Below are positions 1 to 64,000 of a DNA stretch of 64,000 nucleotides, in pieces; within the stretch, counting starts at the first letter, position 1; each line of letters opens with the position of its first letter. Made by a program: the position numbers and the translations under genes. The notes under the pieces are model-generated. The model saw nothing but the letters and a program-made list of their open reading frames with translations. It had not been told where the DNA came from and did not search any database. Origin of the DNA: a virus (lineage: Duplodnaviria > Caudoviricetes); the IMG/VR virus record IMGVR_UViG_2898545487_000004, positions 879-64,878 of that record; one strand, 5' to 3'.

Positions 1-1
1 G

Positions 2-286
2 AGCGGCGTCATCAGCGAGAACACGATGCTCTACGGGTTGTATCGGCTCGGATATCATGGGCGCGCGACGGTTCACGGGTTCCGCGGCGCATTCTCGACC
101 GCTGCGAACGAAGCGGAGTGGAATGCGGACTGGGTCGAATATTGCCTCGCCCATGTTGAAGAGAAGAAAAGCCGGAAGGCTTATAATTCGGCGCTCTACC
201 TGAAGCAGCGTCGCAGGCTGCTCGAATGGTGGGCGGATGTGGTGTTCGGAAGAAAGCCCGCCGATCCTTCGACCGACGGGCTCTGA
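2..286 (+). CDS. int: Tyrosine recombinase/integrase, C-terminal end (5' truncated by window), P4-like family
   Basis: Frame reads SENTMLYGLYRLGYHGRATVHGFRGAFST...VEYCLAH...AYNSALYLKQRRRLLEWWAD: HxxR, H and catalytic Y motifs. Confidence 0.92.
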   Translation, partial: SGVISENTMLYGLYRLGYHGRATVHGFRGAFSTAANEAEWNADWVEYCLAHVEEKKSRKAYNSALYLKQRRRLLEWWADVVFGRKPADPSTDGL

Positions 287-389
287 CGATTCTGTTGGGG
301 GTTTGGGTTAGGCACCTTTGCGCATGTCATCCTCCATCGAATGTAGTTTTCGTGTTGCCATACGACCCTAGATGATTCTCCCTTGATTG

Positions 390-424
390 TCACGCGAAAC
401 GTGAGTATCTCACCAACGACGTGA
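390..424. promoter_or_regulatory. Tandem TCAC-N7-GTGA operators upstream of alpA
   Basis: TCACGCGAAACGTGA (390-404) and TCACCAACGACGTGA (410-424). Confidence 0.8.
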
Positions 425-442
425 TTCAATGGAGCGGACCAC

Positions 443-637
443 ATGGCGGTCGATGAAGAATTCTGGCGCTTGCCGACGGTACTGAAGGTTACGGGCCTGT
501 CGCGCGCTCAGATTTATCGTCGGATCAACGACGGTTCGTTTCCCAAGGCGAAGTCGTATCGGGGCGGCGGTCGTACCGTGTTCTGGTTGTCGTCCGATAT
601 CCGCAACTGGCAGCAGGAAGAGCTTGCGGCGTGCTGA
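443..637 (+). CDS. alpA: AlpA-family HTH regulator / excisionase
   Basis: RLPTVLKVTGLSRAQIYRRINDGSFPK...WLSSDIRNW; adjacent to integrase. Confidence 0.9.
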   Translation: MAVDEEFWRLPTVLKVTGLSRAQIYRRINDGSFPKAKSYRGGGRTVFWLSSDIRNWQQEELAAC

Positions 638-855
638 CGTTCGGTTCGGCATGTTCGGGTATTGAAGCGGCGTCCGTCGCGTGGCTTCCATTGGGGTGGC
701 GCTGCGAATGGGTCGCCGAGATCGATAAGGACGCTTCGGCGCTGCTCGCATATCGTTACCCCGACGTGCCGAACCTGGGGGATATGACGCTGATCCCCGG
801 TCTGATCGAACATGATCTGGTCGCGGCGCCGGACGTGTTTGTGGCGGGCACGCCG

Positions 856-1902
856 TGCTTCGCCGCAGGGACGTTTGTGACGACACCCGATGGGCTGCGA
901 CCAATTGAAGATATCCGAGTCGGTGATTTGGTGCTTACGCATCAGCGTCGCTGGCGGCGGGTGTTGCGCGTAGGCTCAAAGTTTACGTCAGAGACGATTG
1001 TCGTCAAAGGGCAAGGTCATCCGGGGTTGTTGACGACTCCAGAGCATCCGTTTTGGGCGTGCGAGAAGAATGGGTTCGCGACTCGGCGAAATGGCAGGTC
1101 GGTTTGGGACACCTGGATTGAGGGGCCATCATGGGTCGAAGCGAAGGATTTGCGGGGCAAGCATTGGGCGTCTGTCGCAGCCTTCCCCGATACATCCATT
1201 CCCCCAATCGTTTGCAACGGGAATGAACGGGCGTCAGCACCTTTCAATGAGGATTTCTTCTGGTTGATAGGTGCGTTCGTCGGTGACGGTTGGACCCGAA
1301 TGACAGATCGACGTTCGTACATCTTATACGGCGTCAATGCCGCTAAGGCTAAATTGATAATTGAACGGGCCGAAGCGATCGGTTGGCACGTCACCGAGAC
1401 GGAAACGAGGACAGGTGTCCGGTTGCAGATTTGTGTGTCGGCCGCAGCACGGTGGATTCGCGAACAATTTGGTCACGGTGCCGATGGAAAGCGCATTCCG
1501 GGATGGTTGTTCGGCATTCCCAGACACCTTCGTCGCGCGTGGCTCGACGGATATATTGCAATGGATGGAACAGCGAATTCCAGTGTTCGAGGGCATCGGA
1601 TCGCCACGATCAATCGCGAACTCGCAATCGGAACGCGCATGGTGGCAAATTCGCTCGGCCACGCGAGCAGCATCGACCATATCCAACCGAACCGTTCAAA
1701 ATGTATCATCGAAGGCCGCACGGTCAACGAGCGAGCTTACTACACGGTGACGATATCGAATTCGAACAGGTCATCGTTTGAGCGTGACAATATGCGCTTC
1801 GGATGCGTCCGTAGCGTCGAACCTGGCCCACCGACCCAAGTATTCAATCTCGAGGTCGAGGAAGACAACTCCTACTGCGCAGACGGTTTCGTAGTCCATA
1901 AC
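856..1902 (+). mobile_element. Intein with LAGLIDADG homing endonuclease (349 aa)
   Basis: Begins CFAAGT, block B TTPEH, LAGLIDADG-like IGAFVGDG and LDGYIAMDG, ends VVHN; inserted between GTP and SQGFS. Confidence 0.93.
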
Positions 1903-1972
1903 TCCCAAGGATTTTCGCTCGCGGGACTGCGCGGCGGCATGTCCGACCCCCGAGGACGCCTCACCCTTACCT

Positions 1973-2530
1973 ATGTGGAGATCGTCGATGCACTCGACAG
2001 TAAACGCCGCGAGCGCGGCGAGCCACCCGTCATTGCAGTATGGGAAAATGTACCCGGCGCACTCAGCATGCCAGACAACTCGTTTGGATCCTTTCTCGCG
2101 GCTCTCGCCGGCGACGATGTCGCTCTGGAACCGGGTGAACGACCTGCAACGGGCAAGGACAGCCAGTTCTGGAAGTGGGATCGCAAAACACAGCAGCATC
2201 GTCCAAAGTGGCCGGTGTCAGGTGTTGTTGCTGGACCCGAAAGATCAGTCGCGTGGATCGTTAGGGACGCTCAATATTATGGACTGGCACAGCGACGCCG
2301 TCGTGTGTTCGTTGTCGCAAGTGCTCGTGCGGACTTCGATCCCGGAGAGGTTCTACTTGAGTTGGATTGCGTGCGCCGGGATTTTGCGCCGAGCCGCGAA
2401 GCGGGGGAAAGTGTTGCCCATGATGTTGCACCGTGCCTTACAGGCAGTGGCAGTGGCAGGGGCATCGAGCGCACCGGAGATACCCGCGGCCAAGACTGCG
2501 TCGTCGCCGTTGCAGGATCTGATCGGGTAA
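1973..2530 (+). CDS. Nested +1-frame ORF inside the C5-MTase gene, resembling the N-part of EcoHK31I-type beta polypeptides (start uncertain)
   Basis: Segment DWHSDAVVCSLSQVL...FYLSWIACAGILRRAAKRGKVLPMMLHRAL resembles (from memory) beta-type overlapping ORFs; ends in the phage-wide DLIG* tag. Confidence 0.62.
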   Translation: MWRSSMHSTVNAASAASHPSLQYGKMYPAHSACQTTRLDPFSRLSPATMSLWNRVNDLQRARTASSGSGIAKHSSIVQSGRCQVLLLDPKDQSRGSLGTLNIMDWHSDAVVCSLSQVLVRTSIPERFYLSWIACAGILRRAAKRGKVLPMMLHRALQAVAVAGASSAPEIPAAKTASSPLQDLIG

Positions 2531-2606
2531 GGTGGCCCGCTGAGATCGCGCCAACGCTCAACGCGCATTTCGGCACGAAGATGGGTCTCGAAGATCAACA
2601 TATAGC

Positions 2607-2615
2607 GGGGGGGGG
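2607..2615 (+). repeat. G9 homopolymer at the start of the MTase frameshift window
   Basis: atagcGGGGGGGGGaggtc; frame 2 has TAG at 2603-2605 and is open from 2606 to 3808. Confidence 0.9.
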
Positions 2616-3804
2616 AGGTCTTTTCGTTCCCGCCACCCGTATCGCTCTGCCTCAATGCGGGAGCGATGGGGCGACAGGACGCCGAGACGGAGACGCTGAT
2701 TCCTATTATCGGAGCCGTCTTCGATGATGCTCAGTTGCCCATAGCCTTCACCGCCAAAGTCTTTGGCGGTGATGCGAGCGTCGATCTCTTCCCCACCCTG
2801 CGCGCCGGCCAGTTCGACGGGTCACATGCGAATGGCGGGGTAATGCCTGCTGTGGCATATTCCATTATGCCGCTGTTCATCGGCAAGGACTTCAAAGCGC
2901 GCGAAACCGATATATCGCAGCCATTAATGGCTGCGGGGCCGGTCGGTGGCAACCAAGGCGGCGATTACATCGTGCAGCCCGCTTATGCAGTCGCGCTGCG
3001 CGGTCGGGAAGGTGGCGCAACGGCGGAACTCGGTGACGAAGTGGCGTTCACCCTGCGAACTGGCGGCGGCGGCGGTGATAAACCGCATGTTCTAGCGTCG
3101 GTCGAACCCCTCATCATTCGATGCGGCTGCGGCGCACAGTTTCGTGGCGAGATCAGCGATATCTGCTCGGAATGCGGCACGATACGCGATGCCCAAGTCA
3201 CTTATCCTGTCTCGCGCGGTGGCGCACCCGAAGTCATCCCCTTCGACACGACACAGATCACATCGAAATATAATTACAGCCACCCCAAGGCGGGTGACCC
3301 GTGTCACCCGCTTGCTGCCTCGGCGCATCCGCCCGCGGTATGCGTCACGGAACCCGTGACGCATACCCTGACGAGCGAGGGATTTGACGCGAGTGAAGAT
3401 GGCACGGGCCGAGGCAACCCCATCGTCTGTCACGGATCGCAAGACCCCGTAACATCGGACAACCTCGCCCTCCCCGTTCAGCGCAACAACGGGCTCGAGA
3501 ATGACATTCTCGAGCCGCCGAGCAAGGCCGTGCGTCGATTGATGCCGCCAGAATGCGAACGACTTCAGGGATTCCCCGACGGCTACACGCGCATCCCGGT
3601 TCGCCACTACAAGCGAAAGAAAATCACCAAAACGCGCCCCGAGGATTATTGGGAACCCGACCCGAAGGACGGTTGGTGGCTGATGACCGCCGACAGCGTC
3701 CGCTACAAGCAACTCGGGAACTCGATGCCCGTGCCCGTGATGTTTTGGATCGGCCAACGAATCACGCGAAACGTGCTTCAACACTCGCTCGACGGGATAA
3801 TCGG

Positions 3805-4470
3805 ATGACCGACTTCGACGAGCTCATCGGCGTCGCGGCGCAGCCCGCACCTCCCCTGACCGACTCCAGCGATCGCCAACGCGCTGCCGCGCTACGTGCC
3901 GCGGCGAGCGGCGCAACATTTGTCCAGCTGCGCGATCTCAAGCGACCGGTGACCGCCAGCTTCCTCGCTTCCGTGTTCGACATGGACCCGGCAACGATCA
4001 AGAAGCGCCTCCTGCCGCTCGAACCTCTGGCGCAGGTCGGCGGGCGACAGGTCGTGGTGTGGGACTTCAAGGAAGCCGCGGCGTATCTCGTCGAACCGAA
4101 GATCGACCTTGAGAAATATATCGCCTCGCTCGACTTCAAGAAACTGCCCCATCACATCAACAAGGTCTTCTGGGACGCGAAGCGCTCGAAGCTGAAATAC
4201 CTCCACGAAGCCGGCGAAGCATGGATGACGTCGGACGTGCTCGAGGTGTTCGGCCGCGCCTTCATGACGATCAAGGACCAAACGCAGTTGTTCGTCGAGA
4301 CGATGCGCGAGCGCGGGAAACTCACCGACGAGCAGATGACGTTGTTCGAGTCCCTAGTCGACGGGTTTCAGGCGGATCTGCACTCGAAACTGGTCGAGGC
4401 GCCGCGGTTGCATCAGACGCAGTCGGTCGCGGGGCAGGATCGGGATTTGGATGAGGGAGTGGAGGGGTGA
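3805..4470 (+). CDS. terS: DUF1441-family protein, terminase small subunit
   Basis: HTH-like TASFLASVFDMDPATIKKRL, then FWDAKRSKLKY...WMTSDV; upstream of GpA-type terL; ATG overlaps the preceding stop. Confidence 0.78.
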   Translation: MTDFDELIGVAAQPAPPLTDSSDRQRAAALRAAASGATFVQLRDLKRPVTASFLASVFDMDPATIKKRLLPLEPLAQVGGRQVVVWDFKEAAAYLVEPKIDLEKYIASLDFKKLPHHINKVFWDAKRSKLKYLHEAGEAWMTSDVLEVFGRAFMTIKDQTQLFVETMRERGKLTDEQMTLFESLVDGFQADLHSKLVEAPRLHQTQSVAGQDRDLDEGVEG

Positions 4471-5538
4471 GTTGGGGACGCCTGCTCATCGGTGATTGCG
4501 TCGAACAGTTGCGCACGCTGCCTGATCGGTGTGTTCAGACGTGCGTGACGTCGCCGCCATATTTCGGCCTGCGCGACTATGGTGTCGACGGTCAGATTGG
4601 TCTCGAGGCGACGCCCGATGAGTTTGTCGCTGCCATGGTTGTTGTGTTCCGTGAAGTCTGGCGCGTGCTGCGCGATGATGGAACGCTCTGGCTGAATTTG
4701 GGCGATAGTTATGCTGCAAATCGCACCTACCAAGTCGAGCAGACGAAAGGTGGACCGAAGCATGGCACAGCACAGGCAGTAAGAGGTCGCGGACAGCGCG
4801 CATCCGAATATGGCCTCAAACCTAAAGACCTAATCGGCATCCCGTGGCGCGTCGCTTTCGCGCTTCAAGCCGATGGTTGGTTTCTGCGTCAGGACATCAT
4901 CTGGTCGAAACCAAACCCGATGCCGGAATCGGTTCGCGACCGCTGCACGCGATCTCACGAATATATCTTCATGCTCTCGAAACGCGCCCGATACTATTAT
5001 GATTCTGACGCGATAAAAAATCCCCCATCTCAGGCGCTGCTCGATCAAATTCGCGATGGTTACAATGGGATCGACACGAAGAATTTCGGCGAGGCGCGCG
5101 CAGTCGGCATCTGGCACGAAGTCACGAATCATCGAAAGTGCACGCAAGAAGCTCGACAAGCAACGCGGTCACGGTCGTCGTCACGCAGGGTTCAACGATC
5201 GATGGGACGCTATGTCGCGATCAGAGCAACAGATGCTCGGATCGAACAAGCGATCCGTTTGGAATGTCAGCCCGAAACCCTTCAAGGGCGCACATTTCGC
5301 CACCTTCCCAGTCGACCTGATCGAACCCTGCATTCTCGCAGGAAGCCGCGTCGGTGACGTCGTTCTCGATCCATTCATGGGCGCTGGCACAACGGCTTGC
5401 GCAGCCGTCAAGAACTTGCGCCGCTGGATCGGCTGCGAACTCAATCCCGACTACGCGCAAATCGCGACCGAACGAATCAACGCTTTCCCATTCCCCGGCG
5501 CGTTGTCCCACCCTCTCGCGTGGGACGCCGTAGCATGA
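4467..5538 (+). pseudogene. N6-adenine/N4-cytosine DNA methyltransferase (beta class), split by a frameshift near 5091-5101
   Basis: TSPPYFGLRDY and KPNPMPESVRDRCT in 4467..5357; HFATFP...VLDPFMGAGTT...GCELN in the 5056..5538 frame. Confidence 0.88.
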
Positions 5539-7589
5539 CCTTCATCACCCTCGAAGACATGATCGTCGCGACCGCCGAGGCAGTCCGTCCCCCGGAACGC
5601 CTGTCGATCAGCGAAGGCGCGCGCCGCACGCATTATGTGAATCTACCCGGCACGCACGTTGGTTACTTCGACTATGACAAGACTCCTTACCTGATCGAAC
5701 CGCAGGACGAACTGTCCAGCCTTCAGTTCACGGGCCAAATCTATGTCGGCCCGGCGCGCGGCGGCAAATCGGCCGGCGCGATCAACTGGCTCGCGAGCAG
5801 CGCGCGATACGATCCTGCCGACATGATGTTCATCCACATGACTCAGGCGACTGCTCGCGACTGGTCGATCGGCGATCTCGGTCGCGCGATCCGCTACTCA
5901 CCGGAAATCGCCCGCCGCATGACGCCCGGCAGGCAGAACGACAACGTCTTCGACAAGCGGTTCCTGTCGGGGATGCGGCTGCTCATCAAATGGCCGACCA
6001 TCACCGAATTGTCGGGTAAGACGATCCCGCGTCTGTGGCTGTTCGATTATGACCGTATGCCGCAGGACATCGACGGTGAAGGCAACCCGTTCGACCTAGC
6101 GCGGAAGCGCGCGCAGACCTTCAAGCGGTTCGGCATGTGCGCCGCCGAAGGCTCGCCGGGCTTCATCATCGAAGATCCGAAATGGCTCCCTTCAACGCCG
6201 CACGAAGCACCGCCGACCAAGGGAATCCTGTCGCTCTACAACCGCGGCGACCGACGGCGCTGGTATTGGAGGTGCGTCAAGTGCCGTGAACCGTTCGAGG
6301 GTGACTTCAAGAATTTCGTCTGGCCCGATTCCGCCGATCTGCTCGACGCTGCGGAACAGGTTCGACTTCTCTGCCCGTCGTGTGAGTTCCCTCACGAGCA
6401 TGAGATGAAATACGAGCTCAACCTTGGCGGGAAATGGATCAAGGAGGGGCAGGTCTGGCTTCCCGACGGCACGGTCGGCGGTGTCGCGCGTCGCAGCACC
6501 ATCGCCTCATTCTGGCAGAAGGGGCCATCAGCTGCTTTCGCGACATGGACTGAACTGGTGTTCAAATTCTTGCAGGCACAGCAGGAATATGAGGCGACCG
6601 GTAGCGAAGAGGCGCTGAAAACGACGACCAACGTCGACCAGGGTCTGCCGTACATGATGAAGGCGACCGAAGCAGGTCGCCTGCCGGAAGAATTGAAGCA
6701 GCGCGCAGAGGATTGGGGCGGATCAGCCGAAGCGCCCGTCGTGCCTCATGGTGGCCGTTTCCTTGTCAAGACCGTCGACGTGCAGGCACGCGCGTTCGTC
6801 GTACAGACGCATTCGGTCGACGAATACGGCGACATCGCGATCATCGAAATGAAGAAGATCCGTCGTTCCGTCGTTGCCGACGAGAACGGAGAATGGCAGA
6901 CGATCGACCCTGCATCGCGACCCGAAGACTGGGACGTGCTGATAGAGGAACTGCATCAAACCTATCCGCTCGCAGACGGATCGGGGATGCGGATGCGGAT
7001 CAAGATCATGGGATGCGACTCCGGTGGTCGCGAAGGCGTGACGGCCAACGCCTATAATTTCTGGCGCAAGCTGCGCGACCGCGGCGATGGCGAGCATCTG
7101 CGGTTCCATCTGATCAAGGGCGATGCGTCGAAGTCCGCACCGCGCATCAGCACCATCTACCCCGACAGCGGTCGCAAGGATCGCTTCGTCAACGCGCGCG
7201 GCGAGATTCCGGTGCAGCGCGTCAACACCGATATCGTCAAGGATATGGCCTATGCGATGCTCGGCCGCACCGATCCGGGCGGCCGCGTCCGGTTCCCGCT
7301 GTGGGCCGAAGAATGGCTCTACAAGCAGCTGACCACCGAAATCAAAACCGCGAAGGGCTGGGAAAATCTCAGCCGGCGCCGCAACGAGGCGTGGGATTTG
7401 CTCGTCTACACGATCGCGCTCTGCCTGCATCGCACGGTGAATCTCGAGCGCATCGATTGGGACAATCCGCCCACATGGGCGCGCGACTGGGATGAGAACG
7501 ACATGGTGTTCAATCCCTATGTCGAAGACGACGATTCCGCGCCCGACACCGCGCCGTCACTGGCCGATCTTGCATCGCGTCTCGCTTAG
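5535..7589 (+). CDS. terL: Terminase large subunit, GpA (lambda/Chi) family
   Basis: Walker A-like GPARGGKS, LFDYDRM Walker B region, CxxC zinc motifs, GCDSGG nuclease domain, RRNEAWDLLVY. Confidence 0.93.
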   Translation: MTFITLEDMIVATAEAVRPPERLSISEGARRTHYVNLPGTHVGYFDYDKTPYLIEPQDELSSLQFTGQIYVGPARGGKSAGAINWLASSARYDPADMMFIHMTQATARDWSIGDLGRAIRYSPEIARRMTPGRQNDNVFDKRFLSGMRLLIKWPTITELSGKTIPRLWLFDYDRMPQDIDGEGNPFDLARKRAQTFKRFGMCAAEGSPGFIIEDPKWLPSTPHEAPPTKGILSLYNRGDRRRWYWRCVKCREPFEGDFKNFVWPDSADLLDAAEQVRLLCPSCEFPHEHEMKYELNLGGKWIKEGQVWLPDGTVGGVARRSTIASFWQKGPSAAFATWTELVFKFLQAQQEYEATGSEEALKTTTNVDQGLPYMMKATEAGRLPEELKQRAEDWGGSAEAPVVPHGGRFLVKTVDVQARAFVVQTHSVDEYGDIAIIEMKKIRRSVVADENGEWQTIDPASRPEDWDVLIEELHQTYPLADGSGMRMRIKIMGCDSGGREGVTANAYNFWRKLRDRGDGEHLRFHLIKGDASKSAPRISTIYPDSGRKDRFVNARGEIPVQRVNTDIVKDMAYAMLGRTDPGGRVRFPLWAEEWLYKQLTTEIKTAKGWENLSRRRNEAWDLLVYTIALCLHRTVNLERIDWDNPPTWARDWDENDMVFNPYVEDDDSAPDTAPSLADLASRLA

Positions 7590-7644
7590 TCACTTTATAC
7601 GTGACAATGCACCTCCAAACATGCTAGAGTCACGTATCGCTTGA
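7590..7644 (+). promoter_or_regulatory. Head-operon promoter flanked by two operators
   Basis: TCACTTTATACGTGA (7590-7604) overlaps -35-like GTGACA; TCACGTATCGCTTGA (7630-7644) follows -10-like TAGAGT. Confidence 0.65.
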
Positions 7645-7695
7645 TTCTATGTCGCGTCGATGGCATTTCGCGAGCCAGTTCGAACTGGGAACGCG

Positions 7696-7902
7696 ATGAC
7701 CGACGCAGAACTTCTTGCCGAAGCGAAAACCGCATATCACGCCCTGATGACGGGGCGCAGCGTCGTCGAGGCTCGCGACCAGAACGGCGAAATGGTTCGC
7801 TACGGCATCGCGAACGCGGGACGACTCGCAGCCTACATCGACCAACTCGAACGCAAGATTGACCCGACCAAGGCATCCGGCCCCATGAGGCTGATCGGAT
7901 GA
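7696..7902 (+). CDS. gpW-like head-tail joining protein
   Basis: AKTAYHALMTGRSVVEARDQNGEMVRY; lies between terL and portal. Confidence 0.85.
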   Translation: MTDAELLAEAKTAYHALMTGRSVVEARDQNGEMVRYGIANAGRLAAYIDQLERKIDPTKASGPMRLIG

Positions 7903-9641
7903 GCCTGTCGGAATTCGACGATCTGATCGGCGTCCCCTCCCCGCCGCCGTCAGCGTCACCGCCGCCGCAGGTGCTGGTCCCTTCCAGCGGCGGCGGTGAC
8001 ATGGCGATGGGTGGGTTCGAAGGCGCTGACCAGTTCGATCGCACCCTGTCGCTGTGGTCGCCCCCGCTTCAATCCGCCGATGCCGACATTCTTCCCGACA
8101 AGGACGTCGGCGATGGTCGCATCCGCGCGCTGCTGAACGACGACGCCTATATTCAGGGTGTCGCGCGGCTGCGCAAAGACAATGTCGTCGGCCATCAGTT
8201 CTTGCTGAACGCGCGACCCTCGATCGGCTACCTGAATCGCGAAGCGCGTCGCAAGGGTATGCCCGCGACGTTCGACGAGAATTGGGAAGAAGAGTTTCAG
8301 GAGGAAGTCGAGGAACTGTTCGATCTGTGGGCCGAAAGCCCCGACAATTGGGTCGACAGCAAGCGTCAGAACAGTTTCACCGAAATGGTCCGCCTGATGA
8401 TCGGCGTCCACCTGGCAGGCGGCGAAGTGCTCGCCACCGCCGAGTGGGACCGGGAAGGCTTTGGAGAATTCAAGACGGTCATCAACCTGATCGATCTTGA
8501 CCGGCTGTCGACCGACCCTGATCACCGCAATGACAAGATGGTCCGTGCAGGTGTTCGTTTCGACAGCCGCGGTCGTCCCGTCGCGTATCAGATCCGCGAA
8601 GGTCATCCGAGCGACGTCCAGTGGACGTATCTGTATGACCTGCCGCGCTGGCGCGAGCATCCGATCCGCACCAAATGGGGTCGGCTGCAGGTTCTGCATA
8701 TCAAGGAAGATATGCGCGTCGACCAGACGCGCGGCTTCTCGGATCTCATGTCGACGATCAAACCGTCGAAAATGGGTCACAGGCTGCGCGACGTGGCGTT
8801 GCAGCAGCAGGTTCTGCAGTCGCTCTACGCCGGCGCGATCACGTCGGAACTTCCTGCCGAACAGGTGTTCGCGCAGCTTGGCGGCGGCGAGATCAGCCCC
8901 GACGCCGTCGCGAAGGCGATCAACAGCTACGCGACCGGCTACCTCGGACAGATCGAGCAATATGTCGGGAACAGCCGCGCGCTGCAGATGGACGGCGCGC
9001 GCGTCCCCCATCTGTTTCCGGGCACCAAGTTTGAGCTCATGTCACCCGGCAAGGGTGGCGTCGTCGGCACGGACTTCGAACGATCACTGAACATGTATCA
9101 GTCGGTCGCGGCAGGTGTGTCCTACGAACAGTTCACCCACGACTATTCGAAGACGAATTATTCGTCGGCGCGCGCCGGCGAAGGCAACACCTGGAAGTTC
9201 ATGCAGGCGCTCAAGCGCCTCATTGCCGAGCGCGCCGCGAACAGCGTCTATCGCCTGTTCCTCGAGGAAGGGGTCAACCAGAATAAGTTGACCACGTTCC
9301 CGAAGGCCAAGGCAGGACTTCTCTACACTGACGCGGGCCGCGATGGTCGCCTCAACATGGCGTTCTCGGCGCTGGCGCGCGCGGACTGGATCGGCGCGGC
9401 GCGCGGCCAGATCGACGAGCTAAAGGAAACCGAAGCCGCGATCCTGCGCATCGATAACGGACTCTCCACGCGCGAAGAGGAACTGGCGCGGCTCGGCAAG
9501 GACTGGCGCCGCGTCTACCGCCAGCGCGCCCGCGAGAAGCGCGAGGAAGAACGTCTCGGGCTCACATTCGGCGATCACGCCATGAACGGTGCCGCGCGCA
9601 CCGAACCCCAATCACAGAGCGAAGAGGAATCCGCACCATGA
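7899..9641 (+). CDS. Portal protein, lambda family
   Basis: 580 aa; QVLHIKEDMRVDQTRGFS, GVSYEQFTHDYSKTNYSSARA, GQIDELKET. Confidence 0.93.
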   Translation: MSLSEFDDLIGVPSPPPSASPPPQVLVPSSGGGDMAMGGFEGADQFDRTLSLWSPPLQSADADILPDKDVGDGRIRALLNDDAYIQGVARLRKDNVVGHQFLLNARPSIGYLNREARRKGMPATFDENWEEEFQEEVEELFDLWAESPDNWVDSKRQNSFTEMVRLMIGVHLAGGEVLATAEWDREGFGEFKTVINLIDLDRLSTDPDHRNDKMVRAGVRFDSRGRPVAYQIREGHPSDVQWTYLYDLPRWREHPIRTKWGRLQVLHIKEDMRVDQTRGFSDLMSTIKPSKMGHRLRDVALQQQVLQSLYAGAITSELPAEQVFAQLGGGEISPDAVAKAINSYATGYLGQIEQYVGNSRALQMDGARVPHLFPGTKFELMSPGKGGVVGTDFERSLNMYQSVAAGVSYEQFTHDYSKTNYSSARAGEGNTWKFMQALKRLIAERAANSVYRLFLEEGVNQNKLTTFPKAKAGLLYTDAGRDGRLNMAFSALARADWIGAARGQIDELKETEAAILRIDNGLSTREEELARLGKDWRRVYRQRAREKREEERLGLTFGDHAMNGAARTEPQSQSEEESAP

Positions 9642-10930
9642 ATCCGCTCCTGACGCGGTTCGCGAACGAACCCGCGCTGATCAATCCTGAAATGCTCGGT
9701 CTCGTGCAGGGCAACCTGGTCGAAGCCGCGAAGATCGACCTGTCCCGCGCGGTCGATCTGGCGAGCGATGATGATGATTTCTGGCCGCAGCCCGACAGTT
9801 GGGCCGCGCGCTATCGCCCATATGTCGTCAAGGACGGCACGCTGCAGATTCCGGTCAAGGGTGTGCTCTTGCACGACTTCGGCTGGCAACTCGATTCGTG
9901 GGCGACCGGTTACGACTACATCCTGCGCGCGTTCAAGCGCGGCATGGAAGACGGTAACGTCCAGCGCATCGCGTTCATCGTCCATAGTCCCGGTGGCACG
10001 GTCGCAGGCTGCTTTGAAACGCTCGAAAAGATGCAGGCCGCGAAAGCCGAAGCGGGGAAACCCGTGGAAGCGTTCGTCGCCGAAGCCGGATATTCCGCCG
10101 CCTACGCGACGATGATGGTCGCCGACAAGATCACCGTCACCCGCACGGGCGGCGTCGGTTCGATCGGCGTCGTCACGATGCACATCGATCAGTCGAAGCT
10201 CATGGACGAATGGGGTCTCAAGATCACGTTCATTTTCGCGGGCAAACACAAAGTCGACGGCAACAGCTTCGAGGCACTGCCCGATGACGTGCGCGAGCGC
10301 ATTCAGGCCCGCATCGACGACCTCTACCAGATTTTCGTTTCGGCCGTCGCGGAAGGCCGAAGCATGGATGAGCAGACAGTGCGCAAGACCGAAGCGCAAT
10401 GTTTCACTGCTCCCGAAGCAATATCGAACGGGCTCGCCGACAATGTCGGTTGGCTCGACGATGCCCTGGCTGCGTTTGTGGCCGATTTGTCCAACCCCTC
10501 CAATGATGAAGGAGACGACGACATGTCCAACAAGACGGACAATTCGGCGCCGGAAGCCAGCGCCGAGAACACCCAGCCCGCACTGTCGCAGGCTGACATC
10601 GATGCGGCGGTGAAGGCTGACCGCGCGCGCATCGGAGCCATCACCGGCTGCGAAGATGCCGAGGGCCGTGGTGCGCTCGCGAACCATATCGCGATGAACA
10701 CCGACATGGACCTCGACGCGGCCAAGGCGATGCTCGCCGCGGCCCCGAAGGAAACGGCGGCTGCACCCTCGGGCTCGCAGACCCCGTTCGACGCGGCTAT
10801 GGACGGCAACAGCCCCGATGTCGCAGCCGAACCCGATAACGCCGACCCGAAGGCCGAGGACGACGGCTCCGACACGATCGCGCTCGCGCGTCGCTTCGGT
10901 CTCGCCTGCGTCAGCGCCGCCGCGGCCTGA
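9638..10930 (+). CDS. S49 head-maturation protease with C-terminal scaffold domain
   Basis: HSPGGTVAG, AGYSAAY, TGGVGSIGV, FAGKHKVDGN; acidic Ala-rich C-terminus. Confidence 0.9.
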   Translation: MNPLLTRFANEPALINPEMLGLVQGNLVEAAKIDLSRAVDLASDDDDFWPQPDSWAARYRPYVVKDGTLQIPVKGVLLHDFGWQLDSWATGYDYILRAFKRGMEDGNVQRIAFIVHSPGGTVAGCFETLEKMQAAKAEAGKPVEAFVAEAGYSAAYATMMVADKITVTRTGGVGSIGVVTMHIDQSKLMDEWGLKITFIFAGKHKVDGNSFEALPDDVRERIQARIDDLYQIFVSAVAEGRSMDEQTVRKTEAQCFTAPEAISNGLADNVGWLDDALAAFVADLSNPSNDEGDDDMSNKTDNSAPEASAENTQPALSQADIDAAVKADRARIGAITGCEDAEGRGALANHIAMNTDMDLDAAKAMLAAAPKETAAAPSGSQTPFDAAMDGNSPDVAAEPDNADPKAEDDGSDTIALARRFGLACVSAAAA

Positions 10931-10959
10931 TCCAGATCACTTACGAAGGAGATTTTCTC

Positions 10960-11397
10960 ATGGCTGATGTTACCACCAGCTACAAGAACGCGGACGTCTA
11001 CGGTCGCGCCGCGTTCGAAGTGCTCGACACGTTCACGCAGGACAACCTGCTCGCAGGCAGCGAACCTCCGCTGCGTCCCGCACTGGTCCTTCCCGGCCTC
11101 GCATCGACCGACTTCGCGCAGTTCGAAGTCGTCGGCATCGACGCCAACGGGTTCGTGGCCCCTGCCGAATATGACGACGTCAATGCCGAATGGACGGTGA
11201 AGCCGTTCGGCGTGATCGCCCACTCCGCGTCGATCGGTGCGGGCGGCGCCAACGTCCACGTCTGGTACAGCGGCTGCTTCGCACTCGAAGGTCCGCTCGT
11301 CTGGGATGCCTCGATCGACACCGACGCGCTCAAGACGTCGGGTTTCATCGGCGCGCTCACCCCCTCGCAGATCATCGTTCGCTCGCGCGAAGCCTGA
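10960..11397 (+). CDS. Head decoration protein
   Basis: Position between protease and capsid; VWYSGCFALEGPLVW. Confidence 0.7.
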   Translation: MADVTTSYKNADVYGRAAFEVLDTFTQDNLLAGSEPPLRPALVLPGLASTDFAQFEVVGIDANGFVAPAEYDDVNAEWTVKPFGVIAHSASIGAGGANVHVWYSGCFALEGPLVWDASIDTDALKTSGFIGALTPSQIIVRSREA

Positions 11398-11426
11398 TCA
11401 CAGCACTCCCCTCCAATTAAGGATCA

Positions 11427-12536
11427 ATGACAATGTCGGACAATCCCTACGAACTGTGGTCGACCCGCAAGTCGCTTGGCGTCATGCGCGACACCAAGTC
11501 GGAAACGGTCAACTATTTCCGCCAGTGGTTCCCGTTCCAGCATCGCTCGACCGAGGAATATATCGACTTCGAGAAGCTGCCGATTCGCAGCAAGAAGCTC
11601 GCGCCGTTCGCCCTGCCGCTCGGCGAGGGTGGCAGCGTCTACGACGACTCGGCCCGCGCCTATCGCGTGAAGCCCGCCTATGTCGTGCTCGACGACGTGG
11701 TCGATCCGCTGAAGCCGCTGACCTATCAGCCGGGTATCGACCAGAGCCGCTTCGATGTGACCAAGCTGTCGCCGAAACAGCGTCTCGAGATGCTGAAGGT
11801 GCAGATCGCCGCCGCGCATCGCAACGCTTGGGACCGCCGCATGGAATGGCTCGCCGCGCGCGCCATTATCGACGGTCAGGTGACGCTCTCGGGTCCGAAA
11901 TATCCGACGACGTTGGTGAACTTCCAGCGCGCTGCGGGCCACACCGTCACGCTCGGCGCCGGCGACCGCTTCGGCGAAGCGGGGGTTTCGATCCTCGACT
12001 TCTTCAAGGCACAGATCGCCAAGATGTGCGCTGCGGAATTCGGCGGAATGCCGACCCGCATCACCATGTCGGGCACTGTCGCTGCAATCATCCAGGCCGA
12101 TGAAGAAATTCTGAAGCACATGGACATCAATACGACCGGTGGTCGTCACCAGGTCGAACGCGGCATCCTCGCGGCCGACCCGAAGCAGCCGATGGTCTAT
12201 CGCTTCGGCACGCTGTTCGTTGCCGGCAACAGCGGCGTCACCATCGAACTGTGGGTCAACGACGAGACCTACCAGAACGACGCGGGCGTGCAGACGCGCT
12301 ACCTGCCGGCGCACGAGATCGTGTTCACCTCGACGCCCGACGCCGTGGCCGGTCACGAGTGCTTCGGTCGCATCGTCGATCAGGATGCGGACTACGAGCC
12401 GATCCCGCTGTTCCCGAAGAACTATCGCACCGGGGATCGCGTGAAGACCGAGCATGTCTCGCACACCTCGTCGCCGCTCGAGGTGCCGATCAACCCCAAC
12501 GCAACGCTGAAGGCTGCGGTTATCGCCGCCGCCTGA
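11427..12536 (+). CDS. Major capsid protein (lambda gpE-like)
   Basis: 369 aa; RMEWLAARAIIDG, TVTLGAGDRF, SSPLEVP. Confidence 0.9.
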   Translation: MTMSDNPYELWSTRKSLGVMRDTKSETVNYFRQWFPFQHRSTEEYIDFEKLPIRSKKLAPFALPLGEGGSVYDDSARAYRVKPAYVVLDDVVDPLKPLTYQPGIDQSRFDVTKLSPKQRLEMLKVQIAAAHRNAWDRRMEWLAARAIIDGQVTLSGPKYPTTLVNFQRAAGHTVTLGAGDRFGEAGVSILDFFKAQIAKMCAAEFGGMPTRITMSGTVAAIIQADEEILKHMDINTTGGRHQVERGILAADPKQPMVYRFGTLFVAGNSGVTIELWVNDETYQNDAGVQTRYLPAHEIVFTSTPDAVAGHECFGRIVDQDADYEPIPLFPKNYRTGDRVKTEHVSHTSSPLEVPINPNATLKAAVIAAA

Positions 12537-12552
12537 TTGTTCTGAAGGACCA

Positions 12553-12595
12553 TACCGGCAGGTTTCAGCACCTGCCGGTATCACGTCAAAGGTGA
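12553..12595 (+). promoter_or_regulatory. 11-bp hairpin immediately followed by an operator
   Basis: TACCGGCAGGT-ttcagc-ACCTGCCGGTA (12553-12580), then TCACGTCAAAGGTGA (12581-12595). Confidence 0.7.
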
Positions 12596-12599
12596 TTTT

Positions 12600-12986
12600 A
12601 TGAGCAAAGACATGACCCTGGTTACCTCGATTCACGAGCTTCGTTACCGTGATGGCGACGAGCGCAAGATCGTCGAGCCGAACCAAACCGTCGAGATTCC
12701 TGCGAGCATCGCAGCGGAATTTCTCGCGCAGAAGGCGGCTCGTGAGCCGACCGAGGATGAAGCCGCCGTCTACGAGACGGTCGCCGCGCGTCGCGCCAAG
12801 ACTGCCCCGACGGATGATGCGAAGGCCGCTGCGGATGCGAAGGCCGCTGCGGATGCGAAGGCCGCTGCGGATGCGAAGGCCGCTGCGGATGCGAAGGCCG
12901 CTGCGGATGCGAAGGCCGCTGCGGATGCGAAGGCCGCTGCGGATGCGAAAACTGGCGGCAAGAACCCCGCCGACGCCATCGGCTGA
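12600..12986 (+). CDS. Virion-region hypothetical protein with DAKAAA repeats
   Basis: Follows capsid gene; globular N-terminus then low-complexity repeat. Confidence 0.75.
   Translation: MSKDMTLVTSIHELRYRDGDERKIVEPNQTVEIPASIAAEFLAQKAAREPTEDEAAVYETVAARRAKTAPTDDAKAAADAKAAADAKAAADAKAAADAKAAADAKAAADAKAAADAKTGGKNPADAIG
12816..12949 (+). repeat. Perfect 18-bp tandem repeat GATGCGAAGGCCGCTGCG x7.4
   Basis: Seven identical units plus a partial eighth. Confidence 0.97.
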
Positions 12987-12989
12987 TCG

Positions 12990-13376
12990 GTGCGTCGCTT
13001 CCGCGACATAAAGAACCAGATGCGCCGGGACCTGCATGACGAAATGCTGGTCCCGGCCTTCTACCGCGCGACTGCGGAATCCGCATGGGTTCCGGTCGAA
13101 GTCCGCGTTCATACCAAGATGAATCTCGTCGGTGACGACATGGAAGGCTACGGTGCCGACGGCGTCGGCGTCCGTGACATCACGCCCCGCGTCATTTTCA
13201 TGCGCAGTCAGGTTTCGGTTCCGACACGCGGCGCCATTGTTTCGATCAGTTCCGACGAAGCATGGCAGATCGCCGACAGCGAGAAACCCGACGGCATCAC
13301 GATCACTGCCATGGCAGCGCCCATTTCCGAAGCGAAGATCGCCGCGGACAACTACCCGGTGCGCGACGATGGCTGA
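12990..13376 (+). CDS. Head-tail joining protein (gpFII-like position)
   Basis: GTG start; RRDLHDEMLVPAFY...VRVH; synteny. Confidence 0.65.
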   Translation: MRRFRDIKNQMRRDLHDEMLVPAFYRATAESAWVPVEVRVHTKMNLVGDDMEGYGADGVGVRDITPRVIFMRSQVSVPTRGAIVSISSDEAWQIADSEKPDGITITAMAAPISEAKIAADNYPVRDDG

Positions 13377-13971
13377 TCCCTACGTCGTCCTTGTCCAGTC
13401 GCAGACGCTCGACAGCATCACGAGCATCGGCGCGACGATCGAACGCAATCTCGCCCGCGCAATCAACACCGTCACGCGCAACGCTCGAGCGGAGGCCGCG
13501 CGCCGCATCCGGCAGCAGGTCGCGTTTCCGGCACGCTATCTCAGCGGCGAGAATGGGCGCCTCTCGATCACCAAGCGCGCGAACACGATGGACCTGACCG
13601 CCGCCATCACCGGCAGGCATCGCGCGACATCGCTCGCGCGCTTCGCGACGACACCGACGTCGAAGCGTTCCGCAGGTGTCTCCGTGCAGGTCGAACCGGG
13701 ACTTGCGACGCGGATGCCGAAGGCGTTCTTCATTCCGCTCCGCAGCGGCAACACCGACACGCTCGGAAATGTCGGTCTCGCGATCCGTCTCCCTGAAGGC
13801 CAGACTCCGTCGCGAGCCTACAAGCCGAAGTTGCTCGGTCGGAACCTGTGGCTGCTCTACGGCCCGTCGATCGACCAAGTGTTCGACGACGTGGCTGACG
13901 AAATGTCCCCGGATCTCGCGGAACGGCTCGAAGTCGAATATCTCCGTTTGCAGGAGTTGGACCTTGACTGA
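13369..13971 (+). CDS. Neck/minor tail protein (gpZ-like)
   Basis: Basic protein; KAFFIPLRSG, LYGPSIDQVF; synteny. Confidence 0.7.
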   Translation: MADPYVVLVQSQTLDSITSIGATIERNLARAINTVTRNARAEAARRIRQQVAFPARYLSGENGRLSITKRANTMDLTAAITGRHRATSLARFATTPTSKRSAGVSVQVEPGLATRMPKAFFIPLRSGNTDTLGNVGLAIRLPEGQTPSRAYKPKLLGRNLWLLYGPSIDQVFDDVADEMSPDLAERLEVEYLRLQELDLD

Positions 13972-14479
13972 CCCCCTCCCCTTCCGCCTCGACGTGCTGC
14001 AGCGCCTCACCGAGACGGTCGAAGCTGTCTCCATCGCAGACGGTTACGCGCATAATCTAGCAGGTCTCGTGTTCCGCGGTCGCGCGCGATACGGCGAAAA
14101 TGATCCGTTGCCGATGGTCAGCTTCATCGAAGACCCGCGACCGAACGATCCCGTCGCCGAAGCGCGCGGCACGCAGGCACACCTGGTCGACTGGCGCATC
14201 TTGGTGCAGGGTTTCGTCGAGGACGATTTCGCGAACCCGACCGATCCCGCATATCGGCTCGCAGCTGACGTCGCCAAGGTGCTTAGCGCGCTGCGCGCCG
14301 GCATGGATCAGCGCAAACCAATCCTAGGATTCATCGAGAAAGGGCAGCGGATCGACAATATTTCGATCGGCGCTCCGATCGTGCGACCGCCCGACGAAGT
14401 TTCGGACAAGGCCTATTTCTGGCTCCCCGTCACACTCTCCCTCGTGGAGGACCCCGCAAAGCCGTTTACCTCAACCTAG
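13964..14479 (+). CDS. Tail terminator protein (gpU-like); TTG start inferred
   Basis: DGYAHNLAGLVFRGRARYGENDPLP...AYFWLPVTL; precedes tail tube gene. Confidence 0.7.
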   Translation: MTDPLPFRLDVLQRLTETVEAVSIADGYAHNLAGLVFRGRARYGENDPLPMVSFIEDPRPNDPVAEARGTQAHLVDWRILVQGFVEDDFANPTDPAYRLAADVAKVLSALRAGMDQRKPILGFIEKGQRIDNISIGAPIVRPPDEVSDKAYFWLPVTLSLVEDPAKPFTST

Positions 14480-14481
14480 AA

Positions 14482-14496
14482 TCACGCTAAACGTGA
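14482..14496. promoter_or_regulatory. Operator upstream of major tail gene
   Basis: gaaTCACGCTAAACGTGAttc. Confidence 0.8.
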
Positions 14497-14523
14497 TTCG
14501 CTTACCTCAGGAGTGACTCTCCC

Positions 14524-15270
14524 ATGTCCAAGATCAATCGCGAAAACCTGACGATCGGCCGCGGCCGACTGTTCTTCAAGCCGACCGGTGAGACGGGTTT
14601 TCGCCCGCTCGGCAACACGCCGGCTTTCAACCTGAATGTCGCCACCGAAACGCTGCCGCACTTCGACTCGCGTCAGGGTGTGCGCGTTCAGGACGCCGAT
14701 GTCCCGGTGCAGACGACCTACGGCGCGAATTTCACCGCCGACCATATCCAGTCGGAAAATCTCGCGATCTTCCTGCAGGGTTCGAACCAGGTCGTTGCGG
14801 TCGCCGCAGCCACCGAGGAAACTGAAGTGCTCGCCGCGATCACGCTCGGCTATATGTATGAGCTGCCCGCGAAGAAGGTCGCCAACGTTACCGCCGTCAC
14901 GGGCGCCACCCCGCTCGTCGCCGGCACCGATTTCACGGTCGACCTGAACAACGGCACCGTCGAATTCCTGCTCGACGCGACCGCGGTCGGCGATGGCGAC
15001 CCGGTGACCATCACCTACGACATCGTCGCGCACAGCTTCGAGCGCGTCTCGTCGGGCGCGGAAGTGGTCGAAGGCCAGCTTCGCTTCATCGCGGACAACC
15101 CGCACGGCGAGGACAAGAACTATCTGATGGGCGCGGTGAAGCTGACCCCCAACGGCGACTTCGGCGTGATCTCCGAGGAATGGCAGTCGCTGCCGTTCAC
15201 GGTCGTCATCTCGACGCCGGTCGGTGGCAGCGCCATCACCTGCGACGGTCAGCCGTACACCCCGGCATAA
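14524..15270 (+). CDS. Major tail tube protein
   Basis: LTIGRGRLFF...LGNTPAFNL...GQLRFIADNPHG...LTPNGDF...EEWQSLPF. Confidence 0.85.
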   Translation: MSKINRENLTIGRGRLFFKPTGETGFRPLGNTPAFNLNVATETLPHFDSRQGVRVQDADVPVQTTYGANFTADHIQSENLAIFLQGSNQVVAVAAATEETEVLAAITLGYMYELPAKKVANVTAVTGATPLVAGTDFTVDLNNGTVEFLLDATAVGDGDPVTITYDIVAHSFERVSSGAEVVEGQLRFIADNPHGEDKNYLMGAVKLTPNGDFGVISEEWQSLPFTVVISTPVGGSAITCDGQPYTPA

Positions 15271-15276
15271 TCGACC

Positions 15277-15756
15277 ATGAGCAGCACGGGACTTTCGACG
15301 GACGAGTTGGCTGCACTGAGCAGCCAACTCAACCCGTCGCGCCAGATCAAGATGCCGAACGGCGTCGAGATCAGCATTCGCGGCATCGCGCTCGACGATG
15401 CACTCACCATCTATCGCCGTCACGCCGGCGAACTCTCGGCATGGTTCGAACGCCTCGCGTTGCAGGCCATGGAGAATCCCGAGGCAGGTTTCAGCTTCGA
15501 CGCCAATATCGCATCGGCACTGGTCGACACCCTTCCGACCGTCACCGCTGACATTGTCGCGATCGCCATGGGTTACGATGATCCTGCCGTGATCGGCATC
15601 GTGCAGCGTATGGCGCTCGCGCCGAAGATCGCTGCGCTCGAAGCCATTGCGGATCTGACCTTCACGGAGGACATGCCGCCAAAAAAATTGTTCGAGACCG
15701 TCATTCAGGCAGCGGGCCTGGTGCGAACCAGCACCCCGCAGAGCGACGAAGCCTAG
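15277..15756 (+). CDS. Tail assembly chaperone (gpG-like)
   Basis: Between tail tube and tape measure; contains an A7 slippery site. Confidence 0.8.
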   Translation: MSSTGLSTDELAALSSQLNPSRQIKMPNGVEISIRGIALDDALTIYRRHAGELSAWFERLALQAMENPEAGFSFDANIASALVDTLPTVTADIVAIAMGYDDPAVIGIVQRMALAPKIAALEAIADLTFTEDMPPKKLFETVIQAAGLVRTSTPQSDEA

Positions 15757-15995
15757 CGCGGTGGCTGTGGGATCTGCGCAAACAGGCAAGTCTCTTGCGC
15801 GCGCATGGTCACACGAATGTCGGTCTCTACCCGATTCATCTGATCAGGGAGGAAGCGCGCATCATTGAAGAACGCCTGAGCATGGATCTCGCGTCGCATC
15901 TGACGGGAATGACCATGGTCGGCGCATCGCTGCTGGGAGGCAAGGAGGGGACGCGACTGCTGAACGATTTCATCGAGGGACTGACCGAGGAATAG
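15681..15995 (+). CDS. -1 frameshift extension of the tail chaperone (gpGT-like)
   Basis: A AAA AAA at 15681-15687; -1 frame is open to 15995 (LARWLWDLRKQASLLRAHGH...). Confidence 0.8.
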   Translation, partial: KKIVRDRHSGSGPGANQHPAERRSLARWLWDLRKQASLLRAHGHTNVGLYPIHLIREEARIIEERLSMDLASHLTGMTMVGASLLGGKEGTRLLNDFIEGLTEE

Positions 15996-15998
15996 TTT

Positions 15999-18900
15999 AT
16001 GGCAACTCGTGACGTTCAATTGGTGATCAAGGCGCGCGACGAAGCCAAGCGCATCTTTGATTCAATCTCCGGGTCGGTCGCGACCCTCATCGGAAATCAG
16101 GATCGCCTGAAAACGAGCGGTGCGACGCTGTCGACCGAGATGTCGTCGATCGTGTCGCAGCTGAAGACGCTCGACACCGCCTACACGAAGATTGTCGGTG
16201 CTGCGGACCGCGCAGAAGCCGCGCAGAAGCGCCAGAGGGACGCGCTCGCCGCGTCGAAGGCGCAGTACGCTGCGACCGCCGTCGAACTGCGGAATCTTGC
16301 GACAGCGCAGGAGCGGTTGCAGGTCTCGATCGTCGATCAGCATCTCGCGGGTCAGGACACCGCAGGAACCATTGCGCAGTTGAAGGCGGTTAATGCCGCC
16401 ATCGTCACGCAGACTGCGGCGCGAGGTCGACTGAAGGCATCCATCTCCGCGCAGGAAGCGTCGCTCGCCAGCGAAGCTGCCAGTTTCCAGCAACTCGGTT
16501 CGATCGCCATCGCCACGGAACAGGCGATCGAGTCTCTGACCGCCGCACAGGTGCAGCAGGCGCGCGCCGCTGATGCCGTGGCCGACAGCCAGGAGCAGGC
16601 TGCTCGCCGCATCGCGGCGGCGCGCCAGATCCAGTCGCAGATTGCATCGTCCACTGGTCTCGGCGGTGGCGGCAAATCCGCAGAGGATAGTGCGGCGGTG
16701 TTCGCCGCGGACTTCGATCGCGCCGCCGATGCGGCCGAACGGCTGCGCCAGCGCGTCGACCCGCTCTATGCGATTCAATCCCGGCTCAACACGGAACTCG
16801 CCGAGGCGAATGCCTTGTATCGCAAGGGTGCGCTCAGCGCCGACCAATTGGCGGACGCCGAACGCCGCCTGAAACTTGAAGCGGAGCAGGCCGCGACAGC
16901 ACTGGGTCGCACTGGACGCGGCGAACGCGGTGCTGCGGGACTGTTCGGCCTGAAACCCTACGAGCTCACCAATCTCGGCTACCAGGTCAACGACGTCTTC
17001 ACGCAGTTGGCGAGCGGCACTGCGCCGTTGCAGGTTATCGCGCAACAAGGTGGGCAGATTCTGCAGTTGCTGCCGAATATTGGTGCCCATCTCGTCAAGG
17101 CCTTCACGAATCCGTATGTGCTCGCAGGGATCGCGACGCTCGCTACCGTCGGCACGATCATGGTCAAGGCTGCGAACGATGCGCAGCGGCTCGACAAGGT
17201 TCGCGGTATTCTCGCTGGCGTCGGCGAGACGTCGAACGCTGCTGCGCGCGAATTGGAAGGTATTGCCGAGAAGCTTGAAGATATAGGGCTTACGGCCGAA
17301 CAGTCGATTTCGACCCTACGAAATTTCGTCACGCAGGGGCTCAACACCGAATATCTCGTCAGTTTCGCGCAGATGGCTAAACAGGTCGCCGAAGTCACGG
17401 GCGATGATCTTCCCGAGGCGATGGAGAAGGTGCAAGACGCCTTCACACAGGGCTATGACGCCGTTGCGGAACTAGACGATGAACTGCAGTTTCTCACGGT
17501 CACCGAACGCGACCATATTCGCGCGCTGTTTGACTCGGGGGAGGCGGCGGAAGCGCGCGCAGAAGCAGTCAGGAAACTGGCCGAGCATTTGCGTGACCAG
17601 AAACGGGCCTCGGACGAAGCGAAAAGCGGTCTCGACTCGCTAACCGATGGCCTGGACAAATTTCTCGATCGTCTTGCCGATACTCGCGTCGTTCGAGGTT
17701 TCATCGACCTCCTGGACGAACTCGCCGACAAGGCAGGTCGAGGGTTGCGGATATTCACTGGCGATGCGAGCGTCGAAGATTACACCGCTGAAATTGATCG
17801 ACTTCAGGGCAAACTCGACGAACTTAAAAAAGAACCGAAAACTCTGCTCGATGGCCCGATCGACTTCGCGCGCTACCAATATCAGGTTTCGATTCTAACA
17901 TCGACGCTGGAACGCTTGCGGAAGGAGCGCGACGAAGCCGCCCGCCGCGCTACACAGCAACAGCCGACCGGCGACACCGTCAACGAGGAAAGCGCCGCCC
18001 GGCAGAAGCGCCGAAAAGATCGCATCGACGAACTCAAACTCGAAGATGATATCAACAAGGCCCGCGCCGACGCCGACAAGATTCGCCTCGCCGGCGAGAA
18101 GGCTTACCGCGAGGAAGTGGAAAAGACCGGCGATGTTGTCGTCGCGCAGGTCGCACGCCAAGTCGCTGAAGATAAAAAGCGCGAGGAACTGCGCAAAAAG
18201 AACGAACGCGACGCTCAGAAATCCATTCAACTCGATCTGCCCGTACAGGGTCGCATCAGCAGCGGGTTTGGATTTCGCACGCATCCCGTCACCGGCAAAA
18301 AATCCTTTCACGGCGGAATCGACATTGCTGCACCCAAGGGGACGGCGGTTGGCGCCGCCGCCGATGCGATCGTGGGCGAAGTCGGTTTCGATCCGCTGCT
18401 CGGCAAATATGTCAAACTGAATCACGGCAAGGGTCTGATCACGGTCTACGGTCATCTCAGCGACAACTCGCAGGTGGTCAAAGGCGACAGTGTCCAGCGG
18501 GGGCAGACCATCGGCCGTGTTGGATCGACGGGTCGCAGCACCGGGAACCATACGCATTTCGCGGTGCAGGAGAACGGAGCGTATGTTGACCCGCTGCGCA
18601 ACGGACGCCGGTTCAAGGGAGGCAATGTCGGCGATGCGCAAATCGACGTCCAGAAGGAAATGGCGAAGCTGCAGAAGCAGCAGGAGGATTTCAACGCTGA
18701 GATCGACGCGGAGAATGAAAAGCGTCGCGTCAACATCGCGTATCTCGAGAAGGCCCGCACGCTCAGCGCCGAGGGGGTGATCGATGCGGAACGCCAGAAG
18801 GCGATCGATGAAGCGATCTTCGACGCCGAAACCAAGGCGCAGAAGAAGGGAATCGAACTCGACAAGGAGCGTCGCGACGCAATCGCCGAGACGGTCGGCC

Positions 18901-20234
18901 TCGAATATGACCTGATCAATGCTCGCGAGCGCGCAACCGCTGCAGTCGATGCGTCGACAGGTGAGCGTAGCGCACTGCTTCAACTGCTCGATCAGGCCAA
19001 AGAGTCACGCGATACGGGAGAAATTGACCGCCTCGAAGCCGAACTCGCGAAAGTCGAGGATCGACTCGAGGCCAATATCGCCAAGGCAATAGATTTCTGG
19101 AAGACCATGGGCGATACGCCCGAGGCGCGCACGGCCATCAATGGCCTAAAGTCGCTGCAAAACAGTCTCGTGCTCGACGAACGTCGCCGCGGTGTCGCGA
19201 CCGTGTCGGAACCGATCGATCGCGTTCAGCAGCAGCGTTCGGCGCTCATGGAGCAAATCCAATTCTATCAGGATTTGGGCCAGGGTAACGTCGTCGAAGA
19301 ACTCAAGGAGCAGCTTCGAGCAGTAAACGCCGAACTTCTCGCCGGCATCAACAATGCGATCGAATGGTATCAGGTCCATCAAGGTCCCGATTCACAGGCT
19401 GCAATTCTCGGTCTCGAAAACCTGCGCAACCAGGTGATCGCGACCAGTCAGGAATTCCAGATCAGCGCGGGTCAGATTCAGCAACTGTTCGCTGGCGGTT
19501 TGACCAACGCCGTGACGATGTTCACTGAGAAACTGGTCGAGACGGGCAACCCTCTGTCAGCGCTGCGCGATGCGGCGTTGAATTTTGTCGCTGATTTCCT
19601 CGAAGGCATCGCGCAGATGCTGCTACAGATGGCGGCGTTGCAGGTCGCTTCACAGATCGGATTCGGTGGCCTCGCAGGGGGTCTCACCGGACTCCTGAAC
19701 GCGGGACCATTGATCGCAGCGAGCACTTCACTGACAGCAGCTGGGACTTTGGTTCAGACAGCGGGAACTACCATGTTTGCGAGTGCAGCGGCATGGTTGG
19801 GGACTGCTGCTGCGATTTCGACCGCTGCAACGTTGCTCATGGCCGCGAACACCGTCGGAAGCGCAGGCGTCTTCCATGGTGGCGGTATCGCAGGTGCAGC
19901 ATCCCGCACGCGACGGGTTTCGCCCGCCTGGTTCAGCGCAGCGATGCGTTATCACACAGGTGGCGTTGCTGGGCTGCGTCCCAACGAAGTGCCCGCGATC
20001 CTCGAGCGTGGTGAGGAAATCATCACGCGCAACGACCCGCGTCATCGCGGCAACGGCGGACTCGATGACGGCGGAACGCCGCTCGCCGAGCGCGTCAAGG
20101 TGACGGTCAACAATCTGCTCGACAGCGGTGACATCGTCGAGCGCGGCCTGTCCACGCGCGCCGGCGAGAAATCGGTACTCAACATCATCGCGCGCAACCC
20201 GTCGGTCGTCCAGCAGGCTGCGGGAGGCAACTAA
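15999..20234 (+). CDS. Tape measure protein with internal M23 peptidase domain (about 18231-18596)
   Basis: 1411 aa Ala-rich coiled coil; YQVNDVFTQLASG; HGGIDIAAP...VYGHLS...STGNHTHF; C-terminal RYHTGG...NEVPAILERGE. Confidence 0.93.
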   Translation: MATRDVQLVIKARDEAKRIFDSISGSVATLIGNQDRLKTSGATLSTEMSSIVSQLKTLDTAYTKIVGAADRAEAAQKRQRDALAASKAQYAATAVELRNLATAQERLQVSIVDQHLAGQDTAGTIAQLKAVNAAIVTQTAARGRLKASISAQEASLASEAASFQQLGSIAIATEQAIESLTAAQVQQARAADAVADSQEQAARRIAAARQIQSQIASSTGLGGGGKSAEDSAAVFAADFDRAADAAERLRQRVDPLYAIQSRLNTELAEANALYRKGALSADQLADAERRLKLEAEQAATALGRTGRGERGAAGLFGLKPYELTNLGYQVNDVFTQLASGTAPLQVIAQQGGQILQLLPNIGAHLVKAFTNPYVLAGIATLATVGTIMVKAANDAQRLDKVRGILAGVGETSNAAARELEGIAEKLEDIGLTAEQSISTLRNFVTQGLNTEYLVSFAQMAKQVAEVTGDDLPEAMEKVQDAFTQGYDAVAELDDELQFLTVTERDHIRALFDSGEAAEARAEAVRKLAEHLRDQKRASDEAKSGLDSLTDGLDKFLDRLADTRVVRGFIDLLDELADKAGRGLRIFTGDASVEDYTAEIDRLQGKLDELKKEPKTLLDGPIDFARYQYQVSILTSTLERLRKERDEAARRATQQQPTGDTVNEESAARQKRRKDRIDELKLEDDINKARADADKIRLAGEKAYREEVEKTGDVVVAQVARQVAEDKKREELRKKNERDAQKSIQLDLPVQGRISSGFGFRTHPVTGKKSFHGGIDIAAPKGTAVGAAADAIVGEVGFDPLLGKYVKLNHGKGLITVYGHLSDNSQVVKGDSVQRGQTIGRVGSTGRSTGNHTHFAVQENGAYVDPLRNGRRFKGGNVGDAQIDVQKEMAKLQKQQEDFNAEIDAENEKRRVNIAYLEKARTLSAEGVIDAERQKAIDEAIFDAETKAQKKGIELDKERRDAIAETVGLEYDLINARERATAAVDASTGERSALLQLLDQAKESRDTGEIDRLEAELAKVEDRLEANIAKAIDFWKTMGDTPEARTAINGLKSLQNSLVLDERRRGVATVSEPIDRVQQQRSALMEQIQFYQDLGQGNVVEELKEQLRAVNAELLAGINNAIEWYQVHQGPDSQAAILGLENLRNQVIATSQEFQISAGQIQQLFAGGLTNAVTMFTEKLVETGNPLSALRDAALNFVADFLEGIAQMLLQMAALQVASQIGFGGLAGGLTGLLNAGPLIAASTSLTAAGTLVQTAGTTMFASAAAWLGTAAAISTAATLLMAANTVGSAGVFHGGGIAGAASRTRRVSPAWFSAAMRYHTGGVAGLRPNEVPAILERGEEIITRNDPRHRGNGGLDDGGTPLAERVKVTVNNLLDSGDIVERGLSTRAGEKSVLNIIARNPSVVQQAAGGN

Positions 20235-20235
20235 T

Positions 20236-21513
20236 ATGCTGCTTGATTATCGCCCCAACTGGTCTCGCGACGTCGAAGTCTCCATCAGCTTCAAGACCGA
20301 GATCCTGTCGTCGCGCGATGGCACCGAACAGCGCCGCGCTCTGCGCGCGAACCCGCGCAAGCAGGTCAGCTTCACGGCGATGAAATATGGCGCCGACCGG
20401 CAGCAGCAGATCTTCGGGACGGCCGATGCGCAGCGACAGGAAATCTCCCTTGCCGATCCGACGCGCTCGGTGACATGCAGCGCTGTTGCCGATGACGACA
20501 TAACCCTCGACAGCATCCCCGACTGGCTGGTTGTCGGGGAATCCGTTGTTCTCGACCGCACTGTGGAAGTTACCGTGCTGTCTGTCGTCGGCAGCATCGT
20601 CACAGTGTCGGACTCGGTCGCTCTCCCCGAGCCGTTCGACGTGCGGCCCGCACTCCGAGGTATGCTGCAATCCGAAATTTCGCTTTCGTCGCGCACGTCG
20701 CGTCTGTGGGAAGTTCCGATTCAGTTCGACCTGACGCCGGGCAGCGAGTTGTCATACAACTATGATGCCGACCTGTTTCGTCATGCCGGGCGTCAGGTGT
20801 GGCACGCTGACCCGAACTGGGGATCGAACAACAGCTTCGGAATCAACCAGAAGCGCGAGACGATCGACTTCGGCCACGGTGCGACCTCCCATCTGTTTCC
20901 GGTCCCATATGCGGATCGGTTGCAGACGTGGGACTTCTCGCCGCTGCGCTCGGGGGCCGTTGGATATATCGAAGGCCTGTTCAACCATTGCCGCGGTCGC
21001 GCCGGCGAATTCATGCTGCCGACCTTCCATGAGGACGCGACACCACTGGCGGACCTCGTTGCGGGCGACGCGGATATTCTGGTCGAAGGAACGCACCTGC
21101 TCGGTATGGAGACGGACTGGGTGCATCGCTACCTGCTGATCGCGCTGAACGATGGGCGCATCTGGTATCGGACGGTCGTAGATTCGGTCGAGGACGCCGG
21201 TAACACGCTGCTCAGCGTGAACCGGAACTTCGTCGAAACCGTCGCGCCCGACCAGGTGAAGCATATTTCGCTGATGAGCGTCGCGCGCTTCGCGTCGGAC
21301 GAACTCGTTTCTCAGTGGACCACGGATGATGTGGCATCGGTGCGGGTCAATTTCCTGTCGCTGCCCGTAACCGTGTCGGAAGAGGATGGGATGACGCTCG
21401 ATCCATCGGCTGAGTTCATGCTGGAATTCTTCGGACGCGAAAATCCTGCTGGGCACAGCGATATCGTCGACATCCTTCTCAACATAAACTGGGCGGACAC
21501 GTTCGATGAGTGA
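20236..21513 (+). CDS. Distal tail / tail-tip structural protein
   Basis: SFKTEILSSRDGTEQRRALR; directly after tape measure. Confidence 0.7.
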   Translation: MLLDYRPNWSRDVEVSISFKTEILSSRDGTEQRRALRANPRKQVSFTAMKYGADRQQQIFGTADAQRQEISLADPTRSVTCSAVADDDITLDSIPDWLVVGESVVLDRTVEVTVLSVVGSIVTVSDSVALPEPFDVRPALRGMLQSEISLSSRTSRLWEVPIQFDLTPGSELSYNYDADLFRHAGRQVWHADPNWGSNNSFGINQKRETIDFGHGATSHLFPVPYADRLQTWDFSPLRSGAVGYIEGLFNHCRGRAGEFMLPTFHEDATPLADLVAGDADILVEGTHLLGMETDWVHRYLLIALNDGRIWYRTVVDSVEDAGNTLLSVNRNFVETVAPDQVKHISLMSVARFASDELVSQWTTDDVASVRVNFLSLPVTVSEEDGMTLDPSAEFMLEFFGRENPAGHSDIVDILLNINWADTFDE

Positions 21514-21516
21514 AAA

Positions 21517-21531
21517 TCACTTTTCGCGTGA
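21517..21531. promoter_or_regulatory. Operator upstream of tail fibre-like gene
   Basis: aaTCACTTTTCGCGTGActc. Confidence 0.8.
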
Positions 21532-21581
21532 CTCTGGATTGAGTTTCAACCATAGCGGGGCCGATAACGGAGATTCGCGTT

Positions 21582-23945
21582 ATGGCGACGACTGAAGCCG
21601 AACTGCTTGCCGCGACGGACAAATTTGCAACGAACCTTGATCGCATCGATCAGATCGTCAACGGTGATGAAACTACTGATGTTGCCGTGGATGGCGGGCG
21701 AGAGATTCCTTCGTTTGCGAAGTTGGCGGCTGAGAATGAACTGTCGAATTCCGAGGCGCTAGGGGCGCGCGACGAGGCTGTTGCAGCCGCGAACGGGCTG
21801 GCATCTACGCTCGACTATTTCCCCGAGATCGAGAGCGCCAACCTGGCTGATCCCGCGCGCACCGATCCGGCGTTGGCGGCGACCGCCAACCAGCTCTGGC
21901 GCTTCTACCAGAATGCCGCTGGTAACATGACGACGCAGGACGAAACGGCGCGGGGGACGTTCGCGGTCCTGAAACGGCTTCCGGTGACGGCTGGCGCGCA
22001 GCGCACCCACTCGATGAAGCAGGGTCCGGCGAACTTCATTCACTATCCGGTGTCGGGGCAGTTGATGTTCCTGAAAGCCGACGGGACGACTCGCGTGCTT
22101 GCCGCAGCCGATTCCGGGCTCAACACGCATACGGTTACCTTCACCCCGCCCGCCGATGCGGTGTGGTGGCTGCCGAACGTTCGCAACATCACCAACTATG
22201 CGAACGGCACCGGCAAAGGCATCACGGCGGCGGCGCTGGCCCAGGTCGAAGCCACGGCGATGTTCAATGCGGGCGCGACCGCGCTCGACTATGAACCCTA
22301 TGCTCCTGCCGGTGCCCGCGCACCCGATACGGCGCAGTTTCAGGCGACGGTCGACGCGCCGATCACGCTCGAAATCCGCAGCGATTACACCTATGTGGGC
22401 CGCGCCGCTGGGGCGAGCGCGACCTATGATGTCGTCGACCGGCTGCTGACCAACGAACAGCCGGCGCCGACGCTGCCCGCTACGCCCGCGAAAACCGGCG
22501 TCATCGACTTTCAGGGACGGCGGCGCATCGCGAAGGGGCGGCGGCAAAAATATATGGTGCCGGACTTCGCCAGCGGCGAGGTGATGCAGATCGGCACCGA
22601 CGAGCGCACGCCGATCAGGATCAACGGCGTCTTCCTCGGAGCCAGTCACAAGCCGAGCGGATATCGGCTCAATTTCGCGGGCACGTCGCCGTTCGTGCAC
22701 GACAAGACCAACGAGGATATCGGCTCGACCTATACCGACACGGCGGGCAAGAGCTGGATGATCGTCGCGCGCGAGAGCGCATCGGCGCTGGTCGTCATCG
22801 CGACCAACACCGGCCCCGACGACGACAAGTGGATCATCGGCGGCACGCTGACGGGCGCGACGCTGACGCACGCCGCCGACGGCACGAACACCGGGGCGAT
22901 GACGGGCTTTGTCGCGACGGCTGGACACGAACCCTGTCCGCCGATCATCCGCAACCTGACCAAGGAGATTTATGCCGACGGGGTGAAGATCGAGATCGAC
23001 GCGGTGGGCGTTTATCCCTGCTCGTCGCTGCGCATGATCGAAAGCTACGAGATCATGAACGTGGCGGGCCAACTCGCCTATTTGAAGGCGAATGCGGGCA
23101 CGGCGACCGATCCCGACTATACGAACGCGGCGATCGGCACGCAGGTCATCATCACCGACGTTCACGAGTGGGATCGCTATGGCGCGCGCGTCTCGACGCG
23201 GACGGTCAGAGAATTGGAAAACTATCGCCGAACGGCTTTCGGCAATCCGGGCGACTATTTGGCGGCGACGCAGGCGCAACCTGCGGCGCTGACTGGCGAC
23301 TCTCCACCCGGATTCGCAACGAAGAAGATTGTCTACGTCCCCCGTCTTTCCGTCACGGTAGGCGGTTATGATCTTTCGGCGCGCGCGGACCTCACGGCGA
23401 ACGTCGCGGCCTTTGCCGTTCCGAAATCGGCCGCATCGGACCCCGCAAACCCGCCAGACTATGCCGCGTCGATCGGCGCGGACGGCGGCGGCGACCTTCA
23501 CGGCTATATCATGGGCCTGCGTCCCAACGCCGGACTGGGCAAGCCCGAAACACGCGCCGCCGCCACCAATACCCTTTTCTATATTTCAGGGGCGGAAAAG
23601 CTCTACGGCGTGGCCAAGGACGCGGCTGCGGGCGACGGGGTCGCAGGAGATATCGACCAGATCGTCGGGTTCATCGCGCCGTGGGCCGAGGCGGACGACG
23701 ACCTGACCGTGCCGGGCGCGCTCGTGCCCAACGGCAAGGGAGGCTATTATTGCTACGTCGCCACGACCGCGACGCTGAGCGGCAAGGCGATCCCGCTGCC
23801 GCCCGAACTCGCCGGCCTGTCGGTGTCTGAACATCAGAGCCATCCCAACATCACGCTGCTGACCGACGCGGTGGGCAAGGAAGGCCTGATCCTCTCGGTA
23901 GCTGCCGGCGGCGGCGACGCCATCTTCGAGATCGGCGCATCATGA
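21582..23945 (+). CDS. Putative tail fibre / receptor-binding protein
   Basis: N-terminus LDRIDQIVNGDETTDVAVDGGREIPS is typical of virion-anchoring segments; beta-rich body; in tail operon. Confidence 0.55.
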   Translation: MATTEAELLAATDKFATNLDRIDQIVNGDETTDVAVDGGREIPSFAKLAAENELSNSEALGARDEAVAAANGLASTLDYFPEIESANLADPARTDPALAATANQLWRFYQNAAGNMTTQDETARGTFAVLKRLPVTAGAQRTHSMKQGPANFIHYPVSGQLMFLKADGTTRVLAAADSGLNTHTVTFTPPADAVWWLPNVRNITNYANGTGKGITAAALAQVEATAMFNAGATALDYEPYAPAGARAPDTAQFQATVDAPITLEIRSDYTYVGRAAGASATYDVVDRLLTNEQPAPTLPATPAKTGVIDFQGRRRIAKGRRQKYMVPDFASGEVMQIGTDERTPIRINGVFLGASHKPSGYRLNFAGTSPFVHDKTNEDIGSTYTDTAGKSWMIVARESASALVVIATNTGPDDDKWIIGGTLTGATLTHAADGTNTGAMTGFVATAGHEPCPPIIRNLTKEIYADGVKIEIDAVGVYPCSSLRMIESYEIMNVAGQLAYLKANAGTATDPDYTNAAIGTQVIITDVHEWDRYGARVSTRTVRELENYRRTAFGNPGDYLAATQAQPAALTGDSPPGFATKKIVYVPRLSVTVGGYDLSARADLTANVAAFAVPKSAASDPANPPDYAASIGADGGGDLHGYIMGLRPNAGLGKPETRAAATNTLFYISGAEKLYGVAKDAAAGDGVAGDIDQIVGFIAPWAEADDDLTVPGALVPNGKGGYYCYVATTATLSGKAIPLPPELAGLSVSEHQSHPNITLLTDAVGKEGLILSVAAGGGDAIFEIGAS

Positions 23946-23985
23946 CCTCCCAATCCGAACTCCACACTCAGGAAGGAGTCGGCGG

Positions 23986-24840
23986 ATGACCTTTGCCACC
24001 CAAGAGGCCAGCCGCACGCTCGGCACGCCCATTGAACTCTACCTGTTTCGTTACGCCACCGACTCTCAGTCCTATTTCGCCTACACCGATCACGACGAAC
24101 CACTGGTTTTCGACGATCCGCAGATCGGCGAAGAAATCACATATCTCCCTGTGCCGGTCGAGCGCGACTCAATCGAAGTCAGCGGTAAACTCGAGCGCTC
24201 CGAGTTGAAGGTCACGCTTCCCATCGCGCTGCCGATCTACAATCTGTTCAAGGACTATCCACCCGGAGAGATCGTGCAGTTGACGATCCGCCAGGGTCAT
24301 GCGGACAACCCGGAGTTTCCCGTCGCATGGACGGGCCGCGTCGTCGGGTTCAACGGCAAGGACGAAAATCTCGTCACCTTCCGATGCGAGCCTATCGCGA
24401 CGATGCTGCGGCGCGTCGGGCTGCGACGCCACTTCCAACTTGGTTGCCCACATGTCCTCTACGGCGATCAGTGTGGAGCCAGCAAACCCGCAGCAACACT
24501 AAACAAGATCGTCGTCGGCGTGCTGCGGAACAAGATAAATCTCGGGATCGACTGGTGGGGAGCCAAAACGCTCGAAAAATTCGTGCAGGGCATGATCGAA
24601 TGGACGCTCCCCGATGGTCGCACCGACAAACGCTCGATCCTTTCCGTCGAGGAAAACGGTGACGTATTCCTGACCTATGCGCCAACAGGTCTCCATGCAG
24701 GAGATGCGGTCAACATCTCGCTCGGCTGCAACCATCAGATGAACGATTGCCGCACGGTTCACGAAAACATCCTGAATTTTGGCGGATGTCCTTGGGTGCC
24801 GAACCAGTCACCCTTCGGCATCCGCAACAACTATTATTGA
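23986..24840 (+). CDS. DUF2163/BR0599-like tail hub protein (gpL-like, Cys cluster)
   Basis: GCPHVLYGDQC...GCNHQMNDC...NFGGCPWVP. Confidence 0.85.
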   Translation: MTFATQEASRTLGTPIELYLFRYATDSQSYFAYTDHDEPLVFDDPQIGEEITYLPVPVERDSIEVSGKLERSELKVTLPIALPIYNLFKDYPPGEIVQLTIRQGHADNPEFPVAWTGRVVGFNGKDENLVTFRCEPIATMLRRVGLRRHFQLGCPHVLYGDQCGASKPAATLNKIVVGVLRNKINLGIDWWGAKTLEKFVQGMIEWTLPDGRTDKRSILSVEENGDVFLTYAPTGLHAGDAVNISLGCNHQMNDCRTVHENILNFGGCPWVPNQSPFGIRNNYY

Positions 24841-24849
24841 GGCACGCAC

Positions 24850-25083
24850 ATGATCGCCGGTTGGATCATCGCAATTGTCATTTCGGTCGCATTGCAGGCC
24901 GTGTCGATGTTGCTGCGCCCCAAGGCGAAATCGGCTCGTGACGCGTCCGTCAAGGAACTGGAAGCGCCCACCGCCGATCGCGCGAAGCCTGTCGGCGTCG
25001 TTTTCGGCCGCGTCATCGTCAAGGACCCCAATGTTCTCTGGTTCGGCGACAAATCGTCGCGGACGTATCAGGTGAAGGCGTAA
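24850..25083 (+). CDS. Small tail assembly protein
   Basis: PTADRAKPVGVVFGRVIVKDPNVLWFGD. Confidence 0.75.
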   Translation: MIAGWIIAIVISVALQAVSMLLRPKAKSARDASVKELEAPTADRAKPVGVVFGRVIVKDPNVLWFGDKSSRTYQVKA

Positions 25084-25087
25084 CGCG

Positions 25088-25303
25088 ATGCTGCTGAGCG
25101 ACGTCACGATTACGATTTCCGACATCCGCAAGCTCTACTGCGCGGCCGGCGCGCGTCGCTGGTTCCAGCAGTACGGGCTGAATTTCACCGATTTCCTGCA
25201 GAACGGCATCAGCGCGCCGGATCTGCTCGCGACCAATGACGCACTCGCTCAGAATGTCGTCGCGGCCAAGATCGAACGCGAAGGACTGACCATCGATGGG
25301 TAA
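25088..25303 (+). CDS. Small tail assembly protein
   Basis: YCAAGARRWFQQYGLNFTDFLQNGI; Chi-like position. Confidence 0.7.
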   Translation: MLLSDVTITISDIRKLYCAAGARRWFQQYGLNFTDFLQNGISAPDLLATNDALAQNVVAAKIEREGLTIDG

Positions 25304-28046
25304 GCCTTCAGCCAAGCAGGAAATCACCGACTATCGCGCGTCGATGCACGTCGGACTATGTACCAGTGGTGCCAAGGTAACCCGCATCTTCTGCGGTGAA
25401 AAAGTCGCATGGACGGGCAATGTTTCGACATTGACGGCGATCGACATCAATCGAGCAAATCTTTTTGGTGGTCCGAAGAAGGAAGGCGGTCTCGTCGGGA
25501 CGGTCTATTTCCTCCCCGGTGCAGCGGACCAGCTGCTACCCGAGACGCTTGCGCGCCGCATGGGACTCGCGGCGAACGACTGTCCCGCTTATCGCGGTCT
25601 CACGACGATGTTCTTCATCGGCAACGGGGCGTCGGGCGGTCAGTCCTATCTGAGCAATGTCAGCAGCGGCGGCTTCCTCTGGTCGTCCAACAGCCCCTTC
25701 ATTCAGGATATCTGGGTCGAGCTTGATCGCACGCCCGAGGGACTTGACCCAGATATCGCGCGCATTGGCAACGACGCGAATCCCGCGCACATCATCTATG
25801 AGGCGATGACCAACAGCGATTGGGGCATGGGCGGCTCGTCGTTGTTCTTCAATACCGCGAACTGGAATGCTGTCGCACAGACGCTCTACGACGAAACCTT
25901 CGGCCTGTCGCTGCGCTGGACGCAACAGGCCGAGATTGAGAACTTCATCAACGAAGTACTCGGCCATATCGCGGGCAGCGTTTATGTCGACCCGCGCGAT
26001 GGCCTGTTCAATATCATGCTCTATCGCGACGATTATGACTACGAAACCCTCCCCGTAGTCGATGTTTCGAACGCGCGGCTCGTCAATTTCGAGCGCAAGA
26101 TGTGGGGTGAAGTCACCAACGAGATTTCCGCGACTTGGACCAATCCCGAGAACGGGAAAGAAGAGTCCGTCACGGCACAGGATCTCGCGAGCATTGCGAT
26201 CCATGGTGCGCCAATTAGCGACAGCCGAGACTATTTCGGCGTTCGCAACCCGGATCTCGCTATGCGCCTCGCGTTGCGCGACCTTCGCATCGCCGCGACG
26301 CCGCTTGCGATCGGCGAGATCGAATGCGACCGCAGCTTCTTCGACAAGGTGCCGGGCGGCGTATTGCGCTTGCTCTGGAACGACCCATCGATCGACCTAG
26401 AACTCGACATGGCGATCCGCATCATCCAGATCGACCGCGGTCGCAAGACGAACGCGAAAATCAAGATCAGCTTCGTCGAGGATGTGTTCGGTCTCAGCAA
26501 ATTCTCGTCCACGGGATCGCAAGGCTCGGAGGCGACTCCTCCCGAAGAACCGCTGCCGCTGAGCAACGAGAAAATCATTTCCCTCCCCGCGTTCTTCGCG
26601 CTCGGATCGATTGACCGCACGACCATTAACGAACTCGCCTATCCTGAGACGTTCGCCGGCGTGCTCGGAGCCAGCGACCAGGCGGATGCGCAGTCGTTCG
26701 ACATTTTCGAGGAACGTCCGAACGCCGCAGGTGTACTCAACTGGACGAACATCGGCACCAAGTCTCTGGTCGGCGTCACCGAAACCGATGGTGCACTTGC
26801 CGCGGAAGCCGAGACACCCATGTCGGGCTCGCCGTTCGTCGGAGTCAGTCGCGGCCCGCAGATCGGCGGCTTCGTCATCTTCGGAGACACGACAGACGAT
26901 GAAATGGAAATCGCGCTCGTCAAGGATTATGACTCCGTCAACGACGAATGGATTTTGGCGCGCGGCGTGCTCGACACTATCCCTCGCGAATGGCCGACCG
27001 CGACCGTCGTTCGCTTCATGCCTGCCGGATTTAACGTCACGGACGACACGTTGCGTTCGGGCGGCGAGGATGTCGACCTGCGGATGCTGACGCGCACGTC
27101 GCTCGGCACTCTGGACATCGACGACGCGACCACCGTGACGGCGACGCTCGTCCCGCGCGTCCATGGTCCGCTGCGGCCGGCAAACGTCAAGATCAACGAC
27201 CAGGGTTTCGGAATTATCGACGCGACAGCCGCGACCGACCTGGTTGTAACATGGTCGAACCGCAGCCGCTTCTATGAAGACGGCATCGCTCTCGCATGGG
27301 ACGCCGCATCGGTGCCGCCAGAATATCTGCAGGAAATCCTCATCACCGTGTTCCGCGAAAACGGCGACGAGATGTTCGTCGTACGCGGACTATGGGAGGA
27401 AACGACCTACACGATCCCGATGGCCTGGGTGGAGGAAGAGACGCGCGTCTTCGTTCGTCTCCACTGCATTCTGAAGGGGGTTTCGTCGCTGCAGGCGTTC
27501 GGTCTGTTCGTAGATCTTCCCGTGGTAGGATCGCCGGGTCCGCCTCCTGCTGCACCTGTCGTTATCGGTCCACCTCCCGATCCTCCCGAAGAGCCTGAGG
27601 AACCGACCCCCGGAGATCCCGGTGGTGGCACGATCGAACCTCCGACGATCGAACCGGGACAAGGTGGTGGATTCTGCGTCACCGACGATACGCCGATCCT
27701 GCTTGCCAACGACCTGCTGGATGGACCGGGTGTCGAGATTTCGGCATCTGACGTCACGTCCGACCATTGGGTTTGGACACGAGACGAAATCAGCGGCGAA
27801 TGGGGCGCGTTCAAGATCCTCAATGTCGCGTTCGCCTTCGAGCCGGTGTTCCACTGCATGCGTGATGGCTGGCGCGAACCGATCCGTGCGACGGCGCGTC
27901 ACCGCTTTGAAGACGGTTCTGCGAAATGGATTCGAGCCGAGCAGTTTGGCGAGCCCGCAGGCATTGCACGCGTCGCCAAGATATCAACCGCCGCCCGCAC
28001 CTATATATCGGCCGGCGTGCTCAGCCATAATATCAAGATTACATAG
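25296..28046 (+). CDS. Tail tip / central fibre host-specificity protein (Phage-tail_3 type) with Pro-rich linker and C-terminal Hint domain
   Basis: CPAYRGL, DANPAHIIYE, WTNPENGKEESVT, LARGVLDT; Pro-rich 27530-27660; Hint motifs at end. Confidence 0.88.
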   Translation: MGKPSAKQEITDYRASMHVGLCTSGAKVTRIFCGEKVAWTGNVSTLTAIDINRANLFGGPKKEGGLVGTVYFLPGAADQLLPETLARRMGLAANDCPAYRGLTTMFFIGNGASGGQSYLSNVSSGGFLWSSNSPFIQDIWVELDRTPEGLDPDIARIGNDANPAHIIYEAMTNSDWGMGGSSLFFNTANWNAVAQTLYDETFGLSLRWTQQAEIENFINEVLGHIAGSVYVDPRDGLFNIMLYRDDYDYETLPVVDVSNARLVNFERKMWGEVTNEISATWTNPENGKEESVTAQDLASIAIHGAPISDSRDYFGVRNPDLAMRLALRDLRIAATPLAIGEIECDRSFFDKVPGGVLRLLWNDPSIDLELDMAIRIIQIDRGRKTNAKIKISFVEDVFGLSKFSSTGSQGSEATPPEEPLPLSNEKIISLPAFFALGSIDRTTINELAYPETFAGVLGASDQADAQSFDIFEERPNAAGVLNWTNIGTKSLVGVTETDGALAAEAETPMSGSPFVGVSRGPQIGGFVIFGDTTDDEMEIALVKDYDSVNDEWILARGVLDTIPREWPTATVVRFMPAGFNVTDDTLRSGGEDVDLRMLTRTSLGTLDIDDATTVTATLVPRVHGPLRPANVKINDQGFGIIDATAATDLVVTWSNRSRFYEDGIALAWDAASVPPEYLQEILITVFRENGDEMFVVRGLWEETTYTIPMAWVEEETRVFVRLHCILKGVSSLQAFGLFVDLPVVGSPGPPPAAPVVIGPPPDPPEEPEEPTPGDPGGGTIEPPTIEPGQGGGFCVTDDTPILLANDLLDGPGVEISASDVTSDHWVWTRDEISGEWGAFKILNVAFAFEPVFHCMRDGWREPIRATARHRFEDGSAKWIRAEQFGEPAGIARVAKISTAARTYISAGVLSHNIKIT
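27675..28031 (+). other. Hint (Hedgehog/intein) autoprocessing domain
   Basis: C1 of CVTDDTPILLA, block B TARH (27891-27902), terminal AGVLSHN then IKIT*. Confidence 0.8.
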
Positions 28047-28048
28047 CA

Positions 28049-28237
28049 ATGCGCGGCACGGCACGCCTCATGCTCTGCCTACTGCTCACCATCGAACTCT
28101 GCCGCATCCGGTTCGACGCCGTGACCTATATCCAATTAGCCTTCATCGGGGGCACCGTGACGGGATTGCTATTCTCGTCGTTCGTGGTAAAAATCACGCG
28201 AAACGTGATTCGCACGCCAGAGCGAGACGGCCCATGA
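28049..28237 (+). CDS. Small two-TM membrane protein (lysis region)
   Basis: Two hydrophobic segments; stop overlaps next start. Confidence 0.5.
   Translation: MRGTARLMLCLLLTIELCRIRFDAVTYIQLAFIGGTVTGLLFSSFVVKITRNVIRTPERDGP
28194..28208. promoter_or_regulatory. Operator upstream of holin/endolysin
   Basis: aaTCACGCGAAACGTGAttc. Confidence 0.78.
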
Positions 28238-28491
28238 CCCTCCCCCACTGCATCAAAACCGCTTGGAAACGCTGGTCGGTGCGGCTCAACGCGATCGGGC
28301 TCGCGATCCTCGCCTGGGTCAGCATCGACCCGAGCGTCGCGATCGTCGTGCTGAACATGATGCCCGATGTGGTCCGGGAATTCTTCCCGGCGCAGTGGAT
28401 CATGGTCGTCTCGTGGATCATCTATGCGCTCTACTTCGTCAAGATGATCGTGAAGCCTGCGACGCCGGCACCGAAGGATGATACGGCGTGA
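28234..28491 (+). CDS. Holin-like membrane protein
   Basis: AWKRWSVRLNAIG plus TM helices; precedes endolysin. Confidence 0.7.
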   Translation: MTLPHCIKTAWKRWSVRLNAIGLAILAWVSIDPSVAIVVLNMMPDVVREFFPAQWIMVVSWIIYALYFVKMIVKPATPAPKDDTA

Positions 28492-29045
28492 CGGCGTCGA
28501 AGCCCGCGCGCGGCAAGAAGGTTGTCGCAGGTGGCGCGTTCGTCGCCGCACTCGCCATCGCAACGCCGTTCATCGGCGGATGGGAGGGTAAGTCGAACGA
28601 TCCTTACTTCGACATCGCCCGTGTCCAGACGGTCTGTTACGGCGAGACGCGCGTTGAGATGCGCCGTTACACCGACGCCGAATGTCTCGCGATGCTGAAC
28701 GATGCGGTCGCAGATTTCATGCAGCCGGTCGCCGAGATGACCCCGACCATTGCCGACAATCCGAAGGTGCTCGCCGCCGCGACATCGCTGGCCTACAATG
28801 CTGGCGCGGCGAACTATCGTGGCAGCACCGTCCACCGCAAGTTTCTGGCGGGAGATTTCAAGGGTGGCTGTCTCGCCATCGCGGCATGGAACAAGTCGAC
28901 CGTCTCGAGCGCGACAGCGCGCAAGCTGTCAGCGAAGGGAGAGACCTGCACCCGAAAGGCGAACGGCGCCTGGCTCTGCACGATCAAGGGTCTGACGAAC
29001 CGTCGAGCCGATGAAATCAAGCTATGTCTCGGGGGTTTGTCATGA
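28488..29045 (+). CDS. GH24 lysozyme, SAR-type endolysin
   Basis: Gly/Ala-rich N-terminal TM then WEG...PYFDIARVQTVCYGET; SLAYNAG; GLTNRRADE. Confidence 0.92.
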   Translation: MTASKPARGKKVVAGGAFVAALAIATPFIGGWEGKSNDPYFDIARVQTVCYGETRVEMRRYTDAECLAMLNDAVADFMQPVAEMTPTIADNPKVLAAATSLAYNAGAANYRGSTVHRKFLAGDFKGGCLAIAAWNKSTVSSATARKLSAKGETCTRKANGAWLCTIKGLTNRRADEIKLCLGGLS

Positions 29046-29251
29046 TCGCCGCCATCATCATCATGCTCTGGTGCATCATCGCCGCGGCGCTGCTCTACTG
29101 GTTCGCTGACGACATCTGGTTCGCCGCCGATGACCTGGACGACCTGTTCGTCGCCTTCGCAATGTTCCTCTACTGCATATTCTGGCCCGTGACGATCGTC
29201 GTCGTCTTGACCACCGTTGCACGCGACCTGTGGCGGGCGCACCGATGCTGA
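29024..29251 (+). CDS. Small membrane protein between endolysin and spanins
   Basis: Two long hydrophobic stretches. Confidence 0.55.
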   Translation: MSRGFVMIAAIIIMLWCIIAAALLYWFADDIWFAADDLDDLFVAFAMFLYCIFWPVTIVVVLTTVARDLWRAHRC

Positions 29252-29712
29252 ACCGATATATCTATGGCGCTGTCGGAGCTGTTCTGCTCGCCGTGACGCT
29301 ATGGGGTGTTCGCGTCAACCATTTGCGCGACCACTGGAAGACATCCTATACCGAGCTTCGGGATGAAGCAGGCGTCGTGCTGCTTGCCGTCCGCAGCGCG
29401 TCTGGCAACCCCGATCTCGACTGGAAGGACACGGCGCAGCAGGTCGCCGAGATCGACAAGTCGCTGACCATCTGGCGCGACACCGCGAAGTCGCAGTCCG
29501 TCACCATCGACACGCTGGGACGCGAATCCGCGCGGCTCCGCAAACAGAATGCGGAACTCGCCGCAAAGGTCGCCGCCGCCAACGCGCGGCGTGATGCGGC
29601 TATCGCACGCCTCGAGCAAGACAGTCTCAAACCAGGTGACGTCGCCGATTGTTGGGCGCAGATCCGCGCGGCCGATGATGCGCTGAACACCCTGTATCGA
29701 GAGGGGTTCTGA
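29245..29712 (+). CDS. Inner-membrane spanin (Rz-like)
   Basis: N-terminal TM then coiled coil; after endolysin. Confidence 0.72.
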   Translation: MLNRYIYGAVGAVLLAVTLWGVRVNHLRDHWKTSYTELRDEAGVVLLAVRSASGNPDLDWKDTAQQVAEIDKSLTIWRDTAKSQSVTIDTLGRESARLRKQNAELAAKVAAANARRDAAIARLEQDSLKPGDVADCWAQIRAADDALNTLYREGF

Positions 29713-29981
29713 TGCGCCGAGTGACGATCGCCCTCCCCATCCTGCTCACGGCGTGCAGCACACCGACGATCGTTCGTGACCGTGTGACGCCCGTCTCGGT
29801 CCCGGTGATCCAGCCCTGCGCATCGGAGAAGCCGGGACCCATCGCACCCATAAATCAACGCAATTCGCAGGAGCAATGGAACGCGATGAGTCACAAGCAA
29901 CGCGCCGAAGTCGCAGCCGCACAGGCCCTGCGCCGTCTCAACCATGGTGCGGCGCTCGCCGCCGCAACATCGGCCTGCTGA
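29712..29981 (+). CDS. Outer-membrane spanin lipoprotein (Rz1-like)
   Basis: Lipobox LLTAC; Pro-rich. Confidence 0.75.
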   Translation: MRRVTIALPILLTACSTPTIVRDRVTPVSVPVIQPCASEKPGPIAPINQRNSQEQWNAMSHKQRAEVAAAQALRRLNHGAALAAATSAC

Positions 29982-29982
29982 T

Positions 29983-30243
29983 ATGCCCGTCGACCAGTTC
30001 GCCCGCGACGCAGCGCGGAAGGCGCAGAGCGATATCGAATCGCACGAAGAGATCTGCGCGGAGCGTTACAAGAATATCAACACCAACATTTCCGACCTGA
30101 AGACCGAAATCCGCCGTGGCGGATCGATCGCGCTGACGATCATCATCGCCCTGCTCGCATGGTTCGCGGTGAACTATATCAGCGAGTTCAAGGACAATAT
30201 GCAGTTGCGCCGCGCGATGGTCGAGCAACAGCAGGTCAAATAA
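29983..30243 (+). CDS. Small coiled-coil plus TM protein (XhlA/holin-like)
   Basis: HEEICAERYKNI then a TM helix. Confidence 0.6.
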   Translation: MPVDQFARDAARKAQSDIESHEEICAERYKNINTNISDLKTEIRRGGSIALTIIIALLAWFAVNYISEFKDNMQLRRAMVEQQQVK

Positions 30244-31877
30244 TGACCGGTTACGTCCGACATAGCGACGAGGATATCGCCGCAGTCTACAACGATACGG
30301 CGACCTATCCCCGCATGGCGGATGTCCGCGATGCGCTCGGCTATCGCAACGCGCGACATCTTTCCAAGCGTCTATCGGCCCTTCGCGCGTTGCGTCCCGA
30401 ATTGTTCACCGTCGATCGTAGCACGTATCGACCGACCAAGATGCCTGAACCGGGTCGTTACCTGGTGCGCGTCAATCCTCGCGTCGATCGCTGGCTGCTC
30501 ACGGCGGCTCAGGACGAAACGGCGATCCACGAGCCCTTCTGGCGCAACCTTCATCGCTATGCGGAGCACCTCGGCGCCGAAGTAATGGTCGGGGGCTTCA
30601 CCTACAACAAGGCACTGTTCGAGGATCATGCAGCGCGTACCGGCGTGTTCAATTCGGCAGTACAGCCCTATCTGGTCCACGACGACGTCAATCTAGGACC
30701 GTTGCTGTTCGCGGCGAAGATGAACATCCTGCCGACCGCGGTGCGACCCTTGTCGGGTCTCGACGGTTATAGTCGCGGTCGATGGGCGGTCTATCCGCAC
30801 GCGAAGGTGCAGTTGGTGTCGGTCCCCTCGCTGCCCGGCACGCACCCGGCGATGATCATGACGACCGGATGCTGCACCGTTCCGAACTACATCGAAAAGA
30901 AAGCCGGGCTGAAGGCCGAGTTCCATCATCAGATCGGCGCGACGATCGTCGAAGTCGACGAGGATGGACGCATCTTCTGCCGCCAGATCGGTGCCGCGAC
31001 CGACGGCAGTTTTCAGGATCTCGACATCGTCGTGCGCGGCGGTGAAATCGTCACCGGGCAGCGCATCGAGCAGGCGACATGGGGCGACATCCATATTCCG
31101 AAGATCGACCCGGTCGTCGCGCGCACCATCTGGGGTTACGACGTCGAGACAGGCGAAATCGCCACCGACGGCATGTTCCACGCGCTGCGACCGCGCCACC
31201 AGGCCTTCCATGACTTGTTGGATTTCTCCGCGCGCAACCATCATCGCCGCGGCGATCCACATTTCAATGTCGCGATGACCGCAGCCGGCAAGGACCGCGT
31301 CGAGGATGAAGTGCGCGCCGTTGCCCGCTTCCTGCGAGCCACAGCGGCCGACTGGTCGACGTCGGTGGTCGTCGCGTCCAACCATAATGATGCGCTCGTC
31401 CGCTGGCTGCGTGAAGCTGATCCGCGCCTAGACGCGACGAACGGGCGCTACTGGTGCGAGCTCAATGCGGAATATATGCGCCGGCTCGAGCATGGCGATC
31501 ATGACTTCGACATCATCGAATGGGCGATCAAGCGTGCTGCGGCCGATCCGCTCGACGATATCGTGTTCGTCCCCCGCAATGGTTCATACCTCGTGTGTCA
31601 GGCTGCAGGCGGCATCGAAACGGCGCTGCACGGCGACGAAGGTCCCAATGGCGCGCGCGGATCGGCGTTGAATATGAATCGCATGGCGATGCGGATCAAT
31701 CGCGGCCATGATCATACCGCGTCGATCGTCGACGGGGTTTACACGTCAGGTCTCGTCGGATTGATGGACCAGGGTTACAACAGCGGCCCTTCTTCGTGGA
31801 GCCATACTCAAACGCTCACGTACCCTTCAGCGAAGAGAACCCTGGTCACAATAATAGACGGAAAATATCGAGCCTGA
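30243..31877 (+). CDS. Calcineurin-like metallophosphoesterase-fold protein with N-terminal HTH-like region
   Basis: GDIH, FHD, SNHND, HGD and GHDH metal-ligand motifs. Confidence 0.7.
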   Translation: MTGYVRHSDEDIAAVYNDTATYPRMADVRDALGYRNARHLSKRLSALRALRPELFTVDRSTYRPTKMPEPGRYLVRVNPRVDRWLLTAAQDETAIHEPFWRNLHRYAEHLGAEVMVGGFTYNKALFEDHAARTGVFNSAVQPYLVHDDVNLGPLLFAAKMNILPTAVRPLSGLDGYSRGRWAVYPHAKVQLVSVPSLPGTHPAMIMTTGCCTVPNYIEKKAGLKAEFHHQIGATIVEVDEDGRIFCRQIGAATDGSFQDLDIVVRGGEIVTGQRIEQATWGDIHIPKIDPVVARTIWGYDVETGEIATDGMFHALRPRHQAFHDLLDFSARNHHRRGDPHFNVAMTAAGKDRVEDEVRAVARFLRATAADWSTSVVVASNHNDALVRWLREADPRLDATNGRYWCELNAEYMRRLEHGDHDFDIIEWAIKRAAADPLDDIVFVPRNGSYLVCQAAGGIETALHGDEGPNGARGSALNMNRMAMRINRGHDHTASIVDGVYTSGLVGLMDQGYNSGPSSWSHTQTLTYPSAKRTLVTIIDGKYRA

Positions 31878-31879
31878 CC

Positions 31880-32170
31880 TCAATCGGTCAGCGCAGATCC
31901 GATTTTCCGCCAGAAGGCTGCAATCGCATCATTCTGATACGCTCCATAGAGCATAACACAGGCGGTCATCGCGACATTGACATGGGCGAGCAGCATGTGA
32001 GCCTGCTCGTTGGAACGCATGTAAGCGATGATCTGCCGCGCCCGCTCGCGGCCAATCTCGCACGCATCACTATAGGAAATTTCCTTTCCAACAGCCGGCC
32101 ATAGCTCAGGCCGATGAGCATTATCCTCCGTAACATACGGAATTTCAGTCAATTTATGTTGCATTTCCAT
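31880..32170 (-). CDS. Hypothetical protein with upstream SOS box
   Basis: ATG at 32170 (MEMQHK...); AT-richer than its neighbours. Confidence 0.6.
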   Translation of the reverse strand: MEMQHKLTEIPYVTEDNAHRPELWPAVGKEISYSDACEIGRERARQIIAYMRSNEQAHMLLAHVNVAMTACVMLYGAYQNDAIAAFWRKIGSALTD

Positions 32171-32197
32171 TGTAACAGTCCCTCGAAACGAATCAGT

Positions 32198-32213
32198 TGT
32201 TCCCTCTCTGTTC
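32198..32213 (-). promoter_or_regulatory. Alphaproteobacterial LexA (SOS) box
   Basis: Minus strand GAACA-GAGAGG-GAACA, 28-43 nt upstream of ATG 32170. Confidence 0.68.
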
Positions 32214-32254
32214 ACTTAGAACAGGAAATTTCCTATTTTAGAAATCCTATTTTC

Positions 32255-33739
32255 CTAGCCAATCAAATCCTCCAAGTTATCGTGGAGACCCCCACCGATG
32301 AGCGATTCCAGATCATCCGTTTCGCCAGTGTTTACGGGCGCGGGAATCCCGCAGCGCAGTCGAATGTCGCGGCAGAAGTCGGGGTCGGCTTCCATTAGGA
32401 TCGCATCGACCCCGATGTTCTGCGCGGCGCGACCAGTCGTACCTGTTCCGGCGAAGGGGTCTAGGACGGTTCCACCTGGCGGCGTGACGAGCCGCACGAG
32501 ATGTTCCATCAATCCTTCGGGTTTGACCGTCGGATGGGTGCGGATATCGGTCGGGGTGCAGCCGCAGTCGGGTTTCGCGCCGGCCACGTGTTGCCCGCAG
32601 GTCCGACACTCGTAGATGCGATCACGCTTGGATGCCTTGGCATGGTAGTAGATCGCTTCGGCGTCGAGCGGGAAGGCGTTGAAGAAGCGTGCTGCGCTGG
32701 TGTCGGAGTCGGACCGGACGGGTGTCGGTTCGCGCGCGCCATATTCCCCGTAGCAGGCGGTCCCCGCCTGCCCCGTTCTGGATGGTTCGGTGCCGCGGAT
32801 TGCGGCTTGCTGCCCTTTGCTGTCGGGGAATAGGGCGCGGACGGAGTCGGATCTGTCGGTGATGAGATTGGCAGGGTGACGTCCGACTGGCTGCAGGAAC
32901 GGCTGACCTGTAGAAGAGTGGATGGTCCCTCCGTGTTTCACCCAGTCGGAATCGCTTGGCTTACGTTCGTCGGAATATGCACCGCCGTTCAAATCATCAT
33001 CGGTCTGCACCCGACACCCATCGATATTAACCGCCCCAACCCCATGTTTCAGCAGGTTGAGCGCGCCATTCTTCTCCGAGAAGGGCTTCTGTCCGACGTA
33101 TATCGGCTCGAGCGCTGGCTTCAGTGCCTGGGCGCCGTACGACCAGCCGTCCCATGCTGCGGCTTCGTCGGTCGCGGGCATATATTGCCCCGGCTGATAC
33201 TGGCGATCGTCGGTCTTGGTCCAGTCGCCGGTCGCGTGCTGCTGTGCGCCGGGGATCATCCGGCGCACAGCAGCACCGCTCGGAACCACGCTACCTTGTG
33301 CACCCAACGCCTTGTCAATCGCCTTTGCAGCGTCATGATCCTTCGGGAAACCCGACCCGAAAACCCATCCAAGGAACGGGTGCATCGTGAAGCCCGCCAT
33401 CTCCATCGCGCAGGCCTGCCAATGGCCGGTCGATGCACCACTGAACGCGACGCAATACCCGCCCGGCAGGAGGATTTCGTAGATCAGCGCCCAGAATTCG
33501 GGGTCGCGCTCGATGCCGGTGCCATCCCACTGCGAACCCATGAAACCTGCGGACTGCCGCGCAAACGCCCCGTCCTTGCCGTGTTTCGCCGGCGCAGCAT
33601 TCTTCGCTCCGAACCGCTTCTTGATCGACACCAACCCATAGGGTGGGTCGCAAACGACAGATTGAACCCGCACCCCCTGCCTGATCAGCCGCCGCAGCGT
33701 TTCGCGATTATCGCCTTCATGGAGGGTAACAACACTCAT
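32255..33739 (-). CDS. N6-adenine/N4-cytosine DNA methyltransferase (intact)
   Basis: VCDPPYGL; HPTVKPEGLMEHLVRLVTPPGGTVLDPFAGTGTT. Confidence 0.93.
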   Translation of the reverse strand: MSVVTLHEGDNRETLRRLIRQGVRVQSVVCDPPYGLVSIKKRFGAKNAAPAKHGKDGAFARQSAGFMGSQWDGTGIERDPEFWALIYEILLPGGYCVAFSGASTGHWQACAMEMAGFTMHPFLGWVFGSGFPKDHDAAKAIDKALGAQGSVVPSGAAVRRMIPGAQQHATGDWTKTDDRQYQPGQYMPATDEAAAWDGWSYGAQALKPALEPIYVGQKPFSEKNGALNLLKHGVGAVNIDGCRVQTDDDLNGGAYSDERKPSDSDWVKHGGTIHSSTGQPFLQPVGRHPANLITDRSDSVRALFPDSKGQQAAIRGTEPSRTGQAGTACYGEYGAREPTPVRSDSDTSAARFFNAFPLDAEAIYYHAKASKRDRIYECRTCGQHVAGAKPDCGCTPTDIRTHPTVKPEGLMEHLVRLVTPPGGTVLDPFAGTGTTGRAAQNIGVDAILMEADPDFCRDIRLRCGIPAPVNTGETDDLESLIGGGLHDNLEDLIG

Positions 33740-34044
33740 CCGATCAAATCCTCCATCGACCCCGTCGCACCCAACAGATCCTCAATCTCCACCTGGTCGG
33801 GATCGCGAGCCGCAGCGTCACACCTAGACATGTCGCGCCTCAGCCGGTCACCCTCGACCAGTGCAGCCTTCAAAGCCGCGACGGGGTCCACATTCGATCG
33901 CTCGACGTGGAATGCCCCCTGCCGCCCGCGAACCGTCGCCGATGCCAGCGCGCCGCCGAACGACTGCGGCCAGACATGCACCTGGGAACCCGCCGCAACC
34001 GCAGCACGGATCATGTCGGCAAGGTCCCCGGCCACGCCCGTCAC
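33736..34044 (-). CDS. Hypothetical protein
   Basis: Coupled start/stop overlaps at both ends; ends MEDLIG*. Confidence 0.7.
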   Translation of the reverse strand: MTGVAGDLADMIRAAVAAGSQVHVWPQSFGGALASATVRGRQGAFHVERSNVDPVAALKAALVEGDRLRRDMSRCDAAARDPDQVEIEDLLGATGSMEDLIG

Positions 34045-34322
34045 CCGATCAGATGGTCGAGGCCGAGCGCCGAGGCGTAGACTTCGTAGACGGCGCGGAA
34101 TTCCTTCACGTCAGCGACGTTCTTCTTACGATCGCGGACGATCTGGCGCATGATCTTCGGGTCGTAACCCTGCGACTTCGCTTCATTGTAGACGTCGCGG
34201 ATGTCGTCGGAGACGCCCTTCCGTTCTTCCTCGAGACGTTCGACGCGCTCGATATATTGGCGCAGCTGCGCATCGGCCGACCCGTTGTGGCCCTCGCCGG
34301 CAATCTCGTCTTCATCATCCAT
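34041..34322 (-). CDS. gapR: DUF2312 / GapR-family DNA-binding protein
   Basis: QLRQYIERVERLEEERKGVSDDIRDVYNEAKSQGYDPKIMRQIV. Confidence 0.9.
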   Translation of the reverse strand: MDDEDEIAGEGHNGSADAQLRQYIERVERLEEERKGVSDDIRDVYNEAKSQGYDPKIMRQIVRDRKKNVADVKEFRAVYEVYASALGLDHLIG

Positions 34323-34346
34323 GGAATCACTCCTGAATTGCTATAC

Positions 34347-34361
34347 TCACGTCTTACGTGA
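34347..34361. promoter_or_regulatory. Operator upstream of gapR, overlapping the sigma gene stop codon
   Basis: acTCACGTCTTACGTGAgtc. Confidence 0.78.
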
Positions 34362-34805
34362 GTCTTGGTTAATGGTCAACTGGCGGCGGGCGCGCCTCAG
34401 AATATCGCTGCCACCTTGAGGGGAAATGCCGAGCGCATGGCCGATTTCGGTCGCGCTCATCCCGTCGACCGCCGACATCAGAATCGCGTTGCGCTGCTTT
34501 TCGGTCAGCTGCGACATGGCACGATCGACGAAATACAGTTCCGCCGCAGACTCTTGCCCCGGCGCAACATAATCCTCGAACTCCACCACTGGCTTCGGGG
34601 CTCGGATCGACCGGATAAACACATAGTGGAGGACGCCGTGCAGCCACCCCAGCACGTTTCGAACCGCACCCGGATTCCTCGCGGCCTCGACGAACGCATC
34701 CTGAACAAGATCCTCGGCATTCATCGTGTTTCGACAGAGATTTGCGGCGCGCTTCAACAGAGGGCGTCGATACAGTCTGTAAGCTGCGTCGAGATCAATC
34801 GACAT
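34347..34805 (-). CDS. ECF-type RNA polymerase sigma factor-like protein (sigma2 + sigma4)
   Basis: AEDLVQDAF...WLHGVL; LTEKQRNAILMSAVDGMSATEIGHALGIS...RRARRQL; start MSIDLD at 34805. Confidence 0.82.
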   Translation of the reverse strand: MSIDLDAAYRLYRRPLLKRAANLCRNTMNAEDLVQDAFVEAARNPGAVRNVLGWLHGVLHYVFIRSIRAPKPVVEFEDYVAPGQESAAELYFVDRAMSQLTEKQRNAILMSAVDGMSATEIGHALGISPQGGSDILRRARRQLTINQDSRKT

Positions 34806-34971
34806 CCAATTCGGCCTCGATGTCGCTGGCCAACGCGCGAAACAACGTAGCAGTGCCGCGGTGGAACGACGCCTTGTCCTTGTCGCGCGTCGCCTGCACA
34901 TCGTGCCTGTCGGCGCGCTTGTTGATGTATTCGACGATGCGCTGTCTATCGGTCGGCAGTTCGGCGGGCAT
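34795..34971 (-). CDS. Small hypothetical protein (58 aa, below ORF-track cutoff)
   Basis: MPAELPTDRQRIVEYINKRADRH...; fills the gap and overlaps the sigma start. Confidence 0.55.
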   Translation of the reverse strand: MPAELPTDRQRIVEYINKRADRHDVQATRDKDKASFHRGTATLFRALASDIEAELDVD

Positions 34972-35012
34972 AGGTGTTCCTTGTGGCGGTAAAGGTTGAT
35001 GAAGGTGGGAGA

Positions 35013-35333
35013 TCAGTCGTCGCGGCGCGAAAGCCAGACCGTTTCGATAGGTGAGACTACAGACGCGCTGCCTTGGCAGAGACGTTCGATAAGGAACTCT
35101 GCGAAGTTGACAGCGTGCCGGTGAATCTGCGCGTTAGATTGCGGGAAACGCGGATAATTGATCAGATTGACCGCGAAGCCGCTCTCCATCCCCATCGTGA
35201 AGACGAAGTCGCACGGAACGATCGAGACGCACGCTCCTTGAAGGCACCATTCGCGCGAGGCCTGAACAATCTGGTCGCGCGAACCGGCGATGTAGATGGT
35301 GGCGACGAATGTCGGCGACGAGACAGCTTTCAC
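35013..35333 (-). CDS. Conserved phage hypothetical protein
   Basis: TIYIAG...CVSIVPCDFVFTMG...LINYPRFP. Confidence 0.7.
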   Translation of the reverse strand: MKAVSSPTFVATIYIAGSRDQIVQASREWCLQGACVSIVPCDFVFTMGMESGFAVNLINYPRFPQSNAQIHRHAVNFAEFLIERLCQGSASVVSPIETVWLSRRDD

Positions 35334-36103
35334 CCGATCATCTCCTGCATTTCACAGAGGAATCCGCACCCTCCAAAGTTGACTCCCTTCATGGTGGTCG
35401 GCCAGTCGCCAGGGATCTCATCTGGGAAGCAGCGAATATTGCGTGTCTTGCCATCGGGACCTTTCTCGCGTCCGATGATCACGAGACGCGCGCCGAAGCG
35501 CCGACACTGCTCCGAACGTCGTTTGAAGACTTCGGGGAACCATTTTCGGATCAACGACCAATAGTTCGGCGACGATGCTTTGACGCATCCGAGGCAGTTG
35601 CCATTCGGCATTCCGATTTCGTAAACGAAAGGTCGACGGATGCCGTTCTTCTTCAGAATTTCATGCGTGTCGCGCTTTTTGATCCCCATCTCGATGAGTG
35701 GCGCGCGCTGGTGTAGATTGGCGTGGTTCGCAACCATGCGGTCGAACCGCTTCGCGTCGAGTTTGTCGGACGTGTACCCCCAGAAATGAATGTCAGACGG
35801 CAACTGAAAATTCATGCGCGGCACGACCTTCATCGCACCTGTGCACGGCGCGCCGAGCATTCCCGATAGATATTTCTTGTGCTCGAATACCTCGTCGACG
35901 TTCGCATATTCTTCGCTGCGAATTCGAATGATGTCCTTGCCGAACCATTTTTCGAGATCATCGATGAAGCGACGGCTGTCCTCATGGACAGAATCCCCAA
36001 GGTCACAATGGACGGGCTGCGCGCCTGGATCGTTCAGCAGAACGAGATGTGCCATCACGGCACTGTTCGCTCCGTCGACCCAAAGAAGTCTGCGACCATT
36101 CAT
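35330..36103 (-). CDS. PAPS-reductase-like (adenine nucleotide alpha-hydrolase) protein
   Basis: Degenerate PP-loop VDGANSAV, HEDSRRF, GAPCTGAMK, PLIEMG, NGNCLGCVK. Confidence 0.75.
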   Translation of the reverse strand: MNGRRLLWVDGANSAVMAHLVLLNDPGAQPVHCDLGDSVHEDSRRFIDDLEKWFGKDIIRIRSEEYANVDEVFEHKKYLSGMLGAPCTGAMKVVPRMNFQLPSDIHFWGYTSDKLDAKRFDRMVANHANLHQRAPLIEMGIKKRDTHEILKKNGIRRPFVYEIGMPNGNCLGCVKASSPNYWSLIRKWFPEVFKRRSEQCRRFGARLVIIGREKGPDGKTRNIRCFPDEIPGDWPTTMKGVNFGGCGFLCEMQEMIG

Positions 36104-36131
36104 ATTAATGTACCCAACCTCGGCGAAATAA

Positions 36132-36146
36132 TCACGTTTCGCGTGA
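36132..36146. promoter_or_regulatory. Operator upstream of the PAPS-reductase-like gene
   Basis: aaTCACGTTTCGCGTGAtt. Confidence 0.8.
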
Positions 36147-36147
36147 T

Positions 36148-36714
36148 TTACAGGGAATGAAGAAGCGCGTCGACCTTCGCGGTGAGATCCGCGATCGTGC
36201 CGTCGTTGTGGATTTCAGCCATGCGCAGATGGTCGAGTCCGCCTTCGCTGGTATGCGACGCCGTGACGGTGACACCGGGTCGAACGACGCGATAGACTTG
36301 CGCCCCGAGACGATGCAGCGCGTCGAGCTCGTTTTCGTAGCGGAGATCGTCGACAATGATGCTGTTGCCGGTGCTGAGCAGGATTTTGCACCGCTCGACC
36401 GTGATGTCGGTCCAAAGATTTTCGCGCAGGGCCTTGCGTCCCCACTCGGTTCCGAGCGTCTGCATGACGCGACGCGCCGAAACCCCCATTTCGGGGATGT
36501 CGATTTCCTTGGCCTCACCCTCGACGCGCGCCTCGACTTGGTCGTGCGAATAACCGAGTTCGTAGAGCAGCGCGCGCGTCATCACCTTCAGCGGTCCGGC
36601 GAATTTCACCAGTCGAAACTGATGTCGGAACACCAAATGATCGGCGATGACCGATTTCCCCGACCCCATGGCCGGCGAGCAGAGCGCGATGATTATCGGG
36701 TGACAGGCTGACAT
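36148..36714 (-). CDS. Deoxynucleoside monophosphate kinase
   Basis: P-loop AMGSGKS, KFAGPLK, RVMQTLGTEWGR, DDLRYENE, HTSE. Confidence 0.9.
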   Translation of the reverse strand: MSACHPIIIALCSPAMGSGKSVIADHLVFRHQFRLVKFAGPLKVMTRALLYELGYSHDQVEARVEGEAKEIDIPEMGVSARRVMQTLGTEWGRKALRENLWTDITVERCKILLSTGNSIIVDDLRYENELDALHRLGAQVYRVVRPGVTVTASHTSEGGLDHLRMAEIHNDGTIADLTAKVDALLHSL

Positions 36715-36866
36715 GGTCGTTTCCTCGGAGTTGCGAACCAATCGGTCCAACGGAAGAGGTTGAGCAGGAACGTGATGCGCGCCGCGGTGGTCGTGTCGAT
36801 GCAGTCGGCGACATGTCGCCTGTCGCGGAGCACCTGTTTGCCGTTCTGGTGGTAGCGGCGTGTCAT
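36693..36866 (-). CDS. Small hypothetical protein (below track cutoff)
   Basis: MTRRYHQNGKQVLRDRRHVADC...; start overlaps the upstream stop. Confidence 0.45.
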   Translation of the reverse strand: MTRRYHQNGKQVLRDRRHVADCIDTTTAARITFLLNLFRWTDWFATPRKRPCQPVTR

Positions 36867-37099
36867 GGCAGCATATCCAGCATGTCGCGCATCGCGAAGA
36901 CGCTGACGTCACCCTTCGCTAGGTCGAAGGCTTCCATCGGCCATTGCTTTTCGGGATGGTATTCGTTTGACCCGAAGAAGATCTTCATAGGACGCGCTTC
37001 GCGTTCGGATGTTTCGCCTCGATGGTTGCGGTAGACGAAGCGGAGCGGATAGGTGTCGTCGCTGAATGCAATCAGCTTGAGGGTGCGTTGGTCGGTCAT
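36863..37099 (-). CDS. Stand-alone WYL-like domain protein
   Basis: FVYRNHRGETSERE...QWPMEAFDLAKGDVSVFAM. Confidence 0.65.
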   Translation of the reverse strand: MTDQRTLKLIAFSDDTYPLRFVYRNHRGETSEREARPMKIFFGSNEYHPEKQWPMEAFDLAKGDVSVFAMRDMLDMLP

Positions 37100-38109
37100 T
37101 GGTGGATGTTCGCGAGTGCGTCCCGCGCCGCCGCTATGCTTCGCCCGAGTTGGAACAACGTCGAACCGCCGAGCGCGGTGCCGGGCTTCGCATTATAAGC
37201 GTCGACCGCTGCAAGGACTGCAGTCGCGTCGCGATCCAATATCCTGATGGCGTCAGCCAGCATTCGCCGCTTCTCAATAGCGACATTGTTCGCGGCGAGC
37301 AGTTCGGTGACGCGGGCGTTGTGTATCTGGTCGAACGTCAATGCGACGTCCAGCGTCTGAAGGGCAGGTCCCGACGCCCAATCGTAATCTTCGTAGAACG
37401 TCCCCTCGCGAATGCGTCGAACGACTTCATGCAACGAGGTATATTCAGACGGATTCTGAGAAAGACCGAGACGCCGATACGCCGCACAAACCGCCTTCGC
37501 CTGCGTGATCGCATCGTCGAGTGCATTGTGAAACGTGCCGGTCGCGAAGTCTTCCAAGCACTTGCGCGGGTCCATGCCCGCCGCCTCGAAAATGGTCCGC
37601 GTGTCGCGCGGCGCGCGATAATGCCACGGCGCCGGCAGGTCGACGGCATGGTAGGCTGCTTCGAGGATCGACACGTCGAACGATGGACCGTGCGCCCAGA
37701 TGCGGATGTTCCAGGGGCCGACGAATTTCACATCGTCACCCTCGTAATCGGCGCCGACCAATCCGCAGAGCCATTCAGCGAACCGCGACAGACCGTAGGC
37801 GAGATCGACCGGATCGTTGAACGCAGCCTTCGCATTATCACCCTGGTCGTTCCACCATTGGACGGTCTCGGGGTCGCGGGTCATGGGGTATCGGCGATCC
37901 TTCTCGCTTTTCGCAAGATGGGTTTCGAAAATCCCGTTGCGCCAGCGACCTTTGGGATTGTCGACCGCCACGTGGAAGAACCCCGGTTTGTCGGGCGACC
38001 CAATCTGCCCCGTCTTCGGATCGAACACCGTCGCGCCGATGCTACGCAGGTCGCAGCCGGCTCGCTTGCCCCATGTCTCGAGGTCGACCATGACGTGCAG
38101 CGCGGTCAC
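37096..38109 (-). CDS. DEDDh 3'-5' exonuclease (RNase T/DUF5051-like) with C-terminal extension
   Basis: MVDLETWG, WAHGPSFD, RDTRT, HNALDDA. Confidence 0.85.
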   Translation of the reverse strand: MTALHVMVDLETWGKRAGCDLRSIGATVFDPKTGQIGSPDKPGFFHVAVDNPKGRWRNGIFETHLAKSEKDRRYPMTRDPETVQWWNDQGDNAKAAFNDPVDLAYGLSRFAEWLCGLVGADYEGDDVKFVGPWNIRIWAHGPSFDVSILEAAYHAVDLPAPWHYRAPRDTRTIFEAAGMDPRKCLEDFATGTFHNALDDAITQAKAVCAAYRRLGLSQNPSEYTSLHEVVRRIREGTFYEDYDWASGPALQTLDVALTFDQIHNARVTELLAANNVAIEKRRMLADAIRILDRDATAVLAAVDAYNAKPGTALGGSTLFQLGRSIAAARDALANIHQ

Positions 38110-38396
38110 GACTGCACCTCCACCACATTGAACACAGGCGCATCAATCGAACCGCCCGCATCCTGAATCGTCACACCATCGGCAGTCCTTCGCACGATAA
38201 AACCTCGCGAGTCGGCCCAATCGACCAGTTCGTTCGCGAAGCGCGTCTTGCCGCACCCTTGCGGGCCGCTGAGCAGCACGTCGATGTGCAGCACGTCGAG
38301 TTTCACCGGTAGCGGTTTCGGAAGCCGAGGCGGCTGGCGCGGGGAGGCATCAGACACAGATAGCGACGCCGCATGGCCGACGACGAACCCCGTCAC
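38106..38396 (-). CDS. Small hypothetical protein with P-loop-like motif
   Basis: LSGPQGCGKTRF; GTG start overlaps the upstream stop. Confidence 0.5.
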   Translation of the reverse strand: MTGFVVGHAASLSVSDASPRQPPRLPKPLPVKLDVLHIDVLLSGPQGCGKTRFANELVDWADSRGFIVRRTADGVTIQDAGGSIDAPVFNVVEVQS

Positions 38397-38754
38397 GACA
38401 CCATCTCCAATCCCGACACATTGATCGTGATCGACTCGAAATCCCGCCCGCGCGGGTTCGGCGTCAACGATCGCACGATGCGCCGGCCTTCCATGATCGT
38501 CACGCGATGCCCTTCGAGCGATGCGGTGACGCCGATCTGATGGGCGACATGGTGTGCCGCAGCGAGATCCGCGGTAGTGATGTCGATGATCATCTGCGGG
38601 GTTCCTTCTCGAATTTGACGGTGATGCGCGCGTCCTGCTGCGCGTCGATTGCGGACTGGCGGTAACCGCCCCTCTGCAGGACAAGATCGACCATGCCGGC
38701 GATCTGCGACTGCGCGGCCTTGTCGGCGATGCTGTGGAGGGTGACTTGGATCAT
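38393..38754 (-). CDS. Two small coupled hypothetical genes (38590..38754 and 38393..38593)
   Basis: ATGA overlaps; MIQVTLHSIADK... and MIIDITTADL... Confidence 0.55.
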
Positions 38755-39317
38755 GGTTGAAGTTCCGCGAAGCGCGCAGCAAACCGTGTTTTCGCCGCGC
38801 TAGGGACCAGACATTCAACAGTCACATCGGCAGGCTCACCCTCGATCTGCCAGGGTGCGGGTGGCGATCCCATGATCTGCTGCGCCTCGGCAAGCAGAAC
38901 GGCGTTGTCCGCTTCCTTGATCGACGGATGCAATTCCTCGGGCACACCGAAGCGTTCGGCGATGACGCGCCAGAGCACGTCTTCCATTTCGTGATAACCG
39001 CCGAGATATTTCTTGATCGGCCGCGGCACGTCGACGAGGTATGCCTCGGTTGCATCGTGCAGCAACGCTTGCAGCGCATGTTCAGGCGGCACGACGAGCG
39101 AGACGAGAACGCTGTGCTCGGCGACGCTATAGAACCGCGAGCAGTGGCCGGCATACCGGCACATGTTCGACAAGGCATGAGCGATGTCGACGATTAGCAC
39201 CTCGCCTGGTCGCGGGTCGAGCGGCCAGAACTGGACGCTCGAATAGGTCTGCATCCAATTGCCACGGCGCGTCTCGCCTTCGGCGCGATTATCATATGTT
39301 TCGCTGACGTTCGTCAT
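38751..39317 (-). CDS. HD-domain phosphohydrolase (YfbR-like nucleotidase)
   Basis: DIAHALSNMCRYAGH...YSVAEHS...LLHDATEAY. Confidence 0.9.
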   Translation of the reverse strand: MTNVSETYDNRAEGETRRGNWMQTYSSVQFWPLDPRPGEVLIVDIAHALSNMCRYAGHCSRFYSVAEHSVLVSLVVPPEHALQALLHDATEAYLVDVPRPIKKYLGGYHEMEDVLWRVIAERFGVPEELHPSIKEADNAVLLAEAQQIMGSPPAPWQIEGEPADVTVECLVPSAAKTRFAARFAELQP

Positions 39318-39724
39318 CCTATCAAATCCTCCAATTCCGGCGCCGCACTCACAGGCGCGCCGATCAAATCGTCGAGATCCACGGCGGTGACCGCCGATCC
39401 ATCCAGCAGCGCGCGATGCGCAACTGAGACAGCAAAACCTTCTGCGAGAGCCGCGTCGAAACAGGCCAGAACAGCGTCGATCACACCGCGACCTTGGCCG
39501 CGCGCGACGACGATCCGCTGGTAGTTGTCGGGACCGCTGCGGCGCAGGGTGAACGCCATGCAGCGATATCCCCTCCCCTCGCGTTCGATGTCGTCGAAGT
39601 AGAGGCCCTGCTGGCCGCAGCTGGCGTGGAAGTCCGACCATCCCTGCACCTTGCGCGCGGCCTCGATCTGTGGATCGGATTTCCACATAGTGACGTTGCG
39701 GGATTTATGGATCTGGTCGGCCAT
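39314..39724 (-). CDS. Hypothetical protein
   Basis: 136 aa; ends with two DLIG motifs. Confidence 0.7.
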   Translation of the reverse strand: MADQIHKSRNVTMWKSDPQIEAARKVQGWSDFHASCGQQGLYFDDIEREGRGYRCMAFTLRRSGPDNYQRIVVARGQGRGVIDAVLACFDAALAEGFAVSVAHRALLDGSAVTAVDLDDLIGAPVSAAPELEDLIG

Positions 39725-39729
39725 TGTGG

Positions 39730-40068
39730 TTACAGGGCGACGAAGCGCCGCGGTCCGGTGATCACGGTTTTGCGATATGCGGGATTGTCCGACTTGGACG
39801 GACGCACCACTAGGGAGCGCGCCATGCGAGCCTTCGGCAGCATACGCCGAACATGATCGGTTGCCTCGATCTCGATTTCCGCGACGGTCTTGCGCAGTGC
39901 GGGCAGCACGTTCGCCTGTGCAACGGCGATGAGGGCTTTTTGTCCCGAAATCGCTGCGCCGATGCGCCGATTGGCGATCGGCGTGAAGCCCTCGACCCGA
40001 TCAAGCTGCCGCTCGCGACGTTCCTTCATGCGACGGCGATGCGTGTCGCGACGTTCCGATTTTTCCAT
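39730..40068 (-). CDS. Basic hypothetical protein
   Basis: MEKSERRDTHRRRMKERR...; first gene after an operator pair. Confidence 0.65.
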   Translation of the reverse strand: MEKSERRDTHRRRMKERRERQLDRVEGFTPIANRRIGAAISGQKALIAVAQANVLPALRKTVAEIEIEATDHVRRMLPKARMARSLVVRPSKSDNPAYRKTVITGPRRFVAL

Positions 40069-40096
40069 GTTCCGAGTCCCTTCGAAAATTGACAAC

Positions 40097-40151
40097 TCAC
40101 TTATGACGTGATTCTTGCAGGAGGCAAGACATTTTATCACGTTTGACGTGA
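40097..40151 (-). promoter_or_regulatory. Operator pair bracketing a leftward promoter
   Basis: TCACTTATGACGTGA (40097-40111) and TCACGTTTGACGTGA (40137-40151), 40 bp apart. Confidence 0.8.
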
Positions 40152-40167
40152 TTAAGGGCGACGGTTG

Positions 40168-40458
40168 CTATTGGCAGTTCATCCAGCGATCAGCGGTGGC
40201 CGCATCTCTGAACGGTAACCAAACCCCGGATCGGTTGTGGAGGAAGTAGTTCCACCCGGCGCATCCTGGCAACAACTTGCACCGGCAGCGACGATTGTGG
40301 AGGCTGTAATCAGGACCGACCTTCGCGATCAGCATCTCGATATTCAGGATGCGTTCGCACTGGCAGCGGTTGCACTCCACCTTGGCGCCGACTCCGTTAC
40401 GGAGCATGTCGCCCAGGGTTGGTCGATAGAATCGGTTGAAGCCGCTGCGGTCTGCCAT
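40168..40458 (-). CDS. Cys-rich (Zn-binding-like) hypothetical protein with upstream SOS box
   Basis: ECNRC...RCRC...GC; stand-alone gene between operons. Confidence 0.72.
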   Translation of the reverse strand: MADRSGFNRFYRPTLGDMLRNGVGAKVECNRCQCERILNIEMLIAKVGPDYSLHNRRCRCKLLPGCAGWNYFLHNRSGVWLPFRDAATADRWMNCQ

Positions 40459-40473
40459 GCGGCGGCGGTATTA

Positions 40474-40489
40474 TGTTCCGGTTATGTTC
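40474..40489 (-). promoter_or_regulatory. Alphaproteobacterial LexA (SOS) box
   Basis: Minus strand GAACA-TAACCG-GAACA, 16-31 nt upstream of ATG 40458. Confidence 0.78.
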
Positions 40490-40616
40490 TCAACGGGTTT
40501 GGGTTTGCCTGTCCGCCGACGATTGCGCTCATCCTCACACCGAACGATGTGGCGCGCGACGCGATGGAGATCGTAACTCGAATAGCGGCAATATGGACAG
40601 CGATGGGCGGCGTGCA

Positions 40617-41039
40617 TCAAGTTAACTCGATCTCATCGCCGCATGGCCCGTACAGCGTCCAAGCGCGCAGCCGCCATATCTGCAGGCCCGCGATGTAAGC
40701 CTTCTGCAGCATGTCGGCCGTTCCAGGTCCGCCGTCGGTCCCGAGAATTCTCGCGGCACCGCGCGTCAGCAACTGCGAGTTTCGCTTAAACCCCGCGAGC
40801 GCGTTGTACTCGCGCCCCGAGCGATCATATTTCACGCGACATGGCGGACTCATATCGTTCCAGTCGGCGGGCAGTGGGTCACGCGCTACACCTTCCCGCT
40901 TTGCCCACTGGTCGGCGATGCGATCAGCGCCTGTCAGGCAATCGCCATGGATGATCAGCGTCGGACGCAGATAGTCCAGTGCTGCGTGCAGCTGCGCGAC
41001 GCCGTTGAACGCGCGCCCTCCTGTGACGATCAGTTTCAT
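40617..41039 (-). CDS. DUF2493 / SLOG-family protein
   Basis: LIVTGGR, IIHGDCLTGAD, AGFKRNSQL, GGPGTADM. Confidence 0.85.
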   Translation of the reverse strand: MKLIVTGGRAFNGVAQLHAALDYLRPTLIIHGDCLTGADRIADQWAKREGVARDPLPADWNDMSPPCRVKYDRSGREYNALAGFKRNSQLLTRGAARILGTDGGPGTADMLQKAYIAGLQIWRLRAWTLYGPCGDEIELT

Positions 41040-41734
41040 GTCAGGTATCCCGCAGCTGCACCGCCACCCCGTAACCCGCGATTCAACGACACGCGGTCGC
41101 CGGCAGCAACACCGTCACGATATCCGCGATCCAGGTCGCGCGAGCCCCGCGCCCTCCCGTTCCGCAGCCGATGACCAGCGTCCTCCATGGCCTGCTTCAC
41201 GAGCGCGTCGTGCAGCACGATCAATCCTTTCCCCGTCGGCGCCGTCGGTTTCATCGCGCGGATGCGTGACGCGAGACGGTCGGACATGCCGTCGAGGAAC
41301 GGTCGCACGCGACGCCTGGCTTGCGGCGTCCAGATCCCGACGTAAGACGGCGACGGTGCCGCGCGTCGCATCGCTGCGGCGCATATCTCGAGCATGTATT
41401 TCGCGACTTCGACTTCATGGTCGAACCCGAAGAACGAAACGGACGGGATTTCTCCGGGACGATTCGCCCACGACTGCGCGCCGGTCAGCGTCGCCACCGC
41501 CTCGCCGATCTTCCATAGTTGCTCGCCGACCGGATCATCGTGACGCTCGCGGTGCTCCGTGAACGGCGAGGCGCGCATCTCGGCTTCGTCGAGCGTCATG
41601 TTATATTTGGCGAGCAGCCGGGCGAGTGCTTCGGCCGCTGCAAGTGCCTCTGCCTCGGTGCAGCCATTCTCGACGGTCTTTGCGGCCAGCGCGCGGATGC
41701 GACCGGATATGGTGGCGCGGTTAGCCTGCGACAT
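41036..41734 (-). CDS. DUF2786-domain protein
   Basis: RIRALAAKTVENGCTEAEALAAAEALARLLAKYN. Confidence 0.82.
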   Translation of the reverse strand: MSQANRATISGRIRALAAKTVENGCTEAEALAAAEALARLLAKYNMTLDEAEMRASPFTEHRERHDDPVGEQLWKIGEAVATLTGAQSWANRPGEIPSVSFFGFDHEVEVAKYMLEICAAAMRRAAPSPSYVGIWTPQARRRVRPFLDGMSDRLASRIRAMKPTAPTGKGLIVLHDALVKQAMEDAGHRLRNGRARGSRDLDRGYRDGVAAGDRVSLNRGLRGGGAAAGYLT

Positions 41735-42533
41735 GCTGCACCTTGGCGATGGCGCTTTCGGCTATGGCCCTCACGGTCAGGCAAAGGTCCTGCGCCGTAT
41801 GCGCGTTCGCCGAATTGGGCGTCAGCTTCGCGAGACGGTCAAGTGCCTCCCGCAGTTCGGCCGTGGCGGCTTCGCGGTGGGCTGAGATGGCTAGGGTGGC
41901 GGCGAGCATCGTAGGATTGGCGAGAATGGTCCGGGCGCACATTACGTCCGCCTCCGTCACGGTCGGCTGGTTAAGGTTGGTCATGGTCTCGTCCTTTCCA
42001 CAAACAGAGCAGGGATTGTTCTCGCCCTCGGGCCGATCCTCGCAGGCTATGCAGGAAATGCTACGCATTGCTCCCTCCTTCCGGTTCGGGGAGGTGGTCG
42101 AAGCTAGAGTCGGCATCGCACCATTCACCGACGTAATCCGCCGCAAGTCTCGTCGTCCGCTCTATCGCGGCGATGGCGGACTGAACACCGTACCAACCAT
42201 CATGACCACCGTTTATGATGGCTCGACCAACTTCGTCTTTGCTGTGCGCTGGCAACACGCTGGCAGCGATCTCCCGCGCCATCGCGAGAACCTTGGGATG
42301 GGTCATTGCTGTTGCTCCTGTAGGTAGGCGCGGACGGCGAGGCCCCGCTTGAGCAGTGGATTACCGATCTTCTTTCCGCAAAGGCCCATGTCAACGAGCC
42401 GACGGCGAACGTCATGGCGTGTTCCCCTGCGCATGAACCATTCGCCTAACACGCCGCTCTGCCATGCTCCCTCAATCGCTTTCCGCTGGGCTGGGCTAAG
42501 CCCCCGTGCGATCCTCTCCACCTCACCCGACAT
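41721..42533 (-). CDS. Three small coupled hypothetical genes (42303..42533, 42061..42306, 41721..42068)
   Basis: Tight start/stop overlaps on the coding strand. Confidence 0.6.
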
Positions 42534-42891
42534 GCGCGCCTCCTGTCCACCGATACCCGCGACGCCAGACGGTCTCGAACGGCACGGCGATCCCCTCGCC
42601 CGCCAATATTTCCCTGATCCGGTGGATCTGGATTCGCACCGCGGCAGAGACGTCTTCCGCATCAGAATGCCGCGCGCCCAACGTCTCCGACGACACGATG
42701 CGTCCGACATCCTTCGCGAGCGAGTGCAGGATTCCGACCTGCGTTTCGGTCAGCCCTTCGATCAGTTTGCCTCGGCATGTGACGCCGTCGCGCGGGTCGA
42801 TCACCCAATCGTCGACGACGAGCACTTCGTCTTTGCGTAGGTCATAGCCGCAGTTCGGGCAGAAGGGAGGGATGGTGTAGTGGGGTCGCAT
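42523..42891 (-). CDS. Receiver-less OmpR/PhoB (CtrA-like) winged-helix DNA-binding protein with N-terminal CxxC
   Basis: LTETQVGILHSLA...VRIQIHRIRE...FETVWRRGY; CPNCG. Confidence 0.8.
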   Translation of the reverse strand: MRPHYTIPPFCPNCGYDLRKDEVLVVDDWVIDPRDGVTCRGKLIEGLTETQVGILHSLAKDVGRIVSSETLGARHSDAEDVSAAVRIQIHRIREILAGEGIAVPFETVWRRGYRWTGGAHVG

Positions 42892-42983
42892 GTCAGGCGT
42901 CCCGCGTCCAACGACCGGCGTCGTGCAGCGCGCAGTTCGGGTCTTCTCCGAAGACTTCGCCGCAAGTGCAGGTCGGCTTCACC

Positions 42984-43424
42984 TCACCCACGATCATTCT
43001 CCCCGGACAGCAGGGCATCGAGACCGGCGCGGATTTGCGCGATCGTTCCATTTGCTTGCTGCGTTGCGATGCCGAGCGCATCCTCGGGCGTGTCGGCGTT
43101 CACGATGAATTGCAGGACACTGCCCCGATCACCGATGCCCTCGAATTCAATCCATGCGGCGTAACGATCGCTGGTCATGGAGGGGTGGCAATAGATTTTC
43201 GCGGGGCCTTTCTCGACGCGATAATGCCAGCCGCTGTTTTCCCAAACGTGAGGTTTCCAGCCATCGCCCATTCGGGCGGCAAGCGCGGCGCAGTTACGGG
43301 TCGCGACGTCGAACGCCATCTTGCTGCATTTGTGTCCGCAGCGAGGCGAGCAATACACGGTTCCGTCATCGCTCAAGACCGGCGTCCATCCGTCCGAGCG
43401 GACCTTTTCCATCGTGGTAGTCAC
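42984..43424 (-). CDS. Hypothetical protein
   Basis: YCSPRCGHKC...WKPHVWENSGWHY. Confidence 0.7.
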   Translation of the reverse strand: MTTTMEKVRSDGWTPVLSDDGTVYCSPRCGHKCSKMAFDVATRNCAALAARMGDGWKPHVWENSGWHYRVEKGPAKIYCHPSMTSDRYAAWIEFEGIGDRGSVLQFIVNADTPEDALGIATQQANGTIAQIRAGLDALLSGENDRG

Positions 43425-44191
43425 CGATCATTCTCCCCGGTTGATTGAGCGCGGAGGGCGGCGTCGATCGCATCGAGCGCGGATTGCGACATGCCGATCC
43501 AGTCAGCGTCGCGGTGCTCCTTTGCGTCGTTCAGGTCGGCCTCAATGATGCCGCGCGCGATCGATAATCCGTCGACCGCCTCCCGCAGCCGCTCGGTCTG
43601 TGACTGGTCGGTGGTGAGGGCGGCGAGAGGCGTTGCGACATACCGATTGCGTCGAGGATCAGCGGTGATGTCGTAAACCGACGAACAGCGAGCAGTGCGG
43701 GTTTGAAACACGCCCTTGTCTCCCGGCGTCCACCCTTCCGCTTTGTAGATCGCTGCGATGAGGTCGTCGGCGACCGCTCGTTCAATGACGCGGCGCTGCA
43801 CCGCCCCGCCTTGCTCGATAGCTGCACCGGATGCAGAAGCGCGGTCGGCCGCGTAAAATGCAGGCATTAGAGCCGGGATTGCGTCGATGATCTCGTCAAC
43901 CTTGTTGGCGGCCGCTTCAATCGCGGAGATACCAGCACCCGTGCGCAATGCTTCATCGTGCTCGATGCGCAGCCGGGTCAGTTTGGAAATTTCACCAAAC
44001 AGAGCCGCCATTTCGACGGACATGTGCTTACCCGCCCCACTCTCCCGCTCGGCATTGCCTGATTGCGAGAGGCGGTGGCGGAACCGGTCGCACATTATAT
44101 CGAACACTTCCTGCGCAGTGCGGCTTTCGATGCCGATGATCGGGCGCAAAATGTCAGCCTGCGTCGGCTTTAGCTGGCTATCGGGGGTCAT
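43421..44191 (-). CDS. Hypothetical protein
   Basis: 256 aa mosaic-looking ORF with coupled ends. Confidence 0.65.
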   Translation of the reverse strand: MTPDSQLKPTQADILRPIIGIESRTAQEVFDIMCDRFRHRLSQSGNAERESGAGKHMSVEMAALFGEISKLTRLRIEHDEALRTGAGISAIEAAANKVDEIIDAIPALMPAFYAADRASASGAAIEQGGAVQRRVIERAVADDLIAAIYKAEGWTPGDKGVFQTRTARCSSVYDITADPRRNRYVATPLAALTTDQSQTERLREAVDGLSIARGIIEADLNDAKEHRDADWIGMSQSALDAIDAALRAQSTGENDR

Positions 44192-45009
44192 ATCCGTTCC
44201 CCATCGATATCAACTTCAACGAGCGGTACCGCGACTTCCTTGTGGCAAATTTTCTCGGGGTACTGCCCGCCGAAGTGGACGGCGAAATTCTCGTCGAGCC
44301 GCACGCGACATTCGAGATAATGTCGCGGATTGCTGACGAATTGATGCGTGTGACGTGGCGTCGGTGAGAAATTCAGCCCGCCGCCAACGCTGCATTCTTC
44401 CTTTCTGCCGTTCCACTGATGGTCGATCGGCGTCGAACCAGGCTCGTAGGTCGTGCCCCATTTGGAACGATACCCCTCGCCGACCGCCTTGTAGACGATC
44501 GCGCAGCCATCTTCGACGCGGACACCGTAGAAGTCGCACCAGTCTTGTGGCGTTTCGAGTTTGATCTGAAACTGCAGACCACCTTCGATTTTCGCATTTC
44601 CCTGAACACGAATGATGACGTTCGCTGCGGCCTTGCCGGTGAGACGGTCGCCGCGGGTGAACACATAGGAGAACCCGTTAGCATCCAAGCACGGCGCGCT
44701 GGTCCCCCTCGTCACGATGCGGGGCGCGCTGGTCTCCCACGTCTCGATGCACGGCGCGCTGGTCTCCCACGTCTCGATGCACGGCGCGCTGGTCCCCCTC
44801 GTCACGATGCGGGGCGCGCTGGTCCCCCTCGTCACGATGCACCCTTGCACGTCGGTGGTCGAGATTTCGACGTCCGCCGCCACTTGGATGTCCACACCCG
44901 TCAGGCTCACCAGAGCGAGAGCGAACGAACCGCCCACAATCCGAACCGGCTTACCAGCCTTGATCGCCTTTTCGGCAGCGGTTTTCGTTTTGACTTCAAC
45001 GCGTTCCAT
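44188..45009 (-). CDS. Hypothetical protein with 10-aa repeats (beta-solenoid-like)
   Basis: [C/R]I[V/E]T[R/W][G/E]TSAP x5; C-terminal YKAV...ECSVGGGLNFSPTP. Confidence 0.75.
   Translation of the reverse strand: MERVEVKTKTAAEKAIKAGKPVRIVGGSFALALVSLTGVDIQVAADVEISTTDVQGCIVTRGTSAPRIVTRGTSAPCIETWETSAPCIETWETSAPRIVTRGTSAPCLDANGFSYVFTRGDRLTGKAAANVIIRVQGNAKIEGGLQFQIKLETPQDWCDFYGVRVEDGCAIVYKAVGEGYRSKWGTTYEPGSTPIDHQWNGRKEECSVGGGLNFSPTPRHTHQFVSNPRHYLECRVRLDENFAVHFGGQYPEKICHKEVAVPLVEVDIDGERI
44689..44842. repeat. Five 30-bp tandem units with two alternating half-unit variants
   Basis: gc[ac|gg]ggcgcgctggt[ccccctcgtcacgat|ctcccacgtctcgat]. Confidence 0.95.
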
Positions 45010-45416
45010 TACACAAACTCCCACTCACAGGGCTCGCCAGGGCAAGCGCGAAAAAACGCCACGATCAGGTTCATCAGGGACGGCGCGCGCTGCGGCAGCT
45101 GCGACAATCCGGTGCCGAGCCCGTCGCGTGGCACGTAGACCGTCAGACCCCGCACCAGTGCGGCCGAGACCAGCGACAGGTCGAACGTCACGCTCTGCAG
45201 CGCCGCAATCGAACCCTCATGGTAGAAGTCGCCATCACCCATGCCTGGCGCGAACTTCGTCGCGATACCGATTGCGTTCGGCTCGCCGCGCATCGCCGCG
45301 GCCTGCCCGCCCATACCGACGCGCTGGCAGTTGTCGCCGAACACGAACCGCGCACCGGGCTCCGCGCGCAGCATGTCGCGCGTCACCCATTCCAAATATT
45401 TCACCTGGCCGACCAT
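45009..45416 (-). CDS. Conserved phage hypothetical protein
   Basis: FVFGDN...GMGGQAAAMRGEPNAIGIATK. Confidence 0.75.
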   Translation of the reverse strand: MVGQVKYLEWVTRDMLRAEPGARFVFGDNCQRVGMGGQAAAMRGEPNAIGIATKFAPGMGDGDFYHEGSIAALQSVTFDLSLVSAALVRGLTVYVPRDGLGTGLSQLPQRAPSLMNLIVAFFRACPGEPCEWEFV

Positions 45417-45440
45417 TTTCTCTGACGCCTCCACTACGAA

Positions 45441-45538
45441 TCACTTTTGACGTGATATTTCCCCGAGAAATATTTGTCAACTGAAACGTGTCATAACACG
45501 TTTCGCTTGCATCGTGCAAAGAATCACCTTATACGTGA
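45441..45538. promoter_or_regulatory. Divergent sigma70-like promoters, each with its -10 under an operator
   Basis: Leftward TTGACA (45480-45475)-17-TATCAC with operator 45441-45455; rightward TTGCAT (45507-45512)-17-TATACG with operator 45524-45538. Confidence 0.7.
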
Positions 45539-45541
45539 TTC

Positions 45542-45649
45542 GTTCGCTGATCCCGAGTTGATTGCACCGCCCTGCGATCCTCCATCCACGGTCGGCGAAC
45601 AGCACCGAACCCCGCAGCGTTTTCCTCCCCTGGCGCTGCGGGGTTTTTG
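45542..45649 (+). ncRNA. Candidate small RNA with anti-Shine-Dalgarno loops
   Basis: Promoter, about 108 nt without an ORF, CCTCCATCC and CCTCCCC motifs, intrinsic terminator. Confidence 0.5.
45609..45648 (+). terminator. Intrinsic terminator
   Basis: ACCCCGCAGCG-loop-CGCTGCGGGGT followed by TTTT. Confidence 0.85.
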
Positions 45650-45739
45650 GTGTGCGAACGGTCGGGTTTTTTGCTATTTCTCCGAGAGGTGTGTATTTCT
45701 CTGGCTTGTTATTTCTCTGGGGCGAGGGAGACATGTATC

Positions 45740-46051
45740 ATGCGTCGTTATTTCTCTGCTGTCGGCATGGTGGCGCTGTTGCTGGTGGCGGGTTGCGCGT
45801 CGGTCGGGACGAACTACAGTGCCGCCGCGGTTGACCAGTTGCGAGCCGGCATGTCGCGCGCTGAAGTAATATCGATCATGGGTGAGCCCACGTCCCGCGC
45901 CGTGCGACCCGATGGCCGATATGTTCTAGGCTGGTCCCATGCGCGCTCGAGCGCGTTCGGCGCCACGACTGCCAAGGCTATATTTTTGGGGTTTGACCCT
46001 GACGGGCGCTATACCGGCGCGCTGTCTGAATCGGAATCGGACTCAAAATGA
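45740..46051 (+). CDS. BamE/SmpA-like (Cor-like) lipoprotein
   Basis: Lipobox VAGC; GMSRAEVISIMGEP...FDPDGRY. Confidence 0.8.
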   Translation: MRRYFSAVGMVALLLVAGCASVGTNYSAAAVDQLRAGMSRAEVISIMGEPTSRAVRPDGRYVLGWSHARSSAFGATTAKAIFLGFDPDGRYTGALSESESDSK

Positions 46052-46281
46052 AACCTATCATCGCTCTAGGCGCACTTGCCGTTCTATGCGTCGCGGCGTT
46101 CTTCGCGCTGCTAAATCATTCTCCCATGCCGCGTATCGCCCATGGTGCGAATGAGTGCCGCGACCTGGCATTAGGTGACTGCCTTGAAAAGAAACGCGTC
46201 GATCGGAATCGTGAGCGTTACGCTAAGGCGATGCGCGCTGAGCTCAGCGAGTCCGAACGCGAGCAATACGGTTTCGAGTAA
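46048..46281 (+). CDS. Exported/membrane-anchored hypothetical protein
   Basis: Signal/TM N-terminus, two Cys; coupled to the lipoprotein gene. Confidence 0.6.
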   Translation: MKPIIALGALAVLCVAAFFALLNHSPMPRIAHGANECRDLALGDCLEKKRVDRNRERYAKAMRAELSESEREQYGFE

Positions 46282-46331
46282 GGAACGCCCCGCCGCGACC
46301 ATGTCGCCGACGCGTCGGCTTCGACTGACAC

Positions 46332-46355
46332 AAAAAACCCCGCACGATGGCGGGG
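46332..46355 (-). terminator. Intrinsic terminator for leftward transcripts
   Basis: Minus strand CCCCGC-catcgt-GCGGGG-TTTTTT. Confidence 0.8.
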
Positions 46356-46383
46356 CTTAGTGACTGTAGGCGGTGGCGCGGCT

Positions 46384-47625
46384 CTATCTCCCGCGTATCA
46401 CCTCGAGCAATGCCAGCCATAGCGGCAAAGCGATTATCAGGCACGCAACCAGAAATATGCGACCCCACTGGTCGACGCGCGCCGCGGCTAGTGCTTTCTG
46501 TTCAGCTGTCGCGCCTTTCGACGCGATCCAGGCGAGACCGACAACTAGGGCGATCATCATTAGCATGGCCGGTTTCATACCGCCTGAAGGACGTTGAAAC
46601 CAGCATCACGCAAGCAGCGATCCCAAGTCCGACCATCGTCCTGAATCAGACTGAAACGAAACACGCTTATATGTGCTTGGTTCTGAGCTTTCGATTTTGT
46701 GCCTCTTCCTGGAATATCCGTATCAAGTTTCCGCGCTGCCGCTTCCACCGCGGCGCTCGCCTTGTCATAGCCACCGCCGTCGGCATGTCCGCGCACCATT
46801 TCAACGCCTATCCAGTGGAGATAAGCAGTAACGCGTCCCGATGCGCCGAATTTCATCGCCACGGTTGCGACGCACTCGCCATCCTTCAGGATGACATGTG
46901 CAGAAACTTGCGCGAAGGCAGCGTCATGCTGCTCGTAAATCCGAGTCATAATCAAATATCCCCTTGTAATTCAGCCGCGATCACGCGCGCCGCGATCGAA
47001 GCGACGGCGACGAATCCGGCCAGTGAAATCAGATGAATGCCGGTCATCACGAGTGACCGACGATCGGGAAGATGACGCGTCCGCGGCGGCGCAATTCCGC
47101 CCATGGGTCGCGTATCTGGTAGTCAGGGAAGCCCCATATCGGGCACCCTTCCCCGTCCCATGCGCGATTTTCCTCAGCGTCCCATGTCAATCCGCAGCTG
47201 AACGCCGGCATGTCGGTGAGTCCGAGCATTTCAGGCGGGACAGGCTCGAGTCCGTTGCCGCCAATGTTCTCGCAAACCTCGGACTCCGCGCGGTAATACC
47301 CGCCGTCTGCCGCCGCGCTTGCCAGATCCGCGCGCCCGGCATTCGAGGCGGTGAATAGCAACCCCGCATCGGTGATGCGGGCGGCGATATAGTTGTTTCC
47401 CCATATCATTGCGTGATTCCTACTCGTTTCACGTGATTAACTGGCAGGCCGGACGCGCCGAACGGTAACGCCGCCCTCTTCGCCACAATTGAAATGCCAC
47501 CCGGCCCCGTTCTTGATCATCTCGCGGACTTCGCGCCGCGTTTCGGCGGCCGACATGTTGCGCGGTACGCTGACGGTAACATTCATGGTCACCTGCTTGC
47601 GCCGCTTGTCCCACTCTCTATACAT
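46384..47625 (-). CDS. Cluster of four small hypothetical genes (46384..46578, 46575..46955, 47047..47409, 47437..47625)
   Basis: Co-oriented ORFs; 46575..46955 has the GGGYDKASAA motif common in phage early genes. Confidence 0.6.
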
Positions 47626-47649
47626 TACAAATCTCCCGTTTCGCGTGAT

Positions 47650-48372
47650 TTATGCCGAAACCAGCGCGGCCAATCTCGTTCCCATGGCGACCGCGGCGGC
47701 GCGCGCTGCAGCATCGCATTCATCAAGATAATCGTTGGCGGTTTCGGTCAGATAGTCGCCAGCGTCGGACTCGATACCCCATAGAGCATGGTCGAATTCG
47801 CCGGTTAGCGGCAGATCCTCTACGAACGCTTGCACGGCGACACCGGCATATTGCCATTGATCATCGCACCATTTCCGCAAGCGGTCATAGTCTGCCATGG
47901 CAGCAGCTGCAGCGTATTGACGCGGTGTCATGGTCGCGCGGTGCGCGTCATGTAGAGCGGCGACCGCTTTGCTTTCGCTGTCGAAGCCGCCGACGTTGCA
48001 GCCGGGCGCATGCCCGTTGCCAAACCAAGCATACCACTTGCCGCCGCTATTCTGTAATGCTGTCATGGGATCGGGGATGTAACCCCACCCGTCGCGCCGC
48101 GCGATCTTGCACGCTTCAGCAAAGTCATAGAAGCGCGCCCGACCATGGTAGACGCTGCCGCCATCGTCGCACAATTTGAGATCGCCCGGCGCCTTATCGT
48201 ATCGTCCCGCATAGTTGCGGGCCCGCCAATCCGACACCGGACCATGCCCGTCTTCGCGCTCCCATGGTGGCGTCATATCGTCATCGGCGTGCAACGTAGC
48301 AACGAAACGGATTCCGCCCCGCTCGCATTCGATCGTTTCGCCAGAATAGCCGCTGAATCTATCGGTAAACAT
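47650..48372 (-). CDS. Conserved phage hypothetical protein
   Basis: DDDMTPPWEREDGHGPVSDW...RYDFAEAC...WQYAGV. Confidence 0.75.
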   Translation of the reverse strand: MFTDRFSGYSGETIECERGGIRFVATLHADDDMTPPWEREDGHGPVSDWRARNYAGRYDKAPGDLKLCDDGGSVYHGRARFYDFAEACKIARRDGWGYIPDPMTALQNSGGKWYAWFGNGHAPGCNVGGFDSESKAVAALHDAHRATMTPRQYAAAAAMADYDRLRKWCDDQWQYAGVAVQAFVEDLPLTGEFDHALWGIESDAGDYLTETANDYLDECDAAARAAAVAMGTRLAALVSA

Positions 48373-48391
48373 CGTCCCTACCCTTTCCGAA

Positions 48392-48442
48392 TCACGTCTA
48401 ACGTGAGTTTATCTTAAACCTAATAACTCACGTTTCAAGTGT
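48392..48442 (-). promoter_or_regulatory. Operator pair upstream of 48372
   Basis: TCACGTCTAACGTGA (48392-48406) and TCACGTTTCAAGTGT (48428-48442). Confidence 0.75.
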
Positions 48443-48446
48443 TATT

Positions 48447-50470
48447 TCACCCTATCAGTGACTCTATCAGCCATGAATCCATCCCGATCGCCTCGCGCGG
48501 CAGCGATCCGCCATTGACGCAACGCGCGCACGCGCCTGTTGACACGTATCGGACGCCATCGGCATGACCATGGCGGCAACTGGCGCCGGTGTAATATTTC
48601 AGGCGGGCACGGCGTGCCTGGTCGCGTGCGGGGGATTTGGGGCGGGCCATTATACCAGTCGTTCCCCGTCGCAGTACGCCTCGCCGGACGCGACACAACT
48701 GGTCTCGAATTCATACGCGCTCCACCAATCATCGGCGAGGTGATATTGGCGAGCGTGACGTTTCAGCGCACGTCCCATTGCTTCATTCGCTTCGGACTCC
48801 GTGCTGCCGTAGGTGAGGAATTCGAAGTTTTCCGTTTCCAGACGAACAATCCAGATCATGCTGCTGTCACCTTCGTTACCGTAGCGTGCCGCGGCAAATC
48901 GAATTCACCCCTATCGGTGACCAGTAACAGCATGTTGCCTGGCCGATTATGGACGTCGACAACGCGGCGCGGGCCATGGAATAAGATGCGATCGCCGACT
49001 CTCAGGTCGCGGACTAGAGTTTGCATATCATGACCTCTCTCTCTATCTCAATGAACCGTCGCCGCGGTCATCTCGCGGCATATCAGCGCGTCAATAGCCC
49101 GAGCGCGCTCCGCGACGTTCGACGGGATGACGGGCGGCGCTTCGCCGGCCCCGAGCAACAATTCAGGCTCTTCCAACATCGTCATGATCCAGGCGACATC
49201 AAACCAATCGTCGAATTCGGAGTCCCTCATCCCGTCGATATTCATCGGGAACGTGAGGCGGGCGGCGAGCTCGCGCGTCATGGGGTCGGTGTAGGTCATC
49301 GGATGTTCTCCCTATTCATCTTGTCCGCGACGCGTTGCGCCGCTTCCCATGACCGGAACAAGCGCAACCGCCCGCCCTTCCCTTCGGACTCCAAAAACGT
49401 CACTCCGGTTGCCGCGACGCGCTGATAATCAGGGTGGGGTGGGAAGAATTGACGCGTAACGCGCCACCCTTTCGGATGGCCGCTGCTCGCCTTCCATTGT
49501 CCATGGTAGAGCGCGTCGGCGAGAGTCATGGCGGGGCGGTTCAGAGCGGCGCTCACGTCGCCGACTCCTGCCCGACGATGTAAAGCGCGCCATCGTCGCC
49601 GACATATGTCTCAAGCGACGGGTGGCGCGCGACCAGGTCCGACAATGCTCGGCCGATGCGGCGATTCAGGTCGCGGTCATCACAAGCCCATATGTCGCGG
49701 TCGCGAAACCCTGCACCATGGCCGGCGCGTTCGAGATACAGATCGCTGCCGATTTGCTTGCGAACATGATTCCATGCCTGATTGCAAAACGTCGCCAGAT
49801 TGACGTCATCGGTTACGTTCACCGCGCGCGCCGCAGTTATAAACTGGTCGCATTCCGCGATAACAGCGCGCAATGTCGCGTCGGGGCAATCGTATATTGT
49901 GCCGGTGTCGCGCGCTTCGCGTTCCTCGCTGCACGCTTCGTCCGCTTCGCGGTATTGCGCGTCCTGCAGCATGGTGGAGAGGAATCCCTCGACCATGGGA
50001 TTGGCGCTGAATATATCTTGCCTTTCGGCATCCGGACTTCGCATCTCAACGATTCCTTTCAATCAGCCCGCAGCCCGCGGGAAAATCAGACGAGTCCATC
50101 GCGAACAGGTCGCCGCCGGCGCCGTCGCATTCATGGGCGATGAATTTCGGGATTGGCGGCGTTGCGGCGATCGACACCGCTAAGAGGGTGACGGCGACGC
50201 CAGCGGCTAGGCCGGTGAGGTAGTAGCGGATCATTGATCCACCTCCCTCACGCCAACAGCGACAATCGTATTCCCGCTGCGAAACGTGCGACCAGTCGCC
50301 ATATGCACGGCCATGATATCCAGCTGCTCGGCGACCATGCGGTCGCGGCTTGCTTCGCTGACACAGTGAGCGATTGACGCCGTGCCGTCGCTAAGTTCGG
50401 CGATGACGTGATACTTGACGCGCTCGAAAGTCCTCCGGAGTACGGCGGGCGTATTGTCGGGCAGATCCAT
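48447..50470 (-). CDS. Cluster of small early-type genes (48447..48650, 48650..48859, 48856..49026, 49048..49299, 49296..49556, 49553..50062, 50046..50234, 50231..50470)
   Basis: Chain of co-oriented ORFs with start/stop overlaps; 48447..48650 has a YYTGASCRHGH...CARC Zn-like motif. Confidence 0.6.
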
Positions 50471-50505
50471 CGTTATTCCCCTTCATGGGTGACCCGCTGC
50501 GCGAA

Positions 50506-50562
50506 TCACTTTTGACGTGATTTACCTTAGGACCGCCGCGTGAATAGTCAACTCTCGCGTGA
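50506..50562 (-). promoter_or_regulatory. Leftward-arm promoter with operators
   Basis: TCACTTTTGACGTGA (50506-50520); TCAACTCTCGCGTGA (50548-50562) overlaps minus-strand TTGACT. Confidence 0.72.
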
Positions 50563-51013
50563 GTTTTTTTGGGAGTAAATCTTAGGACGCGTCGACCATG
50601 GTGCGGCGCCAGCTGGCGCCGCTGCAGGCGACGGCGCTTCATCCGTCATTCTAAGTTTTACATGGGCGGGAACGTGAGGGGCGGCGTGCCTGGCCGCTTC
50701 GGGTGACGTGTTGTGGTGATACAGTTTAGCTTAAATCAGGTGTATTAGTTGCACGATACAGTTTAGCTTAAAATAACGCAGTTGTATGACAACTTTGTTT
50801 TAACTTAGACACGCGACTCGTGACATATCGGCTCTAAGGTTAACTCATTTGTCAAGTAAAATCAGCACCTTGGGTCCCTCTCAGCGAGTGCCGGCAGGGC
50901 GAGTGGCGCTGAGCCCCGGTTTCGGACAGTTTTCATTTAAGCTAAATAGGCTTAGAGTTTACCTTAGGAACGGACGACATGGCTCATAAGTCGTTGATAT
51001 TGCATCGGAAAAA

Positions 51014-51364
51014 TCTTGTTCCAGATCTTGTTCCGTTATTTCCGTTTGATTTCAGTAATTTAAGCTAAACTGGAACAAGGGCCTAATTCTTGTTCCACGT
51101 TCTTGTTCCAAATTTTTTGCGGTTTTTCAGCCATTTGAGCTAGGTGGAACAAGAATCAGCCATTTTTCCCTAGAAACTATCCTTGGGGGTAAATGGAGCG
51201 ATCAATGGTAGGTATCGACGAAGCACGAGACAGAAAAAACGTTCTGCGAGACGACAAGTCTTTAGGAAAAACGGCCTGTTCCAGTTCCACTTGGCGCAAC
51301 ACGTTGAAACTACTTCGAAATTCTGGAACAAGAAGGTGGAACAAGAATTTTCGATCTTGTTCCA
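51014..51364. repeat. Iteron-like (T)CTTGTTCCA repeats, 10 copies in both orientations
   Basis: Forward 51014, 51026, 51088, 51101, 51275, 51355; reverse 51071, 51145, 51324, 51337. Confidence 0.88.
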
Positions 51365-51543
51365 GTTCCACCCTGAATTTGCTACTAAGTTTTATTCGGA
51401 GCCCGAAATTAGCGCCGCGGCGTTCTAAGGTTTATTCGCCGATGATCGCGCACCTAGTTGAGCGTCATCTAAGATTTATCCACCGAGACACGTCGCGCCG
51501 TTTCTAAGTTTTATTCCGCGGTGCGGTCGATGGTCGCTCGGGA

Positions 51544-51618
51544 TCACGATGCGCTTGAGTGCGTCGCGCTATCACGCGAGACGTGTTGACTCCAATTGCA
51601 TACTCACGTATCAGGTGA
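51544..51618 (+). promoter_or_regulatory. Rightward promoter with three operators
   Basis: TTGACT (51586-51591)-17-TATCAG; operators 51544-51558, 51572-51586 and 51604-51618. Confidence 0.75.
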
Positions 51619-51645
51619 TTCTATTTCCACGGGAGGATCGCCGAC

Positions 51646-52505
51646 ATGGAAGACGCCACTGCTCGCATCACCCGCATCCACGTCACGCGGATATACGAAA
51701 GCTGCGAGCGCATCACGTTCTTCGTCCAGGTGACGACCGACGAGGGTTTCGAGATGACGGTCGTCAGCCACGCGACTGGCTCGATCTACACCGACGGCAA
51801 AGGTCTCACCGTCGACGAGGCACGCGACCGCGCACTGACCGACGCGGCCGATTGGGGCGACTTCCTGCGGATCGCGCCAGACCCTTTCCTGGTCGACGGG
51901 TACATCGTCGATCCGAAGTTGCGGTTCGAGCGATTCACGACGCGGCGAGTACTGGCTGAGCGTCGCGCGCAGAAGCAGACCAATGTCTGACCTGATCACC
52001 CTATTCCGCGACATCTTCATGACCATAGGCACGATCGCCACCGGCCTCACGCTGCTGTGGCTCGCCGCATTGGTCGTGCAGGTCTGCCGGGCGATATTGC
52101 GATGAATCACCCTCATCACATCATCTGCCAGCGTGTCGGGATGAGCTATTGCCCAGACCGGGCAGGCAACGACACCGAAGTCGTGCGACTGGCCGAATGC
52201 GTACGCATGGTCGACAAGATCAAGAGCAATCCGACAGCCGTCGCCGATGAGATCACGCGATATCTTAACGACCTAGAAGAGAACCCATGACCGCCAGATG
52301 CGCGACATGCCGCTTTCGACACCCTGACCTACGGCCCGGCTACGAAGGCGCAGGCGAGTGCCGCCGCTTCCCTCCGACTCTGGCTGTGTGGACCATGACA
52401 GGCCACGAGCAACCATCACAACCCGGTTTCGAGCAACATTTTCCCTGGATGCAGGCCGACGCTTGGTGCGGCGAGCATCAACCCTCAGGAGACCCCGTGA
52501 CATGA
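51646..52505 (+). CDS. Four small hypothetical genes (51646..51990, 51983..52105, 52102..52290, 52287..52505)
   Basis: Coupled overlaps; the last is Cys-rich (CATCRF...ECRRFPP...WCGEH). Confidence 0.65.
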
Positions 52506-53149
52506 CCGCCATAGCCGCCATCACCCACAACGGCGTCGTCACCATGGGAGGCGACAGCGCGAGCGTCGGGGATTCACACTATCTCAAGCACAGCGCGACG
52601 CCCAAGGTGTTCGAGGTCGGCCCGTTGTTGATCGGCTACACGTCATCCTTCGCGATGGGACATGCGCTGCAGCATCGCCTGACGTTCAGCGTCGAAGAGA
52701 TATCGGACATTCCCGCGGCGAACGACGCCGCCGCGCTCGACAAGTGGATGGCAACGATATTTGCCGACAAGGTCCGCGCGTTGATGCGTGAGGTCGGCTT
52801 CATGTCGAACGACAAAGGTGCAGAGCGCGGCGGAACGTTCCTGGTCGGCCTCAAAGGGCATATTTATTGCTTCGACTCCGACTATCACGCGCTTCGCTGT
52901 CTAGAAGGTTACGCCGCCTGCGGGTCGGGCGTGACAGCGTGCATGGCGGCGTTGTGCGTGCTCACGAAGATTAAGCCGGCGCCGAGCGTGACGATCATCC
53001 GCACGAGCAGTCGAAAGGCTCGGCCGTTCGAGCCCCTGCCGGAAGGTGACATGGCTGTGGAAATGATCGAACTAGCATTGGAGGCAGCGCATTCGTGCGT
53101 GACGACGGTGCGACCGCCGTTCCATATCATTCAGGGAGGACGGGCGTGA
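52502..53149 (+). CDS. Ntn-hydrolase (HslV/proteasome-beta-like) protein
   Basis: Starts M-T-AIAAI...MGGDS, PKVF, IGYTSS, ACGSG: N-terminal Thr nucleophile pattern. Confidence 0.72.
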   Translation: MTAIAAITHNGVVTMGGDSASVGDSHYLKHSATPKVFEVGPLLIGYTSSFAMGHALQHRLTFSVEEISDIPAANDAAALDKWMATIFADKVRALMREVGFMSNDKGAERGGTFLVGLKGHIYCFDSDYHALRCLEGYAACGSGVTACMAALCVLTKIKPAPSVTIIRTSSRKARPFEPLPEGDMAVEMIELALEAAHSCVTTVRPPFHIIQGGRA

Positions 53150-53457
53150 TTATCAATCCCAACATCATCTCCGAAGTCGCTGACACCCTGACGGACATCG
53201 AGACGCGTGCGATCGGCGAACTCGACACGTTCTACGGCCACGGCCCTGGACATCTCGCCTCCAACCTGCAGATTTCCATATCGGAAGCGCGCGACACTCT
53301 GCGCAGCCTCCGTGCTAAAGGGATCGTAGCCTTCGGTCACCTGATGGACGAAGACGAAGGCATGATGCGAGGCAAGGGTTACTGGCTCGACAACTTCGGC
53401 AAGGCGGTGCGCAAGTTCATCGGGTTGGACCCTTGCGACATGGTTGAATCTCGCTGA
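53146..53457 (+). CDS. Hypothetical (winged-helix-like) protein
   Basis: GTG start; EARDTLRSLRAKGIV...GKGYWL. Confidence 0.6.
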   Translation: MIINPNIISEVADTLTDIETRAIGELDTFYGHGPGHLASNLQISISEARDTLRSLRAKGIVAFGHLMDEDEGMMRGKGYWLDNFGKAVRKFIGLDPCDMVESR

Positions 53458-53536
53458 TTTCCTAATCGCGCCCGGCCATCCCGAACCCCGCGCAGCTCCT
53501 AGAGATTTTACCGATTTCCTCCCGGCCCCGGCCACC

Positions 53537-56077
53537 CTACCCGATCAACATATCCGCCATCATTTGCACCGCGCCCATGCGTCGATAAGTGCGCTGCTTC
53601 CCGTGCAGTTTGAAGCGGAACTGCTCATCGGATTTCTCCCATCCGGGGATGCGATTCATGCAGCGCCCGACCATCGCAGCCTTGGCAGCATCATACTGCT
53701 CCTGACGCCCGCCAAGACAGTCGATCCATATCTCCCGCAGACACGTCACGTCACGCGGCTGACCGTTCTCAGCGTCGAACACCCCTTCCGCAGGTATCGA
53801 CTTGTCGAGCCAATCGGCAATGATGCCAATGGTCGCATCGTCACTCGTCTCGACGCGCCGGCTTTCCTGCAGGTGCGACGCGATCGTGCGGGACATGGGG
53901 TCGGTGAGATATAGCGGCAGGATGCCGCGCGGCTGCTTCTCGCGCATCTGCCGGTACAGCGTGACCGCTTCGGCCCATATCTGGTCAAGGTTCGCCTCGA
54001 GCGCGCTGATGTCGATCTCGGAGACCGCACACATGACAGGCCAGAAGCGGCGCCCACCCGTGTCGTCCTTGAGATATTCGCGGTCATTGGTCGAACCGAT
54101 GAAGATACACTGGCGAGGGTATTCCCCTGCCCGCCTCGCGTAAGCCAGGCGCACGCGATCTTTCTGCCTGCTGATGAATGCCTTGATCGAGCGCACGTCG
54201 CCGCGGTTGAAGCCCGACAGTTCAGGGATCTCCATGATCCACGCGCCCTGCATCAGTTCGACCATCTGCTTCTGGTCGTGGAAATCACCGTCGAGTTCGG
54301 CGAACCAGCTGCGGCCGAGCGTCTGGATGAAGGTCGATTTGCGCTTCCCCTGAAGACCCTCAATGATCACAGCGAAGTCGAACTTGTGGCCGGGCTCATA
54401 AATCCGGGTGACCGCGGCGATCAACATGAGGCGCGCTATGTCTCGATTATAGGCGTTGTCGGTCGTACCCAGATAGTCGATGAACAGTCGCTCTGCGCGC
54501 GGTACACCGTCCCACTCGACCGATTCCAGATATTCCTTGATCGGATGGAACGGGTTGTTGTCCGCGGCGAGGACAATGGAGGATTTCAGGTCGCGATCAG
54601 TGACCTTGGTTGAATAGCCGCCTTGCGTCTTCGGCGCCTCGATCACGGAACGGATCGCGAAGTCGCGGTCATCGCTCCACAGGTCGCCGTTGATGCCGTC
54701 GCGGACGGTCCACATGCGACCTTGAAGCTGTTTCACCGGTTTTGCGGCGCGGGCGCGCTGGAACATCTTACCTGGTTCGCGGCGCTGCACCGTCTCATGG
54801 GTGAAATCGTTGAGTTGCGGCACGCCTTCGAAGCGCGGATCGTTCTTCAGGATGAGTTCGACGTTGTGGAGCGTCGAGCGCAGTCCCCCTTCCTCGTTGA
54901 AGTCGAGCAGCGAGATCCAGTCGAGGTTGCGCGGCTCGTCGTCATCAGCGCCGCCGTCAAGCGCCGCCAACGTCTCCTTGATATCGTCCTCGGTGACCGC
55001 GTCGTCGTCGGATTTGGCTTCGGGATCGGTGTCACCCGAGGCAAGGAACTCGTCGAGATCGCCAGATTCGTCATCCGCATCGTCGAAAGCCGTCGAAGGC
55101 TCGAGATCGTCCAGATCGGAACCGGCGAGCAGCATGTCGGTGATTTCGGACTTGCGCTGGTCGATGATCCACGCGCGAACCGACGCCATCGTGACCGGCG
55201 CGCGGCGGTTCCGCCCGAAGCTGCGCCACTTGCGCGGCATTTCGCGTGCATCGAATTTTTCGCTGCGCTGACTGTGCTTGAGCCAGAGGTCGTAACCTTC
55301 CTGCGCGCCTCCGAATTGGTGGTGAAGCGCCTGACCGAGCGTCACCCAGTCGTGATAATCGTCGATCCTGGCATCGGAGAGCGCGTCCAGTTCATCTTCC
55401 AACTGACCGGGTTTATAGGAAAGGGGTTCGCGGGTCTCGAAGCCATAGGTTTCCTCGTGCGCGACGGTCAGTTTCTCGAGTCGCTCGGTGCTGATCGCAG
55501 GAGACACGCCGAGTTCGAGCATGTCGAGATCGAATGGACGTTTCCAGGTGTAGCGTTCGCCCGAGTCGGGGTGAATCGAAGGGGGCATCGCGACCTGTTT
55601 GTCGGTGCCGAAAATCTCGATTTCCCAGTCATAGTGCCACTTGCCGTTGGCGCTGCGATGTTTCCCCTCAGAGACGGCGATTTTGCGGCTGCGATAGGAG
55701 CGGGAGCAGGTGAAATACAGGTGGCGCGATGCACCTCCACTGCCCGACTTGACGCATGGCAGCGTGTCGAGCGCGACATCGGGGAATAGTTCGCGCAGCT
55801 TGTTCCATGCCTCTGTGGCGAGCTGGGGCACGCGAATGTCGACGTCGATGACATGGAGATACGTGCCGTCGACCAGGCGAGACGGCTCACCGAGACGCAC
55901 ACCGACGTTCAGGTCGGGATTGTAGGTTTCGCGTAACCTGTCGAATGTTGGGGGATCGATGCTCGTCCAGCGGTTCTCGACAGGCTTTTTTGTGCGCGGT
56001 CGCAGCCAGTGGATCGCGAAACCCGCGGCGCGAAACGGCGCAATAGTCGTCAGAATATCTTGGCCGTCGTCAGCCAT
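53537..56077 (-). CDS. Bifunctional primase-polymerase / PriCT_2 / VirE-family helicase
   Basis: LNVGVRLG, IDVD, HLYF, PPSIHP; DDYHDWVTLGQALH; EGLQGKRKST, EIPELSG, RLAYAR, GSTN, GGRRFWP. Confidence 0.93.
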   Translation of the reverse strand: MADDGQDILTTIAPFRAAGFAIHWLRPRTKKPVENRWTSIDPPTFDRLRETYNPDLNVGVRLGEPSRLVDGTYLHVIDVDIRVPQLATEAWNKLRELFPDVALDTLPCVKSGSGGASRHLYFTCSRSYRSRKIAVSEGKHRSANGKWHYDWEIEIFGTDKQVAMPPSIHPDSGERYTWKRPFDLDMLELGVSPAISTERLEKLTVAHEETYGFETREPLSYKPGQLEDELDALSDARIDDYHDWVTLGQALHHQFGGAQEGYDLWLKHSQRSEKFDAREMPRKWRSFGRNRRAPVTMASVRAWIIDQRKSEITDMLLAGSDLDDLEPSTAFDDADDESGDLDEFLASGDTDPEAKSDDDAVTEDDIKETLAALDGGADDDEPRNLDWISLLDFNEEGGLRSTLHNVELILKNDPRFEGVPQLNDFTHETVQRREPGKMFQRARAAKPVKQLQGRMWTVRDGINGDLWSDDRDFAIRSVIEAPKTQGGYSTKVTDRDLKSSIVLAADNNPFHPIKEYLESVEWDGVPRAERLFIDYLGTTDNAYNRDIARLMLIAAVTRIYEPGHKFDFAVIIEGLQGKRKSTFIQTLGRSWFAELDGDFHDQKQMVELMQGAWIMEIPELSGFNRGDVRSIKAFISRQKDRVRLAYARRAGEYPRQCIFIGSTNDREYLKDDTGGRRFWPVMCAVSEIDISALEANLDQIWAEAVTLYRQMREKQPRGILPLYLTDPMSRTIASHLQESRRVETSDDATIGIIADWLDKSIPAEGVFDAENGQPRDVTCLREIWIDCLGGRQEQYDAAKAAMVGRCMNRIPGWEKSDEQFRFKLHGKQRTYRRMGAVQMMADMLIG

Positions 56078-56104
56078 CGGCCACCACCCTCAATCGAACG
56101 AGAA

Positions 56105-56404
56105 TTATTCGCAGAACTCGTAGAATCGTTCGAGCGCGGGAGGGGTGGCGGCGATTGCCTGAAGGGCCGCGATATTGGTCGGCGCGTTACAGAGACGATG
56201 CAGCGTTCGCGCGTTCGTGGGCGTCACCACGCCTCGGCGCAGCCACTTGTAGATGCCTTCGGCGGTCAGGCCGACATCCTTGGCGATTCGAGGCACGTCC
56301 AGCAGGCCGCGTTTTGAGCGATATGTGGGGAAATTCTCGAAGAGAAAGCGATAAAAGGGCTGATCCCGCCATGGGTCGCGACCCTGTATTTCGGTGCTGT
56401 GCAT
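56105..56404 (-). CDS. Small Cro-like HTH protein
   Basis: VPRIAKDVGLTAEGIYKWLRRG. Confidence 0.72.
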   Translation of the reverse strand: MHSTEIQGRDPWRDQPFYRFLFENFPTYRSKRGLLDVPRIAKDVGLTAEGIYKWLRRGVVTPTNARTLHRLCNAPTNIAALQAIAATPPALERFYEFCE

Positions 56405-56455
56405 AGGCTGCTCCGGTGAAAGATGATGGCGTGGTAAACCTGATTGGAATAGAAA

Positions 56456-56489
56456 TCAACCGAGACGTGTTGTTTCACGTTTCAGTTGA
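56456..56489. promoter_or_regulatory. Degenerate operators in the divergent cro/replication promoter region
   Basis: TCAACCGAGACGTGT (56456-56470) and TCACGTTTCAGTTGA (56475-56489). Confidence 0.55.
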
Positions 56490-56562
56490 TTTTAGTCGCG
56501 CGATGTGGTGAAACGCGGCGACTCGCATGGTGCGAGCCGTTACCGCACAAAGGGACACGAAC

Positions 56563-57129
56563 ATGAGCATCGAAGCCTTGCTCAAGGCGCACACCGAGGC
56601 GCTGGAAGCCAACACCGAACAACTGAAAATTCTCAACGCCGGTCGCGCCGAAGCGATCGAAAAGCTGACCGCGAACGATGCGGGTGCGACGGCGACGCGC
56701 AAGCCGCGCGCATCGAAGAAGGCCGAGGAAGCGACTGCAGCGGCCGAACCCGCGTCGGCTCCGAAGGACGACACTGCCCCGGCGTCGTCGAAGACTGGGA
56801 AATGGAACCCCGACATCAGCGACGACGGACTCCGCGCGCTCGCCGGTAAGCTCGTTGCCAAGGTCGCACCCGACCAGTCGAATAAGGCCGAGATCGCCGG
56901 CGCGCTCACGTCGATCAATCAGGAACTCGGCACGCCGAAGCTCGTCGGAGCCGACAGCACGCTCGACGACGATGGCAAGCGCAAGGCCGCGTTCTTCCTG
57001 ACGCGGTTCGTCAACGACATGTCGGTCGATTTCAACGCCGACTATGACTTCGGCGAAGATCCGCTGCGCCAGGCGGTCGAGCCTGCCGCGGAAGAAGCCG
57101 CTGGCGACGACGGCTTCGACATCGGCTGA
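56563..57129 (+). CDS. Chi-like replication-region hypothetical protein
   Basis: MSIEALLKAHTEALEANT; Ala/Lys linker; acidic tail DDGFDIG*. Confidence 0.75.
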   Translation: MSIEALLKAHTEALEANTEQLKILNAGRAEAIEKLTANDAGATATRKPRASKKAEEATAAAEPASAPKDDTAPASSKTGKWNPDISDDGLRALAGKLVAKVAPDQSNKAEIAGALTSINQELGTPKLVGADSTLDDDGKRKAAFFLTRFVNDMSVDFNADYDFGEDPLRQAVEPAAEEAAGDDGFDIG

Positions 57130-57146
57130 CGGACAGCCGATCACCA

Positions 57147-58346
57147 ATGCTAAGGGACTCCCTCCACGCCAAACTCGCGCCGTCCGCGGCAAACTTCTGG
57201 GCGAATTGTCCAGGGTGGGTTGAAGCGTGCGAGGGCATCCCGAACGACACCAATCGTTACGCCGCCGAGGGCACCGTCGCACACAAATATCGCGACTTCT
57301 GCCTGAAAACCGGCACGTTTGCCGAGCAATTCATCGGCCAAACCGAGATTTACCAAGGGACGGAGTCGCGCTGGAACGGCGAATCGTTCGACGTCGCACC
57401 TGTCACCTACGAATTTACCTGGACCGAGGATGACGCGCGCTTGCTGCAATTCGGCATCGACGAGGTTCGCATCTTCGAGGGTGAATTCTTCGGGGAGTAT
57501 CGCGTCGATATATCGAAGTGGCTTGGACCTGATCAGTTCGGCACGCTCGACGCGGCGATCGTCTCCGATGACCTGATCGTCATCAACGACCACAAATGGG
57601 GTCGCTACATCCCGGTCTCGGCGGTGCAGAACAAGCAGATGATGCTGTATGCGCTCGGCTTCTGGTGGAACGTCGCGCGCAACGTGTCGTCCGCAAAGGA
57701 TTTCCTGATCATCATTGATCAGCCGCGCTGCTACGGCGGTGGCGGTCGATGGCACGTCACCCTCGACGAGTTGCTGGCGTTCGGCGAGACGATCGGCGCG
57801 CTTGCCGAAGCAGCCCTGACGCCGGGCGCTCCGCGTCGCGCCGGAACGCAATGCGGATATTGCCTGCGGCTTCAGCACTTCGGGTGCGACGCGCACGACA
57901 ATCTCATGAAGGATCTGACCATGGAAGCTGAACAGGTGCGCGAGATTGGTCGCGCCGTGACGCCCGAGCAGCGCAGCCGCCTGATCCTCCATAAAGGGAT
58001 GATCGAAAAGTGGCTCGACGAACTCGCGAAGAATGCACTGGTCGATTATCTCGACGGGAAGCAGGTTCCGTTGCTGAAGGCCATCGAAGGTCGCGCGAAC
58101 CCGCGAAAATATGTCGACGATGAGGCAGCGACAGTGCGTCTCACCGAAACGCTCGGCGACCGCGCCATGGCGCCGCCCAAAGTTCTCTCGCCGACGCAGC
58201 TGGAAAAGCTGATCGGCCCAACGCTCACGGACGCCGCATTCGGCGATCTGATCACCCGCAAACCTTCGACGCCGGTTCTCGTCCCGGTGGAGGATAGCCG
58301 CCCGGCAATACCCGTCGTGACGGCGATGTTCGACGATATCGAATAG
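57147..58346 (+). CDS. DUF2800 Cas4-like PD-(D/E)XK exonuclease
   Basis: HAKLAPS...CPG, AAEGTVAH, FGTLD, DHKWG, QMMLYALG, QCGYC. Confidence 0.9.
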   Translation: MLRDSLHAKLAPSAANFWANCPGWVEACEGIPNDTNRYAAEGTVAHKYRDFCLKTGTFAEQFIGQTEIYQGTESRWNGESFDVAPVTYEFTWTEDDARLLQFGIDEVRIFEGEFFGEYRVDISKWLGPDQFGTLDAAIVSDDLIVINDHKWGRYIPVSAVQNKQMMLYALGFWWNVARNVSSAKDFLIIIDQPRCYGGGGRWHVTLDELLAFGETIGALAEAALTPGAPRRAGTQCGYCLRLQHFGCDAHDNLMKDLTMEAEQVREIGRAVTPEQRSRLILHKGMIEKWLDELAKNALVDYLDGKQVPLLKAIEGRANPRKYVDDEAATVRLTETLGDRAMAPPKVLSPTQLEKLIGPTLTDAAFGDLITRKPSTPVLVPVEDSRPAIPVVTAMFDDIE

Positions 58347-58353
58347 GAGTACA

Positions 58354-58596
58354 ATGATGTCCGCTGACATTGATCCCGCGCCGACCGAATTTTCGGAAGA
58401 ACAGATCGAGTCCGACAAGATCCTGTATTATTTCCATTACAGCCATCTGCCCGACCACCTGCAACGCGCCTCGCGACCATTCTGCGATCTGGCGCGGCAC
58501 ATCGTCGAAACCATCCCGCGCAACGCCGAACGCACCGTTGCCCTCCGCAAACTGCTCGAAGCGAAGGACGCCGCCGTCAGGGCGAACGTCGGATAA
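58354..58596 (+). CDS. Small helical-hairpin protein (conserved phage family; possibly Acb2/Tad1-hairpin-like)
   Basis: FHYSHLPDHLQ...LARHIVETIPRNAERTVALRKLLEAKDAAVRA. Confidence 0.6.
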   Translation: MMSADIDPAPTEFSEEQIESDKILYYFHYSHLPDHLQRASRPFCDLARHIVETIPRNAERTVALRKLLEAKDAAVRANVG

Positions 58597-58620
58597 TCCA
58601 CACGAATAGGAGAAATTATC

Positions 58621-59310
58621 ATGGCAGAACAATTGAACGTTCCCGACAAACGCGTTGTGAAAATGAATCGCGTCCGCCTGTCGTGGACCGACAGTCTCAA
58701 GACGAAGTCGCGACCGAAAGGCGTCGACGACGGCAAGGAAAAATATAACTGCAACATCATCATTCCGTCCGACCACCCCAAATTCAAAGAATATCTGCAG
58801 GCCTGCGTGGGCGCGATCGAGGAATCGGGCGCGCAGCAGTGGGGCAAGAAGGACGCATGGAAGACGATTCAGGAGGACAATCCCAAGCGCATCTGCCTGA
58901 AGAAGGGCGAGCGATTCAAGAACGAAGACGGTGAAATCTATGACGGCTACGAAGGCAATTACGCTTTCCCCGCCACAGGTCCGAAGGGTGGCGACGAACG
59001 TCCAAAACTGCTGGATCGCCACAAGCGCAACGTGGAAGAAGCCGATATTCTCGACGTGTTCTACAGCGGTAGTTACGCCGACGTGATCGTCTCGTTCTTC
59101 GGCACTGACAAGGGGGGTCGTGGCATCTTCTGTCAGGTCAACGGCATCCGCTCGCACCAGGAAGGCGACCGTCTCGCGGGCGGCGGTATCACCGTCACCA
59201 ACGACATGTTCGACGATCTCGAAGACGACAATGCGTTCGACGACGCGCCGGCCTCATGTGACGGTGAATCGTCATCGTCCAGCGGCGGCGACGATTTCGA
59301 TATCGGCTGA
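58621..59310 (+). CDS. ssb: DUF2815 single-stranded DNA-binding protein
   Basis: VRLSW...KYNCNIII...FYSGSYADV...GIFCQVNGI; acidic tail DDFDIG*. Confidence 0.88.
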   Translation: MAEQLNVPDKRVVKMNRVRLSWTDSLKTKSRPKGVDDGKEKYNCNIIIPSDHPKFKEYLQACVGAIEESGAQQWGKKDAWKTIQEDNPKRICLKKGERFKNEDGEIYDGYEGNYAFPATGPKGGDERPKLLDRHKRNVEEADILDVFYSGSYADVIVSFFGTDKGGRGIFCQVNGIRSHQEGDRLAGGGITVTNDMFDDLEDDNAFDDAPASCDGESSSSSGGDDFDIG

Positions 59311-59318
59311 TCCGCGAA

Positions 59319-59366
59319 TCACGCGAAACGTGACAATGCCGCCCCACAGTGGTCGTGGGGCGGCAT
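59319..59366 (+). promoter_or_regulatory. Operator followed by a 12-bp hairpin upstream of the polymerase
   Basis: TCACGCGAAACGTGA (59319-59333); ATGCCGCCCCAC-agtggtc-GTGGGGCGGCAT (59336-59366). Confidence 0.75.
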
Positions 59367-59388
59367 CCAACTGACCAGAGGAAGCAGG

Positions 59389-61311
59389 ATGATCCGCGAG
59401 CAAATCGCCGTCGATATCGAGATCATGGGAAAATCCGGCCTATCACCGGAATTCCAACTCGGCTTCAAGCGCCGTCACGACGGCAAGGTCATCCAGTACC
59501 GCACCCGCACCCGTCTTACCGACGCCGAGATTGCTCGCATCCGCGCGATAATGACCGGCTACGAGATCGTGTCGTTCAACGGCAACAATTTCGACATTCC
59601 GCTGATATTCCTCGCGCTGCAGGGCGCAACGGTCGACGAGATCAAGGAAGCGTCGAGCCGCATCATCAACGGCAAGCTGAAATATTGGGAGACGCCGCGC
59701 ATCCTCGGGATCGACATTCCGCGGCTTAACCACATCGACCTGATCGAACCGCAACCGAACGCATGGGCAAGCCTCAAGATGCTCAATGGTCGCCTGCACG
59801 GACAGAAGATGCAGGATCTCCCCTATCACCACGACGCGGAGATCACCGACGAGCAGTTCGACGAGATCGCCGCCTATAACGTCAACGACCTGGACGCGAC
59901 GCTGCTGCTGCTCGACGCGCTCGAAGAACCGCTCAAGATGCGCGAGGCGATCGGCGCCGAATATGGCATGGATTTCCGGTCGAAGTCCGACGCGCAGATC
60001 GGCGAGGCCATCATTCGCAAGCGATCCGAGGAAGCGCTTGGTCGACGCATCGAAAAGGTTGATCTGAATAAGGTCGCCGGCACCAAGTTCCGATATCAGC
60101 CGCCCGATTATCTGCAATTTGAGACGGAGCAACTGCGCGCCATTCTTGAGCGCATCCGCGAGACGGATTTCTTCATCAACTATCAGGGCAAGGTCAGCTT
60201 GCCGGATTGGTTGGGTGATGCCGACGTCATCATCGGCGATACGCGCTACCAGATGGGCATCGGCGGGCTACATTCCACCGAAAAGAATCGCTCCGTCTAC
60301 GCCGACGACTACGCGAAGTTGTTCGATTTCGACGTTGCGTCCTACTATCCGGCGATCATCCTCGGATCGGGCCTCTTCCCACAGGCCATCGGCCCCGTGT
60401 TCCTCGATATCTATCGGAAGATCCGCGAAGAGCGCATCATTGCGAAGCGCGAGGGTAATAAGGTCACCGACCAGGGGCTCAAGATTGCCCTGAACGGCAC
60501 CTTCGGCAAGATGGGATCAGTCTGGTCCATCCTATACGCCCCGCACCTGATGATCGCCGTCACGCTCACCGGGCAGCTTGCCCTGCTGATGCTGATCGAG
60601 CGCGCCGAACAGGTCGGAATCCCCGTCGTCAGCGCCAACACCGACGGCGTCGTATTCCGCTGCCCGCGGCACCTCGAGCGCGAGTTGTTCGAGTTGACGC
60701 GCCAATGGGAGAGCGATACCGGCTTCGAACTCGAGTCCACAGAGTATCTGTCGCTACACAGCCAGTCGGTGAACACCTACATCGCGATCAAGCCCGACGG
60801 CAAAGCGAAGCGGAAAGGCGTTCTCGCGAACCCGCGCGCCGAGGGTGACCTTCGCACGCAGATGATGAATTCCCCGTCGATGAACGTCTGTGCCGACGCG
60901 GCAGTCGCTCACATCCTGCACGGAACGCCCGTCGATCAGTTCATTCGCGAGTGCCGCGACGTGCGCGACTTCGTAACGGTGGTTCAGGCGAAGGGTGGCG
61001 CCACCTGGCGCGACGAGTATCTCGGCAAGGTCGTCCGTTTCACCTGGTCGACCGACGGCGACGACATTCTCTATTCCGAACCGCACCCAGAGACGGGCAA
61101 CTTCAAGAAGGTGTCCCGCAGCGACGGTTCGCGACCGCTCATGGAACTGCCCGACGAGTTTCCCGACGACATCGACTATTCGGCCTATGTCCGCACCGCA
61201 AACGAAATCCTGCTCGACGTCGGCTACCTGAAACGTCCACCTGTCGCGCCGAAGGCCAAGGTATATAGCTACAACCGCAGGGGCTGGCTGATCGCGTCGA
61301 TCGCGGCGTGA
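59389..61311 (+). CDS. DNA polymerase, family B-like (Chi type) with 3'-5' exonuclease
   Basis: VDIE, SFNGNNFD, YNVND; DFDVASYYP, KIALNGTFGK, SANTDG. Confidence 0.92.
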   Translation: MIREQIAVDIEIMGKSGLSPEFQLGFKRRHDGKVIQYRTRTRLTDAEIARIRAIMTGYEIVSFNGNNFDIPLIFLALQGATVDEIKEASSRIINGKLKYWETPRILGIDIPRLNHIDLIEPQPNAWASLKMLNGRLHGQKMQDLPYHHDAEITDEQFDEIAAYNVNDLDATLLLLDALEEPLKMREAIGAEYGMDFRSKSDAQIGEAIIRKRSEEALGRRIEKVDLNKVAGTKFRYQPPDYLQFETEQLRAILERIRETDFFINYQGKVSLPDWLGDADVIIGDTRYQMGIGGLHSTEKNRSVYADDYAKLFDFDVASYYPAIILGSGLFPQAIGPVFLDIYRKIREERIIAKREGNKVTDQGLKIALNGTFGKMGSVWSILYAPHLMIAVTLTGQLALLMLIERAEQVGIPVVSANTDGVVFRCPRHLERELFELTRQWESDTGFELESTEYLSLHSQSVNTYIAIKPDGKAKRKGVLANPRAEGDLRTQMMNSPSMNVCADAAVAHILHGTPVDQFIRECRDVRDFVTVVQAKGGATWRDEYLGKVVRFTWSTDGDDILYSEPHPETGNFKKVSRSDGSRPLMELPDEFPDDIDYSAYVRTANEILLDVGYLKRPPVAPKAKVYSYNRRGWLIASIAA

Positions 61312-61323
61312 TGCGGTGATGAT

Positions 61324-62823
61324 GTGATGCACGTCGTCGAAGCGCGTCAATGGCTTGCGCTAAGCGTGGCCGACTCCTTCCTCGACAGCCCACCTGTTCC
61401 ATTTTCGTCGTTCGATGTGTCGCCCGGCGCGCGCTGGTTCCAGTTGCTCATTATCGAAAAGCTGGAAAAGCTGATCGCTCTCGGGTTTAGGCGAATTCTG
61501 GTGGTGCTTCCGACAGGTGGGGGGAAGACCCGCCTCGCGATCGAACTGTTCAAATCGGCGCTGAAGCACGGTCACACCGCGCAATTCGTCGTGCATCGCA
61601 AGGAACTGACAGATCAGACGTCCGAAGCGTTCGTCGAACAGGATCTTCCGCACAGCTTCATCACGTCGACCGACCCTTATGACCCGTCCTTCGCCGCGAC
61701 GATCGCCGGCGTTCAGACTCTCGTGTCGCGTCTGGCGCGTCTCGCCGCGCCGGATCTGGTCATCATTGATGAAGCGCATCACGCCGCCGCGGGATCATGG
61801 TCGAAGGTGATGACGGCGTACCGCGGCGCGGTGCAGATCGGTCTGACCGCAACACCGCAGCGCCTCGACGGCAAGGGTCTCGACGGCCAATTCGACGCGA
61901 TGATCATCGGCCCGACGGTCCAGCAGTTGATCGATGAAAAATTCCTGTCCCCCTATAGTTATTATGCGCCTGACATTCCCGACGTCTCGAAGATCCCGTC
62001 ACTAGCGGGCGATTACAAGCGCGACAGTCTGCGCGAGCTCATGGACCGTCCACATCTCATCGGTGACATGGTCGAGCACTATGATCGCCTCGCGCGCGGC
62101 AAGACCGGCATCCTGTTCGCGACATCGATCGAGCATAGTCGGAACCTCGCGGCGGCGTTCAGTGCCGAAGGCTTCAGGACCGCCCACATCGACGGAACGA
62201 CGATGGACCGTCACGAGCGGCGCCGCATCATGGAGGATTTCAAGGCCGGATATTATCCGTTGCTGTCGGCAGTCGATCTGATCGGCGAAGGGCTCGACGT
62301 GCCGGGTGTCGTCTATATCGGCGGCGGTCGCCCGTCCAAATCACTCGTCTTCCACAAACAAAGCATCGGTCGCGCGCTGCGCATGTTCCCAGGGAAAGAT
62401 GAAGCTGTCATCTGCGACCATGCGGGCAATTTTATGCACCACGGCGGGCCGACGTCTGAATATGACTGGTCGTTGCAAGGACGCGCTACCGCAGCCGGCG
62501 CGCGCGGCCCGTCAGACGCGATACCGGTACGCCGCTGCCTGCAATGCTTTCAGGTCAGCTTCAGCCCGGCGAAAGTCTGCCCGTGCGGCGCAGAGTTTCC
62601 GGTGCAGAGTCGCGAGATCGAGACGCGCGAGGGGAAACTGACGAAGGTCGACGCCGCCGCGGCGAAGGAAGCGAAACGCAAGGCGCAGATCGCCCGCGTC
62701 CTCGAAGAGAAGGAATGCACCCGCTGGTCCGACTTCGAGGCGCTTGCACGGAGGCGCGGTTACAAGAACCCCGGAGGATGGGCGCGCCTCAAGATGAGTC
62801 TCAAATCAGGAGCCGGTAAATGA
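61324..62823 (+). CDS. Superfamily 2 DExH helicase with C-terminal Zn motif
   Basis: LPTGGGKT, IDEAHH, LTATP, QSIGRALR, CLQC...CPCG. Confidence 0.92.
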   Translation: MMHVVEARQWLALSVADSFLDSPPVPFSSFDVSPGARWFQLLIIEKLEKLIALGFRRILVVLPTGGGKTRLAIELFKSALKHGHTAQFVVHRKELTDQTSEAFVEQDLPHSFITSTDPYDPSFAATIAGVQTLVSRLARLAAPDLVIIDEAHHAAAGSWSKVMTAYRGAVQIGLTATPQRLDGKGLDGQFDAMIIGPTVQQLIDEKFLSPYSYYAPDIPDVSKIPSLAGDYKRDSLRELMDRPHLIGDMVEHYDRLARGKTGILFATSIEHSRNLAAAFSAEGFRTAHIDGTTMDRHERRRIMEDFKAGYYPLLSAVDLIGEGLDVPGVVYIGGGRPSKSLVFHKQSIGRALRMFPGKDEAVICDHAGNFMHHGGPTSEYDWSLQGRATAAGARGPSDAIPVRRCLQCFQVSFSPAKVCPCGAEFPVQSREIETREGKLTKVDAAAAKEAKRKAQIARVLEEKECTRWSDFEALARRRGYKNPGGWARLKMSLKSGAGK

Positions 62824-63248
62824 GCGAATTCGACGATCTGATCGGAGTCCCATCCCCGCTGCCGCGCCGCAAGCAGTCCGAAAAGGCGATCCAGAACGAA
62901 ATTCTGGTCGCCGTGTCGCAGCAGCCCGGCGCGCTCGTCTGGCGCAACAACACGGGCCAGGCGTGGCAGGGTCAGCGCCTGCGTCTCCCGGTCGGGCAGA
63001 AGTTCGAAATGCTGCCCGGCATGGTGGTGCTTGCAGAAGCGCGACCCGTTGATTTCGGCTGTCCGGGTTCACCTGACATCATCGGCTCCGTAAAAGGTCG
63101 AGCGGTAGGAATTGAGGTCAAGGCGGACGGTGGTTACCAATCTCGTTTACAAAAGAGATTTGAAGCGGCCTGGAGCGGGACAGGCGCATTGTATGGATGC
63201 GCCAAATCGGTCGCCGAGGCGTTAGGAATCATTGACAGATCACGCTAA
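62820..63248 (+). CDS. VRR-NUC domain nuclease
   Basis: EKAIQNEI, WRNNTG, GSPDIIG, GIEVK...Q. Confidence 0.9.
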   Translation: MSEFDDLIGVPSPLPRRKQSEKAIQNEILVAVSQQPGALVWRNNTGQAWQGQRLRLPVGQKFEMLPGMVVLAEARPVDFGCPGSPDIIGSVKGRAVGIEVKADGGYQSRLQKRFEAAWSGTGALYGCAKSVAEALGIIDRSR

Positions 63249-63274
63249 AAGCATACATGTCACCCCTAACGTGA
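63232..63274 (+). promoter_or_regulatory. Repressor promoter with operator
   Basis: TTGACA at 63232-63237; TCACCCCTAACGTGA at 63260-63274. Confidence 0.72.
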
Positions 63275-63301
63275 ATACTCACCAGTTAGGAGTGATACTT
63301 T

Positions 63302-64000
63302 ATGAGGGCCAGGAACGCAAAGCTGCCTCGCGGCAAAGCGAAAAAGACACCTGTCCATCAGGGCTTCGCTGAGCGGTTGACCGCGGCTGCAGACAACAAC
63401 CCGAACTTCCCTCCAATGCACCAAGGACGCTACGTCTATCTTGTTGAACAAATGGAGAAGTATGATGTCTCCATCACGATGGAGACCGCTCGGAAATGGT
63501 TCAAGGGTGAAACGATCCCTACACAGGAGAAAATGGTCTATCTGACCCGGATTATGAATGTCGATTTGAACTGGCTTTCAATGGGTGAAGTGGCCGCGAG
63601 CGAGGCCGCTGCCCGACGTCATCTCAAGGACGAAGCAGACTCCACGGTGAATATCGTATACGACTTGCTACTCGCAGCTGGTGCGAGGGCTCGCTTCGCT
63701 GACGGCGATGATGCGAAGAAGCACGGTGTCGATCTCCATGTCGTGATCAAGGGGGCCAGTTATAAGTTCTGCGTCGTGACGGGTGAGTATGTCGATAAAT
63801 CGTCGGCACGCTTCATGCAGCGCGAGGCCGGCGAAGACGTGATCACCCTCGGCGTCATTTCCGAGGATGACGATTTCCGGTTCAATATTTTCGATCTGTC
63901 ACAAGCAACGATCGCAGCGGGAAGCGACGGTTGGAGCGCACCGATGGCGGTGTCTGATTTGGAAGAACGTCGCATTCGGTCGTTCGCACAGCGAATCTGA
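63302..64000 (+). CDS. XRE-family HTH repressor-like protein lacking an S24 autocleavage domain
   Basis: FAERL...ITMETARKWFKGETIP...DLNWLSMG; C-terminal domain has no Ser/Lys peptidase motifs. Confidence 0.8.
   Translation: MRARNAKLPRGKAKKTPVHQGFAERLTAAADNNPNFPPMHQGRYVYLVEQMEKYDVSITMETARKWFKGETIPTQEKMVYLTRIMNVDLNWLSMGEVAASEAAARRHLKDEADSTVNIVYDLLLAAGARARFADGDDAKKHGVDLHVVIKGASYKFCVVTGEYVDKSSARFMQREAGEDVITLGVISEDDDFRFNIFDLSQATIAAGSDGWSAPMAVSDLEERRIRSFAQRI

Follow-up and report, generated by a model that had tools for sequence, protein, structure and literature searches.

A short acidic-hydrophobic peptide shared by the termini of DNA-handling proteins in a Chi-like prophage

Results

Tagged genes of the prophage

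We analyzed a 64,000-nucleotide stretch (the window) of a Chi-like prophage, in which gene calling by codon usage yielded 84 to 91 genes. About one-sixth of the prophage's proteins carry at one terminus a short acidic-hydrophobic peptide (...D-L-I-G), here called the tag, in which one or two acidic residues precede an aliphatic pair, mostly capped by Gly in the window. The forms found in the window are [FLM]-[DE]-[DEH]-[LM]-I-G and F-D-I-G, placed at the N or C terminus on a flexible linker of DNA-handling proteins. The carriers include SSB, primase-helicase, exonuclease, a VRR-NUC nuclease, three methylase ORFs, a GapR-like protein, the terminase small subunit (TerS), the portal, and several proteins of unassigned function (Table 1). 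The window also encodes an HslV-family peptidase-like protein (Ntn hydrolase) at 52358-53149.

The 13 C-terminal and three N-terminal peptides quoted in the original prediction are all found at the positions given for them. One of the ORFs assigned to them, 1973-2530 (LQDLIG), lies out of frame within ORF 631-2727; as the latter, read in its own frame, matches families of C5 DNA methylases and inteins over this stretch, the shorter ORF is most likely spurious. The protein previously taken for the phage SSB, at 39314-39724, matched no family and was rejected in that role, but the real SSB at 58621-59310 (PF10991, E 9e-24, and phrog_112; OB-fold ssDNA-binding core of the Enc34_ssDNA-bd family) is tagged, and it has the disordered linker, acidic run, and hydrophobic end of gp2.5/Enc34-type proteins.

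Three further carriers call for comment. The 83-aa gene at 48447 falls below the gene-caller score but is probably real, since it has PHROG matches and its relative in L004 ends QFEELLG. The exonuclease shares the FDD-hydrophobic core but lacks the Gly. The end of the head-tail adaptor Ad1 lacks the acidic context, and its orthologues end GPMRILM, GPMRLVG, GPMYFGG, and GPLRPLF; it may be the family's own conserved C terminus rather than a tag.

Table 1. Tag-bearing genes of the window, with positions counted from its first nucleotide, and the corresponding termini in related phages.
Gene product	Position	Strand	Tag and tag codons	Termini in relatives
C5 DNA methylase, C-terminal part	2666..3808	+	ends ...SLDGIIG, 3791-3805	QFEGLIG (L033), FRALIG (L035)
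Terminase small subunit TerS (DUF1441/PF07278 in homologues)	3805..4470	+	N-terminal MTDFDELIGV, 3814-3831, then Pro/Ala-rich linker	
gpW-like head-tail adaptor Ad1	7660..7902	+	ends ...GPMRLIG, 7885-7899	
Lambda-type portal protein	7899..9641	+	N-terminal MSLSEFDDLIGVPSPPP, 7914-7931, outside the Pfam portal domain (starts at residue 48)	ESLDLLGI (DSS3-P1), PFNDVLGL (G001), EFADVLG (RHph_X2_30), DTEALLGG (AchV4), SEFDDLIGV (L033), FDIDALIGT (L035)
128-aa protein directly 3' of the major capsid gene	12600..12986	+	ends ...NPADAIG, 12969-12983	Matched by gene position only, with no BLAST link: GEDLLG (DSS3-P1), GAEDEV (Chi), GEEDI (RHph_X2_30), LEDPIG (G001), AEAAIG (L035)
N6/N4 DNA methylase	32255..33739	-	ends ...DDLESLIGGGLHDNLEDLIG, 32258-32272; second copy 32294-32308	DPMLAILG (G001)
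102-aa protein, no assigned function	33736..34044	-	ends ...EDLLGATGSMEDLIG; copies at 33739-33753 and 33769-33783	
GapR-like DNA-binding protein (PF10073)	34041..34322	-	ends ...GLDHLIG, 34044-34058	N-terminal: MSGLDDLFGV (DSS3-P1), LSEIDDLLSG (S-ESS1), SSPDVLGD (G001); C-terminal: DDDDGEV (RHph_X2_30)
PAPS-reductase-like protein	35330..36103	-	ends ...CEMQEMIG, 35333-35347	Annotated PAPS-reductase proteins of Chi: EEFEDDEV (gp42), KMWDEI (gp52)
136-aa protein, no assigned function	39314..39724	-	ends ...DLDDLIGAPVSAAPELEDLIG; copies at 39317-39331 and 39359-39373	
83-aa protein, probable gene	48447..48698	-	ends ...LIESLIG, 48450-48464	
Primase-helicase (Prim-Pol, PriCT_2, VapE-like domains)	53537..56077	-	ends ...MMADMLIG, 53540-53554	GDDLIG (L038, synonymous codon changes), IEDLLG (DSS3-P1), DDEDEV (Chi), DGFDMI (S-ESS1), LDDDI (RHph_X2_30), LEELDL (L037), EDIEALF (AchV4)
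Conserved protein adjoining the exonuclease gene, counterpart of Chi gp4	56527..57129	+	ends ...GDDGFDIG, 57112-57126	DDDDILG, EEDDV, GGDLM, DDDMLA, EDDEI, EDPLG, GDDLDL, EDFGIG
DUF2800 exonuclease	57147..58346	+	ends ...AMFDDIE, 58329-58343	MFDDLIE (L039), MFDDLDDE (L038), EFDDLD (L008, L036), QFDDLD (L037), VDDLLG (DSS3-P1), DDDDEV (Chi)
SSB, Enc34/gp2.5 type (PF10991)	58621..59310	+	ends ...SSSSSGGDDFDIG, 59293-59307, after Ser/Gly linker	
VRR-NUC-type endonuclease	62820..63248	+	N-terminal MSEFDDLIGVPSP, 62829-62846	MTEFDDLIGT (L038), MSDFDDLIGVPTP (L039); C-terminal SEIDDLLK (S-ESS1)

Excess over chance

Of 91 genes in the window, Ile-Gly-stop closes 11 well-supported ones (ends at 3808, 7902, 12986, 32255, 33736, 34041, 35330, 39314, 53537, 57129, and 59310), with the 83-aa gene probably adding another. 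About 0.5 such ends are expected: residue frequencies give 0.39, the rate of IG dipeptides in the proteome itself 0.47, and the rate in the host 0.66. The binomial P value for the excess is about 1e-10 (2e-12 to 9e-11). Among the host genes, 25 of 3425 (0.73%) end in IG, none of them in an acidic context. A flavour-blind rule matched 2.9% of host genes, compared with 15% of those in the window and 9 to 17% in six relatives.

The N-terminal form FD[D/E]LIGV is found on three window proteins, TerS, the portal, and the VRR-NUC nuclease, and three others (32255-33739, 33736-34044, and 39314-39724) carry the motif as a tandem double copy. As originally noted, the tag codons vary, with Ile encoded by ATC, ATT, or ATA, Gly by GGA, GGC, or GGG, and all three stops in use; start-stop overlaps (ATGA or GTGA) were found at six tags, the number originally estimated.

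Conservation and lineage-specific tips

The tag is retained in orthologues whose neighboring linkers diverge. Among TerS homologues of 44 to 100% identity, 20 of 21 have [DE]x[DAS]LIG within residues 5 to 12; in the alignment, L7, I8, and G9 are each at least 90% conserved, while the preceding acidic residues vary and the following linker is hypervariable and rich in indels. All 120 SSB homologues among the matches listed have a low-complexity Ser/Gly/Ala linker that leads into DD and a hydrophobic tip; in some relatives the end reads DDFDF. Near relatives keep LIG through synonymous changes with diverged flanks.

Related phages carry other tips on the same set of proteins: DDLLG in Ruegeria phage DSS3-P1, DLI or DMI in S-ESS1, ILG or PLG in the IMG/VR genome G001, DDDI and DILG in RHph_X2_30, DLDL in L037, and, in a set that we derived from the public record, DDEV on about ten proteins of Salmonella phage Chi. 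Xylella phage Sano shows the tag system only weakly, and by the flavour-blind rule the excess in G001 did not reach significance. The tagged proteins of L035 also include an integrase and an AlpA-like protein. Across five protein sets in 12 genomes, none of 20,000 permutations reached the observed agreement of tips within genomes, although the P value exaggerates the significance because the compared genomes are kin. Some genomes apparently have two sub-flavours on separate protein sets (DDDI and DILG in RHph_X2_30, DLDL and DLSDLIG in L037).

The terminus that carries the tag may change. On TerS it is N-terminal in alphaproteobacterial phages and C-terminal in Chi, S-ESS1, and AchV4, and the GapR-like and VRR-NUC families show similar end swapping. 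With a conserved LIG beside an indel-rich linker in TerS, swaps between termini, and tandem copies, the tag behaves as a short linear motif, that is, a conserved island that can lie at any position in a fast-evolving disordered stretch. At the level of sequence, these comparisons show that selection on the peptide, not on the DNA, keeps the tag regardless of its position, and that the tip evolves in concert across unrelated proteins in each lineage. Three LEDLIG tags share identical unusual codons (TTGGAGGATTTGAT) and the 5' ends of the portal and VRR-NUC genes are near-identical over 39 nt, which points to gene-to-gene copying; part of the likeness of tips within a genome could stem from such copying.

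Candidate readers

Three structure-prediction or comparative tests considered SSB itself, the DNA polymerase, and the HslV-like peptidase as readers of the tag, and all were negative. In the AF2 model of SSB, the core has pLDDT above 90, and the tail, predicted with low confidence (blocks at pLDDT 53 and 47), does not dock on it. When the SSB tail was tethered to the polymerase by natural read-through, a construct in which the tag has no free C terminus, the tag block reached a pLDDT of 26. The polymerase of the window is family-B-like, whereas that of Chi, Sano, and DSS3-P1 belongs to family A, with tags persisting in all; on the model and the comparison, it is an unlikely reader. In the seven other tag-bearing genomes compared, no gene for the peptidase was found. 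Of two profiles searched for a phage clamp, PF02768 had a single matching locus, which lies on contig C16 and is presumably the host dnaN, and PF02916 matched nothing, a weak result given that its control search likewise matched nothing anywhere.

Discussion

The relatives have their own versions of the tag on the same set of DNA-handling proteins, and the tag therefore has the look of a docking handle. From the sequence patterns, we give an about even chance to the handle being recognized in trans by a shared partner surface, or by a few of them, which would co-evolve with the tip of the lineage; the tags would then assemble in one place the proteins of replication, recombination, DNA modification, and packaging. 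The original prediction had all carriers docking on one hub. Its peptide-level selection and flexibly tethered motif are borne out, but the tests of candidate readers were negative, and the two sub-flavours of some genomes make one single reader doubtful. We regard it as rather unlikely that a single phage or host reader gathers the replication, recombination, DNA-modification, integration, and packaging proteins on the phage DNA with the tip as a lineage code. If true, this would amount to a clamp-less "toolbelt" organizing the entire DNA metabolism of a siphophage, with the lineage-specific tip keeping co-infecting relatives from sharing parts. In the literature, we found nothing in print on this shared terminal tag.

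The tails could instead act in cis, each as a DNA mimic folding onto the DNA-binding surface of its own protein and sharpening specificity, with the sameness of tips coming from gene conversion or copying of gene ends. All function-assigned carriers handle DNA, the tag is also on an integrase and an AlpA-like protein of L035, the tails of T7 gp2.5 and Enc34 ORF6 compete with DNA and their removal alters DNA binding (PMC5686142), and the shared LEDLIG codons and the portal/VRR-NUC near-identity are signs of copying. We nevertheless consider this unlikely: a pocket fitting one and the same tip would have to exist in approximately fifteen unrelated folds and to change in all of them lineage by lineage, TerS conserves LIG rather than the acidic residues before it, the SSB tail does not dock in cis in the AF2 model, and the portal tag lies N-terminally, outside the portal domain. 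Less probable still is that the tags mimic a host motif and anchor the phage proteins to a conserved hub of the host, for instance the beta sliding clamp or the proteins that bind the host SSB tail. The tags resemble acidic SSB tails, the prophage matched neither clamp profile searched, and the tip roughly tracks the host group (hydrophobic-hydrophobic-Gly in phages of alphaproteobacteria, DEV in enterobacterial Chi, and DLI in a cyanophage). However, the SSB-like ORFs of the host genome end DDDVPF, DDEVPF, or DDHVPF rather than LIG, and two flavours, DDFDF and DDDI, are found among phages of Rhizobiales. The bacterial clamp-binding consensus is QL[SD]LF/QLxLxL, and the tags lack its Gln and have a spacing of the hydrophobic residues other than its own. 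The clamp pocket is conserved across bacteria and would therefore not predict lineage-specific tips.

In favor of a degron or docking signal for the phage HslV-like peptidase or a host AAA+ protease is the presence of the peptidase-like gene in the window. The docking of C-terminal tails on HslV or proteasome rings is an established mechanism, and the first 20 residues of the lambda portal are removed as the head matures. Yet a degron, also raised originally, is improbable on abundant, stoichiometric carriers such as SSB, portal, and TerS, and the search of the other seven tagged genomes did not find the peptidase gene; ssrA-like degrons, which ClpX or SspB recognizes, end in a non-polar ...LAA-type sequence, unlike the tags, which end ...LIG or ...DIG and in three cases are N-terminal. 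We consider it very unlikely that the signal resides in the nucleic acid, as a Shine-Dalgarno site plus ATGA/GTGA coupling or as a linker for recombination where genes end, with the peptide as a by-product. The C-terminal tag overlaps the start codon of the following gene in six of the 11 cases, three of which have GAGGAT (Glu-Asp) at the spacing of a Shine-Dalgarno sequence, and TGATCGG is three- to fourfold over-represented on both strands. Against this, four tags have no adjoining downstream gene, many other last codons are found at coupled junctions in the window, and tagged genes in Chi are mostly followed by gaps of 55 to 67 nt; nor does it fit the three N-terminal tags, the three internal duplicates, the varied codons, and the relatives that hold the peptide class with other DNA and other tips. 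Finally, the eleven window proteins ending in Gly had suggested a ubiquitin-like conjugation handle, for which a required, conserved Gly, usually Gly-Gly, would be expected. This is the least credible of the alternatives and does not fit, since the last residue of orthologous tags is V, I, L, F, A, or E and three of the window's tags sit at an N terminus; furthermore, there is no di-glycine, and no conjugation enzymes were found among approximately 50 window ORFs run against PHROG or Pfam.

A docking handle of the kind proposed has parallels in known systems. The C-terminal tip of bacterial SSB (DDDIPF) is an interaction hub in which one tail serves many readers. The tag is similarly an acidic-hydrophobic end peptide on a disordered linker, which would mediate protein-protein contacts in DNA metabolism, but the topology is the opposite, with many tails of one sequence, and the host's own SSB-like ORFs keep the ...VPF end. 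In T7, the acidic C-terminal tails of gp2.5 (SSB) and gp4 (primase-helicase) dock on the gp5 polymerase. Here, too, SSB and primase-helicase end in an acidic run and a hydrophobic residue, and the window SSB is a member of the Enc34 family, which resembles gp2.5 in structure, some relatives ending DDFDF. In our control genomes, the acidic ...DF end was found in T7 on just gp2.5 and gp4, and in lambda on no protein. Unlike these two tailed proteins, the tag extends to 10 to 17% of the proteome, its carriers include TerS, portal, methylases, a nuclease, and a nucleoid-protein homologue, it may be N-terminal, its tip is aliphatic plus Gly, and the polymerase is an unlikely reader.

Another parallel is offered by the clamp-binding termini of T4 gp43, gp33, gp55, and DNA ligase, which are read by the gp45 clamp, are interchangeable, and function even when internal (PMC2988020, PMC7892883); together with PMC5686142, these studies provide a precedent for interchangeable, linker-borne acidic-hydrophobic termini. 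As in T4, very similar hydrophobic-acidic termini sit on unrelated proteins behind variable linkers, whereas the prophage matched neither clamp profile and has far more carriers, including packaging and structural proteins. The DEV tails of Chi belong to the same phage family, occupy the same protein set, and show the same co-switching of the tip. In the lineage of the window, the tip is instead ...LIG, the tag is N-terminal on TerS, portal, and VRR-NUC, and tandem copies as well as methylase, GapR, and integrase/AlpA carriers have been added.

Terminal Tags in the Window

We called the genes of the window with a self-trained codon-usage caller, which returned 84–91 genes, and counted the short acidic-hydrophobic terminal peptides (tags, here …D-L-I-G). 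Eleven of the called genes end in Ile-Gly, whereas residue frequencies predict 0.39, the IG dipeptide rate of the proteome itself 0.47 and the host rate 0.66 (binomial P 2e-12 to 9e-11); 25 of 3425 host genes end in IG, 0 of them in an acidic context. The excess over chance proposed in the original prediction thus holds against the host proteome. Three tags are N-terminal, in TerS (MTDFDELIGV), the portal (MSLSEFDDLIGVPSP) and a VRR-NUC nuclease (MSEFDDLIGVPSP), and three proteins have a second copy 10–14 residues upstream of the terminal one. In total, ~16 of ~91 proteins carry the motif, and the exonuclease ends in the same core without Gly (MFDDIE).

All peptides quoted in the original prediction were correctly located and vary in codons as it described, while some of its gene assignments needed revision. 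One of its ORFs is an alternative frame of the first C5 methylase ORF and most likely spurious, since the methylase ORF, read in its proper frame, has matches to the C5 methylase, Hint and LAGLIDADG families over the same stretch. The ORF taken for the SSB has no family match; the true SSB lies elsewhere and is also tagged (DDFDIG). A further short ORF is probably real, having PHROG matches and a relative with a FEELLG end in the related sequence L004.

Coordinates of features in the window (positions of the window)
Feature	Position	Remarks
Integrase 3' end and AlpA-like gene	left edge	
C5 DNA methylase	631-3808	methylase ORF site
First C5 methylase ORF	631-2727	intein-like insertion (Hint_2 + LAGLIDADG homing-endonuclease domain) at residues ~70-437
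Alternative-frame ORF	1973-2530	most likely spurious
Tag end at 2530	2520-2540 (+)	followed by TGATCGGGTA[A/G]GGTGGCC[C/G]G, at this place and 53530-53547 only
C5 methylase, resumed in another frame	2666-3808	
N6/N4 DNA methylase	4467-5357	methylase ORF site; between TerS and TerL
TerL	5397-7589	
Portal 5' end	7899-7950	
Methylase ORF	32255-33739	methylase ORF site
LEDLIG tags	32258-32275, 33739-33756, 39317-39334	
GapR-like nucleoid-protein homologue and adjoining ECF-type sigma factor	34041-34901	PF10073 (GapR-like); Sigma70_r2 + r4 (sigma factor)
ORF originally taken for SSB	39314-39724	
ORF with PHROG matches	48447-48698	
HslV-family (Ntn hydrolase) peptidase-like gene	52358-53149	no Pfam match
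Tag end at 53537	53530-53547 (-)	followed by the same sequence as 2520-2540
80-aa ORF just downstream of exonuclease	58354-58596	no Pfam match
SSB	58621-59310	PF10991
DNA polymerase	59389-61311	no Pfam family match
VRR-NUC 5' end	62820-62865	

Prophage Setting

The window corresponds to positions 22512-86511 of contig C19 in the host genome record G000 and is a prophage, with a G+C content of 60% against 67% in the surrounding 4.8-Mb genome. Searches of close relatives in the host's genus found the prophage absent there. After the integrase 3' end and the AlpA-like gene at the left edge, the gene order is methylases, DUF1441-type TerS, lambda-type TerL, gpW, portal, S49 protease, capsid and tail genes, followed by a long leftward block of small genes and then the replication module. 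Among named phages, its closest relatives belong to the Casjensviridae: Ruegeria phage DSS3-P1, Synechococcus virus S-ESS1, Achromobacter phage AchV4, Xylella phage Sano and Salmonella phage Chi.

The frame change in the C5 methylase may reflect a frameshift, another insertion besides the intein-like one or an error in sequencing. The TerL C terminus is kept as L-x-[DE]-L-A-x-x-L-[AG]-stop in seven of eight compared genomes (FGATLG in Sano); it faintly resembles the tags and may serve as a helix that docks on the portal or TerS. In L039, a close relative with an 86% identical polymerase, an Acb2/Tad1-hairpin gene (anti-CBASS/Thoeris sponge; L039:137-430) lies just upstream of the exonuclease gene.

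Conservation of the Peptide

At six tags, the next gene's start codon (ATG or GTG) overlaps the tag, the number that the original prediction had estimated; of the other tags, four are without a gene directly downstream, three are N-terminal and three internal. The DNA heptamer TGATCGG is over-represented but largely represents the tags themselves, and a DNA-level motif was therefore rejected.

Comparative sequence data provide the decisive evidence for the peptide, rather than the DNA, as the conserved object. Among TerS homologues from public assemblies (44–100% identity), 20 of 21 have [DE]-x-[DAS]-L-I-G at residues 5–12, with L7, I8 and G9 at least 90% conserved; a linker that is hypervariable and rich in indels separates this stretch from the folded core. 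In the most distant homologue (33% identity), DLLDDLLG is found instead, ~45 residues in. Among the matches listed for the SSB, all 120 homologues end in a Ser/Gly/Ala/Lys linker, DD and a hydrophobic tip; the tips in this set include LLG (22), FDF (13), DLL (10) and DFG (9), and 12 end in IG. Relatives at ~80% protein identity retain the tags through synonymous changes with diverged flanking residues: the primase-helicase ends in ADMLIG (ATG TTG ATC GGG) in the window and in GDDLIG (GAT CTT ATT GGG) in the related sequence L038. Selection on the peptide, as originally proposed from codon variation, is upheld by these homologues and relatives, which keep the tag while linkers and flanks vary.

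Lineage-Specific Tips

Reading the public records of related phages, we found the tag in lineage-specific forms, or flavours. DSS3-P1 has C-terminal DDLLG or DDILG on its SSB, exonuclease, primase-helicase, gp4 counterpart and the gene after the capsid gene, and N-terminal …DLLG… on TerS (MSDDLSIDDLLGG) and portal (ESLDLLGI) and …DLFG… on a GapR-like protein (GLDDLFGV). Chi carries …DDEV on ~10 proteins (primase gp2, gp4, exonuclease gp6, SSB gp7, TerS gp11, gp18, gp42, gp58 and gp62), and its gp52 ends in WDEI. The flavours are …DLI, …DMI and …DLM in S-ESS1; …DLL, …PLA, …MLA and …ALF in AchV4; and …DILG, …DPLG and …DVLG in the IMG/VR phage G001. RHph_X2_30 has …DDDI on replication proteins and F-x-D-I-L-G on small proteins and the TerS and portal N termini. 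Prophage L037 has …DLDL and L036 …DFDF, and in L035 the …LIG end is found even on the integrase and an AlpA-like protein.

TerS is tagged in seven of the eight complete genomes compared, and in Sano a tag-like DDIGL lies four residues before its C terminus. The TerS tag is N-terminal in some lineages and C-terminal in others, and the GapR-like and VRR-NUC families swap ends likewise. For five protein sets in 12 genomes, tips agree within genomes far more than when the genomes are shuffled within each set; 0 of 20,000 permutations reached the observed value, with the caveats that the genomes are related and that two of the five sets are partly defined by gene position.

We also counted ends by a flavour-blind rule, which asks for two or more acidic residues among the final six positions, a hydrophobic one among the final three and no basic residue. 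It matched 2.9% of host genes, 15.4% of those in the window, 11.5–16.9% in five relatives, 8.8% in Sano and 6% in G001; in T7, only gp2.5 and gp4 have acidic-hydrophobic ends of this kind and in lambda 0 proteins do. These percentages and controls point to a tag system that is widespread in the Chi-like family but not uniform. Literature searches found no published description of it in Chi-like phages.

Candidate Readers

We considered which partner surface, or reader, could bind the tags. The SSB core in cis was rejected, as an AF2 model built with 120 homologues leaves the SSB tail undocked (pLDDT ~50). The SSB and polymerase genes are in the same frame with one TGA between them; in a single-chain AF2 model that joins the C-terminal 30 residues of the SSB to the polymerase through the read-through linker, using a polymerase alignment, the polymerase has a pLDDT of 90.7 and the tag block 26. 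The AF2 model of the window polymerase matches family B polymerases (archaeal PolB, E. coli Pol II), whereas Chi, Sano and DSS3-P1 have a family A polymerase at the same place in the replication module; the polymerase has thus been replaced within one phage backbone. DNA polymerase is therefore unlikely as the common reader, since its family differs and yet the window phage and DSS3-P1 share the hydrophobic-hydrophobic-Gly flavour. Homologues of the window polymerase keep a hydrophobic C terminus (GWL…LAA).

The HslV-like peptidase was rejected because its gene was found in the window phage only and not in the other seven Casjensviridae-like genomes compared, and a phage-encoded clamp because searches with two clamp profiles gave no match in the prophage. 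TerL and the SNF2-type helicase, both universal and lacking an acidic tag, are possible readers, as are host factors and the tagged proteins. In RHph_X2_30 and L037, different sets of proteins seem to bear two distinct sub-flavours, so the tags may have more than one reader.

Discussion

A conserved island of a few residues beside a fast-evolving linker, independence of position, tandem copies and the concerted change of tips across unrelated proteins are properties of a tethered docking motif. Comparison supports the motif reading well, and the tag may accordingly be a docking handle. Homologues, position independence and tandem copies sustain the short linear motif of the original prediction; as for its single hub, we propose that one common surface, or a few, would recognize the tag in trans.

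The strongest rival explanation is that the tags are cis-acting DNA-mimic tails homogenized by copying between genes. All annotated tag carriers handle DNA, and traces of copying are present: the three LEDLIG tags have the unusual codon string TTGGAGGATTTGAT in common, and the portal and VRR-NUC genes are nearly identical at their 5' ends, with 3 mismatches over 39 nt that include the VPSP linker, so that short gene ends seem to have been copied. Such tails would nevertheless leave unaccounted for the stronger conservation of the tip than of the acidic residues, and also how one and the same tip could be followed by about fifteen different folds. Mimicry of a host hub, translational coupling, and the degron and C-terminal-Gly conjugation handle that the original prediction had offered as alternatives each fail specific tests; for host SSB mimicry, the host SSB-like ORFs end in …VPF.

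Should the tag prove to be a docking handle, much of the interaction network of the widespread Chi-like family (Casjensviridae) would be set by a single short peptide, and packaging, through TerS and portal, would be physically tied to replication and DNA modification. The peptide could also be a portable tag for bringing cargo to phage DNA. Precedents are known: the acidic, Phe-tipped tails of T7 gp2.5 and gp4 bind gp5, and the tail of the Enc34 homologue has been described (PMC5686142). The T4 motifs, borne on variable linkers, can be exchanged for one another and function also when internal (PMC2988020, PMC7892883). The window tags share with these the linker-borne, tethered properties of a docking motif. 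In T7 and T4, however, two to four proteins have the tail, whereas here the principle would reach more than a tenth of the proteome and N-terminal positions as well.
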